NCBI GenBank assembly: GCA_035934055.1
Contig: DASYYF010000022.1
Location: forward strand, 4,877 to 68,876
Length of the DNA: 64,000 nucleotides
Direction of reading: 5' to 3'
Origin: Steroidobacteraceae bacterium
GTDB taxonomy: Bacteria > Pseudomonadota > Gammaproteobacteria > Steroidobacterales > Steroidobacteraceae
Shown here: piece after piece, positions 1 through 64,000 of the stretch
Layout of the letters: the number at the start of each line of letters is the position of its first letter
Position numbering within the stretch: position 1 is the first letter of the stretch
Program-made: the position numbers and the translations under genes
Notes under the pieces: generated by a model
What the model saw: only the letters and a program-made list of their open reading frames with translations
What the model was told of the DNA's origin: nothing
The model's database searches: none

Positions 1-1
1 G

Positions 2-814
2 CTCTTCACCGCGAACCAGTCCTCGAATGCCATCTCCTTCAACCTGCTGCACAAGGCCGACGGCTCGCGCCTCAAGCAGCAGTACATCTGCCAGAAGGAC
101 GGGGCGGTGGTCGAACGCGACGACATGGTCAAGGGCTACGAGTTCGCCAAGGACCAGTACGTGCGCTTCACGCCCGAGGAGATCAAGGCGCTGGAAGAGG
201 TCGGCAGCCACGCGGTCGAGATTTCCGAGTTCGTGCCGATCGAGTCGATCGATCCGGTGTACTACGACAAGACCTACTACCTGGCCCCCGACAAGGGTGC
301 CGCCAAGCCCTATGCGCTCCTCACCGAGGCCCTGAAGCAGGCCGGGCGCTGCGGCGTCGGCCGCTGGGCCGCGCGCGGCAAGGGCTATCTCGTGATCCTG
401 CGGCCGATCGGCGACGTGCTCGCCATGCAGCAGCTGCACTACGCGGCCGACGTGCGCCGCGCGAGCGAGGTCGAGATCCAGAAGACCGAGGTGAAGCCGG
501 CGGAGCTCAAGCTCGCCCAGCAGCTCATCGACGCGCAGACCGCCGAGAAATTCGATGCGGACGCCTACAAGGACGAGGTGCGCGGGCGGATCGAGGCCGC
601 GATCAGGAAGAAGGTCGACGAGGGCCAGGAGATCACCATGGCCGAGCCCGCCCCTGCGGGCGAAGGCAAGGTCATCGACCTCATGGAGGCGCTGCGCGCC
701 AGCCTCGAGAGAAGCGGCAAGTCGCGCGAGCAGCCGAGTGCGCTCGGCCCGCGTAAAGCTCCCAAGCGCGTCGAGGAACCGGCTAAAGTAGTCCGCAAGG
801 CGGGCAAGCGCTGA
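2..814 (+). CDS. ku: Ku-type non-homologous end-joining DNA end-binding protein (N-terminus lies upstream of the window)
   Basis: Frame is open from the window edge (LFTANQSSNAISFNLLHKADGSRLKQQYICQKDG) and runs into track ORF 107..814. PVYYDKTYYLAPDKGAAKPYALL and the basic C-terminal tail are typical of bacterial Ku. Confidence 0.9.
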   Translation, partial: LFTANQSSNAISFNLLHKADGSRLKQQYICQKDGAVVERDDMVKGYEFAKDQYVRFTPEEIKALEEVGSHAVEISEFVPIESIDPVYYDKTYYLAPDKGAAKPYALLTEALKQAGRCGVGRWAARGKGYLVILRPIGDVLAMQQLHYAADVRRASEVEIQKTEVKPAELKLAQQLIDAQTAEKFDADAYKDEVRGRIEAAIRKKVDEGQEITMAEPAPAGEGKVIDLMEALRASLERSGKSREQPSALGPRKAPKRVEEPAKVVRKAGKR

Positions 815-849
815 CTTCCGGGGGAACTGCCTTTCCTCAAGAGCTAAGG

Positions 850-1683
850 ATGCGCTCCTACAGTGTGCGGGACGTGCAGCGGGTCCTGCGGCTGTCTCCT
901 GCGGTCACGCGCGGCCTGATCCGCGCCGGATTCGTCAAGGCCGCGCGCGGACCGCGGCGCGCCTACCGCCTGTCGTTCCAGGATCTGATCGTGCTGCGCA
1001 CGGCGCGCGCGTTGATCGATGCGCGCATTCCCGCCAAGCGCATCCGCCGCTCGCTCGAGAGGCTGCGGCGCGAGCTCCCGGCTTCGGTGCCCCTCTCGGG
1101 ACTCGCAATCAGCGCCGTGGGCGACCACGTGGTGGTGCGCGACGGGGAGACGCGCTGGCAGGCGGACAGCGGCCAGTACCTGCTGGGACTCGACGTAACG
1201 CTCGAGGACGGCGTGCTGCAGGTCGTCGAGCACAAGGCCCCCGCGTCCGCGGCGGCGGACGCTCCGCAACCCGCGCGCGACTGGTTTGCGCAGGGCCTGA
1301 CGCTCGAGCACACCGACCCGAACGGCGCCGTGGCGGCTTACCGGCAGGCCGCGGAGGAGAATCCGCACGACGCCGCCGCGTGGATCAACCTCGGGCGGCT
1401 GCTGCACGTGCTGGGCAGGACGGCCGAGGCCGAAGAAGTCTACCGTCGCGCGCTCGGCCACGTGGCCTCAGATCCCCTGCTCCTCTTCAATCAGGCGGTG
1501 CTGCTCGAGGATGCCGGCAAGACGGCCGCGGCGGTCGACGCCTACCAGGCCGCGCTGGCCGCCGATCCCGACCTCGCCGACGGGCATTACAATCTCGCGC
1601 GGCTCTACGAGTCGCTCGGCAAGCAGCAGCATGCGATCCGGCATCTGGGCGAATATCGGCGCCTGGTGAGCGACCGCCACTGA
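850..1683 (+). CDS. MerR/excisionase-type HTH protein with C-terminal TPR repeats
   Basis: N-terminus YSVRDVQRVLRLSPAVTRGLIRAGFV...YRLSFQDLIVLR. C-terminal TPR-like repeats AWINLGRLLHVLGRTAEAEEVYRRAL and HYNLARLYESLGK. AAGG lies just upstream of the ATG. Confidence 0.6.
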   Translation: MRSYSVRDVQRVLRLSPAVTRGLIRAGFVKAARGPRRAYRLSFQDLIVLRTARALIDARIPAKRIRRSLERLRRELPASVPLSGLAISAVGDHVVVRDGETRWQADSGQYLLGLDVTLEDGVLQVVEHKAPASAAADAPQPARDWFAQGLTLEHTDPNGAVAAYRQAAEENPHDAAAWINLGRLLHVLGRTAEAEEVYRRALGHVASDPLLLFNQAVLLEDAGKTAAAVDAYQAALAADPDLADGHYNLARLYESLGKQQHAIRHLGEYRRLVSDRH

Positions 1684-1705
1684 CCTCGAGACGGGCGGCT
1701 CCCCC

Positions 1706-2419
1706 ATGAGGTTCTGGGTCGGCACGTCCGGGTACAACTACCCCGAATGGAAGGGCAGCTTCTACCCGGAGAAATTCCCGGCCGCGAAGATGCTGCCCTA
1801 CTACGCCGAGCGCTTCACGACGGTCGAGATCAACTACACCTTCTACCGCGTTCCGAACACGAAGATCCTCGGCGGGTGGGACCGTGAGACACCGCCGGGC
1901 TTTCGCCTGACGCTCAAGGCCCCGAAGCGCATCACCCATATCGCGAAGCTCAGGGACTGCGCGGATCTGCTGCAGTATTTCCTCAAGACCGCCGCGACGC
2001 TCGGACCCAAGCTCGGCGCGATCCTCTTCCAGCTGCCGCCCTACTTCCGCAAGGACCTCGCGGTGCTCGATGAGTTTGTGAAGCTCCTCCCGGCGGGCAC
2101 CTGCGCGGCATTCGAGTTCCGCCATGCCTCGTGGATGGACGGCGAGGTGTTCGCGCGCCTCCGGGCGGCGAATCTCGCGCTGTGCGTGGCGGACAGCGAG
2201 AAGTTCTCCACCCCGGTCGAGATCACCGCTCCCTACGCCTACTTCCGCCTGCGCGATGAGGGCTATACGTCCGATGACCTCAGGCGCTGGGCCGGGACCA
2301 TCCGCGCGAGCACGGCGCAGTGCGGCGATGTGTTCGTGTACTTCAAGCACGAGGAGGCGGGCAAGGGCCCGCAGTTCGCGAGGGTGCTCCTCGAGGCCCT
2401 CGAGGCTGGCAAAGGCTGA
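1706..2419 (+). CDS. DUF72 (YecE-like) family protein
   Basis: MRFWVGTSGYNYPEWKGSFYPEKFP...YYAERFTTVEINYTFYR, a full-length DUF72 pattern. Confidence 0.85.
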   Translation: MRFWVGTSGYNYPEWKGSFYPEKFPAAKMLPYYAERFTTVEINYTFYRVPNTKILGGWDRETPPGFRLTLKAPKRITHIAKLRDCADLLQYFLKTAATLGPKLGAILFQLPPYFRKDLAVLDEFVKLLPAGTCAAFEFRHASWMDGEVFARLRAANLALCVADSEKFSTPVEITAPYAYFRLRDEGYTSDDLRRWAGTIRASTAQCGDVFVYFKHEEAGKGPQFARVLLEALEAGKG

Positions 2420-2651
2420 AGCCTGCGCGGGAGCCTTGCCGGTATCGCGGCGGCACTGCCACGGACCGTTGCCCCGGGTGCCCGGCGGTCTCGCCACCGG
2501 CATCGCCGCACCGCTCAAGATGCAGCACGCCCGGCTCGCGGCGCTCGCCGCGCCCGGCGTCGCGCTCTGCAGCATCTTTAATAGTTCCCTGTAGAACCAC
2601 CGGCACGTTCCCCGCCACGCACGCAGCGTCAGCAGCGCGGAGGGGAATCAA

Positions 2652-3794
2652 ATGAGGGACTCAAGCGCAGCGACACGCCTCGCCGGCGTGCTCGCTCTGT
2701 CAGCAACGGTATTGGCCGGTCCCGCGCTCGCGAGCGGGGCGGTGCTGCCTCCACTGCACTCGATCGTCACCGTCACCTCGACCGTACCCGGCAACGGCGA
2801 CATCAATCCCTACGGCATGGCCGAGGTCAAGCGCTCGACGGGCAAGCTGACCGCCGGGCATATCCTGATCAGCAATTTCAACAACTCGCAGAACCAGCAA
2901 GGCACGGGGAGCACGATCGTCGATGTGGCTCCTGACGGCACCCTGAGCGTGTTCGCCTCCTTGAGTGCGGGCAGCCTTCCGGGCCCGTGCCCCGGCGGCG
3001 TCGGGCTCACGACCGCACTCGTCGTGCTCCAGTCCGGCTGGGTGATCGTGGGGAGTCTGCCGACCTCCGATGGCACTTCGGCCACCGCGCAGGCAGGGTG
3101 TCTCATCGTTCTCGACCGCATGGGTAACCCGGTGGAGACCTTCTACGGCTCGCTCATCAACGGTCCCTGGGACATGACGGCGCTCGATGGCGCGCGGCAC
3201 GCGAAGCTGTTCGTCACGAACGTGCTGAACGGCACCGTCGCGGCGAACGGCACGGTGGTGAACGGCGGCACCGTCATACGGCTCGACCTCGGCGTGTCGG
3301 CCGCGGCGATGCCCGCGCTCGACTCCATCACCGTGATCGGATCCGGGTTCGCCGAGCGCACCGATCCGGCGGCGATGGTCATCGGCCCGACGGGCGTTGG
3401 CCTGAGCCCCTGCAGCGGCGACGGCGATGACTGCGACGACGAATACGGTGTGCTTTACGTGGCCGACACGGTGAACAGCCGCATCATGGCCATCAATGAT
3501 CCGTTGCAGCGGGCCAGCTCGGCCGGCACCGGCCGGACACTCTCGGCGGGCGGCAGCCTCAACGGTCCTCTCGGGCTCACCGTGACTCCGGGAGGAGAGA
3601 TCCTTACCGTCAACGGCGGCGACGGCTTCATCACCGAGATCACGCCGAACGGTCATCAGGTCGCGAAGGCGCAGCTGGACTCGAGCGGCTCGCCGCCCGG
3701 AGCGGGCGCCCTCTTCGGCCTCGTGTTCGATCCCCTGCACGGCGTGTACTACGTGGACGACGCCACCAACACGCTCAACCTGCTGCACCATTGA
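2652..3794 (+). CDS. Secreted beta-propeller-like repeat protein (NHL-like)
   Basis: Signal peptide LALSATVLAGPALASG. Repeated G/T/V-rich strand blocks, for example YVADTVNSRIMAIN and GLVFDPLHGVYYVDDATNTL. The family assignment is tentative. Confidence 0.55.
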   Translation: MRDSSAATRLAGVLALSATVLAGPALASGAVLPPLHSIVTVTSTVPGNGDINPYGMAEVKRSTGKLTAGHILISNFNNSQNQQGTGSTIVDVAPDGTLSVFASLSAGSLPGPCPGGVGLTTALVVLQSGWVIVGSLPTSDGTSATAQAGCLIVLDRMGNPVETFYGSLINGPWDMTALDGARHAKLFVTNVLNGTVAANGTVVNGGTVIRLDLGVSAAAMPALDSITVIGSGFAERTDPAAMVIGPTGVGLSPCSGDGDDCDDEYGVLYVADTVNSRIMAINDPLQRASSAGTGRTLSAGGSLNGPLGLTVTPGGEILTVNGGDGFITEITPNGHQVAKAQLDSSGSPPGAGALFGLVFDPLHGVYYVDDATNTLNLLHH

Positions 3795-3806
3795 GGCGCA
3801 CGCATC

Positions 3807-3834
3807 CCGGCGGGGCGGACGAGCCCCGCCGGGC
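3807..3834. terminator. Bidirectional stem-loop between convergent genes
   Basis: Perfect 11-bp inverted repeat CCCGGCGGGGC / GCCCCGCCGGG with a 6-nt loop, placed between the stops at 3794 (+) and 3840 (-). There is no clear U-tract. Confidence 0.5.
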
Positions 3835-3839
3835 GGACT

Positions 3840-4976
3840 TCAGCTCCAGATGTCGGCGAACGCGCGCGCGAAGTTTGCGCCGACGACCTTCTCGACCACG
3901 CCGGCCGGGTAGCCGCGCTTCAGCAGCCCGTCGGCGATGATCTCGATGCGCCGCGGCGTGTTGAGGCCCACCACGTACGGCGCGCGGTCCTCCTCCGGAG
4001 CTGCCAGGCCCGCGGTGCGCCGTTGCTCGAGCTGCTTGCTGAGCTCGGCCATGCCCTTCTCGGTGATATCGAGCGGCTGGATGTCGGCGTCGCTGCCGAT
4101 GCCGACGTGATTCTCACCCGCCACCTTGAGCGCGTGCTCGAGATGCTCCAGATAGTCCCCGACGGTCGGCTGCTTCGGCGAGGCCGTCAGGTACGGCAGG
4201 TCGAAGATGCCGACCACCCCGCCGCGCTCGGCGAGCGCGCGCAGCTGCTCGTCGGTCTTGTTGCGCGGATGCGCGTGGATGGCCGCGCAGCCGGCGTGCG
4301 TCATGAGCGGAGACTTGGTCGAGAGGTCGAGGACGTCAGCCGTCGTGGCCGGGTTCGCATGGCTCAGATCGATCGCGATACCGAGGCGGTTCATCTCGGC
4401 GACCGCCTGGCGGCCGAGCGGCGTCAGGCCTCCGCCCTCGGGCTCCATGACCCCCGCGGCGAACGGCGACTTGCGGTTGTAGGAGAGCTGCATGACGCGC
4501 ACGCCGAGGTTGCGGAACAGCTCGAACGACTCGATCCGGCCCTGCAGCATCTCCGCGCTCTCGAAGGACAGGATGATGCCGAGCTTGCCCTCCGCCTTGG
4601 CGCGCGCGAAGTCGCCCGCCGCCCGTACCTGGGTGAAATAAGCCGGGTACATCTCGATGAGCCTCTGCACGCGGGCGATCGCGGCCACGGTCGTCGGGAA
4701 ATCGTCGTTGATCCCGCCGATGCTGTACTTGACGACGTCGATGCCGCTGCCGCGCACCATGTCGAGGTCCGCCTGCGAGAGCGGCAACCGGCCCTCGGGG
4801 GGCGAGGAGTTGCAGTCGAGGATGAGCGCCGAGTGGTACAGCGTGCGCGCGTGCGCGGAGACGCCTGCGGCCGGCGGCTCGGGGTGCGCGGGCGGGGCCT
4901 GCGCGCGGGTCAGCGGGCTGAATGCGGCGGCGGCGGCGGCGCCGGCCAGACGCTGCGAAAACTCGCGGCGGTTCAC
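3840..4976 (-). CDS. Membrane dipeptidase (peptidase M19 family) with twin-arginine leader
   Basis: DLSHANPATTADVL and MTHAGCAAIHAHPRNKTDEQLRALAERGGVVGIF. GTG at 4976 gives the leader [27 protein letters not shown]. The track ORF extends to 5129, but that part overlaps the upstream gene. Confidence 0.8.
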   Translation of the reverse strand: MNRREFSQRLAGAAAAAAFSPLTRAQAPPAHPEPPAAGVSAHARTLYHSALILDCNSSPPEGRLPLSQADLDMVRGSGIDVVKYSIGGINDDFPTTVAAIARVQRLIEMYPAYFTQVRAAGDFARAKAEGKLGIILSFESAEMLQGRIESFELFRNLGVRVMQLSYNRKSPFAAGVMEPEGGGLTPLGRQAVAEMNRLGIAIDLSHANPATTADVLDLSTKSPLMTHAGCAAIHAHPRNKTDEQLRALAERGGVVGIFDLPYLTASPKQPTVGDYLEHLEHALKVAGENHVGIGSDADIQPLDITEKGMAELSKQLEQRRTAGLAAPEEDRAPYVVGLNTPRRIEIIADGLLKRGYPAGVVEKVVGANFARAFADIWS

Positions 4977-5467
4977 GGGGTCTTCGTCCTGACCGCTACC
5001 CCCTGCACCTCGAAATGCGCGCCGCGCACCAGTTTGCTCACGCCGATGAACGCGCGCGCCGGATGAGGGCGATGGAAGTAACCGCCGTAGGTGCCGTTGA
5101 ACGTGTCGTACAGGGAAAGATCGGTGCAATACACCGTCACCGACACGAAGTCATCCATCGTGAAGCCGGAGCGCTCCAGGGTGTGCTTCACCGCGTCCAT
5201 CACCAGGCGCGCTTCGGCCTCGGGGCTCGCGGCGGCGTTGCCGGTGCGCGGATCGATGCCGATGTGGCCGGCGACGTACAGTGTGTCGCCGATGCGCACG
5301 GCGTCGCTGAAGGGCAGCGGCGGGCCGTTCGGAGCCGGCGGATGCTCGAGGTAGCTGCGGTCGGCAGCGGCGGGAGCGCCGAGTGCCGGCGGCGCTCCGA
5401 TGGCGAGCGACAGCGCACCGAGCAGCAGCCCGGGGCAGAGTCCTGTGGATTCGAACGCGAGACGCAT
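4973..5467 (-). CDS. RidA/YjgF/L-PSP family protein with N-terminal signal peptide
   Basis: Core [24 protein letters not shown]...[17 protein letters not shown]...[22 protein letters not shown], preceded by [23 protein letters not shown]. The stop overlaps the dipeptidase GTG by 4 nt. Confidence 0.8.
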
Positions 5468-5548
5468 GATCCCCTCCCCGGCGCGATGACGATGCCGAAC
5501 AGAAAGACTTGCGAAGACAGCTCGCCGATCGCGTCGGAGAGCCCGCGC

Positions 5549-6052
5549 TCATGAAGCGCGACTGAAGAGGTCGCTGACGCAGGCGGCGCCCTCGAGCTCG
5601 AGCAGCGCGCGCTTGACGGCGAGGCCGCCGCCGAATCCGGTGAGCGAGCCGTCGGCGCCGATGACCCGGTGGCACGGCACCACGATCGGCAGCGGATTCG
5701 CGCCGTTCGCGAGTCCCACCGCCCGCGGCGCGCTGCCGACCCGCCGGGCCAGCTCGCCGTAGGAGATCGTCTCGCCGTAGGGAATCGCCAGCAGAGCCCG
5801 CCACACCGACCTTTGGAACTCACTCCCCGCCATGGCGAGCGGCGCGCCGAACGCGCGCCGCTCGCCGGCGAAGTATTCGGCGAGCTCGCGGGTGACGGCG
5901 GCGAACCGTGCGGCTTCGCGCCGCCACTCGGGCGGCGGCGTGAGCGGATGCGGGCCTGCCTGGAAATGCACGCGCGTCAGCGCGTGTGCGTCGGCGGCGA
6001 GCAGCAACGGTCCGACCGGACTGTCCGTCTCGTGCCAGAAGAGGGTGCGCAT
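5549..6052 (-). CDS. ogt: Methylated-DNA--protein-cysteine methyltransferase
   Basis: Active-site block [45 protein letters not shown]. Confidence 0.9.
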
Positions 6053-6064
6053 GGAGCGCGTATG

Positions 6065-7588
6065 TTACGCGGGTGGCGCCGCCGCCGCAGCGTGTGCCGC
6101 GCGCCCGGCCTGCGCGCGCACCGGGAGCTGCCCGGCTGCGCGCCACAGGTGGACGGTCGCATAGCCGCGCCACGGCCGCCAGCGGCGTGCCCGCTGCTCG
6201 AGCTCGTGCGCCGAGAGCACCGCCCCGCCCGGCGGCGCGGCCATCCGCCGCAGCACCCAGTCGCCGTGGGGAAAGGCGTCGGGCTCACCGAGCGCCCGCA
6301 GCGCCACGTACTGCGCCGTCCAGGGCCCGATCCCCGGGAGCGCGGCGAGCGCCGCCGTGACGTCCGCGGGCGCCGCGCCGAAGTCGAGCCGCCGCTCGAG
6401 CACCGCGCGCGCGAGCGATTTGAGCGCCGCGGCGCGTGTCGCGGTGATCCCGAGTCCCGCGAGAGGCGCGTGCGCGAGGCGCGCCGCGGTCGGAAACAGG
6501 TGCGTCAGTCCCGCGCCGCCGGTGCGCAGCGGCTCGCCGCAGCGCTCGACCAGCCGCGCGGCGAAGGTGCGCCCGGCGGCGACGCTCACCTGCTGGCCGA
6601 GCACCGCCCGCACGGCGCACTCGAACGGCTCCCATGCTCCCGGGATGCGCAGCCCCGGCCGCTGCGCCACCAGCGGCCCGATCAGCGGATCCGCGGCCAG
6701 CTCCGTGCCGATGCGCGCCGGGTCGCCGGCGAGGTCGAACACCCGGCGCGCGGCGCAGGCGAGCGGCAGCAGCGCCGAGGGTGGCGCGCCGCCGACGCGC
6801 AGCTCGAGCGCGTCCTCGCCGGCGAGCGGGCGCACCGCAATCAGCGCATACCCGCCCGGGCACGCGAGCGTGCGCGCGTAGCCCGCGGCGTCGACCCGCT
6901 CGACTCCGGCGAGCGCGCGCCGCGCGAGAAAGTCCTCGAGGTGCGCCCAGTCGTACGGCGGGCGATAGGCGAGCCGCAGCACGACCTCTTCGCTCGCGCT
7001 GCAGGGCGTGCCGCGGCGCCGCGCGCTGCGCAGCTCGCGCGGCGCGCGGCGGTAGGCGTTGCGGAACGCATCGTTGAAGCGCCGGCAGCTGCCGAATCCG
7101 GCCGCGAGCGCGATCTGCATGATCGGCAGGTCGGTCTCCTCGAGCAGGCACACCGCGAAATGCAGCCGCCGCGTCTGGGCGACCGCGATCGGCGAGGCGC
7201 CGACGTGCCGCCTGAAGAGCCGCACCAGATGGCGCGCGCCGATCCCTAAGCGCGCAGCCAGCGCATCCACCGGGTCCTCATCGAGCGCGCCCTCGTCGAT
7301 CAGCCGCAGGGCGCGCCGCACGACCGCGGCGGTGCCGAGCCAGGCCGGGGTCCCGGGTGCGGCCTCCGGCCGGCAGCGCAGGCAGGGCCGAAAGCCCGCG
7401 GCTTCGGCGGCCGCGGCGCTGCCGAAGAAGCGCACATGGGAGCGCTTGGCGAAGCGCGACGGGCAGATCGGCCGGCAGTAGATGCCGGTCGATGTGATGG
7501 CGATGAAGAATCTGCCGTCGAAGCGCGCATCGCGGCTGATGCGCGCGCGATTGAGGGCTTCCGGGTCGAGGCCGGCGATCGTTTCCAC
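6065..7588 (-). CDS. Ada N-terminal (Zn, methylphosphotriester) / AraC-HTH / AlkA DNA-3-methyladenine glycosylase II fusion
   Basis: RDARFDGRFFIAITSTGIYCRPICPSR (Ada Zn domain). AraC HTH IALAAGFGSCRRFNDAFRNAYRRAP. HhH-GPD LPGIGPWTAQYVALRALGEPDAFPHGD. Confidence 0.85.
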   Translation of the reverse strand: METIAGLDPEALNRARISRDARFDGRFFIAITSTGIYCRPICPSRFAKRSHVRFFGSAAAAEAAGFRPCLRCRPEAAPGTPAWLGTAAVVRRALRLIDEGALDEDPVDALAARLGIGARHLVRLFRRHVGASPIAVAQTRRLHFAVCLLEETDLPIMQIALAAGFGSCRRFNDAFRNAYRRAPRELRSARRRGTPCSASEEVVLRLAYRPPYDWAHLEDFLARRALAGVERVDAAGYARTLACPGGYALIAVRPLAGEDALELRVGGAPPSALLPLACAARRVFDLAGDPARIGTELAADPLIGPLVAQRPGLRIPGAWEPFECAVRAVLGQQVSVAAGRTFAARLVERCGEPLRTGGAGLTHLFPTAARLAHAPLAGLGITATRAAALKSLARAVLERRLDFGAAPADVTAALAALPGIGPWTAQYVALRALGEPDAFPHGDWVLRRMAAPPGGAVLSAHELEQRARRWRPWRGYATVHLWRAAGQLPVRAQAGRAAHAAAAAPPA

Positions 7589-7655
7589 CGCGCCACCATA
7601 CCCGGCGGCCGGCCCGCCGAGTAGCCATTTTCGGACCCGGCGCGGGCGGGCCCGC

Positions 7656-8249
7656 TCAGCCGCTCTGTTTCGCCAGCGCGCGGGCGAAGGCGGGCCGCCC
7701 CACGACGCGTCTCACGTACTCCTCGATCACGGGCGACCTGGGCAATATCGGGCTGTTGGCGAACAGTGCGAACGAGGTCGCATACAGCACGTCCGCGGCC
7801 GAGAAGCGCTCGCCGGTGAAGTACGGTCCCTGCTCGAGGCGCGCGATGATCACCGGCATCACCTCTTCGACCGGCGCCCAGCCGGCCGTGCCGCGCGGCA
7901 CCTCCCAGCTCATGAACTTCGACACGAACGCCGGCTCGAACACGCCGGCGTAGTAGGCGAGCCAGCTGAGATAAGCGCCGCGGTCCGGCTCACCCGGAAG
8001 CGGTCCGATGCGGTTCTTCGGGAACTTGTCGGTGAGATAAATCGCGATCGCCGCCGACTCGAACACGACTACTCCGTCGTCGCAGATCGCCGGCACCTTG
8101 CCCTGCGGGTGGGGATTGGCGGGATCGGGCGCGCCGCCGTCGCGGGTGCGCGTCGTGACGAGCCGGATCTGGTACGGCGCCTCGAGCTCCTCCAGCAGGA
8201 AGATGAAGCGCGTCGAGCGCGTGTTGGGGCGGTGATAGAGCGTGATCAG
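7656..8249 (-). CDS. Glutathione S-transferase (start codon uncertain)
   Basis: Track ORF 7656..8096 holds only the C-terminal domain. The same frame stays open up to the upstream stop (8259-8261) and encodes the thioredoxin-fold N-domain LITLYHRPNTRSTRFIFLLEELEAPYQIRLV. The only start candidates there are CTG 8249 and ATC 8246. Confidence 0.7.
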   Translation of the reverse strand: MITLYHRPNTRSTRFIFLLEELEAPYQIRLVTTRTRDGGAPDPANPHPQGKVPAICDDGVVVFESAAIAIYLTDKFPKNRIGPLPGEPDRGAYLSWLAYYAGVFEPAFVSKFMSWEVPRGTAGWAPVEEVMPVIIARLEQGPYFTGERFSAADVLYATSFALFANSPILPRSPVIEEYVRRVVGRPAFARALAKQSG

Positions 8250-8258
8250 CGGCTGCCC

Positions 8259-8660
8259 CTACATGTGCGCGGGACGATCCGCCGCACCCCAGTACGAGGC
8301 GAACAATCGCAGGCAGCAGCCGTCCGCCAGCACGTCGGTGGAATCGGCCTGCAGCAGCACGACCGCCGCCCCTAGCCTCATTCCCTCCGTCACGGCCTGG
8401 GCTTTGAACCAGGCATCGTCGGCAAGGGTCACGGCGGAGAAAGACGAGGTGCCGATCAGTACATATCCCTCGCGCGCGAGCAGCTTGCCGTCGCCGTCCG
8501 GATCGTGCGACCACTCGAAGAATGGCGTGGCTTGCCGCGTGACGGGCGAGCCGTGGGGTGCGGGCTCATAGAAGCTTGCGAACGGGCTCGCGCAGCCCGT
8601 CAGCAGGCACATGCCCATCAAGCCCGCGATCGGCGCGTTGAACGAGGCGTTGAGCGGCAT
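8259..8660 (-). CDS. Small lipoprotein, unknown function
   Basis: ATG at 8660 gives MPLNASFNAPIAGLMGMCLLTGCAS (lipobox LTGC). The upstream part of track ORF 8259..9149 is R/A/G-rich and antisense to the DUF488 gene. Confidence 0.55.
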   Translation of the reverse strand: MPLNASFNAPIAGLMGMCLLTGCASPFASFYEPAPHGSPVTRQATPFFEWSHDPDGDGKLLAREGYVLIGTSSFSAVTLADDAWFKAQAVTEGMRLGAAVVLLQADSTDVLADGCCLRLFASYWGAADRPAHM

Positions 8661-8798
8661 ATGCGCAGGGCTCAGGCGTACGGAAACCTGTTTGAGGGTA
8701 GTCGAGCGGCGCCAAACGCTCAAGCCTCGGCTCTTGAGCCTGGGCGACGCCGTCGCCGGGCGCTGGAACCGCCGGCGCACGCGGCGGACAATGCGAGC

Positions 8799-9209
8799 AT
8801 GAAACGCGTCGAGCCCGATGCGCCGGCCACGGCACCGCGCGACGTCGCGATCAAGCGCATTTACGAGAAACCGGAGGTGCACGACGGCTATCGCGCGCTG
8901 ATCGACCGCCTGTGGCCGCGCGGAGTGAGCCGCCGGCGCGCCGCGCTCGATGCCTGGCTCGTCGAGCTCGCCCCGAGCGACGCGCTGCGCACCTGGTTCC
9001 GGCACGACCCGAAACGGTGGACGGAGTTCCGCCGCCGCTACCGCGCCGAGCTGCGCGTGCAGAGCGAGGCGCTGGAGGCCCTGCGGCACCGCGCCGAGCG
9101 CATGCGCGTGACGCTCCTCACCGCCACGCGCGAGCCGCGCATCAATCACGCCGTGGTGCTGCGCGCGCTGCTGCTCAAGACCCCCCGCCGCCGCGGCCCG
9201 CAGCCTTAA
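8799..9209 (+). CDS. DUF488 family protein
   Basis: IKRIYEKPEVHDGYRALIDRLWPRGVSRRRAALDAWLVELAPSDALRTWFRHDPKRWTEFRRRY. ATG at 8799. Confidence 0.8.
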   Translation: MKRVEPDAPATAPRDVAIKRIYEKPEVHDGYRALIDRLWPRGVSRRRAALDAWLVELAPSDALRTWFRHDPKRWTEFRRRYRAELRVQSEALEALRHRAERMRVTLLTATREPRINHAVVLRALLLKTPRRRGPQP

Positions 9210-9432
9210 CGCAAACCATTGTCAGACTGATGATCGCCCCGGCTGCCGGCACGGTCCTCTCGGGCTGCGTGGTCGCCCCGCTCGCCCGGCCCGAGTGCCG
9301 GCGGCAAGCCGCGTGATTCAAACCGCCGCCTCCGCTAGTATCGGGTCCTCCGCGACGCACCGCGAGGACCTCTTTGAAAGTCGGCGCCAAGACTGACACC
9401 CGAGCCGTGCGCGCGCGCGCAGCGCGGCCCGC

Positions 9433-10758
9433 TTGAGCCCACTCATGTCGCTGCGCTCGGGCCAGGTCCGCACCGTCGTGCTGCTGTTCTGCGGGTACGC
9501 CGCCTGCTACTACTGCCGTGCGGATCTCTCGGTGGCGACTCCGCTGCTCGCCGACGCGCTCGCGCTGCACGGGCTGAGCCACGCCGAAGCACTGATCCAC
9601 ATCGGCACCATCACCTCCCTCGGGGTGTTCGCCTACGCGCTCGGGAAGCTGTTCCTCACCGGCCTCGGCGACTACTGGGGCGGACGGCGCAATTTCCTCA
9701 TCGGCGTGGGCGGCGCAAGCGTGTTCACGCTGCTCTTCGCCCTGGGTGGCGGGCTGCCGCTGTTCACGCTCGCCTGGAGCGCCAACCGCCTGACGCAGTC
9801 GGTCGGCTGGGCGGGCCTCATCAAGGTCTCCTCGAAGTGGTTCAACTACGCCTCTTATGGCTCGATCGCCGGTATTCTGAGCATCAGCTACCTGGTGGGC
9901 GATGCCGCCGCACGGCAGCAGATGGCGATGCTGCTCGCCCGCGGCTACGGCTGGCGCGCGCTGTTCGTGTTCGCGGGAGCCGTGGCGGCCGCCGCGCTGC
10001 TCGCCAATCTCCTGTGGCTGCGCGAGTCGCGAGTCGAGGAGGGCCATGCGGAGGCCGAGCCCAACCCCGCGCTCAACCTCTTCACCTCGGGCGAGGCGCG
10101 TCCGCCGAGCGTCGCGGCGCTGCTCCTGCCGCTGCTGAGGAGCCGCGCGTTCCTGCTCGTTTGCCTGCTGTCCTTCGGCTGCACGATAATCCGCGAGACG
10201 TTCAACACCTGGACGCCGGTCTATCTGCGGGACTTCGTGGGCTACAGCGTGAGCGACTCCGCCGGCGTCAGCGCGGTCTTTCCGGCCGTGGGAGCGGTGT
10301 CCGTCCTGCTCGCGGGCTGGCTGAGCGACCGCCTCGGTCCGACCGGCCGCTCGCTGCTCATGTTCCTCGGGCTCATCGGCGCCGCCCTGGCGCTGCTCGC
10401 GCTCACTTCGGTCCCGCCCGGCCCCTCCGGATCGCTGTGGCCGGTGATGCTCATCGCGGTCGTCGCCTTCGGTCTCCTCGGGCCCTACTCCTATCTCGGC
10501 GGCGCTTTTGCGCTCGACTTCGGCGGCAAGCAGGCGAGCGCGGCCTCCTCCGGCATCATCGACGGCATCGGCTATCTCGGCGGCGTGCTCGCCGGCGACA
10601 GCGTCGCGCGGCTGGCGATGAGGTTCGGCTGGCGCGGCGTGTTCGTCACGCTCGCGGCGGTGAGCGCCGCAGCGGCCGTGAGCGCCGGGTATCTGCATCT
10701 GCTGAATCTGCGGACCGCCGCGCTCAAGGCGGCTCGCGCGGCGCCCGCCCATGGCTAG
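9433..10758 (+). CDS. MFS transporter, organophosphate:Pi antiporter (GlpT/UhpC-like) type
   Basis: About 12 hydrophobic segments. N-terminus LLFCGYAACYYCRADLSVATPLL resembles the OPA family. The start could be TTG 9433 or ATG 9445. Overlaps the next gene by 8 nt. Confidence 0.8.
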   Translation: MSPLMSLRSGQVRTVVLLFCGYAACYYCRADLSVATPLLADALALHGLSHAEALIHIGTITSLGVFAYALGKLFLTGLGDYWGGRRNFLIGVGGASVFTLLFALGGGLPLFTLAWSANRLTQSVGWAGLIKVSSKWFNYASYGSIAGILSISYLVGDAAARQQMAMLLARGYGWRALFVFAGAVAAAALLANLLWLRESRVEEGHAEAEPNPALNLFTSGEARPPSVAALLLPLLRSRAFLLVCLLSFGCTIIRETFNTWTPVYLRDFVGYSVSDSAGVSAVFPAVGAVSVLLAGWLSDRLGPTGRSLLMFLGLIGAALALLALTSVPPGPSGSLWPVMLIAVVAFGLLGPYSYLGGAFALDFGGKQASAASSGIIDGIGYLGGVLAGDSVARLAMRFGWRGVFVTLAAVSAAAAVSAGYLHLLNLRTAALKAARAAPAHG

Positions 10759-11887
10759 CCCCGCGATCGCAACCCGCGTCTCGGCGACGCCGGAAGCGCT
10801 CACCATCGAGTGGCGGACCGGGGGCGCGAGCGAGTTCGCGAGCCTGTGGCTGCGCGATAACGTGCCTGAGGACCGCGATCCGGCGAGCGGCCAGCGTCTC
10901 CTCGACATCGCGGACCTGCCGGCCGCGCCGCGCATCCGTGCGGCGCGCTCCGACGACGGCCGCGTGCACATCGAGTGGGAAGGCGAGACACGCAGCGCGG
11001 CTTTCGAGCTCGGCTGGCTCGCAGCCCAGGCGGCCGGCGCCGCCGCGCAGCGCCCGGAGCTCTCCCGCCGGCTGTGGCTCGAGGGCGCGCGGCTCGATTC
11101 GCGCCGCGATTTCGCCTGGGCCGGGCTCGCCGCGGTGCGCAGCGAGCCGCGGGCGCGCCTCGAGTGGCTCACGCGCCTCGCGCAGGACGGCCTCGCGTTC
11201 CTCGAGACGGTGCCCTGCGACACCTCCGCCCTCCTCGGCGCGGCGTCGCTCCTCGGGCGCGTCGCGGAAACCAACTACGGACTCGCGTTCGACGTGCGCT
11301 CGGTGCCGCAACCGGAGAATCTCGCGTATTCCGACCTGGGGCTCGGCCTGCACACCGACAATCCCTACCGCGAACCGGTACCGGGCTTTCAGGCGCTGCA
11401 CGCACTCCTCACCTCGCCCGAAGGCGGCGACAGCCTGTTCGCCGACGGCTTCGCGCTCGCCGCGCACCTGCGCGAGAGCGCGCCCGACGCCTTCAGGCTC
11501 CTCACCACCACGGCGGTCCCCTTCCACTACCGCTCTGCCGACGCGGAGCTCTACGCGGCACGGCCGCTCATCCAGCTGGCGTGCGACGGCGAGGTGACGG
11601 CGGTCCACTACAACAACCGCTCGATCCGGGTCGCACCGCGCACGGCGCCGGCGTTCTACGCGGCCTACCGGCGCTTCGCCTCCCTGCTGCGCGAGGTGCG
11701 CTTCCAGCTGCGGCTGAAGCTCAAGGACGGCGACCTGGTCGTGTTCGACAACCAGCGGGTGCTCCACGGCCGCACCGCCTTCACCTCGGCGAAGCATGCG
11801 CGGCACCTCAGGGGCTGCTACCTGACGCGCGACAGCGTCTTCAGCGAGACCGGCCTGCTGCGGCGCAGGCTGACGGAGGCGAAGTGA
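10751..11887 (+). CDS. Fe(II)/2-oxoglutarate dioxygenase of the gamma-butyrobetaine-hydroxylase-like clade (candidate TmpA/PhnY-type phosphonate hydroxylase)
   Basis: N-terminal DUF971-like LTIEWRTGGASEFASLWLRDNVPEDRDPASGQRLL. HxD facial-triad region LGLHTDNPYREPVPGFQALHAL. Distal His in FDNQRVLHGRTAF. Confidence 0.8.
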   Translation: MASPAIATRVSATPEALTIEWRTGGASEFASLWLRDNVPEDRDPASGQRLLDIADLPAAPRIRAARSDDGRVHIEWEGETRSAAFELGWLAAQAAGAAAQRPELSRRLWLEGARLDSRRDFAWAGLAAVRSEPRARLEWLTRLAQDGLAFLETVPCDTSALLGAASLLGRVAETNYGLAFDVRSVPQPENLAYSDLGLGLHTDNPYREPVPGFQALHALLTSPEGGDSLFADGFALAAHLRESAPDAFRLLTTTAVPFHYRSADAELYAARPLIQLACDGEVTAVHYNNRSIRVAPRTAPAFYAAYRRFASLLREVRFQLRLKLKDGDLVVFDNQRVLHGRTAFTSAKHARHLRGCYLTRDSVFSETGLLRRRLTEAK

Positions 11888-12432
11888 GCGTCGCCGATGA
11901 GGTCGTCGCGATCTACGGGGCGCGCGGCGCGGGCGCGTACTTCGGCGAGCGCGTCTCCATGACCGAGCACGGTCTGCAGGCGGCCTGGTTCGCGCAGAAC
12001 GAGGGCGCGCCCGGGCCGCTCATCATCGCGGCGCTGCTGCACGACATCGGGCACCTGCTCGAGGCGGTGCCGGACGACCTCGCCGACTGGACCTCGGACG
12101 CGCACCACGAGGAAGTCGGCGCCCGCTGGCTTGCCGCACGCTTCGGCCCCGAGGTGAGCGAGCCGGTGCGCCTGCACGTGCCGGCCAAGCGCTACCTGTG
12201 CGCGACCGATCCCGATTACCTGCGGCACTTGAGCTCCGCCTCGGTCCACACGCTCAGGCTTCAGGGCGGGCCGATGTCGGCCGAGGAGACCCGCGCATTC
12301 GAGCGTGAGCCTCACTACCGCGAGGCGGTGCGCGTGCGCCGCTGGGACGATCAGGGCAAGGTCGCGGGGCTCAGGACGCCGCCGCTCGCGGCCTATGCCG
12401 GCATGCTGAATGCGGCGGCGCGCGCGCGCTGA
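11884..12432 (+). CDS. HD-domain protein of the PhnZ/TmpB (diiron oxygenase) type
   Basis: GTG 11884 overlaps the upstream stop (GTGA). AALLHDIGHLL, DAHHEEVGARWL, VRLHVPAKRYL and RRWDDQGK are ligand-like blocks. Confidence 0.8.
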   Translation: MSVADEVVAIYGARGAGAYFGERVSMTEHGLQAAWFAQNEGAPGPLIIAALLHDIGHLLEAVPDDLADWTSDAHHEEVGARWLAARFGPEVSEPVRLHVPAKRYLCATDPDYLRHLSSASVHTLRLQGGPMSAEETRAFEREPHYREAVRVRRWDDQGKVAGLRTPPLAAYAGMLNAAARAR

Positions 12433-12437
12433 CACCG

Positions 12438-13091
12438 ATGGACCTGGCGCTCGACAAGATCGCCTACATACCCTCGACCGGCGTGCGGCGCGTGCACGAC
12501 ACGCCGCTCGTCGCGGCGACCTCCGCGAGCCTCGAGGGCTACGGGTTGCTGGTGGAGGACCCGAAGACCTTCCCGATCGAGATCGTTCAGTGGCCGGCGC
12601 AGGGTTGGCGCGCGATCGATGCCGGGAGCGGCGACCAGGGCGGCGTCACCGAGGGTTTGTTCGAGTTCTGCTGGAAGGGCGAGACGCTCTACGCCCGCAA
12701 CCACGCGGTCGGCGACAGTTATCTCTTCGGCTGGAGCAACTGGCCGGAAGAGGCGGCAGGGACGAGCGACCGCAAGCGCGAGCGCGCCCTCATCTGGCGC
12801 GCCAACTATCACCCCGACGGCGGCCAGCTCTTCTATCCGCTCGACGGACAGAGCTTCGTCGTGCCGCTCGCGCTACCGGGCGACGACGTGACTCCCGATT
12901 CCTTCGTGAGCTTCTGGTGCGACGGCCGCCGGGCGCTCTACCTGCATCCGAACGTCTGGCACGGCGCGGTCGTGCCGCATGACGACGAAGCGCAGTTCCT
13001 CGACCGCCAGGGGCGCGTGCATGCGCGCGTCTCGGTCGATTTCGTCAAAGAGTTCGGCTGCTATCTCGGCGTGACGCTCCGCCGCCCATAG
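12438..13091 (+). CDS. Ureidoglycolate lyase (AllA) family / cupin-like protein
   Basis: Starts 5 nt after the HD-gene stop. Overall AllA-like pattern (SLEGYGLLVEDPKTFPIEIVQWP...ANYHPDGGQLFYP...LYLHPNVWHGAVVP). The family call is moderate. Confidence 0.65.
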   Translation: MDLALDKIAYIPSTGVRRVHDTPLVAATSASLEGYGLLVEDPKTFPIEIVQWPAQGWRAIDAGSGDQGGVTEGLFEFCWKGETLYARNHAVGDSYLFGWSNWPEEAAGTSDRKRERALIWRANYHPDGGQLFYPLDGQSFVVPLALPGDDVTPDSFVSFWCDGRRALYLHPNVWHGAVVPHDDEAQFLDRQGRVHARVSVDFVKEFGCYLGVTLRRP

Positions 13092-13107
13092 AGCGCGCGA
13101 CTGCCGC

Positions 13108-14034
13108 TCAGGCGCGCGGCTCGGCGAGCAGCTGCACCCAGAAGAGGCCGCGCCGTGAGGCGCGGCCCGGGGCGAGGCCGATCCCCATCTGCGCGAAGCG
13201 CGGGTCCATGATGTTCTCGCAGTGGCCGGGGCTTGCCAGCCAGCCCTTGACGACCTCTTCGACCGACTGCGGGCCGTAGGCGATGTTCTCGCCGACCAGC
13301 TGCTCGTGGTATCCGGCAGCGCGCACCCGGTCGGCGGGCGACTGGCCCGAGAGATCCTCGTGCTCGAAGTAGTCGTGCACGGCCATGTCGCTCGCGTGTC
13401 CGAGCGCTACGCCCGCGAGCGTCCCCGATAAGGTCAGGGGCGGCGCGGGTCCGAACGACTGTTTCCCGCACTGCGCTCCGCGGGCCCGTGCCTCGTTGAC
13501 GAGTTGCAGTGCGCGGGCCGCCATGGCCGGCGTCGCGCTCGCCGGAGCTGCGCTCCCCGCCGCCGGCGCGCTGACCGGCGGCCGGGCCGCGGGTGCGCCC
13601 GCGCGGGAAGGCGTCGCGGGTGCGCTGTAAGCCGCACCCGGCGCGGGCGACGACCACGAAGACACGAACGACGTCGCGAGCACCAGCCAGGTGTCCGCGC
13701 CGCGCCGGTAGATCCCCACCTCGCGCAGATCGCGGCTCGAGACGGCGCGGCACTCGGTGCGCCGCAGCCGCTCGATGAGCGCCTCGTCGGGGCCGCTGAC
13801 GCGCAAGCCCTGCGCGTTCGCATTGATCGAATGCCCGCCGGCCCACTGCTCGGCCGTCCGGTCGAGGGAGGGGTTGTGCCTGAGCGGTGGGGCGATCGGC
13901 ACGATGCCGCCGCAGCCGCCCTGGCGCAGCATCTGCACCACCGACAGGGCATCCGCGCGCGCCGCGGCAGCGGCGCTCAGCCCGGCCAGAACGATCAGAA
14001 GGCTCCATGGCGGGCAGGGGTTGACGCGATTCAT
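13108..14034 (-). CDS. Secreted CAP/SCP (YkwD-like) domain protein
   Basis: Signal peptide. C-terminal CAP block LQLVNEARARGAQCG...HASDMAVHDYFEHEDLSGQSPADRVRAAGY...GENIAYGPQSVEEVVKGWLASPGHCENIMDPRFAQMGIG. A degenerate second CAP-like region lies N-terminal. Confidence 0.8.
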   Translation of the reverse strand: MNRVNPCPPWSLLIVLAGLSAAAAARADALSVVQMLRQGGCGGIVPIAPPLRHNPSLDRTAEQWAGGHSINANAQGLRVSGPDEALIERLRRTECRAVSSRDLREVGIYRRGADTWLVLATSFVSSWSSPAPGAAYSAPATPSRAGAPAARPPVSAPAAGSAAPASATPAMAARALQLVNEARARGAQCGKQSFGPAPPLTLSGTLAGVALGHASDMAVHDYFEHEDLSGQSPADRVRAAGYHEQLVGENIAYGPQSVEEVVKGWLASPGHCENIMDPRFAQMGIGLAPGRASRRGLFWVQLLAEPRA

Positions 14035-14148
14035 CCGGGCGCTCCTCGGGTCAGGCTACGCGCACGAGGCTAACCAAAGGAACGCACCGCGGCTGTGGAG
14101 GATGACCGCTTCCCGGCGGTACCTGGTCACAGATTCGCGAGCTCGCCC

Positions 14149-15393
14149 CTAGGGCAGCGGGTGAATCCTCGTATTAAAGAGGTACGGATCGGCGAAGTCG
14201 GTCTCCTCGCCCGCCTTCCTCCCCGCGACCGGCAGCAGCCGCGCCGCGAGCGGCTTGTGCCATTTCCAGGCGAGCGCAGCGACATCGCCATAGATACGCT
14301 CGAGCTGCGCCTCGCTGACATCGCCGGGCAGCGGCACGGTGTCGATCCCGGTGGCGCACACGGCGGAGTAGGCGAGCAGCGCATCGATGTCGTAGGTCCC
14401 TTCGGCCCAGCGGCGCGCGAGGAGCTTGTCCTCCATCACCGGAACCATGAGGCCCGCGTAGCCGATCTGCCTGACCGGCACGGCCTTGACCGCCGTCGTA
14501 ATGACGAGCGCTGCCGTCATGGTGCCGCTCGAGCCGAACCTGGCCCCGGTGAAGGCCTCGATCGCGCCGCCGATCGAGACGTCGGCGAGCGGCGCCGGCG
14601 TCGGATCCACACCCATGAACGTCCAGCGGTGGCGGCTCGCCACCTGCGAGCCGATCGCCTCGGCGACTTTCGCATGCACGCCCAGCTGCCGCGTCAGCTC
14701 CGCAACGGCGGCGTCGAAGTCGCCGTGCGTGCGCGCAAACACCTCCTGCACCACGTTCGCGCCCTCGAATCCGATCGCGAGGCGCTCGCCGCCGCCGAGA
14801 TGGTAGGCGCCGGGATAGAAGGGTCCGTAGGGACCGAGCATCGCGGTCGCCGCGAAGTTGAACGTTCCCTGGCTGTGCGGGCTGTGGTCGGCGACGTAGC
14901 GCACCAGGCGGGCGGCCGCGCGGATCACCTTCCAGTGAATGCCATCGTCGGCGGCGATGATCGCGCTCGCATTGAGCTGCGAGAGCGTGCTCAGCGCCTC
15001 GCCGAGCAGCTCCATGGTGTGGGGATCGTCGCCGTCGTGCAGCATCGCCGGGCCGATGTTCGGCAGGAAATTCTCCCTGGCCGCGAGGTCGTCGAGCGCC
15101 TTGAGATAGCCGAGCGCTTGCGCATCCGACTGGCCGCGCAGGAGCCCGGCGAGCGGCTGGGTCGTGATGCGGACCGACTCGACCGTGTAACCCTGCTGCT
15201 CGAAGTCGCGCTGCGCCTCGCGCAGCACCGCGAGCGCCGCGGCGATCTGCCGCGCGTAATCGGCGCGCTCGAGGCTCACGAAGGCGGTGATGGCCCGGAC
15301 CTTGGGCCGGCTGTAATCGGCCGCCTGTGCCGCGGCTGCGCAGGCGGCCGCCAGCAACAACAGCGAGACCGCGGCGTACCGAACGCGGAACAT
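14149..15393 (-). CDS. DUF711 (UPF0210) family protein with signal-peptide-like N-terminus
   Basis: GVDPTPAPLADVSIGGAIE...SSGTMTAALVITTAVK...YAGLMVPVMEDKLL...AVCATGIDTVPLPGD aligns block by block with UPF0210 proteins. N-terminus MFRVRYAAVSLLLLAAACAAAAQAA. Confidence 0.8.
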   Translation of the reverse strand: MFRVRYAAVSLLLLAAACAAAAQAADYSRPKVRAITAFVSLERADYARQIAAALAVLREAQRDFEQQGYTVESVRITTQPLAGLLRGQSDAQALGYLKALDDLAARENFLPNIGPAMLHDGDDPHTMELLGEALSTLSQLNASAIIAADDGIHWKVIRAAARLVRYVADHSPHSQGTFNFAATAMLGPYGPFYPGAYHLGGGERLAIGFEGANVVQEVFARTHGDFDAAVAELTRQLGVHAKVAEAIGSQVASRHRWTFMGVDPTPAPLADVSIGGAIEAFTGARFGSSGTMTAALVITTAVKAVPVRQIGYAGLMVPVMEDKLLARRWAEGTYDIDALLAYSAVCATGIDTVPLPGDVSEAQLERIYGDVAALAWKWHKPLAARLLPVAGRKAGEETDFADPYLFNTRIHPLP

Positions 15394-15499
15394 GACGCCT
15401 CCCAGGAGTCCGGCCGGGCGTGTGCCGGCGGATTAGAGCATGAACCGGCGGAGTTTGCGCTTTGATACCCTAGGCCGCCTCGCGAAGGAGGAGCGTCTC

Positions 15500-15871
15500 G
15501 TGAGATTACCTGCAACGATCGTGGCCGCCGCAGCCGCCCTGGCTCTCACGGCCGCCGCACCCGGGCAGCCGGCGATGACCGCGGGCGACCTCGCCCAGCT
15601 CTGCAGCGGCTCGGATCATGTGAGCGTGAATGCCTGCCGCATCTACATCCTGGGAGTCACCCAGGGAATCGCGGTGGGCATCCGTATGGCCGCCGCGAAC
15701 CGCGCGGGCCGCCGCCCCTGCGTGCCGCCCTCGATCTCCGCCGAAGAGCTCGAGACGAGCTTGAAGAGCAAGCTCGCGGCGCTCGATTCGGACTCGGGGC
15801 AGCACGATGCGGCGGGATTCATCGGCGCGGCGCTCGCCGCGGACTTCCCCTGCCGGGGAGGCAGGCAATGA
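15500..15871 (+). CDS. Small exported protein, Rap1a/Tai-like immunity-protein fold (tentative)
   Basis: GTG 15500 is preceded by AAGGAGGA 8 nt upstream. Signal peptide VRLPATIVAAAAALALTAAAP. Cys pattern LCSGSDHVSVNACRIYILGVTQG...PCVPPSISAEEL...IGAALAADFPC. Confidence 0.45.
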   Translation: MRLPATIVAAAAALALTAAAPGQPAMTAGDLAQLCSGSDHVSVNACRIYILGVTQGIAVGIRMAAANRAGRRPCVPPSISAEELETSLKSKLAALDSDSGQHDAAGFIGAALAADFPCRGGRQ

Positions 15872-17181
15872 GCAGACTCGCTGCGATCGCCGCGGCCTGC
15901 GCGGCGCTCGGCGCTTCGTGCTCGAGTCTCGCCCAAAGCGGACCGGCTGGCCGTGACGGCATTTACCTGCCGACGGCCGTCACCCAGACGGAGGCCGACG
16001 AGTACACCCGCTACGAGCTGCTCGCGCCCGAGACGGCCAGCTTCCGCATCAGCTATGAGGTGACGGCGACGACTGCCGGAGCGAGGTTCTTCTACAACCC
16101 GATCCGCAAGGGCAGCGTCGCGAGCGACGAGAGCGTTTACGACGCGCATCTCGGAACGCCGCTGCATTTCGAGGTGGTGAGCGGCGCCGCGGCGCGTCAG
16201 GACCCCTTGATACCCGACGCGGATCCCGCGACCGACTACATCCGCATCACGCTCGCCGCCCCGGTGCCGGAGCGCGGCCAGGCGCGCCTCCTGATCCTCA
16301 AGACCTACAAGGACCCGAAGAGCTATTACCTCGACGGCAGGACGCTGGTGTTCGACCGGCCGCTCGGCATCAGGCGCAACAAGGTCGTGCTGCCGAGCGG
16401 CTACGAAGTCACCGCTCTCACCGTGCCCGCGCAGATCCGCACCGAACCTGACGGGCGGATTGCGGTGAGCTTCCTGCACGCGGGCGCAGGCGCTGCACCC
16501 CTCGAGGTGCGCGCGGTGCAGGACGCGCAGATCGCCGTGCCCAGGCCCTTCACGGCGCAGCGCAGCTGGGAATCACCCTTCGAGGGCGGCACGGAGGAGG
16601 AGCGCCTCGCCGAGCGCGCCCATCAGGACCGCGAGATCGTGTATTTCCTGCAGCAGCCCGAGACCCACGCGTTCAGCCTCTATCACGACTACACCGAGAC
16701 GCGCGCCGGCGTGAACGGCTACGCCAACGTGGTGCGCGCCGGGAGCGTGGCTAGCCACCCCTCGGCCACCAATCTCGACACCGGCGAAGCGCTCGAGGCG
16801 CGGGAGATGAGCGCAGCGGCGCTCGTCGCCTCGAAGATCAACGTCGGCGAGACGGTGCCGGCGGCCGCGCGGGTGGTGGTCATCCCGTTCGCGCCGGTCG
16901 AGAAGGGCCAGACGCTGCGCCTGCGCATTGCAGAGACCTACACGGCCCCGGTCAGCTACCGCCTGGACGGGGATGAGCTGGTGTTCGATCGCAGTCTCGG
17001 CCGGCCGCGCAATGCGGTGGTGCTGCCCTCGGGCTGGTACTGCACCTTCAGCGCCGCTCCCGCGACGGTGAGCCAGCTCCCCGACGGACGGGTAAGGCTC
17101 GACTTCTGGGACGATCGGCCGGAGGCGGTGGAGGTGTTGCTCAAGGCGCGCCGGCGGATTGCCGCAGACCGGAAGGAATAA
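15868..17181 (+). CDS. Exported protein built from two homologous ~190-aa domains, unknown function
   Basis: ATGA overlap with the upstream stop. Signal peptide AACAALGASCSSLAQS. Internal duplication (RKGSVAS...LILKTYKDPKSYYLDGRTLVFDRPLGIRRNKVVLPSGY versus RAGSVAS...RIAETYTAPVSYRLDGDELVFDRSLGRPRNAVVLPSGW). Confidence 0.6.
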   Translation: MSRLAAIAAACAALGASCSSLAQSGPAGRDGIYLPTAVTQTEADEYTRYELLAPETASFRISYEVTATTAGARFFYNPIRKGSVASDESVYDAHLGTPLHFEVVSGAAARQDPLIPDADPATDYIRITLAAPVPERGQARLLILKTYKDPKSYYLDGRTLVFDRPLGIRRNKVVLPSGYEVTALTVPAQIRTEPDGRIAVSFLHAGAGAAPLEVRAVQDAQIAVPRPFTAQRSWESPFEGGTEEERLAERAHQDREIVYFLQQPETHAFSLYHDYTETRAGVNGYANVVRAGSVASHPSATNLDTGEALEAREMSAAALVASKINVGETVPAAARVVVIPFAPVEKGQTLRLRIAETYTAPVSYRLDGDELVFDRSLGRPRNAVVLPSGWYCTFSAAPATVSQLPDGRVRLDFWDDRPEAVEVLLKARRRIAADRKE

Positions 17182-17200
17182 CACGGGGCGCGCGCGAAGC

Positions 17201-17219
17201 CCGGCGCTTTGCGCGCCGG
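17201..17219. terminator. Short GC stem-loop between convergent genes
   Basis: CCGGCGC-tttgc-GCGCCGG between the stops at 17181 (+) and 17263 (-). Confidence 0.3.
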
Positions 17220-17262
17220 ACCTCACGCACCGGGTCACGCACCGGGCTCCCGGTGTGGACCG

Positions 17263-19035
17263 CTACATGTGGTGCGGACGCCAGCCGGCAGGTTTCTGCG
17301 CCTCGTGCCCGTGCGGGACGTTGAGCGGCACTCCCTGGATGTGATCGTCCGGGATCGTGGGCGTCAACTTCGGCAGGTTGTGGGCCCGCTCCTGCGTCAC
17401 CGCCTCGAAGCCCGACGCCAATGCGATCAGCTTCGGCTCGCTGAAGGCGGTGCCGAAGAAAGTGATGCCGAGGGGAATGCCGAACACGTCGGCTGCCGGC
17501 ACCTGCACGTACGGGTAGCCGCCCGGAGCGCTGAGCCCCGAGCTGCCGAAGACGAAGTGATCGCCGTAGAGCAGGTCCGTCGACCACGCCGGGTTGTCGG
17601 TCGGCGCCACCACGGCATCGAGATTGTACGTGGAAAGCGCGAGGTCGACGCCGTTGACCACCGCCGCCTGATCCATCGCAAGCGCCTGATTGTAGGTCGT
17701 GCCGACGGGCACGCCGAGGTTGGGATCGGTCTGCGGGGTGTTGGCGCCGGGGAGCAGCGCCTGCGTCTCGGTGAAGATTTCCTGGCCCCAGAAGGGCATC
17801 TCGGCGTCGGCGTTGGCGTTATCGAACGCGATCGCATCCGCGAGCGTTCCACCCGCCACCGGCACCCCGACACGCGTGGCGAGGTAGCTCTGCAGGTCGC
17901 CCTTGAAGTCGAACTCCAGGACCAGGAGCTCGCCCGCAGCCGGCGGGAAGGTGAAGGCCGGCGAGACGTCGGCGTCCGGACCGTCGAGCTGGATGACGGT
18001 CGCTCCCGCCGCCTTGAGAGCCGCCAGCACGGACTCGAAGGCCGCAACCACCGGCGCGGGTGCGTTGTCGATCCCCTGCCGGGTGACGCCGAGACGCGCA
18101 CCCATGAGTCCCTTCGGGTTGAGGAACTGCGTGTAGTCGCTCGGTATGTTTGCCGGCCGGGTGAAACGTCCCTGCCAGGCGAGCGGCACGCCGCCGGTGG
18201 CCGGATCGCGGCCGTCGGACGTCCGGCTCTGGATCACGCCGAGCGCCGCCGCGGCGTCGGCGACCGTGCGCCCATGGGGACCGACGGTGTCCTGGGTGTG
18301 GGAGATCGGCACCACGCCCGCGCGGCTCGTGAGACCGACCGTGGGCTTGATGCCGACCACGCCGTTGGCGTTGGCGGGACAGACGATGCTGCCATCGGTC
18401 TCCGTGCCGAAGGACACGGCTGCAAAGTTGGCCGAGACCGCGGCGCCCGAGCCCGAGCTCGAGCCGCAGGGGTTGCGATCGAGCCCATAGGGGTTGTGGG
18501 TCTGTCCGCCGACCGCCGACCAGCCGCTGACCGAGAAGAAGGAGCGGAAGTTGGCCCACTCGGACAGGTTGGTCTTGCCGAGGATGACCGCGCCCCCGGC
18601 CCGCAGGTTGGCGGCGACGGTGGAGTCATGCAGCGCCGGGGTGCCCTGCAGCGCGAGCGAGCCCGCGGTCGTCTGCATCCTGTCGCCCGTGTCGATGTTG
18701 GCCTTGAGCAGCACCGGTATGCCGTGCAGCGGCCCGAGCACCTTGCCCTGCCGCCGCAGCGCATCGGCCTGACGCGCGATGGCGATGGCGTCGGGGTTCA
18801 GCTCGATGAGCGAGTTGACTCCGACGCCCGGGCCGCCGCTGTCGAGCTGCGAGATGCGGCTGATGTAGGCGCGCGTCAGCTGCTCGGAGGTCAGCGTCCC
18901 GGCGGCCATCTGCGCCTCGAGCTGGGCAACCGTCGCCTCGAGAAACGGAAAGGTGCTGTTGTTCTGGGCGGGCGCTGCGAGCGGCGCCAGCAGCAGTGCC
19001 GTTGCGAGAATCGATCGGACCGTCCGCGATGTCAT
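17263..19035 (-). CDS. Secreted amidase (amidase-signature family)
   Basis: GKTNLSEWANFRS and GGSSSGSGAAVSANFAAVSFGTETDGSIVCPA (AS signature). Signal peptide ILATALLLAPLAAPAQ. Confidence 0.9.
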   Translation of the reverse strand: MTSRTVRSILATALLLAPLAAPAQNNSTFPFLEATVAQLEAQMAAGTLTSEQLTRAYISRISQLDSGGPGVGVNSLIELNPDAIAIARQADALRRQGKVLGPLHGIPVLLKANIDTGDRMQTTAGSLALQGTPALHDSTVAANLRAGGAVILGKTNLSEWANFRSFFSVSGWSAVGGQTHNPYGLDRNPCGSSSGSGAAVSANFAAVSFGTETDGSIVCPANANGVVGIKPTVGLTSRAGVVPISHTQDTVGPHGRTVADAAAALGVIQSRTSDGRDPATGGVPLAWQGRFTRPANIPSDYTQFLNPKGLMGARLGVTRQGIDNAPAPVVAAFESVLAALKAAGATVIQLDGPDADVSPAFTFPPAAGELLVLEFDFKGDLQSYLATRVGVPVAGGTLADAIAFDNANADAEMPFWGQEIFTETQALLPGANTPQTDPNLGVPVGTTYNQALAMDQAAVVNGVDLALSTYNLDAVVAPTDNPAWSTDLLYGDHFVFGSSGLSAPGGYPYVQVPAADVFGIPLGITFFGTAFSEPKLIALASGFEAVTQERAHNLPKLTPTIPDDHIQGVPLNVPHGHEAQKPAGWRPHHM

Positions 19036-19321
19036 ACGGCTCCTCCTCCCTGCACCGACCCCGTCATGACTCGTAGCGGCATGTTGGATCGGTCGCGAGG
19101 GCGCGCATCCTACGCGCGCGACATTTCAACTTCAATGGCGCGGAGTCGCGCGCGCTGCGGTCGGATCAGCGATCGGCGTTCCCGCGCGAGCCACATGCCG
19201 TCCCACACGTGTAGCTGCGCATCGACGCCCGCCTCGGCGAGGGCCGACCGTGTCGCGAACCGCGAGCTCGCCATGAAATCGCGTGCGGGAACGCGGGCGG
19301 CGGCCCGCGCAGGTCCGCGGC

Positions 19322-20962
19322 TCAGGGCTCCCCGGTCGTCGGATCGAGGAACAGCCGGCGGTCCTCGCCGCGCTCATCGAAGTCGAACATGTTGAGCAGC
19401 GAGCCGGCGATCCGGTCGTAGGATCCGCCGCCGAGCCGGCCCGTCTCCCAGTTGTCCTCGATGAAGCGCAGCACCGAGCTCTGATCGGCGAGCGTGTGGT
19501 CGACGAAGTTGCGCCGGGCGAGCGGCGAGATCACCACGAGCGGCATGCGCGGCCCGTAGCCGCAGCGGCCGGGAATGCCCGCCATCGCCGCGCCGTGGCC
19601 GCACACGCCGGCGCCATTCAGCTGATCGCTGTCGTTCACGGGACCGGTAAGCGCCGAGGGGTTGACGATCGGCGACATCTGGTGGTCGTACCAGCCGTCG
19701 GAGTCATCGTACAGGATGACGATCGCGGTGCTGCGCCACTGGGGCGAGCTCATCAGGGCGTTGACGGTCTTCACCAGGAACGGCTGCTCGAGCAGCGGGT
19801 CGGAATAGCCCGCGTGGCCGTCCTGCGCGGCGATCGCCTTGAGGAAGCTCACCGCCGGCAGGCGGCCCTGCGCGAGCGCGTCGAAGAAGTCATGCAGGTC
19901 GTACTGGTGATTTGCCCCGCCGTCGTCGCCGGTGCCGATGGAGTCGAGCGATTTCGGACGCTCATGCGTCGGGTTTGCGGTGGAGGCGAAGTACTGGAAG
20001 AAAGCATGATGCGGGATGTAATCCGCGGTCGGCCCGCCGTTCGCGGCCGTCGCCGGGCTCGAGCGCCTGCAGCCGGTCGTGCCGTTCGCATTGGTAACCG
20101 TCAGGTCGAAGCCTCCCATGAAGGCGCCCCAGGTGACGCCCTTGGCATTCAGCAGGTCGCCGATGTTGGGTGCGGCGATCCTGACGGTAGCGCCCGCAGA
20201 GCACACATCCCCCGTGGGATCCAGGTCGCCGACCAGCGTACCGGGACCCGAGCTGTCGGGCACGACCTTGGGCGTCGCGGCGCTCGCAGTGGCGGCGAAG
20301 GTCGTGCCGGCCACCAGATTGAGCACGCCCGGTGTCGAGGGCCCGAAGGTCGTTCCGTAGGAGTTATCGTTCATGGCGAACTGCTGCGCGTAGTTCCACA
20401 GCGCCGTGACGGTGTTGCCGTCGAAGTAGCCCATGACGATGCCCTGGCCCTTGCCGTAGGCGAACCGGGCGGCGCAGAAGCCGCTCGCGCCCTGGCCGAC
20501 GCTCGCCGGAAACATGTCCATCAGGCCGCCGTCGAAGGCCTGCTGCTCGGCACCGTAGTTGTGGTCCTGGTCGCAGGTCGAGGCCTGCGAGCGATCGAGC
20601 CGGAAAGGGTTGATGGCGTTCGCGCCGTTGCCGGGGTTGTTGGCGTTCGGGTTGTGGGTGAGCAGCTCGCCCTCCGGCAGTCCATCCGCCAGCGTGCCGA
20701 GCCCGTTGACGGACGGCGTGTCATCGCTCCCGTGGAAGCGCGGCTCGCCGGGCGGATTGAGCGCGACGGGGTAAGTTGCGAAGTAGTGATCGAACGAGAC
20801 GTTCTCCTGAAAGATGACCACCAGATGCTCGATGGGCGTGGTGGTCTGGGGACTCCAGCTTGCGGCGGGGTCCGCGTGGCTCATGGCGACGCCCGCAACG
20901 AGGGCGATTCCCAGCGTGCGCGCGAGGCGGCTGACCGCGACGCGGCTGCGATGATCTGACAT
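19322..20962 (-). CDS. Phosphoesterase family protein (AcpA acid phosphatase / non-haemolytic phospholipase C type)
   Basis: IEHLVVIFQENVSFDHYFATYP, then AIVILYDDSDGWYDH. ATG 20962 gives a signal peptide. The track ORF starts 75 nt further upstream. Confidence 0.85.
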   Translation of the reverse strand: MSDHRSRVAVSRLARTLGIALVAGVAMSHADPAASWSPQTTTPIEHLVVIFQENVSFDHYFATYPVALNPPGEPRFHGSDDTPSVNGLGTLADGLPEGELLTHNPNANNPGNGANAINPFRLDRSQASTCDQDHNYGAEQQAFDGGLMDMFPASVGQGASGFCAARFAYGKGQGIVMGYFDGNTVTALWNYAQQFAMNDNSYGTTFGPSTPGVLNLVAGTTFAATASAATPKVVPDSSGPGTLVGDLDPTGDVCSAGATVRIAAPNIGDLLNAKGVTWGAFMGGFDLTVTNANGTTGCRRSSPATAANGGPTADYIPHHAFFQYFASTANPTHERPKSLDSIGTGDDGGANHQYDLHDFFDALAQGRLPAVSFLKAIAAQDGHAGYSDPLLEQPFLVKTVNALMSSPQWRSTAIVILYDDSDGWYDHQMSPIVNPSALTGPVNDSDQLNGAGVCGHGAAMAGIPGRCGYGPRMPLVVISPLARRNFVDHTLADQSSVLRFIEDNWETGRLGGGSYDRIAGSLLNMFDFDERGEDRRLFLDPTTGEP

Positions 20963-21035
20963 GGCTGATTTCTCCGGGGGCGGCTGTCGGGCTGCGCTTC
21001 CTGTGTGAGCGCACCCAGCAAGCTGCCACCGGCAC

Positions 21036-21064
21036 ATGACGGATCAGTGATGCATCGGTGACCC
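21036..21064 (-). promoter_or_regulatory. Candidate PhoB-type Pho box (three 7-bp direct repeats at 11-bp periodicity)
   Basis: The minus strand reads GGGTCAC-cgat-GCATCAC-tgat-CCGTCAT, 74-102 nt upstream of the phosphoesterase ATG. Compare the E. coli consensus CTGTCAT-N4-CTGTCAT. Confidence 0.45.
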
Positions 21065-21144
21065 TTGGGTGAAGCGATCGATGCCGCACACCGGGCCGTC
21101 CACGAGATCGTCGGATAGCGGTGCGCGGCTGCGCCGCCGGGCGG

Positions 21145-21390
21145 TTACCCCGGTTCGATGCGCATGAGCTTGGTGCGGCCGGACGCCCCGCTCTTGATGG
21201 AAACGGCGCTCTTCGGACGGCGGAAGTGACCGGCCACCAGCTCAATCAGCTCGCTGTTCGCGCGGCCTTCGGTTGCCGGCGATCTGACCCTGGCCAGCCA
21301 GCTGCCGTCGGGCAGCCGTTCGAGCGAGGTCTCCCGCGCGTGCGGCTTGACCTTGACGCGAATGATGGTCGGCGCCGTCGCCCCCGGCAT
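21145..21390 (-). CDS. DUF167 (YggU-like) family protein
   Basis: IIRVKVKPHARETSLERLPDGSWLARVRSPATEGRANSELIELVAGHF. Its ATG shares one base with the upstream TGA (ATGA). Confidence 0.7.
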   Translation of the reverse strand: MPGATAPTIIRVKVKPHARETSLERLPDGSWLARVRSPATEGRANSELIELVAGHFRRPKSAVSIKSGASGRTKLMRIEPG

Positions 21391-22463
21391 CAGCGGTCGC
21401 GCGGCCGCGCGGCGTCCCGATAGCCGACAAACACGTGCTTCGGGATCATGCAGTGCACTCCCTTGCGGATGTCGACTACCTGGGTGACGCGGCAATCGCC
21501 GACGATCGAGGTGAGCGCGTAGGCCTCCTCGCGGCTCATCGGCACGATCCGCTGGCTCGCCAGCCAGTTGACGGTCTGCTCGACCGCGATCTTCATCGCC
21601 TGGTTCAGGTCCTCGTCGTAGCCCATGAAGACCCAGTCGGTCCTGGTCTCGGCCCACGGCCACTCGGTCTTCAGGTCCTTGCGGACGATGGGCTGGATCT
21701 CGATCTCCTTGTAGGCGCACTCGAGCGCGGTCAGATTGACTTCGCCGTTTCCCTGCCGGCAGTGGGAATCGCCGGTCCAGATGAGCCCGCCCGGCTGAAA
21801 CACCGGCAGATAGAGAGTCGAGCCCGCCTGCAGCTCGTTGAGATCCATGTTGGAGCCGTTCTTCCACGGCCGCAGCGTGCTGGTGCGTCCCTTGGCGTCA
21901 CGGATCGGCGGCCCGGCCTTCGGCGGCGGCTCGTTCGGATCCACTCCGACGGCAAACGTGCCGGGAAAGGGCTTGACATCGATCACGATCCCCGGCTTGA
22001 ACTCCGTCTGCATCTTCGCGAGATCGAGCTTGTAGTAGCGCACGAAGCCCTCGGGAAACTGCGCGGCCAGCAGTCCCACCGTCGGGAACTCCTTGCCCGG
22101 CAGGTTGAAGTTGAAGGCGTCCGCCTTCGGGACGATCTTGAGAATGTGAATCTCGAGCGTGTCCCCGGGCTCGGCGCCCGTGACGAAGATCGGTCCGGTG
22201 ATCGAGTGCGGGCCGCCGCCGTCGTTCTCCTTGCGGAGCTTGACGATCTCATCCATGTCGGCGCCGGGCTTGATCTGGCCCAGCGAGTGGGAAATCGTCT
22301 CGATGGAGATCGTATCGCCCGAGTCGACGGTCAGCCGCGGTTTCTCGGTCGTGTCGTACCAGCCCCATTGCACATTGTCGGGCGTGGCGGGCAGGGAATA
22401 GTGGTGCGCCTCAGCGAGCGGAACACAGGCGAGTGTCGCGAGCAGGGCGATTGCTGTTCTCAT
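21390..22463 (-). CDS. Acetamidase/formamidase family protein with signal peptide
   Basis: GSTLYLPVFQPGGLIWTGDSHCRQGNGEVNLTALE. ATG 22463 gives MRTAIALLATLACVPLAEA. The track ORF extends to 22811. Confidence 0.85.
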   Translation of the reverse strand: MRTAIALLATLACVPLAEAHHYSLPATPDNVQWGWYDTTEKPRLTVDSGDTISIETISHSLGQIKPGADMDEIVKLRKENDGGGPHSITGPIFVTGAEPGDTLEIHILKIVPKADAFNFNLPGKEFPTVGLLAAQFPEGFVRYYKLDLAKMQTEFKPGIVIDVKPFPGTFAVGVDPNEPPPKAGPPIRDAKGRTSTLRPWKNGSNMDLNELQAGSTLYLPVFQPGGLIWTGDSHCRQGNGEVNLTALECAYKEIEIQPIVRKDLKTEWPWAETRTDWVFMGYDEDLNQAMKIAVEQTVNWLASQRIVPMSREEAYALTSIVGDCRVTQVVDIRKGVHCMIPKHVFVGYRDAARPRDR

Positions 22464-22510
22464 GGCGGGCTCCCGTGCGGCCAGGGTCGGCCGCCGCCAT
22501 GATAGGCCAG

Positions 22511-23299
22511 TTATCGGACCGGGGTGTGCGCTACGGTGACCGGCGGCGGCTCGAGATAGAAGGAGTACTGGGCCAGGCAGCTGCGCAGGAAGCTCCACGC
22601 GTCGTACCCCGCGCCGCGCAACACCGGGCGGTGCGTGAGCCATACGACGCTTGCGGTGCCGAGAAAGAATGCGCCGTGCGTCAGACGCATCAGGGCGCGC
22701 ACCGGCGCGGGGCGGCGCGCGCGCAGCGCGAGCAGCAGCTGCGACTCGAAACCGACGTGGGCGAGCTCCTCGCACACGAGAACCCGGCAAAGCACCTTGA
22801 GGCGCTGGCACCCGCTCGCAGCCTCGAGCGCCCGGTAGTAGACCTTGCCGATCAGCTCGGCGCAGATGAAGACATGCAGGTACAGCTCGAGACCCGCGAG
22901 CCGCCGCACGAGGCGAAATACCCGGTCGGTCCAGTCGCGGCTCTTGAGCGCGATACCGTGGTCCTGCATGAAGGCGGCGAGCAGCGCCGCGTGCCGCTGC
23001 TCCTCGCGAACGAACAGCTCGAAGAGCCGCACCAGCGACGGCATGCCGTGAGCGCGCGCGAAGCGCTCCGCGGCCCGCGCCAGCGTGCCGCCCTCGGACT
23101 GCTCGCCGAGCTGGAAGGTGGCGATCGAGCCTGCGATGCGCCGGCGCTCTTCCGCCGTCAGGTGGTCGGAGAGACCCGACGGGATGTGCCGGGAATGCTG
23201 CGCGTGGTATTCGAAGTGATTCAGCCAGATCCGCAGATCGTCGGAGCCCATGCCGTCGCCCTCCTCAGTCCCTGGGTGCTCTGGAGTCTGGGAGCTCAT
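22511..23299 (-). CDS. Ferritin-like (diiron ExxH) domain protein
   Basis: Two E..H motifs (FVREEQRHAALL and VCEELAHVGF) in a helical protein. The start at 23299 is tentative. Confidence 0.55.
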   Translation of the reverse strand: MSSQTPEHPGTEEGDGMGSDDLRIWLNHFEYHAQHSRHIPSGLSDHLTAEERRRIAGSIATFQLGEQSEGGTLARAAERFARAHGMPSLVRLFELFVREEQRHAALLAAFMQDHGIALKSRDWTDRVFRLVRRLAGLELYLHVFICAELIGKVYYRALEAASGCQRLKVLCRVLVCEELAHVGFESQLLLALRARRPAPVRALMRLTHGAFFLGTASVVWLTHRPVLRGAGYDAWSFLRSCLAQYSFYLEPPPVTVAHTPVR

Positions 23300-23477
23300 T
23301 CGGGTGATGCCGTGGCGCGATTCGGGCAGATTCGGGCAGCGTGAGCTTGGCGGGACGCAAGGCCCCGGCAGCGCTAGCCTTTCTCCCGGTGCGGTACGCG
23401 GCAATGAGCGTCGTAGGCGCCCAGGCCCCCGCCACAGTGGCCCCCCCGTGCCGAAATGCGCGACGATAGGCAAAGCC

Positions 23478-24428
23478 ATGAACAAGAAAGCGACGAGCGT
23501 GCCGGCGATTCTGGCGCTGCTTGCGGCGTTGCAGCCGCAACCCGGGCGCGCGGCGGCCGCAACCACTACGGCGCAACCCGCGCCGGCCGATTTCCAGCTG
23601 GCGCCGAAGATGGGCCAGAACGACGTGCAGCAATGGTTCGACCGCCACGAGTGCGACAGCTGGGCGAGGCAGCAAACCGGCTACGATGCGAGCGGGGAGC
23701 AGGAGAGCGCCGCGCAGGCGGCGGCGGGCAAAGAATATGTGCGCGCGATGACGGCCTGTCTGATCCAGCGCGATTATGAGGTTCGCTACGCGCCGGAGCC
23801 GCCGCCGCCCTCGCCGCCGCCCTACGTACCGCCGCGCGCGGAGCCGTCCGTGCGCGAGCTGCGCGCTCGCGTGCTCTCCGCGGACTTAGGGGGCGGCTAC
23901 AGCCTCCCAACCGGGTCGTCGGCGGACTACGTTCACGGAGGTGCCCATGCGGGCGCCGCGCTCGACTGGTTTCCGAGCGCCGCGCTGCCGGTCGGGCTGC
24001 GGCTTGCAGGAAACTACATCTGGCTCAAGCCCGGCGGTCAGCTGTTTGCGCTCAACGGCGTCGGCTACAACAGGGGGGAGCAGAACCTTTACGGGGGCGA
24101 CGTCGACCTGCGGCTGAACCTGGCGCGCTTTCCCACCCGGCAACAGTTGTATCTCGTGGCGGGCCTCGGTTGGTATCGTATCGACACGACCCTGCAGAAA
24201 GTCGCGGGAGTCAGGCAATGCGGGGTGAACTACTGCGCGATATTCCAGACGCTGCTCGCGCAGGAGCACGACACCAGCCCCGTGGAATCCGCCTGGAATG
24301 CCGGCCTCGGATGGGAGATTGCGCTTGACAGCCACACCGCGTTCTTCCTCGAGGCGGGCTACCGGCACATTCGTCGCGAAGGCGGGAGCTTGCAGCTGGT
24401 ACCGATCTCGCTCGGACTGCGGTTCTGA
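23478..24428 (+). CDS. Outer-membrane beta-barrel protein with Pro-rich linker
   Basis: Signal peptide MNKKATSVPAILALLAALQP. PPPPSPPPYVPP linker. Alternating-strand C-terminal half ending in ...LQLVPISLGLRF (terminal Phe). Confidence 0.6.
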   Translation: MNKKATSVPAILALLAALQPQPGRAAAATTTAQPAPADFQLAPKMGQNDVQQWFDRHECDSWARQQTGYDASGEQESAAQAAAGKEYVRAMTACLIQRDYEVRYAPEPPPPSPPPYVPPRAEPSVRELRARVLSADLGGGYSLPTGSSADYVHGGAHAGAALDWFPSAALPVGLRLAGNYIWLKPGGQLFALNGVGYNRGEQNLYGGDVDLRLNLARFPTRQQLYLVAGLGWYRIDTTLQKVAGVRQCGVNYCAIFQTLLAQEHDTSPVESAWNAGLGWEIALDSHTAFFLEAGYRHIRREGGSLQLVPISLGLRF

Positions 24429-24459
24429 GTGCCCGCGCGCCGGGCGAGAGCAACCGGTG

Positions 24460-26298
24460 ATGCGGCGCCTCGCCGTTGCAGCTGTCGCCAACGCCGCCCT
24501 CGCAACGCTCGCCGCGACGAGCCTCGCCCAAACTGAGGCACCGGCCGCCACTTCGGCCGATCCGTGGTGCCGGTCGACGCCCGAGCCCGCCTTCTGCCAT
24601 GCCGTGCGCGGCGTGCGCGCCTACGGCTGGCCGGCGCAGAGCCGCTCCGAAGTCATGGCCGCGAACGGCATGGTGGTCACGAGCCAGCCGCTCGCGGCGC
24701 AAGCCGGCCTCGAGGTGCTGCGGCGCGGCGGAAATGCGGTCGATGCCGCGGTAGCCACGGCCGGCGTGCTGAGCATCACCGAGCCCATGATGGTCGGAGT
24801 CGCGTCCGATCTTTTCGCGGTCGTCTACATCGCAAGGGACCACAAGGTATACGTGCTGAATGCCAGTGGCACGGCGCCAACGGGCGCCACGCTCGCGCAC
24901 CTGAACGAGCTCGGCTACCGCTTCGACCCGAAGAACTGGGGGCCGGCCTCGGGCATGCCGCCGGGCGGCATCCTGCCGGTCACCGTGCCGGGCGCGGTGT
25001 GGGGATGGCAGGCGGTGCTCGAGCGGTTCGGCACGCTCACCTTCAAGGAGGTGCTCGAGGCCGCGGCCCGCTATGCCCGGGATGGCTTCCCGGTCTCCGA
25101 GCGCATCGCGGGCGACTGGGTGCTGCCGAAAGCGCTGCCGCTGCGAGGTTGCTGCACCGCGCTCGATCCCGACTCCGTGAAGGTGTGGTATGTGAACGGG
25201 CGCCCGCCCGCGCCAGGGCAGATCTTCAGGAACCCGGACCTCGCGCGCACCTTCCGCCTGCTTCAGGCCCAGGGCGCCGAAGTCTTCTATAAAGGAGAGA
25301 TTGCCCGGGCCATCGTCGCGAAGTCCCGGGCGCTCGGCGGCACGATGACGCTCGAGGACCTCGCCGGCTATCGCGGCGAATGGGTCGAGCCGGCCCACTC
25401 CCGCTATCACGGCTACGACGTGCTGGAATTGCCGCCGCCGTCCCAGGCCTGGGCCGCGGGCGAAATGCTCAATATCCTCGAGCAGTGCCTGCCGAAGTGG
25501 GCGCCGGGGGAGACGCTGGCAGCGCTCGGCCCGAGAAGCGCGCAGTACTGGCACATGCTCATCGAGGCGAAGAAGCTCGCCTACGCGGATCTCTTCCGGT
25601 ACAACGCCGATCCGGATCGCGTGAGTGTTCCGCTCGCGCACCTGCTGTCGCCCGCGCACGCCGCGTCGCTGTGCGCGAAGTTCGACCCCCACCATGCCTC
25701 CGCGACCGGTCCGCCGAGCGGCGCGGATCTCGAGGGCGACACCATCGTCCTCTCCACGGCGGACAAGGACGGCAACATGGTGTCGTGGGTGAACAGCAAC
25801 TACAACGAGTTCGGCTCAGGCCTCACGGTGCCCGGCTACGGCTTCGTGCTGCACAACCGCGGCACCCTGTTCACCCTCGACCCGAAGAGCCCGAACGTGA
25901 TCGCGCCTCACAAGCGGCCGTTCAACACGCTGTCGGCGGGGCTCCTGATGCGTGACGGCGAGCCCGTGATGACCGTGACGCTCATGGGCGGCGATATGCA
26001 GGCCCAGGGGCACGCGCAGCTGCTCGTCGACGTCATCGACCTCGGCGCCAACGTGCAGGCCGCGGCGGATATGGCGCGGTTCCGGCACAGCGAGGTCTCG
26101 AACCTGCTGACGCTCGAATCCCCGCTCTACGATCTGGTCGGCCCGGCGCTCGGGGCGATGGGTCACAGGGTCGAGTCGGTCGGCGGCGCGGAGGTCGGAG
26201 GTGTGCAGGTGATCCAGGTCGTGCCGACCGATGCGGGGATGCGCTACTACGGCGGCGCCTCCGATTTCAGGAAGGACGGGCAGGCGGCCGGGTGGTGA
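24460..26298 (+). CDS. ggt: Gamma-glutamyltransferase
   Basis: MVVTSQPLAAQAGLEVLRRGGNAVDAAVA... and the nucleophile region DTIVLSTADKDGNMVSWVNSNYNEFGSGLTVPGYGFVLHNRG. Signal peptide. Confidence 0.9.
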   Translation: MRRLAVAAVANAALATLAATSLAQTEAPAATSADPWCRSTPEPAFCHAVRGVRAYGWPAQSRSEVMAANGMVVTSQPLAAQAGLEVLRRGGNAVDAAVATAGVLSITEPMMVGVASDLFAVVYIARDHKVYVLNASGTAPTGATLAHLNELGYRFDPKNWGPASGMPPGGILPVTVPGAVWGWQAVLERFGTLTFKEVLEAAARYARDGFPVSERIAGDWVLPKALPLRGCCTALDPDSVKVWYVNGRPPAPGQIFRNPDLARTFRLLQAQGAEVFYKGEIARAIVAKSRALGGTMTLEDLAGYRGEWVEPAHSRYHGYDVLELPPPSQAWAAGEMLNILEQCLPKWAPGETLAALGPRSAQYWHMLIEAKKLAYADLFRYNADPDRVSVPLAHLLSPAHAASLCAKFDPHHASATGPPSGADLEGDTIVLSTADKDGNMVSWVNSNYNEFGSGLTVPGYGFVLHNRGTLFTLDPKSPNVIAPHKRPFNTLSAGLLMRDGEPVMTVTLMGGDMQAQGHAQLLVDVIDLGANVQAAADMARFRHSEVSNLLTLESPLYDLVGPALGAMGHRVESVGGAEVGGVQVIQVVPTDAGMRYYGGASDFRKDGQAAGW

Positions 26299-26340
26299 CG
26301 GCCTCGATGCGGGAAGTGCGCCGGTTGACGGAACCCGGCC

Positions 26341-26826
26341 TCACGGCTGCGGGCGGTCGCATTCCGCGTAGAAGCGCTCGAGGACCGCCCGTTGGCCCGG
26401 CGCGATCTTGCGCAGGGCCGCTGCCCGCTCGAACCATGCGCCGCGGTCTGCCTCCGGGAACTGCTGCCTGCGGCCCGAGCGGGGCGGCCACTCCATATCG
26501 AAGAGGTTGCTGCGCAATGCCGCGGCGTCGCAGTTCCCCTCGACCGCCCACACGTGCAGGAGCTTGCCGCTCGGCAGGCGAAAGCTCCCGAGCGGATGCT
26601 CGGAGCCTGCCGTGGGAGCATCGAAGCCCGTCTCTTCCTCGAACTCACGGCGCGCGCACGCGAGCTCGTCCTCGCCGGCGTCGACGAGGCCTTTCGGGAC
26701 GGACCACGCACCCTCGTCCTTGCGCGCCCAATAGGGTCCGCCGGGGTGCACCAGAAACACCTGCGCGCCGAGACTGGTCCGGCGATAGAGCAAAATCCCC
26801 GCGCTCACTTGCGGCACTGGCGGCAC
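26341..26826 (-). CDS. NUDIX hydrolase
   Basis: Nudix box GLVDAGEDELACARREFEEETGF. GTG start. Confidence 0.85.
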   Translation of the reverse strand: MPPVPQVSAGILLYRRTSLGAQVFLVHPGGPYWARKDEGAWSVPKGLVDAGEDELACARREFEEETGFDAPTAGSEHPLGSFRLPSGKLLHVWAVEGNCDAAALRSNLFDMEWPPRSGRRQQFPEADRGAWFERAAALRKIAPGQRAVLERFYAECDRPQP

Positions 26827-26883
26827 CTCGCTGACCAGGGCGAGTCTGCACCTCGCCCTCCCCGGCCCGCCAACGGATTACAC

Positions 26884-26928
26884 GTGCCGGTATACGTAGC
26901 GGCGCGTATGTCGCGCCACGCGGGGCGG
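26884..26928. promoter_or_regulatory. Conserved ~45-bp intergenic element, copy 1 (divergent NUDIX / HhH-FtsH promoters)
   Basis: GTGCCGGTATACGTAGCGGCGCGTATGTCGCGCCACGCGGGGCGG. It shares blocks GTGCCGGTA, TACGTA, TAYGTCGC and CGCGGGGCG with 31226..31270 and ends 43 nt before the + strand start codon. Confidence 0.4.
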
Positions 26929-26970
26929 TTGCATGCTGCCCCGAGCCGCTGCCGCCGGGACTGAAAAGGC

Positions 26971-27864
26971 TTGAAGACGCTGCCATCCACCGCGCTCCCC
27001 CTGAACACCGAGATTGCGGCGCGGCTCGAGGAGGTTGCGCAGATCCTCGCCGGGCAGAATGCCAACCCGTATCGCCTCGCCGCGTACCGCGCGGCCGCCC
27101 GCACGCTGCGCAGCTGGCCGCAGCCCATCAGCGAGGTAGTGAATCAGGAGGGCGTGGCCGGCCTCAGGAAGCTCCCGGGCATCGGCGAGCGCCTGGCGCG
27201 GGCCGTCTACCAGCTGGTGCTGACCGGACGCCTGCCGATGCTCGAGCGGCTGCGGGGCGACAGTGATCCGGTCGAGCTGCTCGCGAGCGTACCGGGTATC
27301 GGCGCGAAGACCGCACAGCACATCCACGAGCGGCTCGGCATCGATACGCTGGAGGAGCTCGAGTGCGCCGCCCACGACGGCCGGCTCGAGCGCCTCGGCA
27401 TGGGGGCGAAGCGCCTCAGCGGTGTGCGCGATGCGCTGGCGGGACGGCTGGGGCGCGCCGGCCAGCGTCCGGCGCCCGAGCTCGGCTCGGCCCCGGACAT
27501 CGCCGAAGTGCTGGATGTCGACCGGCAATATCGCGAGGAGGCCGGCCGCGGCTCGCTGCCGCGGATCGCGCCGCGGCGCTTCAATCCGCGACACGAGGCC
27601 TGGCTCCCCGTGCTGCACGCCCGTCGCGGCGGACGCGAGTACACGGCCCTCTTCTCCAACACCGCCCGGGCGCACGAGCTCGCCCGGACCCGTGACTGGG
27701 TCGTCCTTTACTACGACGGCGCCGGAGCCGCCGAGCGCCAATGCACGGTGATCACCGCGGAGCGCGGACCGCTGCGCGGGCAGCGTATCGTCCGGGGACG
27801 CGAGGACGAATGTCTCGGGTACTACGCCCGCGCGGCCGGGCCGCCGGCGGCGTCCCCGCCCTGA
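26971..27864 (+). CDS. Helix-hairpin-helix DNA-binding protein resembling only the N-terminal (8-kDa/fingers) part of family X polymerases
   Basis: LNTEIAARLEEVAQILAGQNANPYRLAAYRAAARTL...LRKLPGIGERLA...LASVPGIGAKTA. No nucleotidyltransferase or PHP domain. TTG start. Confidence 0.65.
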   Translation: MKTLPSTALPLNTEIAARLEEVAQILAGQNANPYRLAAYRAAARTLRSWPQPISEVVNQEGVAGLRKLPGIGERLARAVYQLVLTGRLPMLERLRGDSDPVELLASVPGIGAKTAQHIHERLGIDTLEELECAAHDGRLERLGMGAKRLSGVRDALAGRLGRAGQRPAPELGSAPDIAEVLDVDRQYREEAGRGSLPRIAPRRFNPRHEAWLPVLHARRGGREYTALFSNTARAHELARTRDWVVLYYDGAGAAERQCTVITAERGPLRGQRIVRGREDECLGYYARAAGPPAASPP

Positions 27865-27885
27865 ACCGCCCGCCAGGACCATCCC

Positions 27886-29799
27886 ATGGACACCCGACAC
27901 AATTTCTCGATCTGGTACTTCGTATTCGCGATGGTGGCGATGCTCGCGCTGCAGAGCCTGCTCTTCAACCGCCACGTGGAGACGCTGGCCTACAGCGACT
28001 TCAAGACACTGCTGCACGCCGGCAAGATCAAGGAGGTGCTGATCGGCGACGAGGCGCTCACCGGGACCGCCGACCTGCGGGGGGCCGAGACGCTGCTGCC
28101 CGCCGAAGTGGCGAAGTCCCTGCCGCACGACAACCTCGAGCAGCACGCCTTCATCACCGCCCGGGTTCCGGACAACGACCTGATCGCCGACCTCCAGGCC
28201 GCCAAGGTGCGCTTCTCCGGGCAGGTCGAGAACCGCTGGCTCACGACGCTGCTCAGCTGGGTGGCGCCGGCGCTGGTGTTCGTGCTGATCTGGGGCTTTC
28301 TCATGCGCCGCATGGGCACGGGGCAGCTCGGCAGCATGCTCGATGTCGGCAAGAGCAAGGCCAAGGTCTTCGTGCAGAAGGAGACCGGCGTGCACTTCGC
28401 GGACGTCGCCGGGATCGACGAAGCCAAGCAGGAGCTGATGGAGGTGGTCGACTTCCTGAAGAACCCGGAGCGCTACCGGCGCCTCGGCGGCCAGATCCCC
28501 AAGGGGGTGCTGATCGTCGGTGCCCCGGGGACCGGCAAGACACTGCTGGCGAAGGCCGTGGCGGGTGAGGCCGGGGTGCCCTTTCTGTCCATCAGCGGCT
28601 CGGAGTTCGTCGAGATGTTCGTCGGGGTCGGAGCCGCACGCGTGCGCGACTTGTTCGAGCAGGCGGCGAAGCTCGCCCCCTGCATCATCTTCATCGACGA
28701 GCTGGATGCGCTCGGCAAGGCGCGCGCAATCAGCGGGCTCGCCGGAAACGACGAGCGCGAGCAGACGCTCAACCAGCTGCTGGTGCAGCTGGACGGCTTC
28801 GATACGCGCAGCGGCGTCATCATCATGGCCGCGACCAATCGCCCGGAGATCCTCGATCCCGCGCTGCTGCGTCCCGGACGCTTCGATCGTCACGTCGCTC
28901 TCGACCGGCCGGACATCAACGGTCGCGAGCAGATCCTGCGCGTGCACGCCAGGCGTCTGGTGCTCGGCGGCGACGTGGACCTGAAGGCGGTGGCGGGCAA
29001 GACCGCCGGTCTCGCCGGCGCAGACCTCGCCAATATCGTCAACGAGGCCGCGCTGCACGCCGCACGCACCAACAAATCGGTGGTCGACATGAGCGACTTC
29101 GACGAGGCCATCGATCGCGCCCTCACGGGTCTGGAAAAGAAGAGCCGGGTGATGACGGCGAAGGAGCGCGAGACGGTCGCCTACCACGAGGCGGGTCACG
29201 CCCTGGTCGCCGAGTCGCGTGCGACCGCGGACAAGGTCGCCAAGGTATCGATCATTCCGCGCGGCATCGGAGCGCTCGGCTATACGCAGCAGCAGCCCAC
29301 GGAGGACCGCTACCTCCTGAAGCACGGCGAGCTCCTCGAGAGGCTCGACGTGCTGCTCGGCGGCCGCGCCGCCGAGCAGCTCGTCTTCCATGAGCTCTCG
29401 ACGGGTGCGCAGAACGACCTGCAGCGTGCCACGGACATGGCGCGCCAGATGGTCACGCGCTATGGCATGAGCGAAGCGCTCGGCCCGGCGACCTTCGAGG
29501 CCGCTCGTCCGGCGCTGTTCCTGCCGGAAACTCTGCCCGCCGCCCGTCCCGAGTACAGCGAGCGCACCGCCGAGCTCATCGATGCGGAGATACGCGAGCT
29601 TCTCGCGGCTGCGCTCGAGCGCGTGCGCGTGACCCTGAGCGCGCGCCGCCGGGAGCTCGAGGCGCTCGCGCAGGAGCTGCTGCGCCACGAGACCGTGGAC
29701 CGCGCCACGCTGACGGCCATCCTGGCAGCGCCCGGCGCGCCGGCGCCGGCAGCGCAGCGCACCGGGGAGGCGCGCCCCGAGGTGAGCTCCGCGGCCTGA
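27886..29799 (+). CDS. ftsH: ATP-dependent zinc metalloprotease FtsH
   Basis: Walker [31 protein letters not shown] region and Zn motif HEAGHAL. Two N-terminal TM segments. Confidence 0.95.
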
Positions 29800-29814
29800 C
29801 GGCGCCGCCGCGCA

Positions 29815-31200
29815 TCACAGCGCGTACTGCTGATGCAGAAGCGGCATCTCCACCGCCGTCCCGGGCAAGCGTGCGCTGAGGCTCTGCATCGTTTCCGGCT
29901 CGCCGTGCACCAGGAAGGTACGCGCGGCGCGGGTTGCTCCGTGCCAGCGCAGCAGCTCCGCCTGATCGGCGTGGGCCGAGAAGCCGTTGATCGTATGAAT
30001 GCGCGCCTGCACCGGGACCTCCTCGCCGAAGAGGCCGACGCTCCCGGCTCCATCGATGATGCGGCGCGCCAGAGTGCCGCGTGCTGCGAAGCCCACGAAG
30101 ATCACGGCACAGTTGTGGCGCCCGAGGTTGTGCCGCAGATGGTGGCGCACCCGGCCGCCGCCGCACATGCCCGATCCGGCGATGATGATTGCGCCGCCGA
30201 CGATTCGGTTGAGTGCGACCGACTCGGACGTCTCCCGGGTGAAATGCAGCCCCGGCAGGGCGAAGGGATCGCGACCCGCGCGGAACAGCTCGCGGGTCTC
30301 GGGCTGATAGCACTCCGGGTAGCGCGCGAATATCTCGGTGGCGGAGATCGCCATCGGCGAATCGAGGAAGACCTGCATCGTCTGCGGCAGACGGCCGGAT
30401 TCGGCGCCGGCACGCAGATAAAACAGCAGCTCCTGCGCCCGCTCCAGGGCGAAGCTCGGGATGACGACATTGCCGCCGCGCCCCAACGCCGCGGCGATGG
30501 CCTGGTAGAGCTCCTCGACCGAGGGGCCGATCGGCTTGTGCAGACGGTCGCCGTAAGTGCTCTCCATCACCACGGCGTCGGCCTGCGGCGGCGGCGCGGC
30601 GGTGCGCAGCAGCGGCCGGCCGATGTTGCCGAGATCGCCGGAAAACAGCACCCGGCGCCGCGCTCCGCCTTCCGCGAGATCGAGCAGGACGCTGGCCGAC
30701 CCGAGGATGTGGCCGGCGTCGAGAAAGGTCGCCGATATGCCGGGTGCCAGCGGCATCGGCGTGCCGTAGTGCGCCGTCAGGCCGACGAAATCCATCGTGT
30801 GCAGCGCATCGACGATGGTGTAGAGGGGTGCCGGCGTTCCCGGTGCGCCTTTGTGGGCCGTGTGCCGCGCGCGCCGCAGCGCCTCCTCCTCGTGCACGTG
30901 CGCCGCATCCAGCAGCACCAGGCGCAGCAGCTCGCGCGAAGCGCCCGTGGTCACGATCTCGCCGCGGAAACCGCGCTTCGCGAGGAGCGGCAGGCGCCCA
31001 CAGTGATCGAGATGGGCGTGCGTCAGCAACACGAAGTCGATGCCGCCGGGCTCGAAGCCGAAGGGTTCCGCGTTCTCCTCGTCGAGCTCGCACCCGCCCT
31101 GGTACAGGCCGCAATCGATGAGCACCCGCTTGCCGCCGCACTCGATGAGATGGCAGGAACCGGTGACGCCGCGGTCGGCCCCATGGAACTCGATCTTCAT
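29815..31200 (-). CDS. MBL-fold beta-CASP hydrolase (RNase J / CPSF-like, RNA-specificity domain)
   Basis: MKIEFHGADRGVTGSCHLIE...VLLTHAHLDHCGRLPLL...ESTYGDR...GFSAHADQAELL. This is only the last 461 codons of the 1613-aa track ORF. Confidence 0.85.
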   Translation of the reverse strand: MKIEFHGADRGVTGSCHLIECGGKRVLIDCGLYQGGCELDEENAEPFGFEPGGIDFVLLTHAHLDHCGRLPLLAKRGFRGEIVTTGASRELLRLVLLDAAHVHEEEALRRARHTAHKGAPGTPAPLYTIVDALHTMDFVGLTAHYGTPMPLAPGISATFLDAGHILGSASVLLDLAEGGARRRVLFSGDLGNIGRPLLRTAAPPPQADAVVMESTYGDRLHKPIGPSVEELYQAIAAALGRGGNVVIPSFALERAQELLFYLRAGAESGRLPQTMQVFLDSPMAISATEIFARYPECYQPETRELFRAGRDPFALPGLHFTRETSESVALNRIVGGAIIIAGSGMCGGGRVRHHLRHNLGRHNCAVIFVGFAARGTLARRIIDGAGSVGLFGEEVPVQARIHTINGFSAHADQAELLRWHGATRAARTFLVHGEPETMQSLSARLPGTAVEMPLLHQQYAL

Positions 31201-31225
31201 CGAGTCATGCTGGCACGGCCCGCGG

Positions 31226-31270
31226 GTGCCGGTACTACGTACAACTGCGGCTACGTCGCTCGCGGGGCGC
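31226..31270. promoter_or_regulatory. Conserved ~45-bp intergenic element, copy 2 (divergent MBL-RNase / 6-gene operon promoters)
   Basis: GTGCCGGTACTACGTACAACTGCGGCTACGTCGCTCGCGGGGCGC. It ends 42 nt before the + strand start codon at 31312. Confidence 0.4.
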
Positions 31271-31311
31271 CACCTATCATCGGCGGGCGAGGCTGACGGT
31301 GGCGGGGTTTC

Positions 31312-32391
31312 ATGAGTGCAGTCGAATCCGGTGTCCGCGATCCGCGGCCGATCGGGTCCATGGATGAGGTGATTGCTGCCAAGGTCGCCTTTCTGTCCGA
31401 TCCGGCCTCCTATCCAGACCACCCGCCGCGGGTCGAGCGGCGGGAAACGCATTTCGCGTGGGTGTTTCTCGCCGGCAGCCGCGCTTACAAGCTGAAGAAG
31501 CCCTCGCACCTGCGCGGCGCGGACTGGCGCACCACGGAGGCACGCGAGCTCGCCTGCCGCGAGGAGCTGCGGCTCAACTGCCGGCTGTCGGCCCCTACCT
31601 ATCTCGGCGTCGAGCCGCTCATCGAGACAGCCGCGGGCTTCAGGATCGGCGGTGACGGCCGCGCCGTCGACTGGCTGCTGGTGATGCGACGCCTGGACGA
31701 GCGGCGCATGCTCGACTCGGTGATCGCCGCGGGCGAGCTGCACGCCGGCGATCTCGACGTCGTGCTCGGGTTCCTGGTCGATTTCTACAGGTCGCGCGAC
31801 CCGCTGCCCTTCGCACCGGATACCTACCTGGGGCGCGTCAGGTCGCGCATGGACGAGGCCCTGACCGCACTGCAGAGACCCGAGCTCGGATTGCCGGCCG
31901 AGCGGATCGCACCGCTGGCGGGCGAGCTGAGCGGCGCCTTCGAGTTGCTGCGGCCCGAGCTCGCAGAGCGCGCGAGCGGGCACCGTATCGCCGAGGTGCA
32001 CGGGGATCTGCGCGCGGAGCACGTGTGGCTCGGGCCTCCCGTGCAGGTCATCGATGCGCTCGAGGTATACGCCGACCTGCGGATGCTCGACACGGCGGAG
32101 GAGATCGCCATGCTGGCGCTCGATTGTGAGCGCCCCGCGACCTCCTGGGCGCCCGAGTATTTGCGGGACCACTACCGCGACCTGGCGCGAGACCCCTGCA
32201 GCAACCGGCTGTTCGAGTTCTACATGGCGCTGCGCGCCGCCACCCACGCCAAGCTCGCGATCTGGCATCTCGACGATCCGCAGCAGTTCCCCGACCCGGC
32301 ACCCTGGCGCGCCCGCGCGCTCAGGGCCGCAGCCACGGCGCTGCGCCACTGCCGGGCCGCCGTGCCGGCGAGCCTCACCCGCTCGGCCTAG
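31312..32391 (+). CDS. Aminoglycoside-phosphotransferase-like (protein-kinase-fold) protein, stand-alone
   Basis: ETHFAWVFLAGSRAYKLKKP...CREELRLNCRLSAPTYLGVEPL...VHGDLRAEHVW. Paralogous to the N-terminal half of 47766..49334. Confidence 0.6.
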   Translation: MSAVESGVRDPRPIGSMDEVIAAKVAFLSDPASYPDHPPRVERRETHFAWVFLAGSRAYKLKKPSHLRGADWRTTEARELACREELRLNCRLSAPTYLGVEPLIETAAGFRIGGDGRAVDWLLVMRRLDERRMLDSVIAAGELHAGDLDVVLGFLVDFYRSRDPLPFAPDTYLGRVRSRMDEALTALQRPELGLPAERIAPLAGELSGAFELLRPELAERASGHRIAEVHGDLRAEHVWLGPPVQVIDALEVYADLRMLDTAEEIAMLALDCERPATSWAPEYLRDHYRDLARDPCSNRLFEFYMALRAATHAKLAIWHLDDPQQFPDPAPWRARALRAAATALRHCRAAVPASLTRSA

Positions 32392-32403
32392 CGCAACAGC
32401 CTC

Positions 32404-33420
32404 ATGCGCGCGATTCCCGAACCGTGCCTGTTCGCCCTGAGCGAGTCGCGCGACCTCGCCCTGAGCATCGCCGCGAGCGCCGGACTCGCCCTGGCGGCTC
32501 TCGAGGAGCGCCGCTTCGAGAGCGGCGAATTCAAGCTCCGCCCGCTCGAGTCGGTGCGCGACCGGACGGCGCTCGTCGTCGAGTCCCTCGCCGGCGACCC
32601 GGCGGTGCCGACGAGCGAGCGGCTGGTCCGTCTGCTGTTCCTGCTGTCCGGCTTGAGGGATGCCGGGGCGCTGCGCCGGACCGCGCTCGTGCCCTACCTG
32701 GCTTTCGCGCGCAAAGAGCGCCGTACCCAGCTGCGCGATCCGGTCAACACGCGCTACGTGGCGCAGCTGCTCGAGGCGGCAGGCCTCGACCGGCTCATGG
32801 CGCTCGACGTGCACAACCCGGCGGCCCTCGACAACGCCTTCCGTATTCCGGTCGATCACCTGAGCGCCATGCCGATGATGGTCGACCATTTTGCCCGGCG
32901 GCTCGGGGCGGCCCCGCTCACGGTCGTCTCGCCGGACGTCGGCGGCATCAAACGAGCGCAGCTGTTTTGCGAGCTGCTGCAGCGGCGGCTCGACCGCGAG
33001 GTGGAGATGGCGTTCATCGAGAAGCGCCGGGCACTGGATGTGGTCTCGAGCGGAGTGCTGGTGGGCGATGTCTCGCATCGGGACGTGATCGTCATCGACG
33101 ATCTGTGCGCCTCGGGCGGCACGCTGACGCGCGCGGCAGACTCGTGCCGGCGCGCGGGAGCACAGGCCGTGCATGCCGCGGCGACGCACGCGCCTCTGCC
33201 CGCCGGCCTCGCGGCCCTGCTGGCCGCGGGGACTCTCGAGAGCGTCGTGGTCACCGACAGCGTCGGACCAGGCCCCGCCGCCGCGCGCGCCTCCGCCGGC
33301 GGCTCGTCGCTCACGGTGCTGGCCGTCGGCCCGCTCTTCGGCCAGGCATTGCGGCGGATGGTGGACGGCAAGCCGCTCGCACCGCTCCTCGAGCGCTGGC
33401 CGGTCTCGCCGGCCGACTGA
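32404..33420 (+). CDS. Ribose-phosphate diphosphokinase (PRPP synthetase) family protein
   Basis: Full-length Prs pattern: RRFESGEFKLRPLESVRD...ALVPYLAFARKERR...DVHNPAALDNAFRIPVDHL...VVSPDVGGIKRA...VIVIDDLCASGGTL...VVVTDSV. Confidence 0.8.
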   Translation: MRAIPEPCLFALSESRDLALSIAASAGLALAALEERRFESGEFKLRPLESVRDRTALVVESLAGDPAVPTSERLVRLLFLLSGLRDAGALRRTALVPYLAFARKERRTQLRDPVNTRYVAQLLEAAGLDRLMALDVHNPAALDNAFRIPVDHLSAMPMMVDHFARRLGAAPLTVVSPDVGGIKRAQLFCELLQRRLDREVEMAFIEKRRALDVVSSGVLVGDVSHRDVIVIDDLCASGGTLTRAADSCRRAGAQAVHAAATHAPLPAGLAALLAAGTLESVVVTDSVGPGPAAARASAGGSSLTVLAVGPLFGQALRRMVDGKPLAPLLERWPVSPAD

Positions 33421-33432
33421 GCGGCTCCCGCC

Positions 33433-34473
33433 ATGGCTGCGAGCTATCTCATCACCGGAGGCGCCGGCTTTCTCGGCATCAACCTCTGCCGCTACCTGCT
33501 GGCCTGCGGCGAGCGGGTGCGTTCGCTCGACATCGCACCCTTTCAGTATCCGGATCGCCCACGGGTCGAGGTCATCGATGGCGACGTGCGTGACCCGGCC
33601 GCCGTCGAGCGCGCCGTGAGCGGCATCGACGTCGTGGTGCATGCCGCCGCGGCACTGCCGCTCGCCCCACCCGAGGAGATCGTCTCGACCGCCGTCCAGG
33701 GCACCCGGTTGCTGCTGCAGGCTGCCGCGGCCCACGGCGTGCGGCGCTTCATCTTCATCTCCTCCACCGCCGTCTACGGCATCCCTGACCATCATCCGCT
33801 GCTCGAGAGCGACCGGCTGCAAGGGGTCGGACCCTACGGCGAATCCAAGATCCGGGCGGAAGCACTGTGCGTCCACGCCCGCGAGGGGGGCCTGTGCGTC
33901 AGCATTCTGCGGCCGAAGAGCTTCGTCGGGCCGGAGCGCCTCGGCGCCTTCGAGCTGCTCTACAGCTGGGCCTGTGCGGGAAGAAATTTTCCGGTGCTGG
34001 GCGCGGGCAACAACCGCTACCAGCTGCTCGACGTCGAGGACCTGTGCCGCGCTATCGAGCTGTGCGCGAGTGCGGGCCCGGAGCAGGCCAACGACACTTT
34101 CAACGTGGGCGCGGCGGATTTCGGCACCATGCGCGAGAACTTCCAGGCGGTGCTCGATCGCGCCGGGCACGGCGCGCACGTCGTGGCGCTGCCCGCCAGA
34201 CCCGCGATCCTGCTGCTGCGGCTGGCGGAAGCGCTGCGCCTCTCGCCGCTGTACCGCTGGATCTACGCAACCGCATCGCAGGAGAGCTTCGTCTCGGTCG
34301 CGAAGATCGAGAGCCGCCTGGGATTCCGCCCGCGCTATTCGAATCGCGAGGCCCTGATCCGCAACTACGACTGGTACGTGGCGCATCGGCAGGAGCTCGG
34401 CACGCTGACCGGCACCACGCACCGCGTGCCATGGAAGAAGGGAGTGCTCCGCCTTGTCGAACATCTCTTCTGA
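33433..34473 (+). CDS. NAD-dependent epimerase/dehydratase (extended SDR)
   Basis: ITGGAGFLGINL Rossmann motif and catalytic PYGESKIRAE (YxxxK). Confidence 0.85.
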   Translation: MAASYLITGGAGFLGINLCRYLLACGERVRSLDIAPFQYPDRPRVEVIDGDVRDPAAVERAVSGIDVVVHAAAALPLAPPEEIVSTAVQGTRLLLQAAAAHGVRRFIFISSTAVYGIPDHHPLLESDRLQGVGPYGESKIRAEALCVHAREGGLCVSILRPKSFVGPERLGAFELLYSWACAGRNFPVLGAGNNRYQLLDVEDLCRAIELCASAGPEQANDTFNVGAADFGTMRENFQAVLDRAGHGAHVVALPARPAILLLRLAEALRLSPLYRWIYATASQESFVSVAKIESRLGFRPRYSNREALIRNYDWYVAHRQELGTLTGTTHRVPWKKGVLRLVEHLF

Positions 34474-35371
34474 GCTGCGCGAGCTCCGCGCCGGCGCCCT
34501 GCTGCCGGCGGCCCTCGAGAGCCTGCGGACGTACCAGTGGCTCAAGAACGCGCTGGTCTTCGTGCCGCTCGCCGCCGCGCATCGTCTCGGAGAGCCGCAG
34601 CTCCTGCTGCGTGCGTTGTATGTGTTCGTCGCCTTCAGCCTGTGCGCCTCCGGCATCTATCTGCTGAACGACCTGTGGGACGCGTCGGTGGACCGCGTGC
34701 ACCCCCACAAGCAGCTGCGGCCGATCGCCTCGGGGCGCCTGCCCCGCTCCGCGGCCCTCGTGCTGGCGGCTGCGCTGCTCGTCGCCGCCCTGGCCGCCGC
34801 CTGGCCGCTCGGTCTGCGGACCGCAGCCGCGCTGGGCGCGTACCTCGCGCTGATGGTTGCCTACACGCTGCGCCTCAAGGCGATCGTGCTGCTCGATGCG
34901 CTGGTGCTGGCCGGCGGCTACGCGCTGCGAGTTCTCGCCGGCGGGCTGGCGGTCGCGATCATCCCGTCGGCGCGGCTGCTCGCGTTCTGCATCTTCCTCT
35001 TCTTCAGCCTCGCTCTGGTGAAGCGCTACGCGGAGCTCGCGCTGCTGCGCCTGCGCGACGGCCCCGCCGCCCATGCCCGCGCCTATCTGCTCGAGGATCA
35101 GGAATTCATCGTCGCGCTCGGCACCTCCTGCGGCGCTCTCTCGGTGCTGGTGCTCGCGCTCTACATGAGCAGCGCGACCGTCGTACGGCTCTATTCGCGC
35201 GCGGAATTCATCTGGGTCACCTGTGTGCTGCTGCTCTACTGGATCAGCCACATGTGGCTGATGGCCCACCGCGGCCGCATGACCGACGACCCGCTGGTGT
35301 TCGCCGTCAAGAACCGGGTGAGCGCTGCGCTCATCGTGCTGATGGGAGCCACGGCGTGGCTCGCGGTCTGA
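34454..35371 (+). CDS. UbiA-family prenyl-phosphate phosphoribosyltransferase-like protein (DPPR synthase type)
   Basis: LRTYQWLKNALVFVPLAAA and LLNDLWDASVDRVHPHKQLRPIASG. About 8 TM segments. TTG start overlaps the SDR gene by 20 nt. Confidence 0.75.
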   Translation: MSNISSELRELRAGALLPAALESLRTYQWLKNALVFVPLAAAHRLGEPQLLLRALYVFVAFSLCASGIYLLNDLWDASVDRVHPHKQLRPIASGRLPRSAALVLAAALLVAALAAAWPLGLRTAAALGAYLALMVAYTLRLKAIVLLDALVLAGGYALRVLAGGLAVAIIPSARLLAFCIFLFFSLALVKRYAELALLRLRDGPAAHARAYLLEDQEFIVALGTSCGALSVLVLALYMSSATVVRLYSRAEFIWVTCVLLLYWISHMWLMAHRGRMTDDPLVFAVKNRVSAALIVLMGATAWLAV

Positions 35372-37119
35372 GCGGCGCCCTTGCGGGGGCGCTGCTGCTC
35401 CTCTCCTGCTCGTTCGCCGGCGAGCCGAGCCTGCCGCCGGCCGCAACGCTGGCGGCGCAGCGTGCCGAGTACGAGGCGGACGCGCCCAAGACCATCCTCG
35501 AGCTGCAGCCGTTCCGCAGCGCGACACGCGCTGCCGTCACGCGTGCCGACGGCACGCCCGGCACTGCCACCCTCACCAATCTCAATCCCTACGCGAATTC
35601 CTGGTACCTGCTCTCGATCGGGTGGCCGGCCGCGGCCGGCGGCTCGGCCAGCTACCACTTGCAGAATCCTTACCCGCTGCTGCAGGTGCTGCGGCTGCGC
35701 GCCGCCGATCCGCGCTCGGTGACCGTCGCCAACGACAGCGGCGTGCTCTGCACGCTCTGGTCCAGTGACGGCCGGGGCGCGCTCGCCGCGGCGGTCGCCT
35801 CGGGACTGCCTTACGCGCCGCTCTGCGGCGGCGCCCTGTACCTGCGCAATCCGGTCGCCGGCCATCATACGTCGCTCGAGCGGATCACGGACTTCCTGCG
35901 CGATCATGTCTGGGGTGGCGACCGCGTCGTGAACTTCGTAAAGCAGGAGTTCTACCGTGACGCGTTCCTGGAAAAAGGTGCGGTCGGCTCCGCCGCCGCC
36001 CCTGCTCCGGTCGCGCGGGGGCCGATGCCGGCAGAGCTCGCGCCGGAGTACGCCGGCGGCGCGACGGTCACCGAGCACCTGGCAATCGATCTGGGCAGCG
36101 CAGCACGCGAGCTGCAGCTCGGGCAATGGTACGCGGTACCCGGGCTCTCAGGAGTCTTCGTGAGCGCCATCGCGCCGCGGTACATCGCGCCGCGCCTTCT
36201 CGCGCACGAGGCCCATGTCAACGCGCTCGACCCGGTCGAGTCGGGCGCGCTCGCCTACCTCGTCGCCTTCGATCCGCAGCTCCTCGAGCTGCACTTCGTT
36301 CTCGGAACGGACCACCCGCGCCTCGACTGGTCGGAGCGGCCGCCGCCCGCGTCGCAGGATCCGCGCCTGCCGGGCCCGGACGGCGTGGGAAGCGCCGCGC
36401 CCCTCGTGACCAACGGCATGGTGAATCCCGCGGATGCGCCGCGCACGGTCGCGACGTTCACCGGGGGATTCAAGCGCGCGCACGGCGCATTCCGCGTCGG
36501 GGCGCTGGCCGAGCGCAATCACGGCAGCCATTACGGCTTCATCGAGCAGGGAGTCATATTCAGCAAGCTGCAGCCCGGGCTGTCGACGGTACTGGTCACT
36601 GATGACGGCGCGGCCGATCTCAGGACCTGGAGTGCGGCGGACGACGTGCTGCTGCCGCGCCTGCGCGATGTCCGCCAGAACGGCGTCCCGCTCATCGAAT
36701 ACGAAGCGCAGCAGCAGCGCGCGGTGCCCGGCGAGCTGGTCGACCGCTGGGGTCCGGGAAACTGGTCCGGCTCGGCCGAAGAGGTGCTGCGGACGCTGCG
36801 GGCGGGCCTGTGCCTGCAGCAGCAGGGGCGGCAGCGTTACCTCATCTACGGCTATTTCTCCGCAGCCACGCCGTCGGCGATGACGCGCGTGTTTCAGGCC
36901 TACCAATGCCGCTATGCGATGCTCCTCGACATCAACGCCCTGGAGCATACCTACCTCGCGCTCTACGTGAGCCGCGGCGGCCGGCGTCTGGTCGAGCATC
37001 TCGTCGAGGGAATGGAAGAGGTCGACCGCACCGCCGGCAAGGAGTTCGCGCCGCGCTTCCTGGCGTTCCCGGATGATCGGGACTTCTTCTACCTGACGAG
37101 GCGCGCGGCCGAGCCATGA
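35356..37119 (+). CDS. Lipoprotein, unknown function (C-terminal half possibly phosphodiester-glycosidase-like)
   Basis: GTG 35356 gives VARGLSGALAGALLLLSCSF (lipobox LLSC) and overlaps the UbiA gene by 16 nt. C-terminal TFTGGFKRAHGAF...YGFIEQGVIF...RYAMLLDINALEHTYL is only weakly reminiscent of PF09992. Confidence 0.55.
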   Translation: MARGLSGALAGALLLLSCSFAGEPSLPPAATLAAQRAEYEADAPKTILELQPFRSATRAAVTRADGTPGTATLTNLNPYANSWYLLSIGWPAAAGGSASYHLQNPYPLLQVLRLRAADPRSVTVANDSGVLCTLWSSDGRGALAAAVASGLPYAPLCGGALYLRNPVAGHHTSLERITDFLRDHVWGGDRVVNFVKQEFYRDAFLEKGAVGSAAAPAPVARGPMPAELAPEYAGGATVTEHLAIDLGSAARELQLGQWYAVPGLSGVFVSAIAPRYIAPRLLAHEAHVNALDPVESGALAYLVAFDPQLLELHFVLGTDHPRLDWSERPPPASQDPRLPGPDGVGSAAPLVTNGMVNPADAPRTVATFTGGFKRAHGAFRVGALAERNHGSHYGFIEQGVIFSKLQPGLSTVLVTDDGAADLRTWSAADDVLLPRLRDVRQNGVPLIEYEAQQQRAVPGELVDRWGPGNWSGSAEEVLRTLRAGLCLQQQGRQRYLIYGYFSAATPSAMTRVFQAYQCRYAMLLDINALEHTYLALYVSRGGRRLVEHLVEGMEEVDRTAGKEFAPRFLAFPDDRDFFYLTRRAAEP

Positions 37120-38222
37120 GCCGCAGCGGCGCGCAACTGGCGCTGTTGCTGCTGCTCGCGAGCGGAGCCGCGGCGGCACAGTCGACCGTGGCAGAGCAGA
37201 ACGCCGTGCTGCTGCGCCAGCTTCACGATGTCCACGGCCTGAGCGACGAGCAGATGCGACGCATCCGCGGGATCTTCGCGCGCTCGGCAATCATCGGTCA
37301 GGGCAATCCCGCGATCACGCGCCATCCGGTGACGCCCGAGCAATGCCTGGCGCAGCTCGAGGAGCGGGGCATCAGATATGCCAACCCGCTCTTCGAGCGG
37401 ATCTGCGGCGCGAGGTACATGGCGCCGCTCTACGATCCGGCCAAGTCCCGCCCCGAGGACGCGAGCGCCTGCGTCGACCAGTTCGAGTTCCCGGACATCC
37501 CGTGCGCCTATCCGGTGGTATGGGTAAAGGCGCGCGAGGCCGCCGAGCTGTGCGCGGCGGAGGGCAAGCGGCTGTGCGACGCCAACGAGTGGGAGGATGC
37601 CTGTCAGGGCCGCACCGAGCCGCCGGATTACCGTTTCGATCTCGCGGTGGGCGTGCCGCCCGAGGTGGCGATCCGCCGCATGCGCGAGGCCCATAACCGC
37701 GCACACGAGGGCGACAAGCGCTGGAGCTACGGGCCCGAGTACCAGCGCGGCATCTGCGCCACCGGGAGCTTCAAGTCTCCGGGCTGCAACGGCGGCAACT
37801 GGAACCAATGCGGCTCAAACACCTATCCCGCAGGCGCTTTCCCCGCGTGCCACAGTCCGCTCGAGGTCTACGATCTCAACGGCAATGCCGCCGAGCACAT
37901 GAATCTGCCGCTCAACGTGGGCGAGATGTCGAGCCGCGGCAGCACGACGCTCGGCTACACCGAGATGAAGGGCAGCTGGTTCACCTTCGACACTTACCGC
38001 GCGCACGAGGACTGGTGCCGCTGGCGCGCGCCGTACTGGCACGGCTCGCGCGTCATGGACCCGCACAGCCACGCCAACTACCACCTGGGATTCCGCTGCT
38101 GCAACACGCTGACCGCGAAGCGGCCGGGCGCAAGCCTTACCGTGGCGCCGCCCGCGCCGTCAACAGATCCCGCAGCGCCGCCAGGCGCTGCGCGAGCTGC
38201 GGCCACGGTCCCTCGCCGGTAA
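37116..38222 (+). CDS. Exported formylglycine-generating-enzyme (FGE/SUMF1) fold protein
   Basis: Signal peptide LALLLLLASGAAAAQS. CDANEWEDAC, DLNGNAAEHMN, MKGSWFTF and the terminal HLGFRCC block. ATGA overlap with the upstream stop. Confidence 0.75.
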   Translation: MSRSGAQLALLLLLASGAAAAQSTVAEQNAVLLRQLHDVHGLSDEQMRRIRGIFARSAIIGQGNPAITRHPVTPEQCLAQLEERGIRYANPLFERICGARYMAPLYDPAKSRPEDASACVDQFEFPDIPCAYPVVWVKAREAAELCAAEGKRLCDANEWEDACQGRTEPPDYRFDLAVGVPPEVAIRRMREAHNRAHEGDKRWSYGPEYQRGICATGSFKSPGCNGGNWNQCGSNTYPAGAFPACHSPLEVYDLNGNAAEHMNLPLNVGEMSSRGSTTLGYTEMKGSWFTFDTYRAHEDWCRWRAPYWHGSRVMDPHSHANYHLGFRCCNTLTAKRPGASLTVAPPAPSTDPAAPPGAARAAATVPRR

Positions 38223-39105
38223 GCAGCCGCGCGGGCCCGGCCTCCGCCAGCAGCTCGCGCAGCGAGCGCGGCACGCCGTTCAGGTAGGCGGTGTCGCTCA
38301 CGAGCCGCACGCCGTGGCTGTAGTCCGCGTAGCGCGCACCGTGCACGGTACTCAAGGGCTGGATGGGCGCACCCACGCCGCGGTGCCAGCCGTAGATGGC
38401 GACCCGCCCGGGATTGGTCCACAGCCGGCTGGTGAGCACCAGATCCTTCTTGTCGCCGGCGGTGAGCTCGCCGAGCGGCGCGGAGAGTGCGGCCCGTTGC
38501 TCGCCGATCAGCTGGCTGTGCTCCACGAGATAGGCGGTGCTGCGCATCTCTTCTCCGGGCGGCAGCGGCAGCGGCGCGAGCTTCACGGGCGCGGCCGCGT
38601 AGATCGCGTCCACCATGTGCGGCGTCGGCAGCTCGAACCCGAAGCGTTGCGCCACCGCGAGCGCCGCCTCGAGGCCGAGCGGCACGAAGATGAAGTCGCG
38701 GTCGGAGCCGACCGCGAGATAATCGGGCAGCACGCACAGTGTGAGCTCGAGGGGGTGCGTCCGGTCCCCGCCGGCGATGCGCACCGGCACCGGGTGTCGC
38801 AGAAACTGCGGAATGTTTCCGGCCAGGAGCTCCCCGCGGATCAACGCATCGCGGGACACACCCGAGAGCTGCGCGGCACGCTGTGCGACCGCGCTCCCCG
38901 GGGACGCAGCAGCAGCCCGCGGCGGAATCGCGGCGACCGCGTCCGCCTCGCAGGCTGCGGACGTGGACGTGCGCGGAGCCTGCGCCGCACGGGCGCCGGC
39001 CTCGGCCGCGCCGGCGGTCGCGGCGAGCAGTGCGAGGCAGAGGCCTGCGCAGCGGGCCGCCATTCGCACGGCGTGGGGTCGTAACGTCATGGTGGGTATC
39101 GGCAA
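38137..39105 (-). CDS. Secreted hypothetical protein
   Basis: Signal peptide CAGLCLALLAATAGAAEA. No recognisable family. The 3' end overlaps the convergent FGE-like gene by 86 nt. Confidence 0.5.
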   Translation of the reverse strand: MPIPTMTLRPHAVRMAARCAGLCLALLAATAGAAEAGARAAQAPRTSTSAACEADAVAAIPPRAAAASPGSAVAQRAAQLSGVSRDALIRGELLAGNIPQFLRHPVPVRIAGGDRTHPLELTLCVLPDYLAVGSDRDFIFVPLGLEAALAVAQRFGFELPTPHMVDAIYAAAPVKLAPLPLPPGEEMRSTAYLVEHSQLIGEQRAALSAPLGELTAGDKKDLVLTSRLWTNPGRVAIYGWHRGVGAPIQPLSTVHGARYADYSHGVRLVSDTAYLNGVPRSLRELLAEAGPARLLTGEGPWPQLAQRLAALRDLLTARAAPR

Positions 39106-39348
39106 ATTACCGGGGTGCCGGGGCTTTGACCAGCCGGCGGCGTGCGAGTTTCTGCGCTCCGACCCCTTGAAAAACGCTTCTCCGCGCGCAATGTCGGGGC
39201 AGAGGCGCGCACCCGAGCGGCGCGCATGAAGCGCTCCCTTTCCGTCGCCGCGTAAGTACTTGCACGAATCGACCGTACCCGCCGGACGCTCGCACCCTTG
39301 AGGTCTCGCAAGAGGCAGCGCGCCTCAGACTCAGTCGCGGACACTACC

Positions 39349-39897
39349 ATGATCATTCCACTGCAGATCACGTTCCGGCACATGGATCCTTCGCCCGCTC
39401 TGGAAGCGCGCATTCGCGAGCTCGCCACCAGGCTCGACCGGTTCAGCGAGCACATCATGCGCTGCCGCGTGGTCGTCGAGCCGCTGCCGCGCCATTCACA
39501 TCAGGGTGCGCTCCATGACATCCGTATCGACATCACGCTGCCCGACGATGAGATCGCCATCCGCCGCGCCCACCCCGGCGATCACGCCCACGAAGACCCC
39601 TACGTGGCGCTGCGCGACGCATTCCACGCTGCCCGGCGCAAGCTCGAGGACTACGAGCGCAAGCACCGCCTGGACGTCAAGAGTCACGTGGCGCCCGCTG
39701 AGGGGCGGATCTGCGAGCTCGATGCCGCGCGCGATGGCGGCCGCATCGAGACCGACGACGGGCGCCTCATCTACTTCCATCGCAACAGTGTCCTCGGCGG
39801 CAGGTTTCAGGACCTGACGACGGGCACCAAGGTGCGCTTCGTCGAGGAAGCCGGAGATCTCGGGCCCCAGGCGAGCACGGTGCGTGTGGTTGCCTGA
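39349..39897 (+). CDS. Ribosome hibernation factor (HPF/RaiA N-domain) fused to a cold-shock-like domain
   Basis: MIIPLQITFRHMDPSPALEARIRELATRLDRF...DPYVALRDAFHAARRKLEDYERKHR (S30AE/HPF). C-terminal GRICELDAARDGGRIETDDGRLIYFHRNSVLGG..LTTGTKVRFVEEAGDLGPQASTVRVV (CSD-like). Confidence 0.75.
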   Translation: MIIPLQITFRHMDPSPALEARIRELATRLDRFSEHIMRCRVVVEPLPRHSHQGALHDIRIDITLPDDEIAIRRAHPGDHAHEDPYVALRDAFHAARRKLEDYERKHRLDVKSHVAPAEGRICELDAARDGGRIETDDGRLIYFHRNSVLGGRFQDLTTGTKVRFVEEAGDLGPQASTVRVVA

Positions 39898-39916
39898 GCG
39901 CGCCGCGCGCCGCGCC

Positions 39917-40564
39917 TCAGGATGCGGCGCGCGCCTCCCGAGCCGCACCCGCCGCGTGCTCGACGTGCGTCCCCTCCGTCTCCATGCGAACTGACGCACG
40001 GACCGCGCCGAGCCGCTCGTAGAGCCGCCGCCGGCGGTAGAGCGGCACCCAGCCGTAGAGCAGCGTCTCCACCGGCCGCCACAACGCCAGCCAGGCGATG
40101 ATGATCAGGCCTTCGTCGAGCATGTGGGGTGCCCTCCCCGGCAGGAGGCCCGCGAGAATCCCGCGGATGGTCATGCTGACGAGGAAAATCGTCACACCGC
40201 CGAGCAGCGCCAGCTGCGCGACCCGCATCTCATCGCGCAGCCGGCGGCGCGCCGAGGTCGCCAGGCGCTCGTAATAGTGCTCGATTGCGGCCTGCAGGTC
40301 CCCGGCCAGCGCGGCGCCCTCCTGGGCATGGACGTGCAGATGCCAGGTATGCGCCGAGAGCTTCTCGCTGAACTCGTCCTCGATGAACTCCGCGGCCTCC
40401 GGGTCGAGGTCACGATCCCAGAATGGCGAGGGATCGAGCGAGTTGAACATCTGCGCGACGTTGCGCACGTGGATGCTCACGCTGGCCGCGCTCGCCGCCC
40501 GCTGCGATGCGTGATGCTTTCCCCTGCCGAGCAGAGCGCGGGCAAGACTCGCCGCGGTGGTCAC
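39917..40564 (-). CDS. Membrane protein, unknown function
   Basis: Soluble N-terminal region followed by two TM segments (LALLGGVTIFLVSMTIRGILAGLL and LIIIAWLALW). Coding-like composition. Confidence 0.5.
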   Translation of the reverse strand: MTTAASLARALLGRGKHHASQRAASAASVSIHVRNVAQMFNSLDPSPFWDRDLDPEAAEFIEDEFSEKLSAHTWHLHVHAQEGAALAGDLQAAIEHYYERLATSARRRLRDEMRVAQLALLGGVTIFLVSMTIRGILAGLLPGRAPHMLDEGLIIIAWLALWRPVETLLYGWVPLYRRRRLYERLGAVRASVRMETEGTHVEHAAGAAREARAAS

Positions 40565-40578
40565 GAGTGCGCTCCCGG

Positions 40579-40980
40579 CTACACCGTGGCCTCGCGAGCG
40601 ACCTCGGCGAGCTGCTCGAGGTTCGATTCGCTCGCCAACTCGCCTTCGTTATCCGCCGTGGTTTCCTCCCACGCCTCGCGAGGGCGCCGATGGGGCTCGA
40701 GCGGCTCCGCCCAGTCGGCGCCGCTCATCTCGGTCTCCGAATAGCCGAGGTCGTCGCGCTCGACGTCGTCCACGGGCCCGGTCCAGTCCTCCGGCGGCTC
40801 GGCCAGGCCGAGGGGCAGGAGACGCCAGGACTCCTCGTCGATCTCGTCGAGGTCACCGTCGAATGTCTGGATCTCGATGGTGCCGGCCTCCTTGTCGCAG
40901 CCCGTCACCTGGAAGATCTCGCCCTTATCCCACCGCAGGTACCACTGGCCGATCCGCGCGCTCCCGACACCGTTGTTCAT
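40579..40980 (-). CDS. Acidic hypothetical protein
   Basis: IGQWYLRWDKGEIFQVTGCDKEAGTIEIQTFDGDLDEID, then a D/E-rich tail. 14 nt upstream of the membrane-protein gene. Confidence 0.5.
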   Translation of the reverse strand: MNNGVGSARIGQWYLRWDKGEIFQVTGCDKEAGTIEIQTFDGDLDEIDEESWRLLPLGLAEPPEDWTGPVDDVERDDLGYSETEMSGADWAEPLEPHRRPREAWEETTADNEGELASESNLEQLAEVAREATV

Positions 40981-41030
40981 AAGCTACCTCCGCCGTCTGC
41001 CCCGACACTGCGCCGCTTGCCCGGCGGGCG

Positions 41031-41046
41031 GAATACGCGAAAGTGC
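41031..41046 (-). promoter_or_regulatory. Shared promoter-proximal motif GAATACGSGAAAGTGC, copy 1
   Basis: The + strand reads GAATACGCGAAAGTGC. On the gene strand it reads GCACTTTCGCGTATTC, 50 nt upstream of the ATG at 40980. Confidence 0.45.
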
Positions 41047-41223
41047 GCATCGGACTTCGGCTTCCGCCCGCGCAAGGCGGCTTTTCCGGCCGAGCATGCC
41101 TGGTCGCGGCGCGCCGCGGGCGAGTGGCCGCCATCGATTCCCGAGGCCGATCGTCACGAATACGATCAGGCGGCCATCAGGCACTGGCTGGAGGTGTTCA
41201 TCACCCTGAAGGGCCGCCGCCGC

Positions 41224-42951
41224 TCAGCGGCGCGCCGCCTTGAGGAGCGTGCGCAGCTCGGCGAGCGGGCGCGCGTTGAGCACGTCCTGCCGGCGCGCCC
41301 AGCCGCGGCGCGCCTGCCGCACCGCGCAGTCGAGAAAGGCGAATTGCTCGGCCGAGTGGGAATCGCTCGCGAGGCTCAGCAGCACGCCGGCGTCGCGGGC
41401 CGCCTTGACGTGCACGTCGTCGAGGTCGAGACGGCTGGGCTGGCCGTTGACCTCGAGGCAGCAGCCGCGCTCGCGCGCCGCCGCGATGACGCGCCCGAAA
41501 TCGAGTGCCAACGGCGCGCGCTCGCCGAGCAGCCGTCCGCTCGGGTGCGCCAGGACGTCGACGTGGGGGCGCTCGAGCGCACGCAGCACGCGTGCCGTCT
41601 GCTCGGCCTCGGGCTTGTCGAAGTGACCGTGGATGGCGATGACCACCACGTCGAGCCGTGCGAGCACCGCGTCGGGCAGCGCCAGACGCCCATCCTCGAG
41701 AATGTCCACCTCCGCACCCTTCAGCACCACGAGACCCTCGAGCTTCTCGTTGAGCGCATCGATGGCGTCCGCCTGACGCGCCAGCCGCCCGGCGTCGAGG
41801 CCGTGAACGATGCCGAGGTGCTGCGCATGGTCCGTGATCGCCACATAGCGCAGCCCGCGCCGCCGCGCGGCCTCGACCATGCCCGCGAGCGTGTCGCGGC
41901 CGTCGGAGGCGTCGGTGTGCACGTGCAGGTCGCCCTGCAGGTCGCTGCGCTCGATGAGCTTCGGCAGCGCGCCGTGCTCGGCCGCCTCGATCTCGCCGCG
42001 GTCCTCGCGCAGCTCCGGCGCGATCCACGCGAGCCCCAATGCCTTGAAGAGCTGCTGCTCGCTCGCGCCCGCCACGCGCTTGCCGTCGCGAAACAGGCCG
42101 TATTCGCTCAGCTTGTAGCCGCGCTCCTGGGCCCGCCGGCGGATGTGGATGTTGTGATCGCGGCTGCCCGTGAAGTAATGCAGCGCCGCTCCGAAGCTCT
42201 GCGGCGCCACCACGCGTATGTCGACCTGCAGGCCGTTGCGCAGCACGCCGCTCGCCCTGGTGGTGCCGGCCGCGGTCAGAGTGCGCAGGTCCGGATACGC
42301 TCGCAGGGCCTCGAGCGTCGCAGCCGCCGTGCGCGCCGCGACGAGCACGTCGAGATCGCCGACCGTGTCGCGGCCGCGGCGGTAGCTGCCGGCGATCTCG
42401 ACCTCGCTCACGCCGGGCACCGCGCGCAGATACTCCCGCAGCGGCTCGGCATCCTGCGCGGCCACCGTGCGCAGCGGCCGCTTCGGAGCCCGCTCACTCG
42501 CGCCGGCCAGGGCCGCCCGCAGGCGCGCCTCGAGCGCGGCGCCGAAGCCGCGCAGCCGTGAGAGCCGCCCGGCGGCAAGCGCGCGCCTGAGGTCCGAGCG
42601 GTTGCGGATACGCAGTCCGCTGCGCAACGCCCGCACCCGCACGGGACCGAGGCCCGGAAGCTCGAGCAGCTCGCGCAGGCCCGCCGGAACCTGCCGCCGC
42701 AGCTGCACGAGTGCCCGCAGCTCGCCGGTCCTCACCAGCTCGGCGATCTTGCCGGCGAGATCCGCGCCTATGCCCGGGAGCTTCTCGTACTCGTCGGCGC
42801 CCTTCATGGCCGAGAGCTCCTGAGGGAGGCCGCGCACCACCTGCGCGGCGAGCTGGTAGGCGCGGATCCGGAACGGGTTGCCGCCCTGGATGGCGAGCAG
42901 GTCCGCCATCTCCTCGAATGCGGCCGCCACCTCTTCGTTGTGCACGCTCAT
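41224..42951 (-). CDS. polX: Family X DNA polymerase with C-terminal PHP domain (PolX)
   Basis: EEMADLLAIQGGNPFRIRAYQLAAQVV...LPGIGADLAGKIAEL...GSYRRGRDTVGDLDVLV...PHP DLHVHTDASDGR...AITDH...SDSH. ATG 42951. Confidence 0.9.
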   Translation of the reverse strand: MSVHNEEVAAAFEEMADLLAIQGGNPFRIRAYQLAAQVVRGLPQELSAMKGADEYEKLPGIGADLAGKIAELVRTGELRALVQLRRQVPAGLRELLELPGLGPVRVRALRSGLRIRNRSDLRRALAAGRLSRLRGFGAALEARLRAALAGASERAPKRPLRTVAAQDAEPLREYLRAVPGVSEVEIAGSYRRGRDTVGDLDVLVAARTAAATLEALRAYPDLRTLTAAGTTRASGVLRNGLQVDIRVVAPQSFGAALHYFTGSRDHNIHIRRRAQERGYKLSEYGLFRDGKRVAGASEQQLFKALGLAWIAPELREDRGEIEAAEHGALPKLIERSDLQGDLHVHTDASDGRDTLAGMVEAARRRGLRYVAITDHAQHLGIVHGLDAGRLARQADAIDALNEKLEGLVVLKGAEVDILEDGRLALPDAVLARLDVVVIAIHGHFDKPEAEQTARVLRALERPHVDVLAHPSGRLLGERAPLALDFGRVIAAARERGCCLEVNGQPSRLDLDDVHVKAARDAGVLLSLASDSHSAEQFAFLDCAVRQARRGWARRQDVLNARPLAELRTLLKAARR

Positions 42952-42994
42952 GAATGCAGTCCGTGAACACACTCCGGCAAACGGCAGCCGCGAC

Positions 42995-43010
42995 GAATAC
43001 GGGAAAGTGC
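42995..43010 (-). promoter_or_regulatory. Shared promoter-proximal motif GAATACGSGAAAGTGC, copy 2
   Basis: The + strand reads GAATACGGGAAAGTGC, 15 of 16 identical to 41031..41046. It lies 43 nt upstream of the PolX ATG (42951) and about 105 nt upstream of nrdJ (43115). Confidence 0.45.
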
Positions 43011-43114
43011 CTAGCCCGCGCCGACCGTGGCGAGATCCGCGCGCGCCGCTAGGTAGTCGTGCGGATGCCCCTGGCGCGCCCGGCCGGCAGGCTTGCGGGA
43101 GGATCGTTCCGCAG

Positions 43115-44962
43115 ATGGCGCAGTTACCCATGTCCGCCGCGACCGAAGAGACTCTGCCGCAGTTCATGTGGCGGACGCGCTACCGGGATAGCGAAGCGTC
43201 CCCGCCCGAAGCCGATCTCGGTGCCACCTGGCGGCGGGTTGCCGCGAGCGTCGCCGCGATCGAGCGCGAGCCGCAACTCTGGCGCGAGCGCTTCCTCGGC
43301 ATCCTCAGGAACTACCGCTTCCTGCCGGGAGGCCGGATCCTCGCAGGCGCCGGTACGCAGCATCAGGTGACGCTGTGCAACTGCTTCGTCATGGGCCTCA
43401 TCGACGACTCGGTGGAAGGCATCTTCGAGGCGCTCAAGGAGGGAGCGCTCACGATGCAGCAGGGAGGCGGTATCGGCTACGACTTCTCGACACTGCGGCC
43501 GCGGGGGGCGCGTGCACACACCAGCGGCACGATCGCCTCGGGACCCGTGTCGTTCATGCGGGTGTGGGATGCCATGTGCGCGACCGTGCTTTCGACCGGC
43601 GCGCGCCGCGGCGCCATGATGGCGACCCTGCGCTGCGACCACCCGGATATCGAGGAGTTCGTCGCGGCCAAGCGCGAGCCCGAGGCACTGCCGCGCTTCA
43701 ATCTCTCGGTGCTCGTCACCGATCCCTTCATGGAGGCGGTGAGGCGCGACGATGAGTGGCCGCTCGTATTCCCCGAGCGCGAGCTCCAGGGCGAGGCGCC
43801 GGCCGGGACCCTCGAGCGCAGCTGGAGCGGCAGCGCCGTGCCGGTGGCGTGCCGGATCCACAGGGTGATCCGCGCGCGCGAGCTGTGGAGGCGGCTCTGC
43901 GACAGCGCCTACGACTGCGCCGAGCCCGGCGTGCTCTTCATCGATCGCATCAATGCCGAGAACAACCTCGGCTACTGCGAAACGCTGAGCGCCACGAACC
44001 CGTGCGCCGAGGAGCCGCTGCCCTCCTTCGGCGCCTGCAATCTCGGCTCGCTCAATCTGACCGCCTTCGTGCTCGATCCGTTCACGCCGCGCGCCCGCCT
44101 CGATCAGGGCTCGCTGCGCGAGGTGGCCCGCCTCGCGGTCAGGTTTCTCGACAACGTCATCGAGATCTCGCGCTTTCCGCTCGCGCGCCAGCGCGAGCAG
44201 GCGCACCGCTCGCGCCGCGTCGGACTCGGGGTGACGGGGCTCGCCGATGCGCTCGCGATGCTCGGTCTGCGCTACGACAGCGAGGCGGCACGCAGCGCGG
44301 CCGCCGACACCATGAAGGTGGTGCGCGACGCGGCCTACGAGGCCTCGGTCGGGCTGGCGGGCGAGCGCGGCGCGTTCCCCGCCTTCGACGCCGGACAGTA
44401 CCTCGAGCGGCCGTTCATCCGCAGACTGCCGCCGCACCTCAAGGAGGCGATCCGGCGTCAGGGGATCCGCAACAGCCACCTGCTGGCGATCGCACCGGCC
44501 GGCAGCATCAGCCTCCTGGCCGGCAATCTGAGCAGCGGCATCGAGCCGATCTTCGGGCGCGAGACCGCACGGCGCGTGCTCGACAGCGACGGCCGGCGGC
44601 GCGATTTCCTCCTCACCGATTACGCCTACGCCGCCTGGCGGGCGCGCGGTGCAAGCGGCGGCGCCGCGCCGCCGGATGCGTTCCTCGACTGGCGCTCGCT
44701 CAGCGCCCGCGATCATCTTCTCATGCAGGCCGCGCTGCAGCCCTGCGTGGACGGCGCCATCTCCAAGACCGTGATGCTGCCGCACGCGCTGCCGCCTGCG
44801 AGCGTGATGGAGATCTTCCAGAGCGCCTACGAGCTCGGGCTCAAGGGCTGTACGGTATTCCGCGAAGGTACGCGCCGTGCGATCGTCGCCGGCACCGCGG
44901 CGGCCGCGCCGCCGCCGGTCGAGGGAGCGCACTGCCACGACATCGAGCGCGAGTGCGACTGA
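43115..44962 (+). CDS. nrdJ: Class II (adenosylcobalamin-dependent) ribonucleotide reductase
   Basis: RFLPGGRILAGAGT...CNCFV...MQQGGGIGYDFSTLRPRGA...GARRGAMMATL...ATNPCAEEPLPSFGACNLGSLNL. Confidence 0.9.
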   Translation: MAQLPMSAATEETLPQFMWRTRYRDSEASPPEADLGATWRRVAASVAAIEREPQLWRERFLGILRNYRFLPGGRILAGAGTQHQVTLCNCFVMGLIDDSVEGIFEALKEGALTMQQGGGIGYDFSTLRPRGARAHTSGTIASGPVSFMRVWDAMCATVLSTGARRGAMMATLRCDHPDIEEFVAAKREPEALPRFNLSVLVTDPFMEAVRRDDEWPLVFPERELQGEAPAGTLERSWSGSAVPVACRIHRVIRARELWRRLCDSAYDCAEPGVLFIDRINAENNLGYCETLSATNPCAEEPLPSFGACNLGSLNLTAFVLDPFTPRARLDQGSLREVARLAVRFLDNVIEISRFPLARQREQAHRSRRVGLGVTGLADALAMLGLRYDSEAARSAAADTMKVVRDAAYEASVGLAGERGAFPAFDAGQYLERPFIRRLPPHLKEAIRRQGIRNSHLLAIAPAGSISLLAGNLSSGIEPIFGRETARRVLDSDGRRRDFLLTDYAYAAWRARGASGGAAPPDAFLDWRSLSARDHLLMQAALQPCVDGAISKTVMLPHALPPASVMEIFQSAYELGLKGCTVFREGTRRAIVAGTAAAAPPPVEGAHCHDIERECD

Positions 44963-44988
44963 GCGGGCTTTCCAGCGGACGCGCGGCG

Positions 44989-46350
44989 CTACGGCTCGCG
45001 CGCCTGAGCGGCGTCCAGGCTCCCGGCGAGCGCGCGCAGCGCGTCCGAGATCGAGACCGGATAGCTTCGCCGTACGTCGCCCAGATCGCGCAGCGCCGGC
45101 GGGAGCGAGTCGAGCTCGGCACGGCTGTATTCGCGCACGCGACCGAGCGGTGGGAGCGGCGCGAGCGGCGCGCCGTCGCGCACCACCTCCTCGAGCAGCG
45201 GCCGCCCCGCGGCGCCCTCCTCGAGGCGCACCACGCGGTCGCCCAGGTACTGCCCCGCGGGGTCGCGTTCGCGGTACACCTGCTTGGCGCCCGGCCAGGT
45301 CGCCTTGCCGGGCGAGCTCTTGCGCCGTGGCCGCCCCGCGTACTCCTGGAGCTTGTAGGCCATGTCGAGCGCCGGCGCATCGGCTGACACGTCGAGCGCG
45401 GTCCCGACGCCGAAGGCATCCGCCGGCACTCCGGCCGACAGCAGCTCCCCGATCTGATGCTCATCGAGGCCGCCGCTCAGAACGATCTGGATGTCGCCAA
45501 GCCCGTGCGCATCGAGCGCCGCACGGGCACGCCGCGCCTGTGCCGCCAGATCGCCGCTGTCGATACGCACCGCACGGATCCCGCCCCCCGGCGCCGCGCG
45601 CGCCCTGAGCTCCCCGGCGAGGCCGATGACGCGCTGCAGCGCACGATCCGTATCGTAGGTATCCACCAGCAGCGTCGTGGGCTCGCGGCGGCTGCGCACG
45701 AAGTTGCGGAAGGCAGCCTGTTCGCTGTCGTGCGCCTCGATGAAGGAGTGCGCCATGGTGCCCGACAGCGGGATGCCGAAGCGCTGACCGGCAGCGACCG
45801 TGGCGGTCGCGTCGAAGCCTGCGAGGAAGGCGGCGCGCGCCGCAAAGAGTCCCGCGTCCGCCTCGTGCGCACGGCGCATGCCGAAGTCGACCAGCTGCCG
45901 GCCGCGCGCCGCGATCACGCAGCGCGCCGCCTTGCTGGCGATGGTGGTCTGGAAATGCACGATGTTGAGCAGACGGCTCTCGAGCAGCTGCGCCTCGAGT
46001 ATCGGAGCCGTCACGCTGAGGATCGGCTCGTCGGCGAAGAACGGCGTCCCTTCCGGCATCGCGTGCAGCGCCCCCGTGAAGCGCACCGTGCCGAGGTGGT
46101 CGAGGAAGGGCGCCGAGAACTTACCGAGGCTCGAGAGATAGGCGAGGTCCTCGTCCGTGAAGCGCAGCTGCCCGAGGTAATCGACCGCCTGCTCGAGACC
46201 GCCCGCCACCAGGAACTGCCGCGATTTAGGCAGCCGGCGCACGAAGAGCTCGAAGACCGCCGTCTCCGTCATGTCCGACTCGAAGTACGCCTGCGCCATC
46301 GCCAGCTGATAGAAGTCCGTGAGCAGCGCATTGGGAGAAGGATTCTTCAT
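44989..46350 (-). CDS. pncB: Nicotinate phosphoribosyltransferase
   Basis: LLTDFYQLAMAQAYFESDMTETAVFELFVRRLP...GTMAHSFIEAH...VRIDSGDL. Confidence 0.9.
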   Translation of the reverse strand: MKNPSPNALLTDFYQLAMAQAYFESDMTETAVFELFVRRLPKSRQFLVAGGLEQAVDYLGQLRFTDEDLAYLSSLGKFSAPFLDHLGTVRFTGALHAMPEGTPFFADEPILSVTAPILEAQLLESRLLNIVHFQTTIASKAARCVIAARGRQLVDFGMRRAHEADAGLFAARAAFLAGFDATATVAAGQRFGIPLSGTMAHSFIEAHDSEQAAFRNFVRSRREPTTLLVDTYDTDRALQRVIGLAGELRARAAPGGGIRAVRIDSGDLAAQARRARAALDAHGLGDIQIVLSGGLDEHQIGELLSAGVPADAFGVGTALDVSADAPALDMAYKLQEYAGRPRRKSSPGKATWPGAKQVYRERDPAGQYLGDRVVRLEEGAAGRPLLEEVVRDGAPLAPLPPLGRVREYSRAELDSLPPALRDLGDVRRSYPVSISDALRALAGSLDAAQAREP

Positions 46351-46366
46351 GAGGCCGGAACCCCTG

Positions 46367-46382
46367 ATACTTGTGCGTATTC
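46367..46382 (+). promoter_or_regulatory. Variant of the shared motif (ATACTTGTGCGTATTC)
   Basis: 12 of 16 match GCACTTTCSCGTATTC in the same gene-proximal orientation, 36 nt upstream of the PRTase ATG at 46419. It lies in the divergent pncB/PRTase intergenic region. Confidence 0.35.
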
Positions 46383-46418
46383 TCGCATCGTCCCTGCCGG
46401 CGCGAGACTGTAGGGAGG

Positions 46419-47105
46419 ATGACCGTATCGCTTCGGCTGTTCGCCGATCGCCGCGCGGCCGGGCGCGAGCTCGCTCGCGCCGTCGGGCGGCTGCGCCTGT
46501 CTGCGCCGGTCGTGGTGCTCGGCCTGCCGCGCGGCGGAGTGCCGGTGGCGTTCGAAGTCGCGCGCGCGCTCCATGCGCCGCTCGACGTGATGGTGGTGCG
46601 CAAGGTCGGCATGCCGGGCCAGCCGGAGCTCGCGCTCGGCGCGATCGCCGCCGGCGCCGTCACCGTGCGCCAGCCCCTCCCGTTTCCCGGCTACGGCCCC
46701 GATGCCGAGGAGTTTGCCGCGCTCGCCGCACGCGAGCGCGGCGAGCTCGAGCGGCGCGAGCAGCTCTACCGCGCCGGCCGGGCGCCTCTCGAGCTCACGG
46801 GCAAGACGGTGGTTCTCGTCGACGACGGGCTGGCGACGGGAGCCACCATGCTCGCGGCGGTGCGCGCGGCGCGCAAAGCCGGCGCCGCAGCAGTGGTGGC
46901 GGCGGCGCCCGTGGCCTCCGGCGAGGCCGCGGCCCTGATCGGCGCCGAGTGCGATTCCGTCGCGATCGTCGAGATCCCGCCGGCGCTGCGCGCCGTCGGA
47001 GAATGGTACGAGGATTTCGGCCAGACCGAGGACCGCGAGGTGTGCGAGCTGCTGCGGGAGTCGGCACGCGTGCATGGGGGCAGTCCGGGAGCTACTGCTT
47101 CGTAG
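46419..47105 (+). CDS. Phosphoribosyltransferase-domain protein
   Basis: GGGAGG 5 nt upstream of the ATG. VVLGLPRGGVPVAFEVA...VVLVDDGLATGATMLAAV (PRPP-binding loop). Confidence 0.85.
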   Translation: MTVSLRLFADRRAAGRELARAVGRLRLSAPVVVLGLPRGGVPVAFEVARALHAPLDVMVVRKVGMPGQPELALGAIAAGAVTVRQPLPFPGYGPDAEEFAALAARERGELERREQLYRAGRAPLELTGKTVVLVDDGLATGATMLAAVRAARKAGAAAVVAAAPVASGEAAALIGAECDSVAIVEIPPALRAVGEWYEDFGQTEDREVCELLRESARVHGGSPGATAS

Positions 47106-47775
47106 CGCGGTCAAGGCGCGACATGTAGCTTGCGAGACCCGTGAGCTCCTCCATCGAGCGGCCCTCGAGGAGCCGCAGATGCACGGGCCGCATGCCCGGC
47201 CGGCGCCTTTCGATCGTGTCGTGCAGCTGCCGCAACAGGTACTCGTACTGCTGACCGGCAACTCGCGGTACGAAGCGCTCATCGTCCCCCTCGCCGCGCG
47301 CGCCGTGGCACCGGAGGCACCGGACCACGTAGAGCTCGGCGCCCTTCTCGACGCCACGCTCGGGACCCGGAGTCGTGTCCGGCGCGGGAGGGAGGCTCGC
47401 CGCGTACGCCGCGACATCGGCGATGTCCTGAGTCGAGCCCAGCACGTGGCGCCCCGCGATGCGCTCCATCGGGTCATAAGAGCGCAGCCCCGCGCGATAG
47501 TCGACGAGCTCGCGGGCGATGACCCGCCGATGCTGACCGGCGATCTGCGGCGGCCAGCCGCTCGCCTTTCCCTCGCCGCGTGGGCCGTGACACTCGGCAC
47601 AGGTGGCAAACAGGCGCGCGCCATGCGGGACATCCGGCGTGGCCTCGAGCGCCGCGCGCAGCTCCTTTCCGGCCCGTGCTTCTGCGGGTGCGGGCGCAGC
47701 GGATGCGATCGGCGTCACGATCAGGAGCACGGCGGCCGGCAGCCACGGCACGCGAGCGGACATCCCTAGATGCAT
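47092..47775 (-). CDS. Dihaem c-type cytochrome
   Basis: Two CxxCH motifs (CAECH, CLRCH). Signal peptide. Alternative start ATG 47763, just after the upstream stop. Confidence 0.8.
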   Translation of the reverse strand: MHLGMSARVPWLPAAVLLIVTPIASAAPAPAEARAGKELRAALEATPDVPHGARLFATCAECHGPRGEGKASGWPPQIAGQHRRVIARELVDYRAGLRSYDPMERIAGRHVLGSTQDIADVAAYAASLPPAPDTTPGPERGVEKGAELYVVRCLRCHGARGEGDDERFVPRVAGQQYEYLLRQLHDTIERRRPGMRPVHLRLLEGRSMEELTGLASYMSRLDRATKQ

Positions 47776-49334
47776 TCGATCTCCCTGAGGACCTGCGACA
47801 CCAGGTCCGCTCGTGCCGTGTCGGCATCGATCACGTTGAGGCGCTCCGCCGCCTCGATCGGCTCGAAGCGCGCCTGCTGCAGCGCGAGCACGCCGCGATC
47901 CGCTTCCGATGCGTCGGCCGCCGCGTGTTGGCGCGCGGCGATCCGCGCCTCGAGCACCGCGCGCGGCGCATGGCAGAAGACGACCCGGACGACAGCCCCA
48001 TGCTCCGGCCCGAGGGAGGCGAGCCGCGCGCGCTCCTCGCGCCGCTGACAGGTCGCATCGACGACCACGGACAGCCCCCCGGCGAGCGCCTCGGCGGCGC
48101 ACTGCCGCAGCCGCTGGTAGGCTGCCGCACTCATTGCCGCGGAGTACAGGCCCTGCCCGAGCGCCGAGCCGGAGCGCTGCTCGGGGGCAAGCCCGCCGAG
48201 GCGCTTGCGCTCCACATCGGAGCGCACATGGACGGCCATGAGCCTCGGCGCCAGCCGCTCGGCGAGCCAGGTCTTGCCCGAGCCCGAGAGGCCGCACATC
48301 AGAATGAGCCGCGGACGGCGCACGACGAGGAGCCCCCGCGCACAGTCGAGGTAGCGGCCGTGCTCCGCGCAGCTCGCCGCGCGGCTCTGCGGGTCTGTCG
48401 CATCGGCCTCCGCCGCGCGCAGCGCCGCCACCTTGGCGCGCACGAGGGCGCGATGCGCGCCGTAGAGATGCAGCAGCCGGCAGGCCGGGTAGTCGCCGCT
48501 CTCGAAGAGATATCCCCCGATGAAAGCCTGGGCGTGGGCATCGAAGCCGCGGGCGCGCAGATCCATGTACAGGCATCCGATCTCCTCCGCCACGTCGATC
48601 CAGCGGAAGGCCGGCTCGAACTCGATGCAGTCGAAAGCCAGCAGGCGTCCGCCGTAGCGCGCGACGTTCCCGGCGTGCAGATCCCCGTGGCATTCGCGCA
48701 CCCGGCCGGCTGCACGCCGGCCGGCGATCCAGGGTTCTGCGGCTTCGATGCGTGCGACGTACGCCTCGGTCAGGCTCCGCACGGCCTCGGCCGCAGCGAG
48801 CGTCTCTGCCGCCTGCAGACACTCCGAGAGATTACGCAGGAGCAGCGCACGCACGGTGTCGGGGCGTCCCCACGGCTCCTCGGCGCCCGGGCGCGGCAGC
48901 GCCTCGTGCCGCCGGGCGAGCTCGCCCCCGAAGGCGGCGATCGCGGCCGGATCGAGCTCGCCGACTGCGAGCAGCGCCGCGAGCTCATCCGTCGTGCGGA
49001 ATTGCCGCATGCACACCGCATGATCGATGACCTCGCCGCGACCGTCGATCCCCGCGCGCCCGCCCCCGAAGGTGACCGGAGCCACACGCAGATAGAGCTC
49101 GGGGGCAAAGCGGCGGTTGAGCCGCAGCTCCTCGGCGCAAAAGAATGCCCTGCGCTCGGGCGAGCGCAGGTCGACGAAGGTGAAATGGACGGGCTTCTTG
49201 ATCTTGTAGGCGAATTCGCCCGTCAGGAGCACCCAGGAGATGTGGGTCTCGATCAGCCGTACTTCCCGCACCGGGTGCGGGTACGCTGCGGGCTGCAGCA
49301 GCGACTGCAACCGGACCGGCAGACTGGTACTCAT
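47766..49334 (-). CDS. Bifunctional APH-like kinase-fold / P-loop (AAA_33-type) ATP-binding protein
   Basis: ETHISWVLLTGEFAYKIKKP...CAEELRLNRRFAPELYLRVAPV...CHGDLHAGNV, then the Walker A LILMCGLSGSGKTWLAERL. ATG 49334. Confidence 0.8.
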   Translation of the reverse strand: MSTSLPVRLQSLLQPAAYPHPVREVRLIETHISWVLLTGEFAYKIKKPVHFTFVDLRSPERRAFFCAEELRLNRRFAPELYLRVAPVTFGGGRAGIDGRGEVIDHAVCMRQFRTTDELAALLAVGELDPAAIAAFGGELARRHEALPRPGAEEPWGRPDTVRALLLRNLSECLQAAETLAAAEAVRSLTEAYVARIEAAEPWIAGRRAAGRVRECHGDLHAGNVARYGGRLLAFDCIEFEPAFRWIDVAEEIGCLYMDLRARGFDAHAQAFIGGYLFESGDYPACRLLHLYGAHRALVRAKVAALRAAEADATDPQSRAASCAEHGRYLDCARGLLVVRRPRLILMCGLSGSGKTWLAERLAPRLMAVHVRSDVERKRLGGLAPEQRSGSALGQGLYSAAMSAAAYQRLRQCAAEALAGGLSVVVDATCQRREERARLASLGPEHGAVVRVVFCHAPRAVLEARIAARQHAAADASEADRGVLALQQARFEPIEAAERLNVIDADTARADLVSQVLREIECI

Positions 49335-49377
49335 GGAAAGAAGCATGCGCCCGTGGCCGAGGTCTGCGCGCATCGCG

Positions 49378-49392
49378 ATAAGTGCGTATGGC
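49378..49392 (+). promoter_or_regulatory. GATAAGTGCGTATGG element upstream of the cytochrome c gene
   Basis: It shares GATA and the 8-mer GTGCGTAT with 46366..46382. The TAT lies 35 nt upstream of the ATG at 49425 (37 nt in the PRTase copy). Confidence 0.3.
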
Positions 49393-49424
49393 GCCCGCTC
49401 TGGCGCCCTGCGAGGGGTTGCAGG

Positions 49425-49835
49425 ATGATGCTCAGCGGAGGTTCCCCGATGCTGGCCAGGCAGCTTCCGCTGCGTATCGCGGCGCTGGCGCTCGCAGCCG
49501 TCGTGCTGTGCGCGCTGTGCACTCCGCGTACGTCCGCCGCCGGCGTACCCAACACGCCGCAGCTCGCCCACGGTGAGCACATCGCCCGCCTGGTCTGCTC
49601 CGCCTGCCATGTGGTCGCGGCCGACCAGGAGTACCCGCCGCTCCTCGACAAGGCTGCGCCCGGCTTCGCCGAGATCGCCAATCGCCCGGGCGTCACCTCC
49701 GCGAGCCTGCGGCGCTTCATCACCTCGACTCACTGGGACGTCGACAAGCTGCCGATGTCCATGCCGAACCCGATGCTCACCAAGGCGGAAGCGCAGGACG
49801 TAGCACGCTACATACTCAGCCTGCGCAATCGCTGA
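49425..49835 (+). CDS. Monohaem c-type cytochrome
   Basis: CSACH haem motif. Signal/TM LRIAALALAAVVLCALC. Distal Met region KLPMSMPNPML. Confidence 0.75.
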   Translation: MMLSGGSPMLARQLPLRIAALALAAVVLCALCTPRTSAAGVPNTPQLAHGEHIARLVCSACHVVAADQEYPPLLDKAAPGFAEIANRPGVTSASLRRFITSTHWDVDKLPMSMPNPMLTKAEAQDVARYILSLRNR

Positions 49836-49838
49836 AGT

Positions 49839-50045
49839 TCAAGGCGTCTTGAACTTCTGAAAACGCAGCACCTCGCACACCGCCCCGCAGTCACACTCGA
49901 CGGCGACCGTCCCCGGCATCTGCAGGATATCCTCCCCCCGGCCGGCAAAGAGGTCCTCGCAGACCGCGAGCAGCCGCGAGCAGGCACAAGGTGCACCGTA
50001 GTACCATGTGTCGGGTTTCGGGTCGCGAACCGGAGTAACCGTCAT
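49839..50045 (-). CDS. Small Cys-rich hypothetical protein (68 aa)
   Basis: MTVTPVRDPKPDTWYYGAPCACSRLLAVCEDLF...VAVECDCGAVCEV. Seven Cys, including CAC and CDC pairs. No homology recognised. It could start at 50105. Confidence 0.3.
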   Translation of the reverse strand: MTVTPVRDPKPDTWYYGAPCACSRLLAVCEDLFAGRGEDILQMPGTVAVECDCGAVCEVLRFQKFKTP

Positions 50046-50165
50046 GCATCCGTATCGTGCACTCGCACCGGGACGAGCGCAGTTCGTGGCAATGCGGGAG
50101 GACATCGGGGATATCCGCGATGGGTGTTACGGCTTTCCCTCATCAGGGAGCGCACTTCCGGTGCC

Positions 50166-51746
50166 ATGAGTGCACCCCAAATGCACACCCAGCACGCCCT
50201 GCCCCCCGAGGCGGTTCGGGTGGCGCTGGAAGAAGCGCCGGATGCGATGCTCATCGTCGACCTTTCCGGCACGATCCGCTTTGCGAACCAGAGCGTCACG
50301 GAGCTCTTCGGGCACCCGCACGGGGAGCTGATCGGCCGCAGCGTCGAGGTATTGGTGCCCGAGCGGTTCCGCAAACCTCATGCTGACTACCGGGGCGAGT
50401 TCACGAGGGATAAGAAGACGCGTCCCATGGGGGGCCAAAGGCTCGACCTCTTCGGCCTGCGTACGGACGGAAGTGAATTCCCGGTCGCGATCAGCCTGAA
50501 AACCGTCTACTGCCACCCCGAATGGATCACGGTGGCAGCGATCCGCGACATGACGAGTCACGTGACGGCCGAGAGCAGGTTGCGGGAAGCGATGGATCAG
50601 GCCAACCACGCCAGCCTCGCGAAGAGCCGCTTCCTCTCGACCGCGAGCCACGACCTGCGCCAGCCGCTGCAGACGCTGGCGCTCCTGAACGGTGCGCTGC
50701 GCCGGATGGTGGCCGATCGCCCGGCGGCCAGCGACGTCGTCATGCAGCAGGAGCACGCGATCGCCTCCATGTCGCGGCTGCTCAATGCGCTGTTGGATAT
50801 CAGCAAGCTCGAGTCGGGCGCCGTCAGGCCGAATCCGACCGAGTTCGCCGTCGGCGCCCTGTTCGAGGAGCTGCGCGAGGGGTTCTCGCGCCTCGCCGAG
50901 GACAAGGGTCTCGCCTTCAAGGTGACTCCCTGCGAGGAATCCGTGCGCAGCGACCCCGCGCTGGTCGGACAAATCCTGCGCAACCTGGTCTCGAACGCCA
51001 TCAAGTACACGCGCCAGGGCTCCGTGGCGCTGCGCTGCGTGCATGACGATCCGGCCTTGGTGCGCATCGAGGTTCTCGATACCGGCGTCGGCATACCGGC
51101 GGATCAGCTGCGCCACATCTACGATGAGTTCTTCCAGGTAGGCGGTGCGCATAACCCGGCGCGCCAGGGCTACGGATTGGGACTGAGCATCGTGCGGCGC
51201 CTGGTGACGCTGCTCGATCTGAAGCTCGAGGTGCAATCCGAGGTCGGGAGCGGCTCGCTGTTCGCGCTGACTCTGCCGACCGGCCTGCGGGCGGCTTCAG
51301 CGGCGCGGCGGATCGAGGCCGAGCCGCCGGCGCACGGTGCGCCTGCTCAGATTCGCATCCTCCTGGTCGAGGATGACACCGGGGTACGCAACGCCACGCG
51401 CATGCTGTTCAGGGCCGAGGGCTACGACGTCACGGCCGTGGCTTCATTCGCCGAAGCACTCGAGCAGGCGCGGCGCGATCCGCGCGTGGATCTGCTGGTG
51501 ACCGATTATCACCTCGGGAACGGCACGACCGGCAGCGACGTCATCGCTTCCGTCCGCGAGGCACTCGGCCGCCCGATCAAAGCAGTTCTGATGACCGGCG
51601 ATACCTCGTCGGCCATCCAGATGCTTCCGGCCGATCCACGCACGAAGGTGGCGAGCAAGCCGGTGAACGCAGACGAGCTGCTGCAGCTGTTGCGCGCGCT
51701 TCTCACCCCCGCTGAGGAGGGGCCGCCCGACGCTGTGCCATCGTAA
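50166..51746 (+). CDS. PAS-domain hybrid histidine kinase (HisKA, HATPase_c, C-terminal receiver)
   Basis: PAS APDAMLIVDLSGTIRFANQSVTELFGH. H-box [18 protein letters not shown] boxes [10 protein letters not shown] and DTGVGIP...GLGLSIV. Receiver ILLVEDD...LLVTDYHL...MTGD...KP. Confidence 0.9.
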   Translation: MSAPQMHTQHALPPEAVRVALEEAPDAMLIVDLSGTIRFANQSVTELFGHPHGELIGRSVEVLVPERFRKPHADYRGEFTRDKKTRPMGGQRLDLFGLRTDGSEFPVAISLKTVYCHPEWITVAAIRDMTSHVTAESRLREAMDQANHASLAKSRFLSTASHDLRQPLQTLALLNGALRRMVADRPAASDVVMQQEHAIASMSRLLNALLDISKLESGAVRPNPTEFAVGALFEELREGFSRLAEDKGLAFKVTPCEESVRSDPALVGQILRNLVSNAIKYTRQGSVALRCVHDDPALVRIEVLDTGVGIPADQLRHIYDEFFQVGGAHNPARQGYGLGLSIVRRLVTLLDLKLEVQSEVGSGSLFALTLPTGLRAASAARRIEAEPPAHGAPAQIRILLVEDDTGVRNATRMLFRAEGYDVTAVASFAEALEQARRDPRVDLLVTDYHLGNGTTGSDVIASVREALGRPIKAVLMTGDTSSAIQMLPADPRTKVASKPVNADELLQLLRALLTPAEEGPPDAVPS

Positions 51747-51927
51747 CCGCCGCCGGCCACCGGCCTTCCGCTCGCGGTGGAAAAAGCGCAGCTCCTGCCT
51801 AAGCGTGTCACAAGTTCCTGATTTAACGGTAAGCTTTGGTGGGCGCGCGACGGTCGCTGCGTCCGTGCGGCGGCCCGGCCGGTAGTACCATTCGGCCAGC
51901 CATCACGCGGCCCGCTGAGAACTGGCC

Positions 51928-54900
51928 ATGTCATCCGTTCCGAAGCGCAGGAACTCCCGCGCCCCAGCCGGCGGTTCCAAGAATGACAAGCTCCCGCCTG
52001 CGGCAAGCAGCGACCGGCAAGAGCCCGCCTCGGCGGCGCCCGGCCGGTTCATCGTCGGCATCGGCGCCTCGGCCGGCGGCCTCGAAGCGCTCAAGAAGTT
52101 TTTCGGCGCCATGCCGCCGACTACGGGTCTTGCATTCGTCGTCGTGGTCCACCTGGATCCCTCCCAGAAGAGCTACATGGCGGAGCTGCTGGCCCACGCA
52201 ACGGGCCTCGCCGTCGAGCAGGCCCGGGATCGTCAGCCGCTCGAGGTCGATCACGTCTACGTCATTCCGCCCAACCGCACGCTGACCATCGACCAGGGCA
52301 TGATCCACGTGCAGGAGCTCGCAGATCGCCGGGGACTGCGGGGCTCGATCGATCATTTCTTCCGCTCTCTGGCCGAATGCGAGCGCGAACGCGCCATCGG
52401 CATCGTGCTGTCCGGCACCGGGTCGGAAGGGACCCTGGGAGCACGGGCGGTCAAGGCGGAGGGTGGCCTGGTCATCGCTCAGCTGCCCGACACGGCGATG
52501 CAACCGAGCATGCCGAGCAGCGTCATTTCCGCCGGCGCCGCAGACGCGGTGCTGGCTCCGGAGAAGATGCCCGAGGCGCTGCTGGCTTACGTGCGCAAAC
52601 AGGCGCCGCTGCGGGCCGAGACCAGTCGTCTCGAAGGCCTGCCGAAGATCCTGACGCTGCTGCGCGCCCGCACCAGACATGACTTTCGCGGCTACAAGGC
52701 CGGCACGCTCCAGCGCCGCATCGAGCGGCGCATGGGGCTGCAGCAGATTGAGCGTCTCAACGACTACGCCGACTTTCTGCGCTCGCACCCGCAGGAAGTC
52801 GATCGGCTCTTCAAGGACCTGCTGATCCAGGTCACCTCGTTTTTCCGCGATCCGCCGGCATTCGATGAGCTCGCCGGCAAGGTGCTGGCCGAGCTCGTGA
52901 AAGGGCGGGACCCGGACTCCCCGCTCCGCATCTGGGTGCCGGGCTGCTCGACCGGCGAAGAGGCCTATTCGATCGCCATCGTGGCCGTAGAGGTGCTGGC
53001 GCTGACGCAGTCGCCCTGCCGGGTGCAGATATTCGCAACCGACATCGATCAGGAAGCTCTCGAGGTCGCACGGGCGGGCTCCTATCCGGAGAGCATCGCG
53101 CTCGACGTGACGCCGCAGCGTCTGCAGCGGTTCTTCGTGCTCGAGGACCACCGCTACACGGTCGCGAAATCGATCCGCGAGTCGGTGGTCTTCGCGGTGC
53201 AGAATGTGACCAGCGATCCGCCCTTCTCCAACCTCGACCTGCTCAGCTGCCGCAACCTGCTGATCTATCTCGAGGAGGAGATGCAGGAGAAGCTGCTGAC
53301 GTTGTTCCATTTCGCGCTCAACCGGGGCGGATACCTTTTTCTCGGCAGCGCGGAGGGCGTCGGCGCGCGCGAAGCGCTGTTCGAGCCCGTGTCGAAGCTC
53401 CGGCGGATCTTCCGGCGGGCCGGGCCGGCCGTCCGCCCGCCACCCGGGCTTCCCTTGCCCTCGCCGGCGGCGACCGATGCCGAGCGCCTCGGCTCGAGCC
53501 CCAGGGCCGCAGCGGAAGCTTCGGTGGCGGCGATTGCAGATCAGCGGCTGCTCGAGCATTTCACGCCCGCCGCCGTGGTGGTTCGCTCCAATGGCCAGAT
53601 CGTACGGTTCTACGGCGCCCTGGAACGCTTCATGAAGCTGCCCCGGGGGGAAGCGACCCTCGACGTGCTGACGCTGGCGCGCGATGCGCTCAAACCGACT
53701 CTGCGGGCCGCGCTGCATGAGGCCGTCCGCCGCAATCGCGGGACCGTGCTCGAGGCGCTCGACAGCCGACGGGCGCGGCGTCCCGCGCTGCTGCACATCA
53801 CCGTCAAGCCGGTCGATGCGCCGCAGGGGGTGGAACGCCTGTGGCTCATCATTTTCGAGGAGCTGTCGCCGCCACCGCCGGCGGCGCGTACGGCACGCTC
53901 GAAGGCACACCGCGAGTCCGCGCTGGTGCAAAAGCTCGAGGCCGAGCTGCGCGCCACCAAGAAGGAGCAGCAGCACCTCATCGAGCAGCTCGAGAGCGGC
54001 AACGAGGAGATGAAGGCCGCCAACGAAGAAGTCCTGTCGATGAACGAGGAGCTGCAGTCGAGCAACGAGGAGCTGACGACCTCGAAGGAAGAGCTGCAGT
54101 CGATGAACGAGGAGCTGACGACGCTCAACTCCCAGCTGCAGGAGAAGGTGCTGGAGCTCACGGCGCTCAACGACGACCTTGCGAATCTTCTCACGAGCAC
54201 CGACATCGCCACCGTCTTCCTGGACACGGAGCTGCGCATCAAGCGCTTTACCGCCGCCGCATCGCTGGTTCTCAACCTGCAGCCGGCCGACGCCGGAAGG
54301 CCCCTGACTCATATCGCCACCAATCTGACCGATGCGGACCTCACCTCCGAGGCTCGCACGGTCATGGACACTCTGATACCGATCGAGAGGCAGCTCGCAG
54401 CACGCGACGGCAGGCAATACATTCTCCGCGCGCTGCCGTACCGCACGCACGAGAAGCAGGTGCTGGGCGTGGTGCTGACGCTCGTCGACGTGACGACGCT
54501 CAAGCGCGCCGAGCGGGAGCTGAGAGAGGCTCGTGCGCAGGTCAGCGAGGAGCTGCGCCGGATGACGCGCCTGCACGCTCTCGGCAACCAGCTCGCACGC
54601 TCCGGCGAGGCGCGCGAGATGCTGGAAGCGATCCTGCATGCAGCGCTCGACATTACCGCGGCCGAGATGGGCACCATCCAGCAAAGCGACGCGGCGGGAG
54701 TGCTGGCGATTACGGCGCAGGTGGGCTTCGAGCCGGCGTTCCTCGAGTACTTCGCGCACGTCGACGCGCGCTTCGACAGCTCGTGCGGCCACGCCATGGC
54801 GAGTGAGAAGCGCGTGCTCGTCGAGGACGTCGCGACGAGCCCGGTGCTCGCGACCATGCGGTCGCGGCGGAGTCTGCTCGCGGCCGGCGCGCACGCCGTG

Positions 54901-56286
54901 CAGTCCACCCCCCTGACCGATCGGTCGGGCGCGGTTCTCGGCATGCTCTCGACGCACTACCGGACCGCGCATCGCTTCGAGGAAGCCGAGCTGCGCTGGC
55001 TGGACCTGCTCGCACGCGTCGCGGCAGTCGAGCTCGAGCGGCAACGCACCGCGGTCCTGCTGCAGCACTCGCGCGAGGAGCTCGAGCGGCAGGTCGGCGA
55101 GCGAACCGGGTGGCTGACGCTGCTGCACGAGATCTCCGTGCGCATCAGCGAGGCGCCGACCTGGGATGCGGCTTTGCAGCAGCTGCTCGATCACCTGTGC
55201 ACGGCGGAGGAGTGGCAGCTGGGTTATGTGTATCTGCCCGATCCGGAGGAGCCGGATTCGATCAAGCCCGCTATCAGCTTTCTTCGGGACGAGCGCCTGC
55301 GCCCATTTCACGAGATGTCCGCGCTGCAGCGCTACGGACGGGGGGAGCGTCTGCCGGGCCAGGTCTTCGCCAGCGGCAAGCCCCTGTGGGCGGCCGATCA
55401 GGAAGAGCTGTTGACACACTTGCCGGTGCGCGCATCCGTTGCCCGGCAGGCGGGCCTGCGCGCGGGGGTCGGCCTGCCGATCACCGTGGGGCAGGAGGTG
55501 ATCGCGGTCCTGGAGCTCTTTTCGGATCACGCGCATCCGCGCAATTGGCTCGCAAGTCTGATGCCCGCGATCAGCGATCAGATCGGCCGGATACTCGAGC
55601 GCGAGCGTGCCACGGCGCGGATGGCGGATGCGGTCCTGCATGAGCAGCAGGACCTGTTGCATACCCTGCACGATGCACTCGGACAGACGCTCACGGGGCT
55701 CGGCATGCTGAGTTCGGGACTGCGCCAGCGGCTGGCCGAGGCGGACGGGGATGCGGCCAAAATGGCGGCCGAGATCGCCCACCAGGCGCAGGAGGCGCTC
55801 GAACAGGTGCGGCAGCTGAGCCGCAGCCTGTTCCCGATCGAGATCGAGGCCGCCAGCCTGGCGGCGGCGCTGCGCGACCTCGCCCACGCCACGGAGTCGC
55901 TGCACAAGATCAGGGTGCGCGTCGAGGGAGAGCCTCCTCAGAGCCTCACTGACGGCGGCACTGCCACCCAGTTGTATCGAATCGCACAGGAAGCGGTGAC
56001 CAATGCCGTCAAGCACGCGCGCGCTCATGAGGTCATCTTGAAGATCGGCGGCCAGCCGGGCTTCACGCGGCTGCAGATCAGGGACGACGGTATCGGCATC
56101 GGGGACACGAGTCAGTCGGATGGCGTAGGACTGCAAATCATGCGCTATCGTGCCCACTCGATCGGTGGCATTCTGACGGTTGAGCGAGGGTCGCCAGGGG
56201 GCACCGTGGTGACATGTACGCTGCGCTCGCCGCCCGGGCGCACGAAGCCCGCGGGGGGTGAACAGCAGCGTCGCCAGACGCACTGA
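51928..56286 (+). CDS. Multidomain sensor: CheB-type methylesterase, CheR-type methyltransferase, coiled coil, PAS, 2x GAF, HisKA_3 and HATPase_c histidine kinase
   Basis: IVGIGASAGGLEALKKFF...VVVVHLDP (CheB-like). RHDFRGYKAGTLQRRIERRM...RIWVPGCSTGEEAYSIAI (CheR). EELQSSNEELTTSKEELQSMNEELTTLNSQL. GAF blocks. H-box HEQQDLLHTLHDALGQTLTG. QIRDDGIGIG. Confidence 0.9.
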   Translation: MSSVPKRRNSRAPAGGSKNDKLPPAASSDRQEPASAAPGRFIVGIGASAGGLEALKKFFGAMPPTTGLAFVVVVHLDPSQKSYMAELLAHATGLAVEQARDRQPLEVDHVYVIPPNRTLTIDQGMIHVQELADRRGLRGSIDHFFRSLAECERERAIGIVLSGTGSEGTLGARAVKAEGGLVIAQLPDTAMQPSMPSSVISAGAADAVLAPEKMPEALLAYVRKQAPLRAETSRLEGLPKILTLLRARTRHDFRGYKAGTLQRRIERRMGLQQIERLNDYADFLRSHPQEVDRLFKDLLIQVTSFFRDPPAFDELAGKVLAELVKGRDPDSPLRIWVPGCSTGEEAYSIAIVAVEVLALTQSPCRVQIFATDIDQEALEVARAGSYPESIALDVTPQRLQRFFVLEDHRYTVAKSIRESVVFAVQNVTSDPPFSNLDLLSCRNLLIYLEEEMQEKLLTLFHFALNRGGYLFLGSAEGVGAREALFEPVSKLRRIFRRAGPAVRPPPGLPLPSPAATDAERLGSSPRAAAEASVAAIADQRLLEHFTPAAVVVRSNGQIVRFYGALERFMKLPRGEATLDVLTLARDALKPTLRAALHEAVRRNRGTVLEALDSRRARRPALLHITVKPVDAPQGVERLWLIIFEELSPPPPAARTARSKAHRESALVQKLEAELRATKKEQQHLIEQLESGNEEMKAANEEVLSMNEELQSSNEELTTSKEELQSMNEELTTLNSQLQEKVLELTALNDDLANLLTSTDIATVFLDTELRIKRFTAAASLVLNLQPADAGRPLTHIATNLTDADLTSEARTVMDTLIPIERQLAARDGRQYILRALPYRTHEKQVLGVVLTLVDVTTLKRAERELREARAQVSEELRRMTRLHALGNQLARSGEAREMLEAILHAALDITAAEMGTIQQSDAAGVLAITAQVGFEPAFLEYFAHVDARFDSSCGHAMASEKRVLVEDVATSPVLATMRSRRSLLAAGAHAVQSTPLTDRSGAVLGMLSTHYRTAHRFEEAELRWLDLLARVAAVELERQRTAVLLQHSREELERQVGERTGWLTLLHEISVRISEAPTWDAALQQLLDHLCTAEEWQLGYVYLPDPEEPDSIKPAISFLRDERLRPFHEMSALQRYGRGERLPGQVFASGKPLWAADQEELLTHLPVRASVARQAGLRAGVGLPITVGQEVIAVLELFSDHAHPRNWLASLMPAISDQIGRILERERATARMADAVLHEQQDLLHTLHDALGQTLTGLGMLSSGLRQRLAEADGDAAKMAAEIAHQAQEALEQVRQLSRSLFPIEIEAASLAAALRDLAHATESLHKIRVRVEGEPPQSLTDGGTATQLYRIAQEAVTNAVKHARAHEVILKIGGQPGFTRLQIRDDGIGIGDTSQSDGVGLQIMRYRAHSIGGILTVERGSPGGTVVTCTLRSPPGRTKPAGGEQQRRQTH

Positions 56287-56298
56287 TCCCCGGATCGC

Positions 56299-56967
56299 AT
56301 GAACGCCGAGAGCAAGCGCCCGACACGGATCCTGGTGGTCGACGACCATCCGATCGTTCGTCTCGGCATCCGCCGGATGCTCGAAGGTCACCCCGACCTG
56401 GAAATCTGCGGTGAAGCAGACTCCGCCGAGGCGGCGCTGCAGATCGCGAGCCGCCTCAAACCCGATCTCGCGGTGGTCGACCTGTCCCTGGCGCAGGGCA
56501 CGGCGTTGAAGCTGATTCAGGCACTGCGGAAATCCGTAGCAAATCTTCGCGTGCTCGTTCTATCGATGCACGACGAGGCGCTGTTCGCGGAACGGGTGCT
56601 GGGGGCGGGAGCTCGCGGTTACATCATGAAGCAGGCAGCGATCGAGGGACTGGTGAACGCCATCCGCGAGGTCGCGTCCGGACGCATCTATGTCAGCGAG
56701 AACATGACGCAGCGTGCCCTGGCGAAGCTGAGCGGGAGCACGGGCCGGGAAGAAGGGTCGATCGACCCATTGGCTGCCCTGAGCAATCGGGAGCTCGAGG
56801 TCTTCAATCTGATCGGTCACGGCAAGAGCACCGTGGCGATCGCCGCGCAGCTCGAGGTGAGCGTCAAGACCATCGAGACATACCGCGCGAATATCAGGAG
56901 CAAACTGAACCTGCAAGACGCCAACGATCTGGTGCGCTTCGCCACGTCCTGGGCGGAAGGACTATGA
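56299..56967 (+). CDS. NarL/FixJ (LuxR-type HTH) response regulator
   Basis: ILVVDDHPIVRLGI...DLAVVDLSL...LVLSMH. C-terminal LSNRELEVFNLIGHGKSTVAIAAQLEVSVKTIETYRANIRSKL. Confidence 0.9.
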   Translation: MNAESKRPTRILVVDDHPIVRLGIRRMLEGHPDLEICGEADSAEAALQIASRLKPDLAVVDLSLAQGTALKLIQALRKSVANLRVLVLSMHDEALFAERVLGAGARGYIMKQAAIEGLVNAIREVASGRIYVSENMTQRALAKLSGSTGREEGSIDPLAALSNRELEVFNLIGHGKSTVAIAAQLEVSVKTIETYRANIRSKLNLQDANDLVRFATSWAEGL

Positions 56968-57018
56968 CGCCCAATCGGCCCGCGCGGCCAGTGCGCGCAG
57001 CGCTACCGGCGAGCAGCC

Positions 57019-58209
57019 GTGGAACTGAGCATCCGATCGGGTGAGCGCGGCGCACCGGGCCGCGGGCCCGTCGAGGTCGTCGAGCGCAAGGGAGCCGGAC
57101 ATCCCGACTCGATCTGCGACGGCATCGCCGAGCACGTGTGCGTGCGGCTGTGCCGCCAATACCTCGAGCGCTTCGGGGTCATTCTTCATCACAACGTCGA
57201 CAAGGTGCTGCTGTGCGCGGGCGCCTCCCGGCCCGCCTTTGGGGGCGGCGAGATGCTCGCGCCCATCGAGATCTATCTGGCCGGCCGTGCCACTGCGGAG
57301 TACTCCGGCGCTCGAGTTCCGGTGCACGAGACCGCCGTCGACGCGTGCCGCGAATGGCTGAGCGCGCGCTTTCGCTGCCTCGATGTCGCGAGGGACGTTC
57401 GTATCGTCTCGCGCCTGCGTCCGGGCTCCGCCGAGCTCAACCGGCTGTTCGTTCGCGGCCGCGCCAGTCCGCTCGCCAACGATACCTCGTGCGGCGCCGG
57501 CTTCGCGCCGTTGACGGACCTCGAAAGGGCCGTGCTTGCGGTCGAGCGCACGCTGAACGATCGGGAGACGAAGAATGCGCACCCGCAGCTCGGCGAGGAC
57601 ATCAAGGTCATGGGGGTCAGGCGTTCGGGCGCCATCGAGCTCACGATAGGCTGCGCATTCATCGGCCGCTTCGTCAGCAGTCTCGAGGACTACATCCGCA
57701 AGAAGCAGGCAGCCGAGAATCTCGCGGTCGCGGCTGCCGCCAAGGCGACGGCGTTGCCGGTGCAGGCAAGAATCAACGTCGCCGACGATCTCGCGAGCGG
57801 TGATGTCTATCTGACCGTCAGCGGAACGTCCGCCGAGGCCGGCGACGACGGCGAGGCCGGCCGGGGCAATCGCGTCTCCGGGCTCATTACCCCCTACCGG
57901 GCCATGACCCTCGAAGCCGCGGCCGGCAAGAACCCTGTGAGCCACGTCGGCAAGCTCTATAACCTCATGGCGATGCGGATCGCCGCCGCCATCGCCGCCG
58001 GCGTGCCGGACGTTGAGGACGCCTCCTGCATCATCGTCAGCCAGATCGGCCGGCGGGTAGACGACCCGCAGGTGGTGGATGTCGGTCTGATCGGCCGGGG
58101 CGGGCGAGGCCGACTCGAGCGGCGCGTGACGGACATCGTGAACGCAGCATTACAACAGTTGCTCTCGCTGCGCGAGGAGCTGCTGGCGGAGCGGCTGCCT
58201 CTCTACTGA
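57019..58209 (+). CDS. Archaeal-type methionine adenosyltransferase (S-adenosylmethionine synthase, PF01941-like)
   Basis: VEVVERKGAGHPDSICDGIAEHVCVRLCRQYLERFGVILHHNVDKVLL...GGGEMLAPIEIYLAGRAT...GTSAEAGDDGEAGRGNRVSGLITPYRAMTLEAAAGKNPVSHVGKLYN. It shows none of the bacterial MetK blocks. GTG start. Confidence 0.85.
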   Translation: MELSIRSGERGAPGRGPVEVVERKGAGHPDSICDGIAEHVCVRLCRQYLERFGVILHHNVDKVLLCAGASRPAFGGGEMLAPIEIYLAGRATAEYSGARVPVHETAVDACREWLSARFRCLDVARDVRIVSRLRPGSAELNRLFVRGRASPLANDTSCGAGFAPLTDLERAVLAVERTLNDRETKNAHPQLGEDIKVMGVRRSGAIELTIGCAFIGRFVSSLEDYIRKKQAAENLAVAAAAKATALPVQARINVADDLASGDVYLTVSGTSAEAGDDGEAGRGNRVSGLITPYRAMTLEAAAGKNPVSHVGKLYNLMAMRIAAAIAAGVPDVEDASCIIVSQIGRRVDDPQVVDVGLIGRGGRGRLERRVTDIVNAALQQLLSLREELLAERLPLY

Positions 58210-58397
58210 GCCGCGGCCTTGGCGGATTGTGCCGATCCGCCGGCGCCCCTCGCGAGCCCGGTCTGCCGGCCGGGTTGCGGGATTTCCCTTAAGACCCGTT
58301 CAGGGGAACCCTGATTGATCCCTTGAGCCGGGAGGCCGACCCTACTCTTCGAGGACTCGCCTGTCGGGGCAAGGCTGCCTTAGCGGGTCACGATCCG

Positions 58398-59978
58398 ATG
58401 TCATCTGCGCATCGGATACTACAAGGGCCATTTCTTTCGGGTCCGCGCGAATCGGGAACCACAGGGTCTGCGAGCGTGCTTCAGCCGGATCTCATCCAGG
58501 ACGCCCTCGAGTCCGCTCCCGATGCCATCGTCATCAGCGACGCCGGCGGCACCATCGTGTTTGCCAACCGCCAGGTGGCGGCGCTCTTCGGTTATGAGCC
58601 GCGGGAGATCGTGGGCGGCAGCATCGAGCAGCTCCTGCCGGAGCGGTTCCGCGCCGCGCACGTGGCTCACCGTCGCAGCTTCGCAACGAACCCGGGCTTC
58701 CGGCCGATGGGCACGGGTCTCGAGCTCTACGGGCGACGCAAGGACGGCAGCGAGTTCGGGGTAGAGATCAGCCTCAGCCCGATCGCCGGGGCGCGGCTCA
58801 CGACCGCGGCCATTCGTGACGTCACCGAGCGCAAGCGCATCGAGACCGAGCTGGTCCGCGCCCGCGAGGTGGCGAACCGTGCGAACCTGGCCAAGAGCCG
58901 CTTCCTCGCGACCGCGAGTCACGACCTGCGCCAGCCGCTCCAGACGCTGGCGCTCCTCAACGGCGCCCTGCGCCGTGTAGTCGCTCACCAGGGCGCGCTG
59001 ACCATGATCGGACAGCAGGAGCAGGCGATCAACGCGATGTCGCGACTGCTCGGCGCACTGCTGGACATCAGCAAGCTCGAATCCGGCGCCATCAGGCCCG
59101 ATATCACCGACTTCACCGTGGACGCGCTCTTCGATGAGATGCGCCGCGAGTTCGCCAATGTCGCCGCGAGCAAAGGGCTGGCGCTCAACGTGCGGACAGA
59201 GCCGCTGACGGTGCACAGCGACCGTTCGCTGATCGAGCAGGTCCTGAGAAACCTCGTCTCCAACGCGATCAAGTACACCCGCGAAGGCTGGGTGTCGTTG
59301 CGCAGCCTCAGGCAGGGTGCGCTGGTCCGGGTGGAAGTGCTGGACACGGGGATCGGCATTCCGGCAGACCAGCTTCCCCACATCTATGACGAGTTCTTCC
59401 AGGTTGGGGTGGCGCCCAACACTTCACGCGATGGCTACGGCCTGGGGCTGAGCATCGTGCAGCGCATCGTCAGGCTCCTCGACCTCGAGCTCGAGGTGCG
59501 TTCGGAACCCGGCAAGGGATCGGCGTTCACCCTGACCCTTCCGGTCAGCTCGAACCGGGCAGCGAGCACGCCGGGGCTGCCGCTGCGGCGAGAAAACGGC
59601 CGCGCACCGCACAGGCAGCCCCATGTCCTGCTCGTAGAGGACGATGGCGCCGTGCGCGATGCGACGGGACTGCTGCTGCGGACGGAGAGCTATGACGTGA
59701 CGGCAGTCGCGTCGCGCGCCGAGGCACTCGCCGCCGCCGATACCGACTCCTTCGATGTCGTCATCACGGACTACCATCTGGGAGAGGGTGAGACCGGCAT
59801 GCAGGTCATCGAGGGACTGCGCGCGCGGCTCGGCGAATCGCTGAAGGCTGTGCTCGTGACCGGCGATACCTCCTCCGCGATGCGCGAGTTGCCAAGCCAC
59901 CCGCTGACGCGCCTCGCCAGCAAGCCGATGCAGGCGGACGAGCTGCTCGAGCTCCTGCGGGAGCTGGCAGCGCTCTGA
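58398..59978 (+). CDS. PAS-domain hybrid histidine kinase, paralogue of 50166..51746
   Basis: Same architecture and near-identical blocks ([60 protein letters not shown]). The track ORF starts at TTG 58323. Confidence 0.9.
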
Positions 59979-60025
59979 TGCAGCGTTCGGACAGACGGCG
60001 CGGAGTTGCCGCCGTTCGTGACGCG

Positions 60026-60487
60026 TCACTCCCGCTGGATCGACTGCAGGTACTGCACCAACAGATCGATCAACCGGTCGGTCTGCGCGCCGCTCTGCGA
60101 ATCGTTGCCCGCGGCGGCGCGGAAGGCGCGCCCCCAGACCGGCATGTCGCGCGTCCCGTGAGGCGGCAGCGCCGCGCGCCCGTCGATGATCCCGCGAATC
60201 CTGTCCGCCGGGAACCGCCCGCCGTGACGGCGCGCTATCTGCGTGAGGTCGGGTACGTCGACCCTCAGGCTGGAGGCCACCGGTCCGTTTCCCAGACCTT
60301 CGGCGCCATGACAACTCGCACAGTAGACCCTGAAAAGCTCAGGCCCCTTGTAACTCGAAAGGTCCTCGGCCTCCGCCGTGACGCACGCCGCGCAAGCCAC
60401 CAGCAGGGCGGCGAGGAGACCGGGCAGCCGCCTCCTGAGAGCCGAGACTCCCGGCGGCAACGCAGCGGCGACGTCGATTCTCCACAT
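60026..60487 (-). CDS. Monohaem c-type cytochrome
   Basis: CASCH haem motif, distal RDMPVWG, and signal/TM LPGLLAALLVACAAC. ATG 60487. Confidence 0.75.
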   Translation of the reverse strand: MWRIDVAAALPPGVSALRRRLPGLLAALLVACAACVTAEAEDLSSYKGPELFRVYCASCHGAEGLGNGPVASSLRVDVPDLTQIARRHGGRFPADRIRGIIDGRAALPPHGTRDMPVWGRAFRAAAGNDSQSGAQTDRLIDLLVQYLQSIQRE

Positions 60488-60546
60488 GCATCCATTATAG
60501 GGTGGGAAGGCCGACGCGGAGCGCTCGTTACGGCGCGAGCAGCCCT

Positions 60547-61500
60547 TTACGCGCCGCGTGTCGCCCGCTCGAGCCGCGCAGCGATCTCCCGGAGCTCGGC
60601 GACCCACTCCGGCGCCTCGAGAATCTCGAAATCGGCACCGGTGAGAACGACCTGAGCCGCCAGCGCTTCGATCGAATCGGCACCGGTGCTGAGGGTGCAA
60701 CTCTCCCCGTCCAGAGCTTCCAACACCCCGCACCAGCTCGGGATGCGCCTGGCCAGCTCGGCCACCGAGCCTTGCAAGCGGATGCGCATGCGATAGCGGT
60801 ACGGTACCTGGGCGATCGAGCGAGACACATACGCCGCGATATCTCCGGGAAACTCGCGCGGCATGAATTGCGATCCGGACGCGGCGAGCCGTTGGACGCG
60901 ATCCATGCGAAACGTGCGCCAGTCCTCCCGCTGCGAGTCCCAGGCGACCAGATACCAGAGCCGCCCGGTGTGCACCAGGCGCAGCGGCTCGATCAGCCGC
61001 GACGTGACGTTGCCGCCGCGATCGCGATAGCCGATGCGCAGTTTCAAGCGGTCACGACAGGCGCGGGCGATCTGCGTGAGGACATCGATGGAGGGGGCGG
61101 CCTCCAGGCGCGCGAGCGAGATGGTGACGGAGTGCAGCGCGCTCGCGCGCTTGCGCAGCCTCAGGGGGAGCAGCTGATCGAGCTTCGCGAGCAGCCTGAC
61201 CGCAGTCTCCTCCATCCTGCCGATACTGCTGGCGGCAGCGCGTACTGCGACCGCAACCGCCACCGCCTCTTCATCGTCGAGGAGCACCGGGGGGAGCGAG
61301 GAGCCCGCCTTGAGCTGGTAGCCGCCGCCGAGCCCCGGCGAGGCCTCGACGGCATAGCCCAGCTCGCGCAGGCGATCGATGTCGCGACGGACCGTGCGCC
61401 CATCGACTTCGACGCGCTCGCTGAGCTCGGCGCCCGACCAGTAGCGGCGCGACTGAAGGAGCCACAGAAGGCGCAGCAGCCGGGCGGAGGTCTTGAGCAT
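60547..61500 (-). CDS. YafY-type transcriptional regulator (HTH_11 + WYL domain)
   Basis: RLLRLLWLLQSRRYWSGAELSERVEVDGRTVRRDIDRLRELGYAVEASPGLGGGYQL. Central WYL-like block GRLWYLVAWD. Confidence 0.85.
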   Translation of the reverse strand: MLKTSARLLRLLWLLQSRRYWSGAELSERVEVDGRTVRRDIDRLRELGYAVEASPGLGGGYQLKAGSSLPPVLLDDEEAVAVAVAVRAAASSIGRMEETAVRLLAKLDQLLPLRLRKRASALHSVTISLARLEAAPSIDVLTQIARACRDRLKLRIGYRDRGGNVTSRLIEPLRLVHTGRLWYLVAWDSQREDWRTFRMDRVQRLAASGSQFMPREFPGDIAAYVSRSIAQVPYRYRMRIRLQGSVAELARRIPSWCGVLEALDGESCTLSTGADSIEALAAQVVLTGADFEILEAPEWVAELREIAARLERATRGA

Positions 61501-61591
61501 GGCCGGGGGCAGTATTGGGCTGATCGCGGACAGATCCTGTCCTCAATGCATTCTACGATCACCGGGTCGACCAGCGCAGGGGAATCGGGTC

Positions 61592-62140
61592 ATGAACCTC
61601 TCGAGTGCCATCGAGCCCACCCTGAGCCCGAGACTGCGGGCGGCGAGCGTGCGCGTCTCGCGCCAGGTCAGAGCAGCGCCCGAGCGCATCTTCGATGTCC
61701 TGCTCGATGCCGACGCGGTGCGAAGCTTTCTTTTCACGGGCCGGCTCGGCGAGGCCGTCAGCGTGCAATTCGACGCGCGGGTCGGCGGCGGATTCAGGAT
61801 CGTGCTTCACAGGGACGGCGAGGATGTCGAGTACTCGGGCGCATACCTCGAGCTCGACCGGCCGCACCGGCTCGTCTTCAGTCTGTTCGTCGCAAGATAC
61901 GGGCAGCAGGATGACCGGGTGATCGTCGAGCTCGCACCGGTCGCGGAGCAGTCGCTCCTCGTCCTGACCCACGAGCTCAGCCTGCCGGATCCGGCAGAAA
62001 GGTCTCGCGTCCAGGACGAGTGGGCGACGGTCCTCGACGGACTCGACGCGCTGTGCACCGAAGGCGGCGTCGCCCATGCGCCGGCAGAGACCCGGGCGCG
62101 GCGGCACCGAAGCCGCCAGACGGGATTGCCGATCGGCTGA
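61592..62140 (+). CDS. SRPBCC superfamily protein (AHSA1/START-like)
   Basis: RVSRQVRAAPERIFDVLLDADAVRSFLF...GGGFRIVLHRDGEDVEYSGAYLELDRPHRLVFS. Divergent from the WYL regulator. Confidence 0.7.
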   Translation: MNLSSAIEPTLSPRLRAASVRVSRQVRAAPERIFDVLLDADAVRSFLFTGRLGEAVSVQFDARVGGGFRIVLHRDGEDVEYSGAYLELDRPHRLVFSLFVARYGQQDDRVIVELAPVAEQSLLVLTHELSLPDPAERSRVQDEWATVLDGLDALCTEGGVAHAPAETRARRHRSRQTGLPIG

Positions 62141-62210
62141 CGGCCATTGCCGGCGGCTCTCGGAGCGGCATATCGTAGGCTCGAGCCAGAGTCGGTCCGT
62201 CGAGCTGCAC

Positions 62211-63032
62211 ATGAAACTCACATCGGCCGCCCTCACCCGCCGTGACTTCCTGACGGTCTCCGTGATGAGCTTGTCCGGAGTGGCGCTCGCGCCGACGCAC
62301 GCGGCCGCGGCAGCCGCCGCCGCGCCTTCCGCCGGACCGCCGGACCCCCGGCTGATCGAAGATCTCGTCGCCGCGAACCGCATCCTCGCCGACCAGGGCA
62401 TCGTCGATGGCTACGGGCACGTCAGCGCGCGCCACGATCGCAATCCCGGCCGCTATCTCCTCTCGCGCGACCTGGCACCGGCACTGGTGACCGCCGACGA
62501 CATTCTCGAGTACGACCTCGACAGCAATCCGGTCGATGCCGGGGGCCGCTCGCAGTATCGCGAACGCTTCATCCACGGCGAGATCTATAAGGCACGACCG
62601 GACGTAAAGGCGATCGTGCACAACCATTCGACGGCCCTCATCCCCTTCAGCCTCAGCGGGGTGCCGCTGCGGCCCGTTTTTCACATGGCGGCGTTCGTCG
62701 TCGAGGGAGTGCCGGTATTCGACGCGGCGCGCGATCTCGGAATTCATCGGCTGCTCATCGAGACCCCGCAGCTCGGCCAGGCGCTCGCGCGGACGCTGGG
62801 AGACAAGCCCGCGGTGCTCATTCGAGGCCACGGGGTGGCCGTGGTGGGAAACTCGCTGCCGATGGCCGTCGGCCGCAGCGTGTATCTCGAAGAGAGCGCC
62901 AGGATCCAGTCGGACGCCATCGCCCTCGGTGGCGAAGTCACCTATCTCGACCCCGAGGCAGCGCGCTCCTGGGCGGACAACCCGTATCCGCGCGCCTGGG
63001 AGCTCTGGAAACGAAGGGCCGGGGCCAGGTAA
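62211..63032 (+). CDS. Class II aldolase/adducin-domain protein with twin-arginine leader
   Basis: MKLTSAALTRRDFLTVSVMSLSGVALAPTHA (Tat-like). DGYGHVSARHD...ERFIHGEIYKARPDVKAIVHNHS...IRGHGVAVVG. Confidence 0.8.
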   Translation: MKLTSAALTRRDFLTVSVMSLSGVALAPTHAAAAAAAAPSAGPPDPRLIEDLVAANRILADQGIVDGYGHVSARHDRNPGRYLLSRDLAPALVTADDILEYDLDSNPVDAGGRSQYRERFIHGEIYKARPDVKAIVHNHSTALIPFSLSGVPLRPVFHMAAFVVEGVPVFDAARDLGIHRLLIETPQLGQALARTLGDKPAVLIRGHGVAVVGNSLPMAVGRSVYLEESARIQSDAIALGGEVTYLDPEAARSWADNPYPRAWELWKRRAGAR

Positions 63033-63047
63033 ACGGCCCGGACCGTC

Positions 63048-63731
63048 ATGGGTCGCAAGACCACAGCCGCTGCGGTCGGGATTCAGGCCGGCGGAGCCGG
63101 GTTGCAGGGGCTCCTGCGCCTCCCGCCCCATGCGGCCTCAGTCATCCTGTTTGCGCACGGCAGCGGCAGCGGCCGGCTGAGCCCACGCAACAATTTCGTT
63201 GCCGAGCATTTGCAGCAGGCCGGGATCGCCACGCTGCTGTTCGACCTGCTCACCGAGCAGGAGGAGGAAGTCGACGCGCTCACTACGGAGCTGCGCTTCA
63301 ACATTCCCTTTCTGACCGCGCGCCTGGCGGCCGCGAGTGAATGGACCCTTCGCCAGCCGCAGCTGCGCGGGCTCGCGCTGGGCTATTTCGGGGCGAGCAC
63401 GGGAGCGGCGGCCGCGCTGGCCGCTGCCGCGGAGACTCCGGAAGTTACGGCCGTGGTCTCGCGCGGCGGCCGGCCGGACCTGGCTGGCCTCGCCCTCCCG
63501 CGGGTGCGCGCCGCGACGCTGCTCATCGTGGGCGGGAACGACCCGCAGGTCCTGGCCCTCAATCGAAAAGCACTGCAAGAGTTGCGCTGCGAGAAAGAGC
63601 TGGCGGTCGTGCCGGATGCGACGCATCTCTTCGTCGAGCCCGGCGCGCTCGAGCAGGTGACGGCGCTTGCCACAGAGTGGTTTCGCCGTCACGCCCGGCC
63701 GCATGGGGCGCCGGCGCCTGCGGATCGCTGA
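63048..63731 (+). CDS. Dienelactone-hydrolase-type alpha/beta hydrolase
   Basis: VILFAHGSGSGRLSPRNNFVAEHLQQAGIATLLFDLLT...GYFGASTGAAAAL (nucleophile elbow G-x-S-x-G)...LLIVGGND...ATHLF. Confidence 0.8.
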   Translation: MGRKTTAAAVGIQAGGAGLQGLLRLPPHAASVILFAHGSGSGRLSPRNNFVAEHLQQAGIATLLFDLLTEQEEEVDALTTELRFNIPFLTARLAAASEWTLRQPQLRGLALGYFGASTGAAAALAAAAETPEVTAVVSRGGRPDLAGLALPRVRAATLLIVGGNDPQVLALNRKALQELRCEKELAVVPDATHLFVEPGALEQVTALATEWFRRHARPHGAPAPADR

Positions 63732-63820
63732 CCAAACAAGCGCGGCGCGATATCCAGAAGATCGCGGCGCCACGCCCGCGAAGGCGCCGCCGAAAGCGGC
63801 GGGTCGCCGCAACCTGCGAC

Positions 63821-64000
63821 TCAAACAACGAGCACGACCTTGCCCGTGTTCCTGCGGGCCTCGATATAGGAGTGCGCCTCGCCTGCCTGTGCGAGCGGGA
63901 AGGTCCTGTCCACATGCGGGCGCACCCAGCCTGCATTCAGCCCCTGCATCAGGACCTTCATCCAGGCCTCGATCTTCGACGCCTCATGCCACAGGTGCCC
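63821..64000 (-). CDS. C-terminal 59 codons of a zinc-type alcohol dehydrogenase / quinone oxidoreductase family protein (rest lies outside the window)
   Basis: Hand translation of the minus strand from the window edge: GHLWHEASKIEAWMKVLMQGLNAGWVRPHVDRTFPLAQAGEAHSYIEARRNTGKVVLVV-stop. This is the typical MDR-family C-terminus and is not in the ORF track. Confidence 0.6.
   Translation of the reverse strand, partial: GHLWHEASKIEAWMKVLMQGLNAGWVRPHVDRTFPLAQAGEAHSYIEARRNTGKVVLVV

Follow-up and report, generated by a model that had tools for sequence, protein, structure and literature searches.

An 18-bp inverted repeat marks a gene island of a Steroidobacteraceae genome as a putative maintenance arm of a low-oxygen and nitric-oxide stress regulon

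The region analysed is a 64-kb window of the 3.57-Mb metagenome-assembled genome of a Steroidobacteraceae bacterium, a soil gammaproteobacterium, in which genes were called by GC3 frame analysis and annotated with Pfam and NCBIfam. The stretch 26341-49835 contains about 22 genes (Table 1). All the families named in a preliminary description of this DNA (NUDIX, HhH, FtsH, beta-CASP, APH-like, HPF, PolX, class II RNR, PncB, PRTase and the fused kinase) were recovered by Pfam, NCBIfam or alignment, and of its three c-type cytochrome genes two are within the range and the third is at about 60.0-60.5 kb. About 8 kb had been omitted from that gene list, containing the Prs paralogue, the epimerase, the UbiA/DPPR-synthase-like protein, the lipoprotein, the FGE-like protein, the secreted protein, the TM protein and DUF6763. 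The G+C content of the island is above that of the genome by only about 1-3%, and a tRNA search of the window found no tRNA. No integrase was met in passing among the genes annotated in and beside the stretch.

Table 1. Genes, operator sites and candidate regulatory genes (window positions unless a contig is given; operator scores in bits of the position weight matrix, PWM).
Feature	Position	Strand	Evidence or score
NUDIX hydrolase	26341-26826	(-)	PF00293, E 2e-13
Operator ATACGTAGCGGCGCGTAT, NUDIX/HhH divergent promoter	26892-26909		PWM 19.5; L054 orthologous site 18.8
HhH protein resembling PolX N-terminus	26971-27864	(+)	HHH_8/HHH_5
FtsH paralogue	27886-29799	(+)	Peptidase_M41 and AAA; TIGR01241, 777 bits vs cut-off 600
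beta-CASP metallo-beta-lactamase RNase	29815-31200	(-)	Beta-Casp, RMMBL, Lactamase_B
Operator CTACGTACAACTGCGGCT, RNase/APH-like divergent promoter	31235-31252		PWM 15.5
APH-like kinase-fold protein	31312-32391	(+)	Homology to fused kinase
PRPP-synthetase (Prs) paralogue	32404-33420	(+)	TIGR01251, 203 bits vs cut-off 113
Envelope block: epimerase, UbiA/DPPR-synthase-like transferase, lipoprotein, FGE-like protein	33433-38222	(+)	Pfam/NCBIfam
Secreted protein	38137-39090	(-)	Signal peptide; no family assigned
Operator ATTCGTGCAAGTACTTAC, 80 nt upstream of HPF gene	39252-39269	Reverse	PWM 15.1
HPF (S30AE) fused to cold-shock domain	39349-39897	(+)	PF02482, PF00313
TM protein	39917-40564	(-)	
DUF6763 protein	40579-40980	(-)	PF20549
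Operator ATACGCGAAAGTGCGCAT, 53 nt upstream of DUF6763 gene	41033-41050		PWM 21.7; kept in G004, L054, L050
DNA polymerase X (PolX) with PHP domain	41224-42951	(-)	NF006375, 468 bits vs cut-off 426
Two operator copies, PolX/RNR divergent promoter	42997-43014, 43049-43066		PWM 18.3, 14.4
Class II RNR, NrdJ/NrdZ-type (NrdJ_Z)	43115-44962	(+)	TIGR02504, 545 bits vs cut-off 400
Nicotinate phosphoribosyltransferase PncB	44989-46350	(-)	NF006696, 589 bits vs cut-off 503
Weak operator or half-site (GTGCGTAT), PncB/PRTase divergent promoter	46363-46380		PWM 10.5
Stand-alone type I PRTase	46419-47105	(+)	PF00156
Dihaem cytochrome c	47092-47775	(-)	Pfam; two CxxCH motifs
APH-like and AAA_33 P-loop kinase (fused kinase)	47766-49334	(-)	Pfam; homologues carry PF01636 and PF13671
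Operator ATCGCGATAAGTGCGTAT, kinase/cytochrome c divergent promoter	49372-49389		PWM 16.1; L054 orthologous site 17.5
Monohaem cytochrome c, right end of operator-marked stretch	49425-49835	(+)	PF00034, CSACH motif
FixL-type haem-PAS hybrid histidine kinase HK1, candidate oxygen sensor	50124-51746	(+)	1DP6 alignment
CheB-CheR-PAS-GAF-GAF-HisKA_3 kinase and NarL-type regulator	51928-56967	(+)	Domain annotation
REC-GerE (FixJ-like) response regulator	C45:75132-75758		Adjoins FixL-type haem-PAS hybrid kinase

Two of the island enzymes have a housekeeping counterpart on another contig: FtsH shows 46% identity to the copy on C37, and the RNR, which carries the NPCAE and GACNLG motifs, is a spare paralogue only 44% identical to the nrdJ product of C20. 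PncB is the sole copy in the genome (one tblastn match). The stand-alone APH-like protein has no Pfam match but aligns with the N-terminal half of the fused kinase at 35% identity (E 1e-30); its gene and that of the Prs paralogue are found again as a pair in six relatives (G017, G024, L054, L109, L111 and L127). The envelope block rides in the same operon and its dormancy role is not evident. G004 encodes the epimerase and UbiA proteins, but the island stretches compared in L054 and the other relatives showed no homologue of the block. The secreted protein shows no match in Pfam or NCBIfam. The DUF6763 and TM protein pair adjoins PolX also in G004, L054 and L050.

At the family level, the gene content agrees with the published DosR regulon and lxa locus (PMC5309233, PMC3721108), as the preliminary description had proposed. 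The nrdZ, PRTase and PncB families of DosR block 2 (Rv0570, Rv0571c and Rv0573c) are also in the island, together with those of Rv0079 and Rv2004c, and the lxa locus has in common the families of BCAM0300, BCAM0309, BCAM0310 and BCAM0284. The window contains no USP or alpha-crystallin gene, as that description had stated; the genome encodes its three tandem USPs and its two Hsp20 proteins on other contigs, where they are served by the operator described below.

Inspection of the intergenic DNA of the island revealed an 18-bp inverted repeat with the consensus ATACGCAC-AA-GTGCGTAT and a 7-2-7 layout (TACGCAC-NN-GTGCGTA), and the promoter motif scan that had been suggested earlier places it in every promoter-bearing intergenic region. 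The island shows about 12 transcription units, and its intergenic promoter regions, mostly divergent, contain one or two copies each, usually 35-90 nt upstream of the start codon. The PWM was built from sites picked by eye and then symmetrised by us, and because of this the scores of the training sites are inflated. Two island copies are weak, the second PolX/RNR copy and the PncB/PRTase half-site, which has GAATACGCACAAGT in common with the strong sites. Eight of the nine intergenic matches of at least 9 bits in the window fall in 26.3-49.8 kb. NUDIX is the leftmost operator-bearing gene, and the GGT gene to its left shows no operator in the PWM scan. All three genomic copies of the string GAATACG...AAGT are in the island.

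The repeat is rare in the genome (61 matches of at least 13 bits). The top matches outside the window are 30-95 nt upstream of ccoN (cbb3 oxidase), Hsp20-hemN, the second Hsp20 operon, two of the tandem USPs, phosphoketolase, norC-norB, nsrR-nirK, HiPIP, a REC protein and phaB; ccoN (TIGR00780), hemN (TIGR00538) and nirK (TIGR02376) are above the NCBIfam cut-offs. The strongest site of the genome (23.5 bits) is 70 nt upstream of nsrR-nirK. Five of the 21 best untrained matches are within 37 kb of contig C45, 1% of the genome, for which our own binomial estimate is about 2e-6. This second island (C45:53-91 kb) contains USPs, Hsp20, BON, hemN, phosphoketolase and HiPIP genes, and also nitroreductase, cytochrome bd and CBS protein genes with weak sites or none upstream.

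Among the relatives, G004, G024, G017 and G035 bear operator sites at promoters orthologous to those of the island; sites are also present in L049-L055, among which the compact island of L054 shows six. The PolX/RNR operators have orthologous sites in G004, L054 and L053, and the RNase/APH-like operator has near-identical counterparts in G024, G017 and the orthologous promoter of L054. The operator is also 68-74 nt upstream of Hsp20 in G004, G041 and G042 (two genes in G042), 119 nt upstream of Hsp20 in G035 and 73 nt upstream of ccoN in G004. Since the repeat is at the island promoters, at low-oxygen, nitric-oxide and stress genes and at the orthologous promoters of relatives, co-regulation is supported in silico, and the island genes would behave as one regulon. 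Synteny is modular: one relative has a compact island and a second a rearranged one, and elsewhere it is split. In the synteny comparison that the preliminary description had proposed, the island is a unit in one or two relatives only, and the others show modules of two to four genes. PolX is absent from 21 of the 24 same-genus genomes searched and the fused kinase from most of them; the island is therefore accessory and not a conserved unit. That the genes have no common regulation, being a chance or historical juxtaposition of accessory genes with a generic promoter or REP-like repeat, would suit this highly variable composition and the off-theme envelope operon but is hardly credible given the rarity of the repeat, its constant distance upstream of orthologous genes in several genomes and its concentration at stress and respiration genes.

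The regulator of the island is probably of the FixJ type and not the neighbouring NarL-type protein. The PAS domain of HK1 aligns to the haem domain of B. japonicum FixL (1DP6, E 4e-14) with the proximal histidine kept, and paralogues of HK1 are encoded at 58323-59978 and at C45:73588-75105. Orthologues of the FixJ-like regulator of the second island show 93% (G004) and 92% (G041) identity, both in genomes where it co-occurs with the motif, then 89%, 76-77% and 58-59%. Its gene has a tandem USP as neighbour in both G035 and G039, and FtsH-PolX in L049, and in G044 a 21.8-bit site is 70 nt upstream of the response-regulator gene. A half-site block upstream of the kinase-regulator operon is conserved in the genome analysed here (G000), G004 and G041; in G000 this half-site is all that is present directly upstream, with no site of at least 12 bits. 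G024, whose genome is 88% complete, has motif-like sites yet no close FixJ-like orthologue. In the literature, FixJ binds imperfect palindromes of 18 bp, and the SELEX-derived sequence is GTAMGTAG (PMC4999443).

A different regulator, the Rrf2-family NsrR-like repressor encoded at C81:19107-19553, could instead bind the repeat, the island then being derepressed by nitric oxide and not activated by low oxygen. The site upstream of nsrR-nirK has a classic autoregulated layout, norCB likewise bears an operator site, and some repeats, only 15-40 nt from the start codon, are near enough to overlap core promoters, a position that fits repression as well as activation. Nevertheless, this reading is rather unlikely: the NsrR consensus is 11-1-11, which the repeat does not seem to resemble; the C81 protein is under the NsrR equivalog cut-off (134 bits vs 182); ccoN, hemN, USPs and Hsp20 are typical oxygen-regulon targets; and nsrR is linked to nirK only, whereas several genomes have the FixJ-like gene inside a regulon cluster or next to one.

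The preliminary description had proposed a coordinated low-oxygen or growth-arrest module run by the adjacent GAF/HisKA_3 kinase and NarL-type regulator as a DosS/DosR analogue. The operator favours the coordination, but the pair, though directly beside the island, is probably outside the regulon. Its regulator matches NarL (1A04) about as well as DevR (3C3W), with E values of about 1e-26 to 1e-27, the C-terminal GAF-GAF-HisKA_3-HATPase order of its kinase is that of DosS/DosT, and a 7-2-7 operator could be bound by any GerE-type dimer. However, the kinase GAF domains show no sequence match to the DosS/DosT GAF structures, no operator of at least 9 bits is upstream of the kinases or the NarL gene in the window scan, and L128 lacks the entire 50-60 kb sensor block at this locus. 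Neither G004 (best 38%) nor G041 (no match at 1e-30), the two nearest relatives with both island and operator, encodes an orthologue of the pair, which makes it improbable as the regulator, and G035 and G039 lack one too.

Control by a Crp/Fnr-family protein of shifted specificity (C38:97300 or C72:63561), in a diverged Anr/lxa-type regulon, is very improbable. The genome encodes two HTH_Crp_2 proteins, the 10-bp spacing of the half-sites suits a Crp-type dimer too, and Fnr/Anr controls like targets (ccoN, hemN, USPs) in other proteobacteria, the lxa motif being Anr-like (PMC3721108). The repeat, though, is wholly different from TTGAT-N4-ATCAA, canonical FNR boxes are present in the genome at other promoters, and neither Crp/Fnr gene is linked to regulon members.

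With a probability of about 0.68, we read 26.3-49.8 kb as the macromolecule-maintenance arm of a low-oxygen and nitric-oxide stress regulon under FixL/FixJ-type control. We infer the signal and the identity of the regulator, and also that it activates and does not repress: the FixL-type kinases would sense a drop in oxygen, perhaps also nitric oxide, and pass phosphate to the FixJ-like regulator, whose dimer would bind the repeats and switch on the island and, simultaneously, the second island, the cbb3 oxidase, norCB and nsrR-nirK. Judged from their families, the Prs paralogue may provide PRPP synthesis in non-growing cells, PncB and the PRTase NAD and nucleotide salvage, the RNR an oxygen-independent dNDP supply, NUDIX pool sanitation, and PolX and the HhH protein gap repair; HPF-CSD would serve ribosome hibernation, the beta-CASP RNase RNA turnover, FtsH proteolysis and the cytochromes c electron transfer. 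No substrate is proposed for the two APH-like kinases. The cluster thus resembles the part of a dormancy-type programme that is devoted to maintenance, and what is new is the shared 18-bp operator that ties it to low-oxygen, nitric-oxide and stress-protein genes. Neighbourhoods of PolX, PRTase, PncB, HPF, NrdJ/Z and kinase genes recur in multiple phyla: within 10 kb of 80 PolX genes the PRTase is the commonest neighbour (16 loci), followed by PncB (14), HPF and a CBS protein (13 each), NrdJ/Z (11), the APH-like protein (8) and the APH/P-loop kinase (7).

The intergenic regions of the island, read side by side, show a recurrent element, which was refined to an 18-bp inverted repeat, ATACGCAC-AA-GTGCGTAT, a predicted operator. 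The source genome is an uncultured Steroidobacteraceae MAG with a 3.57-Mb assembly, in which the string GAATACG...AAGT has three copies, all of them inside the island. A first position weight matrix (PWM) of 22-mers, built from eight sites, was too noisy, and a symmetric 18-mer PWM was used in its place. At 9 bits or more this matrix gives nine intergenic matches in the window, eight of which are located between 26.3 and 49.8 kb. Each promoter-bearing intergenic region of the island contains one or two copies: between the NUDIX and HhH genes, between the RNase and APH-like genes, 5' of HPF, 5' of DUF6763, between PolX and RNR (two copies), between PncB and PRTase (weak), and between the kinase and cytochrome c genes. 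These sites are one family. The preliminary description, which regarded the cluster as a low-oxygen or growth-arrest module, had proposed a motif scan of its promoters, and a repeat shared across the promoter regions of the island is what the scan gives. In the PWM scan of the window, no operator was found in front of the NarL gene, the MAT gene or the kinases. The centres of most repeats are 45-90 nt 5' of a start codon, a spacing that would suit activation by a regulator whose site overlaps the -35 element.

Reading frames were picked by third-position G+C (approximately 70% G+C in the window) and annotated with Pfam and NCBIfam. Each of the families listed in the preliminary description was located within the island; of the three cytochrome c genes placed in this range, two are present and the third is near 60 kb. 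About one third of the island is absent from that list (Table). The FtsH, Prs and NrdJ proteins of the island are spare paralogues of housekeeping genes. The housekeeping-type nrdJ, on contig C20, matches in three separated pieces within one open frame of 1096 aa, as it does in several relatives, and probably carries an intein. Among NCBIfam models the beta-CASP RNase scores highest with that of type VII CRISPR Cas14, at 363 bits, far below the cut-off of 800; this reflects shared ancestry only, and no CRISPR features were noticed in the vicinity. By annotation, the left flank contains amidase, phosphoesterase, OMP and GGT genes, and the right flank contains the sensor block and, beyond it, WYL regulator and aldolase genes; both flanks are unrelated to the island. 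No mark of a mobile genomic island was seen: no tRNA gene was found, the annotated genes of the island and its surroundings include no integrase, the G+C is only slightly raised (0.70-0.73 vs 0.69 for the genome) and a smaller version is present at the same locus in L128, a 1.5-Mb contig from another relative. In L128, a short HPF of 114 aa is at the position of the HPF-CSD protein.

Table. Features of the island, the sensor block and other operator-bearing regions of the source genome (window coordinates unless a contig, C5 to C45, is named).
Feature	Coordinates	Annotation
Island	26341-49835	Operator-marked gene cluster, NUDIX to monohaem cytochrome c
NUDIX	within 26341-49835	
HHH_8/HHH_5 protein, then FtsH		FtsH: TIGR01241 above cut-off
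beta-CASP/RMMBL RNase	29815-31200	
APH-like protein	31312-32391	35% identity to N-terminal half of fused kinase, E 1e-30; no Pfam hit
Prs-headed operon	32404-38222	
Frames without Pfam/NCBIfam match	31312-32391, 35383-37119, 38137-39090, 39917-40564	
HPF-CSD	39349-39897	S30AE hibernation factor fused to cold-shock domain
PolX		PHP domain; NF006375 above cut-off
NrdJ_Z class II RNR		TIGR02504 545 bits vs 400; catalytic motifs NPCAE and GACNLG visible in sequence
PncB	within 26341-49835	
Type I PRTase	within 26341-49835	
Fused kinase, 522 aa		N-terminal half APH-like, C-terminal half AAA_33; homologues with PF01636 and PF13671
Genes beyond the preliminary list		Prs paralogue, epimerase, DPPR-synthase-like UbiA, lipoprotein, FGE-like protein, secreted protein, TM protein, DUF6763
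Sensor block with flanking cytochromes c	49425-60500	
Decamer GTAGTACCAT	49998, 51882	
HK1, FixL-type hybrid kinase	50124-51746	
1452-aa kinase and NarL-type regulator	51928-56967 (regulator 56299-56967)	
S-adenosylmethionine synthetase (MAT), archaeal type	57019-58209	PF01941, E 4e-144
FixL-like hybrid kinase	58323-59978	
Second island	C45:53000-91000	Three tandem USPs, phosphoketolase, hemN, Hsp20, BON protein, acetoin-dehydrogenase E1, HiPIP, Pta, PhaB, nitroreductase, cytochrome bd, CBS protein, glucan phosphorylase, FixJ-like regulator and two kinases
FixL-like hybrid kinase	C45:73588-75105	
REC-GerE (FixJ-like) regulator	C45:75132-75758	Response_reg and GerE domains
Housekeeping-type nrdJ	C20:7924-10932	
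Operator target: ccoN, cbb3 oxidase		TIGR00780 777 bits vs 583
Operator target: Hsp20-hemN operon, BON-domain gene alongside		TIGR00538 520 bits vs 325
Operator target: second small-protein-Hsp20 operon		
Operator target: two tandem-USP genes		One divergent from phosphoketolase
Operator target: norC-norB		
Operator target: nsrR-nirK-nirV		TIGR02376 above cut-off
Operator targets: HiPIP; stand-alone receiver; phaB		
Paired FNR-type boxes	C38:11992/12053, C38:50784/50844, C5:49855/49915, C11:12352/12413, C37:55868/55928, C42:27041/27101	

The symmetric PWM was run over the whole source genome and its best untrained matches, which are located 30-95 nt upstream of genes, were examined. They mark respiratory and denitrification operons, stress-protein genes and several others (Table). 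A second island, at 53-91 kb of contig C45 and covering 1% of the genome, takes five of the 21 best untrained matches (binomial estimate ~2e-6). This second island supplies the USP and Hsp20 content missing from the window, and it closely parallels the lxa list of Burkholderia (PMC3721108, Table 4). Canonical FNR boxes were not found at the operator-bearing promoters. FNR-type boxes (TTGAT-N4-ATCAA), perfect or near-perfect, are paired approximately 60 bp apart at six other loci of the genome, in what looks like a repeated two-box promoter module.

The operator recurs at orthologous promoters of relatives, whose genomes are designated G and whose homologous loci or contigs are designated L. 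G004 (about 87% amino acid identity) shows it before DUF6763, between PolX and RNR, and 73 nt before ccoN. In G024 it is located in the PolX-Prs gap and upstream of the APH-like gene; in G035, which belongs to a different family, it is located upstream of HPF, upstream of PolX and in the gap that separates PRTase from HPF. Six sites are distributed over the compact version of the island in L054, and further sites are found in L049-L055. The operator keeps a constant distance of 68-74 nt to Hsp20 in G004, in G041 and at two genes of G042. This phylogenetic footprint is of the kind expected of a real operator.

The island itself is less uniform across relatives, and its presence as a unit, proposed as a check in the preliminary description, holds in part: it is compact in L054, reordered in G004, reduced in L128 and split in G017 and G024. 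The L054 locus (SMAG_U12228) shows the order USP, cytc, kinase, cytc2, PRTase, PncB, RNR, PolX, DUF6763, TM, HPF, Prs, APH-like and RNase, with NUDIX slightly beyond the RNase, and the whole array spans ~20 kb. G004 contains the same genes in a different order. The same locus of L128 contains only a backbone, GGT, NUDIX, HhH, HPF, cytc2, kinase, cytc, aldolase and WYL, without the inserts of the source genome and without the 50-60 kb sensor block, and G017 and G024 show modules of two to four genes on separate contigs. Among same-genus genomes, PolX is absent in 21 of the 24 searched and the fused kinase is absent in most. In six genomes of the same genus, the 20-40 kb around the fused kinase gene contain none of the other island genes, so that this gene is a poor anchor alone; PolX and RNR are better ones. 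Given these varied layouts, the island is an accessory, accretive cluster and not a fixed unit.

The neighbourhoods of 80 PolX loci from many phyla, surveyed over 10 kb on each side, contain PRTase (16 loci), PncB (14), HPF and CBS protein (13 each), NrdJ/Z (11), APH-like protein (8) and fused kinase (7), as well as Hsp20, BON and USP genes. This recurrence is far above chance. Most of the cases are found outside the Steroidobacteraceae, in Nitrosomonadaceae, Nitrosovibrio, Methylotenera, Rhodocyclaceae, Phenylobacterium, alphaproteobacterial MAGs, Acidithiobacillales and Nitrospirota.

As the operator-binding protein, a FixJ-like REC-GerE regulator encoded inside the second island is proposed, on the basis of co-occurrence and gene linkage. 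Its gene sits with a sensor-less HisKA kinase gene and a FixL-like hybrid kinase gene. Orthologues show 93% identity in G004, 92% in G041, 89% in G042, 76-77% in G017 and G044, and 58-59% in G035, G039 and G043; the gene is beside a tandem USP in G035 and G039 and beside FtsH-PolX in L049. In G044, an operator site of 21.8 bits is located 70 nt upstream of the regulator gene. No operator of at least 12 bits was found before the kinase-regulator operon in the source genome or G004, and a conserved block with one good half-site precedes this operon in the source genome, G004 and G041. The main inconsistency is G024 (genome 88% complete), which has motif-like sites but no close FixJ-like orthologue. 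The operator is compatible with the SELEX result for FixJ, GTAMGTAG, and the FixJ sites on record are imperfect palindromes of 18 bp (PMC4999443). The PAS domains of HK1, of the second FixL-like kinase of the window and of the C45 paralogue can be aligned with the haem domain of FixL, and the proximal His is conserved. In HK1, residues 32-155 align to 1DP6/2CMN (E 4e-14), with the His of RKPHADY opposite that of RSRHDSY, and this PAS is a putative haem-binding domain with a proximal histidine. Only two copies of the decamer GTAGTACCAT are present in the 3.57-Mb genome, one located 126 nt upstream of HK1 and the other 46 nt upstream of the 1452-aa kinase; the decamer bears a loose resemblance to GTAGTTTCCC, the second SELEX class of FixJ.

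An NsrR-like Rrf2 protein remains the strongest competitor of the FixJ-like regulator for control of the operator, and the promoter of the NsrR-like gene carries the best operator site of the genome. One of two Crp/Fnr proteins also remains a candidate. The adjacent GAF/HisKA_3 kinase and NarL-type regulator, put forward in the preliminary description as analogous to DosS/DosR, are probably not the controller. The regulator matches NarL and DevR equally well. In the GAF region of the 1452-aa kinase no match to the DosS/DosT GAF structures was found, and the ATPase domain alone matches; this kinase is not retained along with the regulon in relatives, and the pair has no operator of its own. No orthologue of this regulator was found in G041, G035 or G039, and the best match in G004 has 38% identity, and all four genomes keep the operator. 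The C45 REC-GerE regulator is the better fit. An lxa-like Anr motif was rejected, the FNR/Anr scan of the window giving only two-mismatch matches, mostly intragenic, and the perfect boxes of the genome being at unrelated loci.

Comparison with the proteins of M. tuberculosis and B. cenocepacia was made through family models and published gene lists. Among known systems, the DosR regulon and the lxa locus come closest; the likeness in gene families seen in the preliminary description is real, and membership in either system fails on the defining operator and sensor. DosR blocks of M. tuberculosis are Rv0079-81, Rv0569-74c, Rv2003c-07c and Rv2623-31 (PMC5309233). Pfam and NCBIfam hits show overlap with this list, at the family level, for the B12-dependent RNR (Rv0570), PRTase (Rv0571c), NaPRT (Rv0573c), ribosome-associated factor (Rv0079) and Rv2004c-type kinase (PMC5309233). 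The source genome also has USPs and Hsp20 (alpha-crystallin) under the same operator, and a nitroreductase and a CBS protein in the second island. As in the DosR system, the probable regulator is a GerE-type response regulator that acts on an inverted repeat whose centre is AT-rich, and spare paralogues of housekeeping enzymes are in use. The Dev box is a 20-bp palindrome with a GGGAC...GTCCC core. The operator described here differs from this consensus, and the probable sensors are haem-PAS FixL-type hybrid kinases, whereas DosS/DosT are haem-GAF proteins. PolX, the HhH protein, the FtsH paralogue, the beta-CASP RNase, the Prs paralogue and the c-type cytochromes have no DosR counterpart, and, unlike in DosR, ccoN, norCB and nirK (respiration and denitrification) are in the same regulon.

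The lxa locus of Burkholderia cenocepacia, BCAM0275a-0323, is likewise a proteobacterial supra-operonic cluster with one common promoter motif at many intergenic points (PMC3721108). By family membership only, it shares an ATP-dependent Zn protease (BCAM0309) adjoining a class II RNR (BCAM0310), a metal-dependent RNase (BCAM0300) and a cytochrome c (BCAM0284), all four families being in the window; USPs, Hsp20, phospholipid-binding (BON) proteins, nitroreductase, PHA and acetate genes match the C45 island. However, the lxa motif is Anr/Fnr-like (TGA-N6-TCA), and no such box was found in the intergenic regions of the island; PolX, PncB, PRTase, HPF and the APH/P-loop kinase are not among the lxa genes of PMC3721108 Table 4, and here the toolkit is spread over two islands. 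FixL-FixJ, including the hybrid hFixL (PMC4999443), shares a haem-PAS kinase whose proximal His is conserved in the alignment, a REC-GerE regulator whose gene accompanies that of the kinase, an operator that is an imperfect palindrome of 18 bp, and cbb3 oxidase and hemN as predicted targets. In contrast, classical FixJ has very few promoters (fixK, nifA) and works via FixK, whereas ~25-30 promoters seem to be direct targets here and no FixK relay is evident; the operon also has an extra sensor-less HisKA kinase, and the kinases have C-terminal receiver domains.

The gene families and the operator, with its distribution and conservation, are shown by the sequence analysis. As to the signal, which regulator acts and whether it activates, we infer a scheme in which the haem-PAS kinases would sense a drop in oxygen, or NO, and the phosphorylated FixJ-like regulator would bind the repeats, switching on the island simultaneously with the second island and the respiratory operons. 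The Prs paralogue would then supply PRPP and PncB and PRTase would serve NAD and nucleotide salvage; NrdJ/Z would make O2-independent dNDPs and NUDIX would sanitize the pool. PolX and the HhH protein may act in gap repair, HPF-CSD in ribosome hibernation, the beta-CASP RNase and FtsH in RNA and protein turnover, and the cytochromes c as electron carriers. Tentatively, with a probability of roughly one in three (0.35), a regulator of the FixJ family has come to serve directly, without a FixK/Fnr relay, as the master switch for ~30 promoters of a dormancy-type regulon, and the cargo of this regulon (PolX, NrdJ/Z, PncB, PRTase, HPF, APH/P-loop kinase, and APH-like protein paired with Prs) is an ancient, horizontally shared persistence kit, wired per phylum to different oxygen sensors: DosRST in mycobacteria, Anr in Burkholderia and a FixLJ-like system in Steroidobacteraceae. 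If so, non-growing cells would obtain from the kit gap repair, O2-independent dNTPs, and NAD and nucleotide salvage based on PRPP. Among low-oxygen and dormancy regulons, DosR of M. tuberculosis is well studied and lxa of Burkholderia partly so, and many of their members, such as Rv2004c, Rv0571c and nrdZ, have no known function. Here the same families, with PolX, HPF, Prs and FtsH paralogues and a beta-CASP RNase, are under one rare conserved operator in an environmental gammaproteobacterium, and such neighbourhoods recur across Proteobacteria and Nitrospirota. This provides a comparative handle on the joint role of orphan dormancy genes in PRPP, NAD and dNTP supply and in repair in non-growing cells, together with a concrete predicted operator-regulator pair, and suggests a modular survival kit that is widespread in soil bacteria and has been rewired to different oxygen sensors.

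In the source genome, the Prs paralogue heads an operon with the epimerase, the DPPR-synthase-like UbiA, the lipoprotein and the FGE-like protein, and in L054, G017, G024, L109, L111 and L127 the Prs gene is paired with the APH-like gene only; therefore, Prs is a member of the core toolkit, to which the envelope genes have been added locally. At the right end, the archaeal-type S-adenosylmethionine synthetase gene is between those of the NarL-type regulator and the FixL-like hybrid kinase, and homologues are near PolX/RNR in L057 and L084. The block formed by cytochrome c, FixL-like kinase, 1452-aa kinase, NarL, MAT, FixL-like kinase and cytochrome c is absent at the L128 locus, where cytochrome c abuts the aldolase and WYL genes, and it looks like a lineage-specific insertion with duplicated ends.

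Follow-up and report, generated by a model that had tools for sequence, protein, structure and literature searches.

A candidate variant system for PRPP-derived polyprenyl-phosphate pentofuranose, associated with three exported proteins, in a Steroidobacteraceae genome

Gene content and organization of the locus

The window, that is, the whole 64-kb stretch of Steroidobacteraceae DNA analysed here, contains six plus-strand ORFs separated by +12, +12, -20, -16 and -4 nt (Table 1), and the ORF coordinates bear out the same-strand arrangement and junction distances given in an earlier note on this DNA. Gene models called independently on identical Logan contigs agree for genes 2 to 6 (338, 346, 305, 587 and 368 aa) and give a shorter gene 1 (343 aa, equivalent to the start at 31360). 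Codon-position GC (GC3 0.86-0.90) directly backs genes 1-4 and gene 6; gene 5 failed this filter, its signal being diluted inside a longer ORF. Since the upstream neighbor, a beta-CASP metallo-beta-lactamase gene (29815-31200), lies on the minus strand, the operon begins at gene 1. At the other end, a minus-strand gene converges on gene 6, their 3' ends overlapping by 86 nt. The surrounding island encodes RNR, NAPRTase, a PRTase, PolX, HPF and an FtsH paralogue.

Table 1. Genes of the locus, with coordinates in the window.
Gene	Predicted product	Coordinates	Strand	Length and remarks
1	Kinase-like (APH-fold?)	31312..32391	+	359 aa; alternative start 31360 = 343 aa
2	Ribose-phosphate diphosphokinase (PRPP synthase) paralogue	32404..33420	+	338 aa
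3	Extended SDR, candidate polyprenyl-phosphate pentofuranose epimerase	33433..34473	+	346 aa
4	UbiA-family polyprenyl-phosphate 5-phosphoribosyltransferase homologue	34454..35371	+	305 aa, TTG start
5	Exported protein, lipobox-like LLSC	35356..37119	+	587 aa, GTG start (GVG-type)
6	Exported cysteine-rich FGE/SUMF1-fold protein	37116..38222	+	368 aa
Seventh core member	Exported, predicted fold without known match	38137..39063	-	308 aa

Conservation was assessed in the 80 closest UbiA loci, comprising 64 module loci (UbiA plus gene 5) and 16 non-module loci; all counts below are raw and are not corrected for shared ancestry. Gene 5 directly follows UbiA in 64/80 loci, and the module loci span Proteobacteria, Acidobacteriota, Desulfobacterota and Syntrophales; the order of the core genes is shared between phyla. 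The FGE-fold gene is present in 56 of the 64 and an exported gene of the minus-strand type in 58; the six-gene unit drawn previously had thus overlooked a core member. It had also counted gene 1 in, which is an accessory gene only weakly associated with the module (16/64 loci) and usually travels with the Prs gene. Module genes overlap by 4 nt in Nevskia soli and in a Bordetella MAG, with a 20-nt overlap at the SDR-UbiA junction of the latter, suggesting translational coupling in both. Dormancy-type neighbors (universal stress proteins, PAS histidine kinases, LuxR regulators, HPF) recur in part of the Proteobacteria and not at the acidobacterial or deltaproteobacterial loci, which restricts the "dormancy island" setting invoked earlier to the former.

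Features of the encoded proteins

Gene 4 encodes a protein with eight hydrophobic segments (~8 TM) and contains LLNDLWDASVDRVHPHKQLRPIASG, quoted correctly in the earlier note, as were GGAGFLG and YGESK in gene 3. Its assignment there to the decaprenyl-phosphate phosphoribosyltransferase type agrees with both profile and structure searches. The closest solved structure is Rv3806c (8j8j, E 2.5e-28), the next solved UbiA scoring 2e-5, and among NCBIfam models the DPPR synthases (E 1e-40) and PRK08238 (1e-99) stand apart from other subfamilies (1e-16 or worse). The match to NF006088 (334 bits) covers profile positions 192-480 of 482; scores fall below the equivalog cut-offs, just in one case (334 vs 351) and well in the other (139 vs 207). 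The DPPR-synthase motif aligns as YLLNDLWDASVDRVHPHKQLRPIASG versus YLVNDVRDVEADREHPTKRFRPIAAG. NDxxDxxxD and R..E motifs are present, and N72, D73, D76, D80, R191 and E194, all invariant, correspond to N247, D248, D251, D255, R366 and E369 of ORF15, in which the corresponding catalytic residues were shown to be essential (PMC11127046). Most relatives retain an N-terminal HAD phosphoribose-phosphatase fusion; this domain has been lost from gene 4 and its clade, and no substitute phosphatase was found within the 64-kb window. Sequence comparison therefore supports a homologue of the Rv3806c/ORF15-type polyprenyl-phosphate phosphoribosyltransferases, not a quinone or haem prenyltransferase.

That gene 4 might instead encode an ordinary aromatic prenyltransferase of the quinone, haem or chlorophyll type, making the operon unrelated to pentoses, is hardly credible. 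JGI labels many of its homologues "4-hydroxybenzoate polyprenyltransferase", and the sole Pfam family matched is the generic UbiA (PF01040, 86 bits). Nevertheless, TIGR01474 (ubiA_proteo, E 2.8e-4) and cyoE (3.6e-7) score far behind the DPPR-synthase and PRK08238 models, Rv3806c is the best structural match, and in sister loci UbiA proteins of the same family carry a fused HAD phosphoribose-phosphatase domain, with DprE1/DprE2 as neighbors. Together, these scores and neighbors effectively refute an aromatic prenyltransferase identity.

Gene 2 encodes a full-length Prs homologue, as claimed before: it scores 203 bits against TIGR01251 (cut-off 113), also matches PF13793, PF00156 and PF14572, can be aligned over its full length to Prs proteins of solved structure (E 6e-45) and has all of the PYxxxAR, DxH, EKRR and DDxxxSGGT motifs. 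Gene 1 lacks Pfam and NCBIfam matches. A profile of 16 homologues aligns with APH(3')-VIII across the HGDL catalytic loop (E 0.005), and the protein shares 33% identity (E 3e-31) with the N-terminal region of an APH-like/AAA_33 fusion encoded at 47766-49733, so that the kinase fold ascribed to it is weakly supported.

The gene 3 product matches PF01370 (135 bits) and 3Beta_HSD (86 bits). The NCBIfam models that it fits best describe SDRs acting on lipids (HpnA, OleD), with every score far under its cut-off, and among solved structures it comes closest to sugar-nucleotide dehydratases and epimerases (E 1e-23). A set of 20 homologues keeps TGGxGFxG, SST, Y135 and K139 without exception, and the Asp-Glu pair of dehydratases is missing. 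The SDR occurs in 40/64 module loci and DprE1-like genes in 9, never both together (0 loci), and the two therefore look interchangeable. Given this replacement of the SDR by DprE1-DprE2 in sister loci and the intact GalE-type triad, gene 3 is proposed to encode an epimerase.

Among the exported proteins, gene 5 has no Pfam or NCBIfam match, and its more than 2,600 homologues (964 clusters at 50% identity, E<=1e-3) are all annotated as hypothetical. PF09992, earlier suggested for its C-terminal half, gave no sequence signal in 40 family members and finds support at the level of fold: an AF2 model of medium confidence (pLDDT 67, pTM 0.71) retrieved 3ohg (DUF2233, E 1.4e-4) and 6pku (NAGPA, E 2.6e-3) with Foldseek, at target-normalised TM values of 0.42-0.49 against NAGPA/DUF2233 structures. 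In the predicted structure, the C-terminal half resembles the NAGPA/DUF2233 phosphodiester glycosidases and is preceded by an additional beta-rich domain. Gene 6 was positive for PF03781 (30.8 bits, cut-off 23.3), as anticipated; its profile matches only SUMF1, SUMF2 and FGE structures (E 0.05-0.1), and the family, with ~14 invariant Cys, is 56-85% identical across phyla. The minus-strand protein has a signal-peptide-like N-terminus and more than 3,700 homologues, all hypothetical and without a Pfam match; its AF2 model (pLDDT 78, pTM 0.79) found no fold match in the PDB (best E 1.7).

Proposed pathway and alternative readings

The operon almost certainly builds a lipid-carried pentose by the route described in 2024. 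Work by Kelly et al. (PNAS 2024) established polyprenyl-phosphate ribofuranose as the product of such UbiA-type enzymes in Gram-negative bacteria and found one SDR able to epimerise it (PMC11127046). In Citrobacter youngae a single GalE-like SDR turns undP-Ribf into undP-Xylf, while DprE1/E2 homologues yield Araf (PMC11127046). As this Gram-negative route from PRPP to polyprenyl-P-ribofuranose, SDR included, has been demonstrated experimentally in Citrobacter youngae, the front half of the pathway is not undescribed, contrary to the suggestion in the earlier note. The interpretation offered there is supported in part: the enzyme types agree and the core gene order is conserved, whereas the novelty of the front half and the extent of the unit are not supported as proposed.

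We favor, at a probability of roughly 0.6, a variant PRPP-derived polyprenyl-phosphate pentofuranose donor system whose donor is used by the exported trio. Judging from homology and genomic linkage, the Prs paralogue would supply PRPP. The UbiA enzyme would move 5-phosphoribose from PRPP onto polyprenyl phosphate at the inner membrane face, a step proposed because of its strong homology to Rv3806c and the biochemically proven ORF15 and its conserved catalytic residues. As this clade no longer has the fused HAD phosphatase, the 5-phosphate may be either kept or removed by an unlinked enzyme. The extended SDR would then epimerise the lipid-linked ribofuranose via a transient keto intermediate; the product would be xylofuranose should it behave as ORF13 does, or else a different epimer. 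In the periplasm, the lipid-linked pentose would be used by the trio (a phosphodiester-glycosidase (NAGPA/DUF2233) fold, an FGE/C-type-lectin fold and a protein without known fold) in place of the flippase and GT-C of known systems. Going by fold and gene linkage, the most plausible role of the NAGPA-like gene 5 protein would be to attack the lipid donor at its sugar-1-phosphodiester bond, whereby the pentose is either transferred or set free.

Two other readings bear on the ends of this scheme. Genes 1 and 2, for the kinase-like protein and the Prs paralogue, could belong to the surrounding stress/nucleotide-salvage island and not to the UbiA module, and stand at the head of the operon by local happenstance, which is possible though rather unlikely. 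NAPRTase, a PRTase-domain protein and RNR are encoded 5-9 kb downstream, gene 1 has a paralogue inside the island, and module loci from Acidobacteriota and deltaproteobacteria have no Prs, whose position and strand vary among the others. Against this, a Prs gene is found no more than 10 kb away in 28/64 module loci, compared with 1/16 of the non-module UbiA loci, which are orphans or of the DprE1/E2-GT-C type; the module figure is far above that of other island genes (RNR, PolX, HPF and FtsH included) at 0-3/64, NAPRTase being at 0/64. As it is near other PRPP-using salvage genes in the window, the paralogue may serve those as well. At the back end, a standard three-component pentofuranose system with its flippase and GT-C elsewhere in the genome is an unlikely alternative in which the trio is unrelated to the lipid-linked sugar and, for example, modifies or binds the same envelope polymer or has a separate periplasmic job. 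All characterised users of polyprenyl-phosphate pentofuranose are GT-C enzymes (PMC11127046), sister UbiA paralogues do pair with a GT-C and an MprF-type TM protein, and the window covers just 64 kb of the genome. However, the members of the trio are found with UbiA in 56-64 of 80 loci, drawn from several phyla, stop codons often overlap the next start, and a GT-C was never found in trio-bearing loci; linkage this tight usually indicates one pathway. Use of the donor by the trio therefore remains our preferred reading.

Relation to known pentofuranose systems

The Citrobacter youngae O1/O2 system consists of ORF15 (PPPRS), ORF14 (MATE), ORF12 (GT136 GT-C) and ORF13 (SDR epimerase) (PMC11127046). 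Common to it and the window are a UbiA-family phosphoribosyltransferase whose catalytic motifs agree and a single GalE-like extended SDR as auxiliary epimerase, for which sister loci have DprE1/E2; the HAD-UbiA fusion of Citrobacter youngae is common to most gene 4 relatives. In contrast, neither the window nor the 64 related loci contain a MATE flippase or GT-C transferase, and no flippase or GT-C family is conserved near the module. The window has instead three exported soluble or lipid-anchored proteins whose functions are not described and a linked, dedicated PRPP synthase paralogue, and its locus lies outside any O-antigen or capsule gene cluster.

The mycobacterial decaprenyl-phosphoarabinose pathway comprises PrsA, Rv3806c/UbiA, the PAP2 phosphatase Rv3807c, DprE1/DprE2 and the Emb/Aft GT-C enzymes. 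The first committed step would have the same chemistry, Rv3806c being the closest solved structure, although its identity to gene 4 is only moderate and the alignment spans only the N-terminal two-thirds. Epimerisation would likewise follow lipid attachment, and some sister module loci carry DprE1/DprE2 homologues. The differences are a Gram-negative Steroidobacteraceae host, presumably with undecaprenyl phosphate as carrier, and the lack of PAP2 phosphatase, DprE1, DprE2 and GT-C, an absence that the earlier note had reported for all but DprE2 and that holds, together with that of HAD and MATE genes, within the 64-kb window.

Pseudomonas-type D-arabinofuranose clusters (e.g. one in Pseudomonas frederiksbergensis) encode HAD-UbiA, DprE1-like and DprE2-like proteins, an MprF-type LPG_synthase_TM protein and a PMT_2 GT-C. 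Their UbiA proteins are paralogues of gene 4 (46-50% identity, same PRK08238 family) and form a clade separate from the module UbiA in a rough tree. The exported trio is missing from these clusters, which encode a GT-C together with a flippase-like protein, and a linked Prs is found in only one of the 16 Pseudomonas-type or orphan loci. As for NAGPA, the "uncovering enzyme", and DUF2233 (PF09992), the likeness to gene 5 is one of predicted C-terminal fold (3ohg, 6pku) and of substrate, known in one case and proposed in the other, both being sugar-1-phosphodiesters; gene 5 differs in showing no sequence similarity to PF09992 across 40 family members and in having the additional N-terminal beta-rich domain. 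What is new with respect to all these systems would be the back end, in which three widespread exported proteins replace the usual membrane transferase.

Gene models and extent of the operon

Since long spurious ORFs are common in DNA of high GC content (approximately 70% in this window), the gene models were checked in two ways. The six plus-strand ORFs described in the earlier note were recovered at identical coordinates, with junctions of +12, +12, -20, -16 and -4 nt (see table). The codon-position GC pattern backed genes 1 to 4 and gene 6, while gene 5 failed this filter, its signal being diluted within a longer ORF. Public read-assembly contigs identical to the window carry independent gene calls that agree for genes 2 to 6 and place the start of gene 1 48 nt further in. 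The exact window proteins are also found in a Steroidobacteraceae metagenome-assembled genome (MAG). Two long ORFs in the region were discarded as high-GC artefacts, namely a 1613-aa minus-strand ORF (29815-34656) and a 487-aa plus-strand ORF upstream of gene 1 (29833-31296). The true upstream gene encodes a beta-CASP hydrolase on the minus strand, and the operon therefore begins at gene 1. Scanning of 31000-39500 for promoters and terminators yielded none above shuffled expectation.

Coordinates of the operon, the convergent gene and other features of the window
Feature	Position	Strand	Remarks
297-aa protein, PolX helix-hairpin-helix N-terminal region only	26971-27864	+	beside FtsH paralogue
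Beta-CASP metallo-beta-lactamase (RNase J/CPSF-like)	29815-31200	-	divergent from gene 1
Gene 1, kinase-like	31312-32391	+
Gene 2, Prs paralogue	32404-33420	+
Gene 3, extended SDR	33433-34473	+
Gene 4, UbiA family	34454-35371	+
Gene 5, exported, 587 aa	35356-37119	+
Gene 6, exported, putative FGE fold, 368 aa	37116-38222	+
Minus-strand gene, exported, 308 aa	38137-39063	-	convergent
Ribosomal_S30AE hibernation factor fused to C-terminal cold-shock domain	39349-39897	+	unusual architecture; conserved next to the module in two compared loci (L007, L008)
Full PolX-PHP gene	41224-43167	-	13 kb downstream of the 297-aa protein
Cluster of RNR large-subunit homologue, nicotinate phosphoribosyltransferase and 244-aa PRTase-domain protein	42878-47105
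655-aa protein, gene 1-like N-terminus, C-terminal AAA_33 P-loop kinase domain	47766-49733	-
Two PAS hybrid histidine kinases	50226-51668; 58497-59930
1455-aa CheB, CheR, PAS, GAF, histidine kinase fusion	51919-56286	+
S-adenosylmethionine synthetase	56968-58209	+	PF01941 (AdoMet_Synthase), 480 bits

Predicted functions of genes 1 to 4

Gene 4 encodes a UbiA-family protein (PF01040 at 85.8 bits, cut-off 34.2) with eight hydrophobic segments. Its best PDB match is 8j8j (M. tuberculosis Rv3806c, E 2.5e-28), the next UbiA structure being DGGGP synthase at 2e-5. Among the NCBIfam models, PRK08238 (1e-99) and DPPR synthase (1e-40) precede all remaining subfamilies (6e-16 or worse), the quinone, haem and chlorophyll prenyltransferase models being at least 25 orders of magnitude weaker. 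Both comparisons bear out the claim of the earlier note that gene 4 is nearer to DPPR synthases than to other UbiA subfamilies. The protein stays under the curated equivalog scores of NF006088 (334 versus 351 bits), because the N-terminal 190 profile positions are missing, and of NF008978 (139 versus 207 bits). The loop II motif quoted in that note lines up residue for residue with the active-site loop of Rv3806c, and N72, D73, D76, D80, R191 and E194 (NDxxDxxxD in loop II, R..E in loop IV) are invariant in 22 homologues. The catalytic residues of loops II and IV of UbiA phosphoribosyltransferases have been defined, and the activity of the Citrobacter youngae enzyme ORF15 needs N247, D248, D251 and D255 (Kelly, Duong, Nothof, Lowary, Whitfield, PNAS 2024, PMC11127046). 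Gene 4 is assigned as a putative polyprenyl-phosphate 5-phosphoribosyltransferase of the Rv3806c/ORF15 type, with a predicted PRPP-dependent transfer to polyprenyl phosphate.

In most relatives of gene 4 a HAD phosphoribose-phosphatase domain is fused to the UbiA domain (48 loci; PF12710 in locus L054). The gene 4 ORF (stop-to-stop 34409-35371) leaves no space for such an N-terminal domain, and a HAD phosphatase was matched nowhere in the 64-kb window. A rough neighbour-joining tree places the window protein within a HAD-less clade and the GT-C-associated paralogues in a separate one. The search of the 64 kb also agrees with the earlier statement that no DprE1-like, PAP2-like or GT-C candidate is present.

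Gene 2 scores 203 bits against TIGR01251 (cut-off 113) and aligns over residues 9-328 with the Thermus and Bacillus Prs structures (E 6e-45 to 6e-42); its catalytic KRR loop and its PRPP loop (DDxxxSGGT) are both preserved. Score, end-to-end alignment and motifs identify its predicted product as a full-length class I ribose-phosphate diphosphokinase, as had been proposed. Gene 3 is an extended SDR, and all 20 homologues compared share its TGGxGFxG motif, Ser-Ser-Thr residues, Tyr135 and Lys139. Its nearest solved relatives are 4,6-dehydratases; the Asp-Glu pair that we take to be typical of these enzymes is absent. This protein is a candidate auxiliary epimerase, filling the slot of the GalE-like SDR or of DprE1/E2.

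Gene 1 has no Pfam or NCBIfam family match. A profile of 16 homologues matches APH(3')-VIII marginally (E 0.005, over the HGDL...D region), and the protein has a clear paralogue in the N-terminal region of the APH-like/AAA_33 protein encoded elsewhere in the window (33% identity). The Burkholderia lxa low-oxygen locus, considered as a home of the Prs and kinase genes, was set aside; its paper names no UbiA or Prs.

Distribution and composition of the module

Scanning with a UbiA alignment, one genome per species, recovered 80 loci with 10-kb flanks, which were searched with the window proteins and with locus-derived DprE1, DprE2, HAD, MprF-TM and GT-C queries. A gene 5 homologue directly follows UbiA in 64 of the 80 loci (referred to here as module loci), and the order of the core genes is kept across phyla. 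Carriers include Gamma-, Alpha- and Betaproteobacteria, Desulfobacterota, Syntrophales, several Acidobacteriota lineages and one candidate phylum. Gene 6 occurs in 56 of the module loci and the minus-strand gene in 58; among the 47 loci of at least 18 kb the two are found in 44 and 45, respectively. Counts for the other operon genes, out of 64, are 40 (SDR), 28 (Prs) and 16 (kinase-like gene); the FtsH paralogue, HPF, PolX, RNR, NAPRTase and the beta-CASP hydrolase occur in 0-3 each. The boundaries originally drawn need revision: the minus-strand gene, absent from the earlier list, has to be added and the kinase-like gene downgraded. In the cultured Nevskia soli DSM 19509, every junction in the series SDR, HAD-UbiA, gene 5, gene 6 is a 4-nt overlap, and the same overlaps occur in a Bordetella MAG, except for 20 nt at the SDR-UbiA junction.

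A DprE1-like flavoprotein, usually accompanied by a DprE2-like classical SDR, replaces the extended SDR in 9 module loci. Given that the two never occur together (40 versus 9 loci), they appear to occupy one shared functional slot, as in published systems, and their exchange at a single position offers a natural experiment on how pentose identity is set. Among the 16 loci that lack the trio (gene 5, gene 6 and the minus-strand gene), 9 carry DprE1/E2, some together with an MprF-type TM protein, and one (L075) has a PMT_2 GT-C. The remaining 7 show no conserved partner in the flanks examined, and 4 of them (L016, L018, L020 and L034) are HAD-less orphan UbiA paralogues. One MAG (contig CAVYKH010000001.1) holds four UbiA paralogues (L016, L018, L020 and L045), three of them HAD-less orphans in unrelated contexts and one with the full module.

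When all ORFs of the 80 loci were clustered, none of the families conserved alongside the trio was a transporter, flippase or GT-C, and neither the window nor any module locus matched the PMT_2 GT-C of L075 used as a query. The closest relatives (L007:14771-15760, minus strand; L008, L017 and L022) have, by their copy of the minus-strand core gene, an ABC-2 type transporter permease that the window lacks; it might act as an exporter or flippase in those genomes. In seven acidobacteriotal loci (L040, L042, L047, L052, L055, L061 and L073) the gene after the minus-strand core gene encodes a DUF362 protein, with neither the SDR nor DprE1/E2 nearby.

The placement of the operon in a dormancy-type island, to which the earlier note had drawn attention, recurs in part. 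Universal stress proteins, PAS histidine kinases, LuxR regulators and HPF neighbour some proteobacterial loci, but this context is not found elsewhere among the module loci. The gene 2 product could in addition serve the NAPRTase and PRTase genes that lie 7-9 kb downstream; across the 64 module loci, linkage of Prs to the module is about an order of magnitude commoner than that of any island gene. Several other features of the window were recorded. The nicotinate phosphoribosyltransferase and the PRTase-domain protein are PRPP users near the Prs paralogue, and the two PAS hybrid histidine kinases share 41% identity with kinases adjoining the module in other genomes. The S-adenosylmethionine synthetase falls in what we take to be the archaeal-type MAT family, presumably unexpected in a gammaproteobacterium.

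The exported trio and described pentofuranose systems

The gene 5 family is large, with over 2,600 homologues after clustering at 90% and 964 clusters at 50% identity, none of them functionally annotated; gene 5 itself matched no Pfam or NCBIfam family. The AlphaFold model of gene 5, of moderate confidence (pLDDT 67, pTM 0.71), has two significant PDB matches in Foldseek: 3ohg, a Bacteroides DUF2233 protein (E 1.4e-4, probability 1.00, TM 0.49), and 6pku_B, the catalytic domain of the GlcNAc-1-phosphodiester glycosidase NAGPA (E 2.6e-3, probability 0.97, TM 0.42). The suggested relation to PF09992 is supported at the level of the predicted fold only; with the threshold relaxed to E<=10, the PF09992 HMM still matched neither gene 5 nor a single one of 40 homologues. 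Profile searches retrieved no solved relatives for either gene 5 or the minus-strand protein, and a tblastn search of PLSDB plasmids with gene 5 gave no match. Longer gene 5 relatives, screened for informative fusions, added TPR repeats only; these are N-terminal in some distant relatives (P0452, P0459, P0465 and P0508).

Gene 6 exceeds the gathering score of PF03781 (SUMF1/EgtB/PvdO; 30.8 versus 23.3 bits), in keeping with the FGE fold assigned to it. Its sole PDB profile matches are SUMF1, SUMF2 and FGE, weak at E 0.05-0.1; the alignments to FGE span only residues 127-169, with the catalytic cysteine pair of FGE outside the alignable part. The neighborhood contains no sulfatase gene. Between phyla the protein retains 56-85% identity, approximately 14 invariant cysteines and long invariant blocks. 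It is probably only distantly related to true formylglycine-generating enzymes. The minus-strand protein yields a confident model (pLDDT 78) with no structural match in PDB, and Pfam gave no signal across 41 family members, not even a weak but consistent one. Its SHGVR motif resembles the SHGC(I/V)R site of L,D-transpeptidases, but this lead was abandoned, there being no YkuD fold match.

To our knowledge, polyprenyl-phosphate sugars are used outside the cytoplasm only through membrane-bound GT-C enzymes, which as a rule are paired with a flippase of their own. In the module, a phosphoribosyltransferase whose type is proven is joined to the trio, for which no function has been described, across several phyla and thousands of environmental sequences, and none of the 64 module loci carries a GT-C. 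The predicted NAGPA-like fold of gene 5 is relevant in this respect, since polyprenyl-phosphate sugars are themselves sugar-1-phosphodiesters. The NAGPA-fold protein, the FGE-fold protein and their partner of unknown fold might together act directly on polyprenyl-phosphate pentofuranose, as a glycosyltransferase or processing machine of the periplasm that is of a new kind and has no relation to GT-C, a reading to which we give a probability of roughly 0.2. On this reading, a widespread, hitherto unseen pentofuranose-bearing envelope component would be defined in soil Proteobacteria, Acidobacteriota and Desulfobacterota, and some lineages would make it, along with a dedicated PRPP supply, under stress or growth arrest. 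If the trio does consume the lipid-linked pentose, its members would form a new class of enzymes, and their presence in abundant soil bacteria would point to an envelope glycoconjugate not recognised so far. As the module occurs in the cultured N. soli strain, the role of the trio is directly testable.

In C. youngae, the HAD-phosphatase/UbiA fusion ORF15 has been shown biochemically to form polyprenyl-phosphate ribofuranose from PRPP, a single GalE-like SDR (ORF13) turns the lipid-bound ribofuranose into xylofuranose, and the system further includes a MATE flippase and a GT-C enzyme; DprE1/E2 homologues are found in candidate systems of Araf-containing glycans (PMC11127046). The front half of the operon is, by its predicted enzymology, a system of this known kind. 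The enzymological reading of the earlier note is correct in this respect, and its central proposal, that a Gram-negative operon makes a lipid-linked pentose donor via one extended SDR in place of DprE1/E2, is sound; the scheme itself is not new and the pathway cannot be called undescribed, its front half being already published (PMC11127046). Differences from the described systems concern the remaining components. The HAD domain fused in the bifunctional PPPRS ORF15 is lacking in gene 4, and the three-component system of Kelly et al. 2024 has a MATE flippase and a GT-C in its cluster, whereas the window has neither, and no large polytopic ORF, its one polytopic ORF besides gene 4 being an MFS protein 24 kb away. 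Arabinofuranose-type clusters, such as that of Pseudomonas frederiksbergensis, have DprE1/E2 without the trio, in contrast to the module loci. The novelty is the widespread, functionally undescribed exported trio, which stands in the place of the flippase and GT-C of all described systems.
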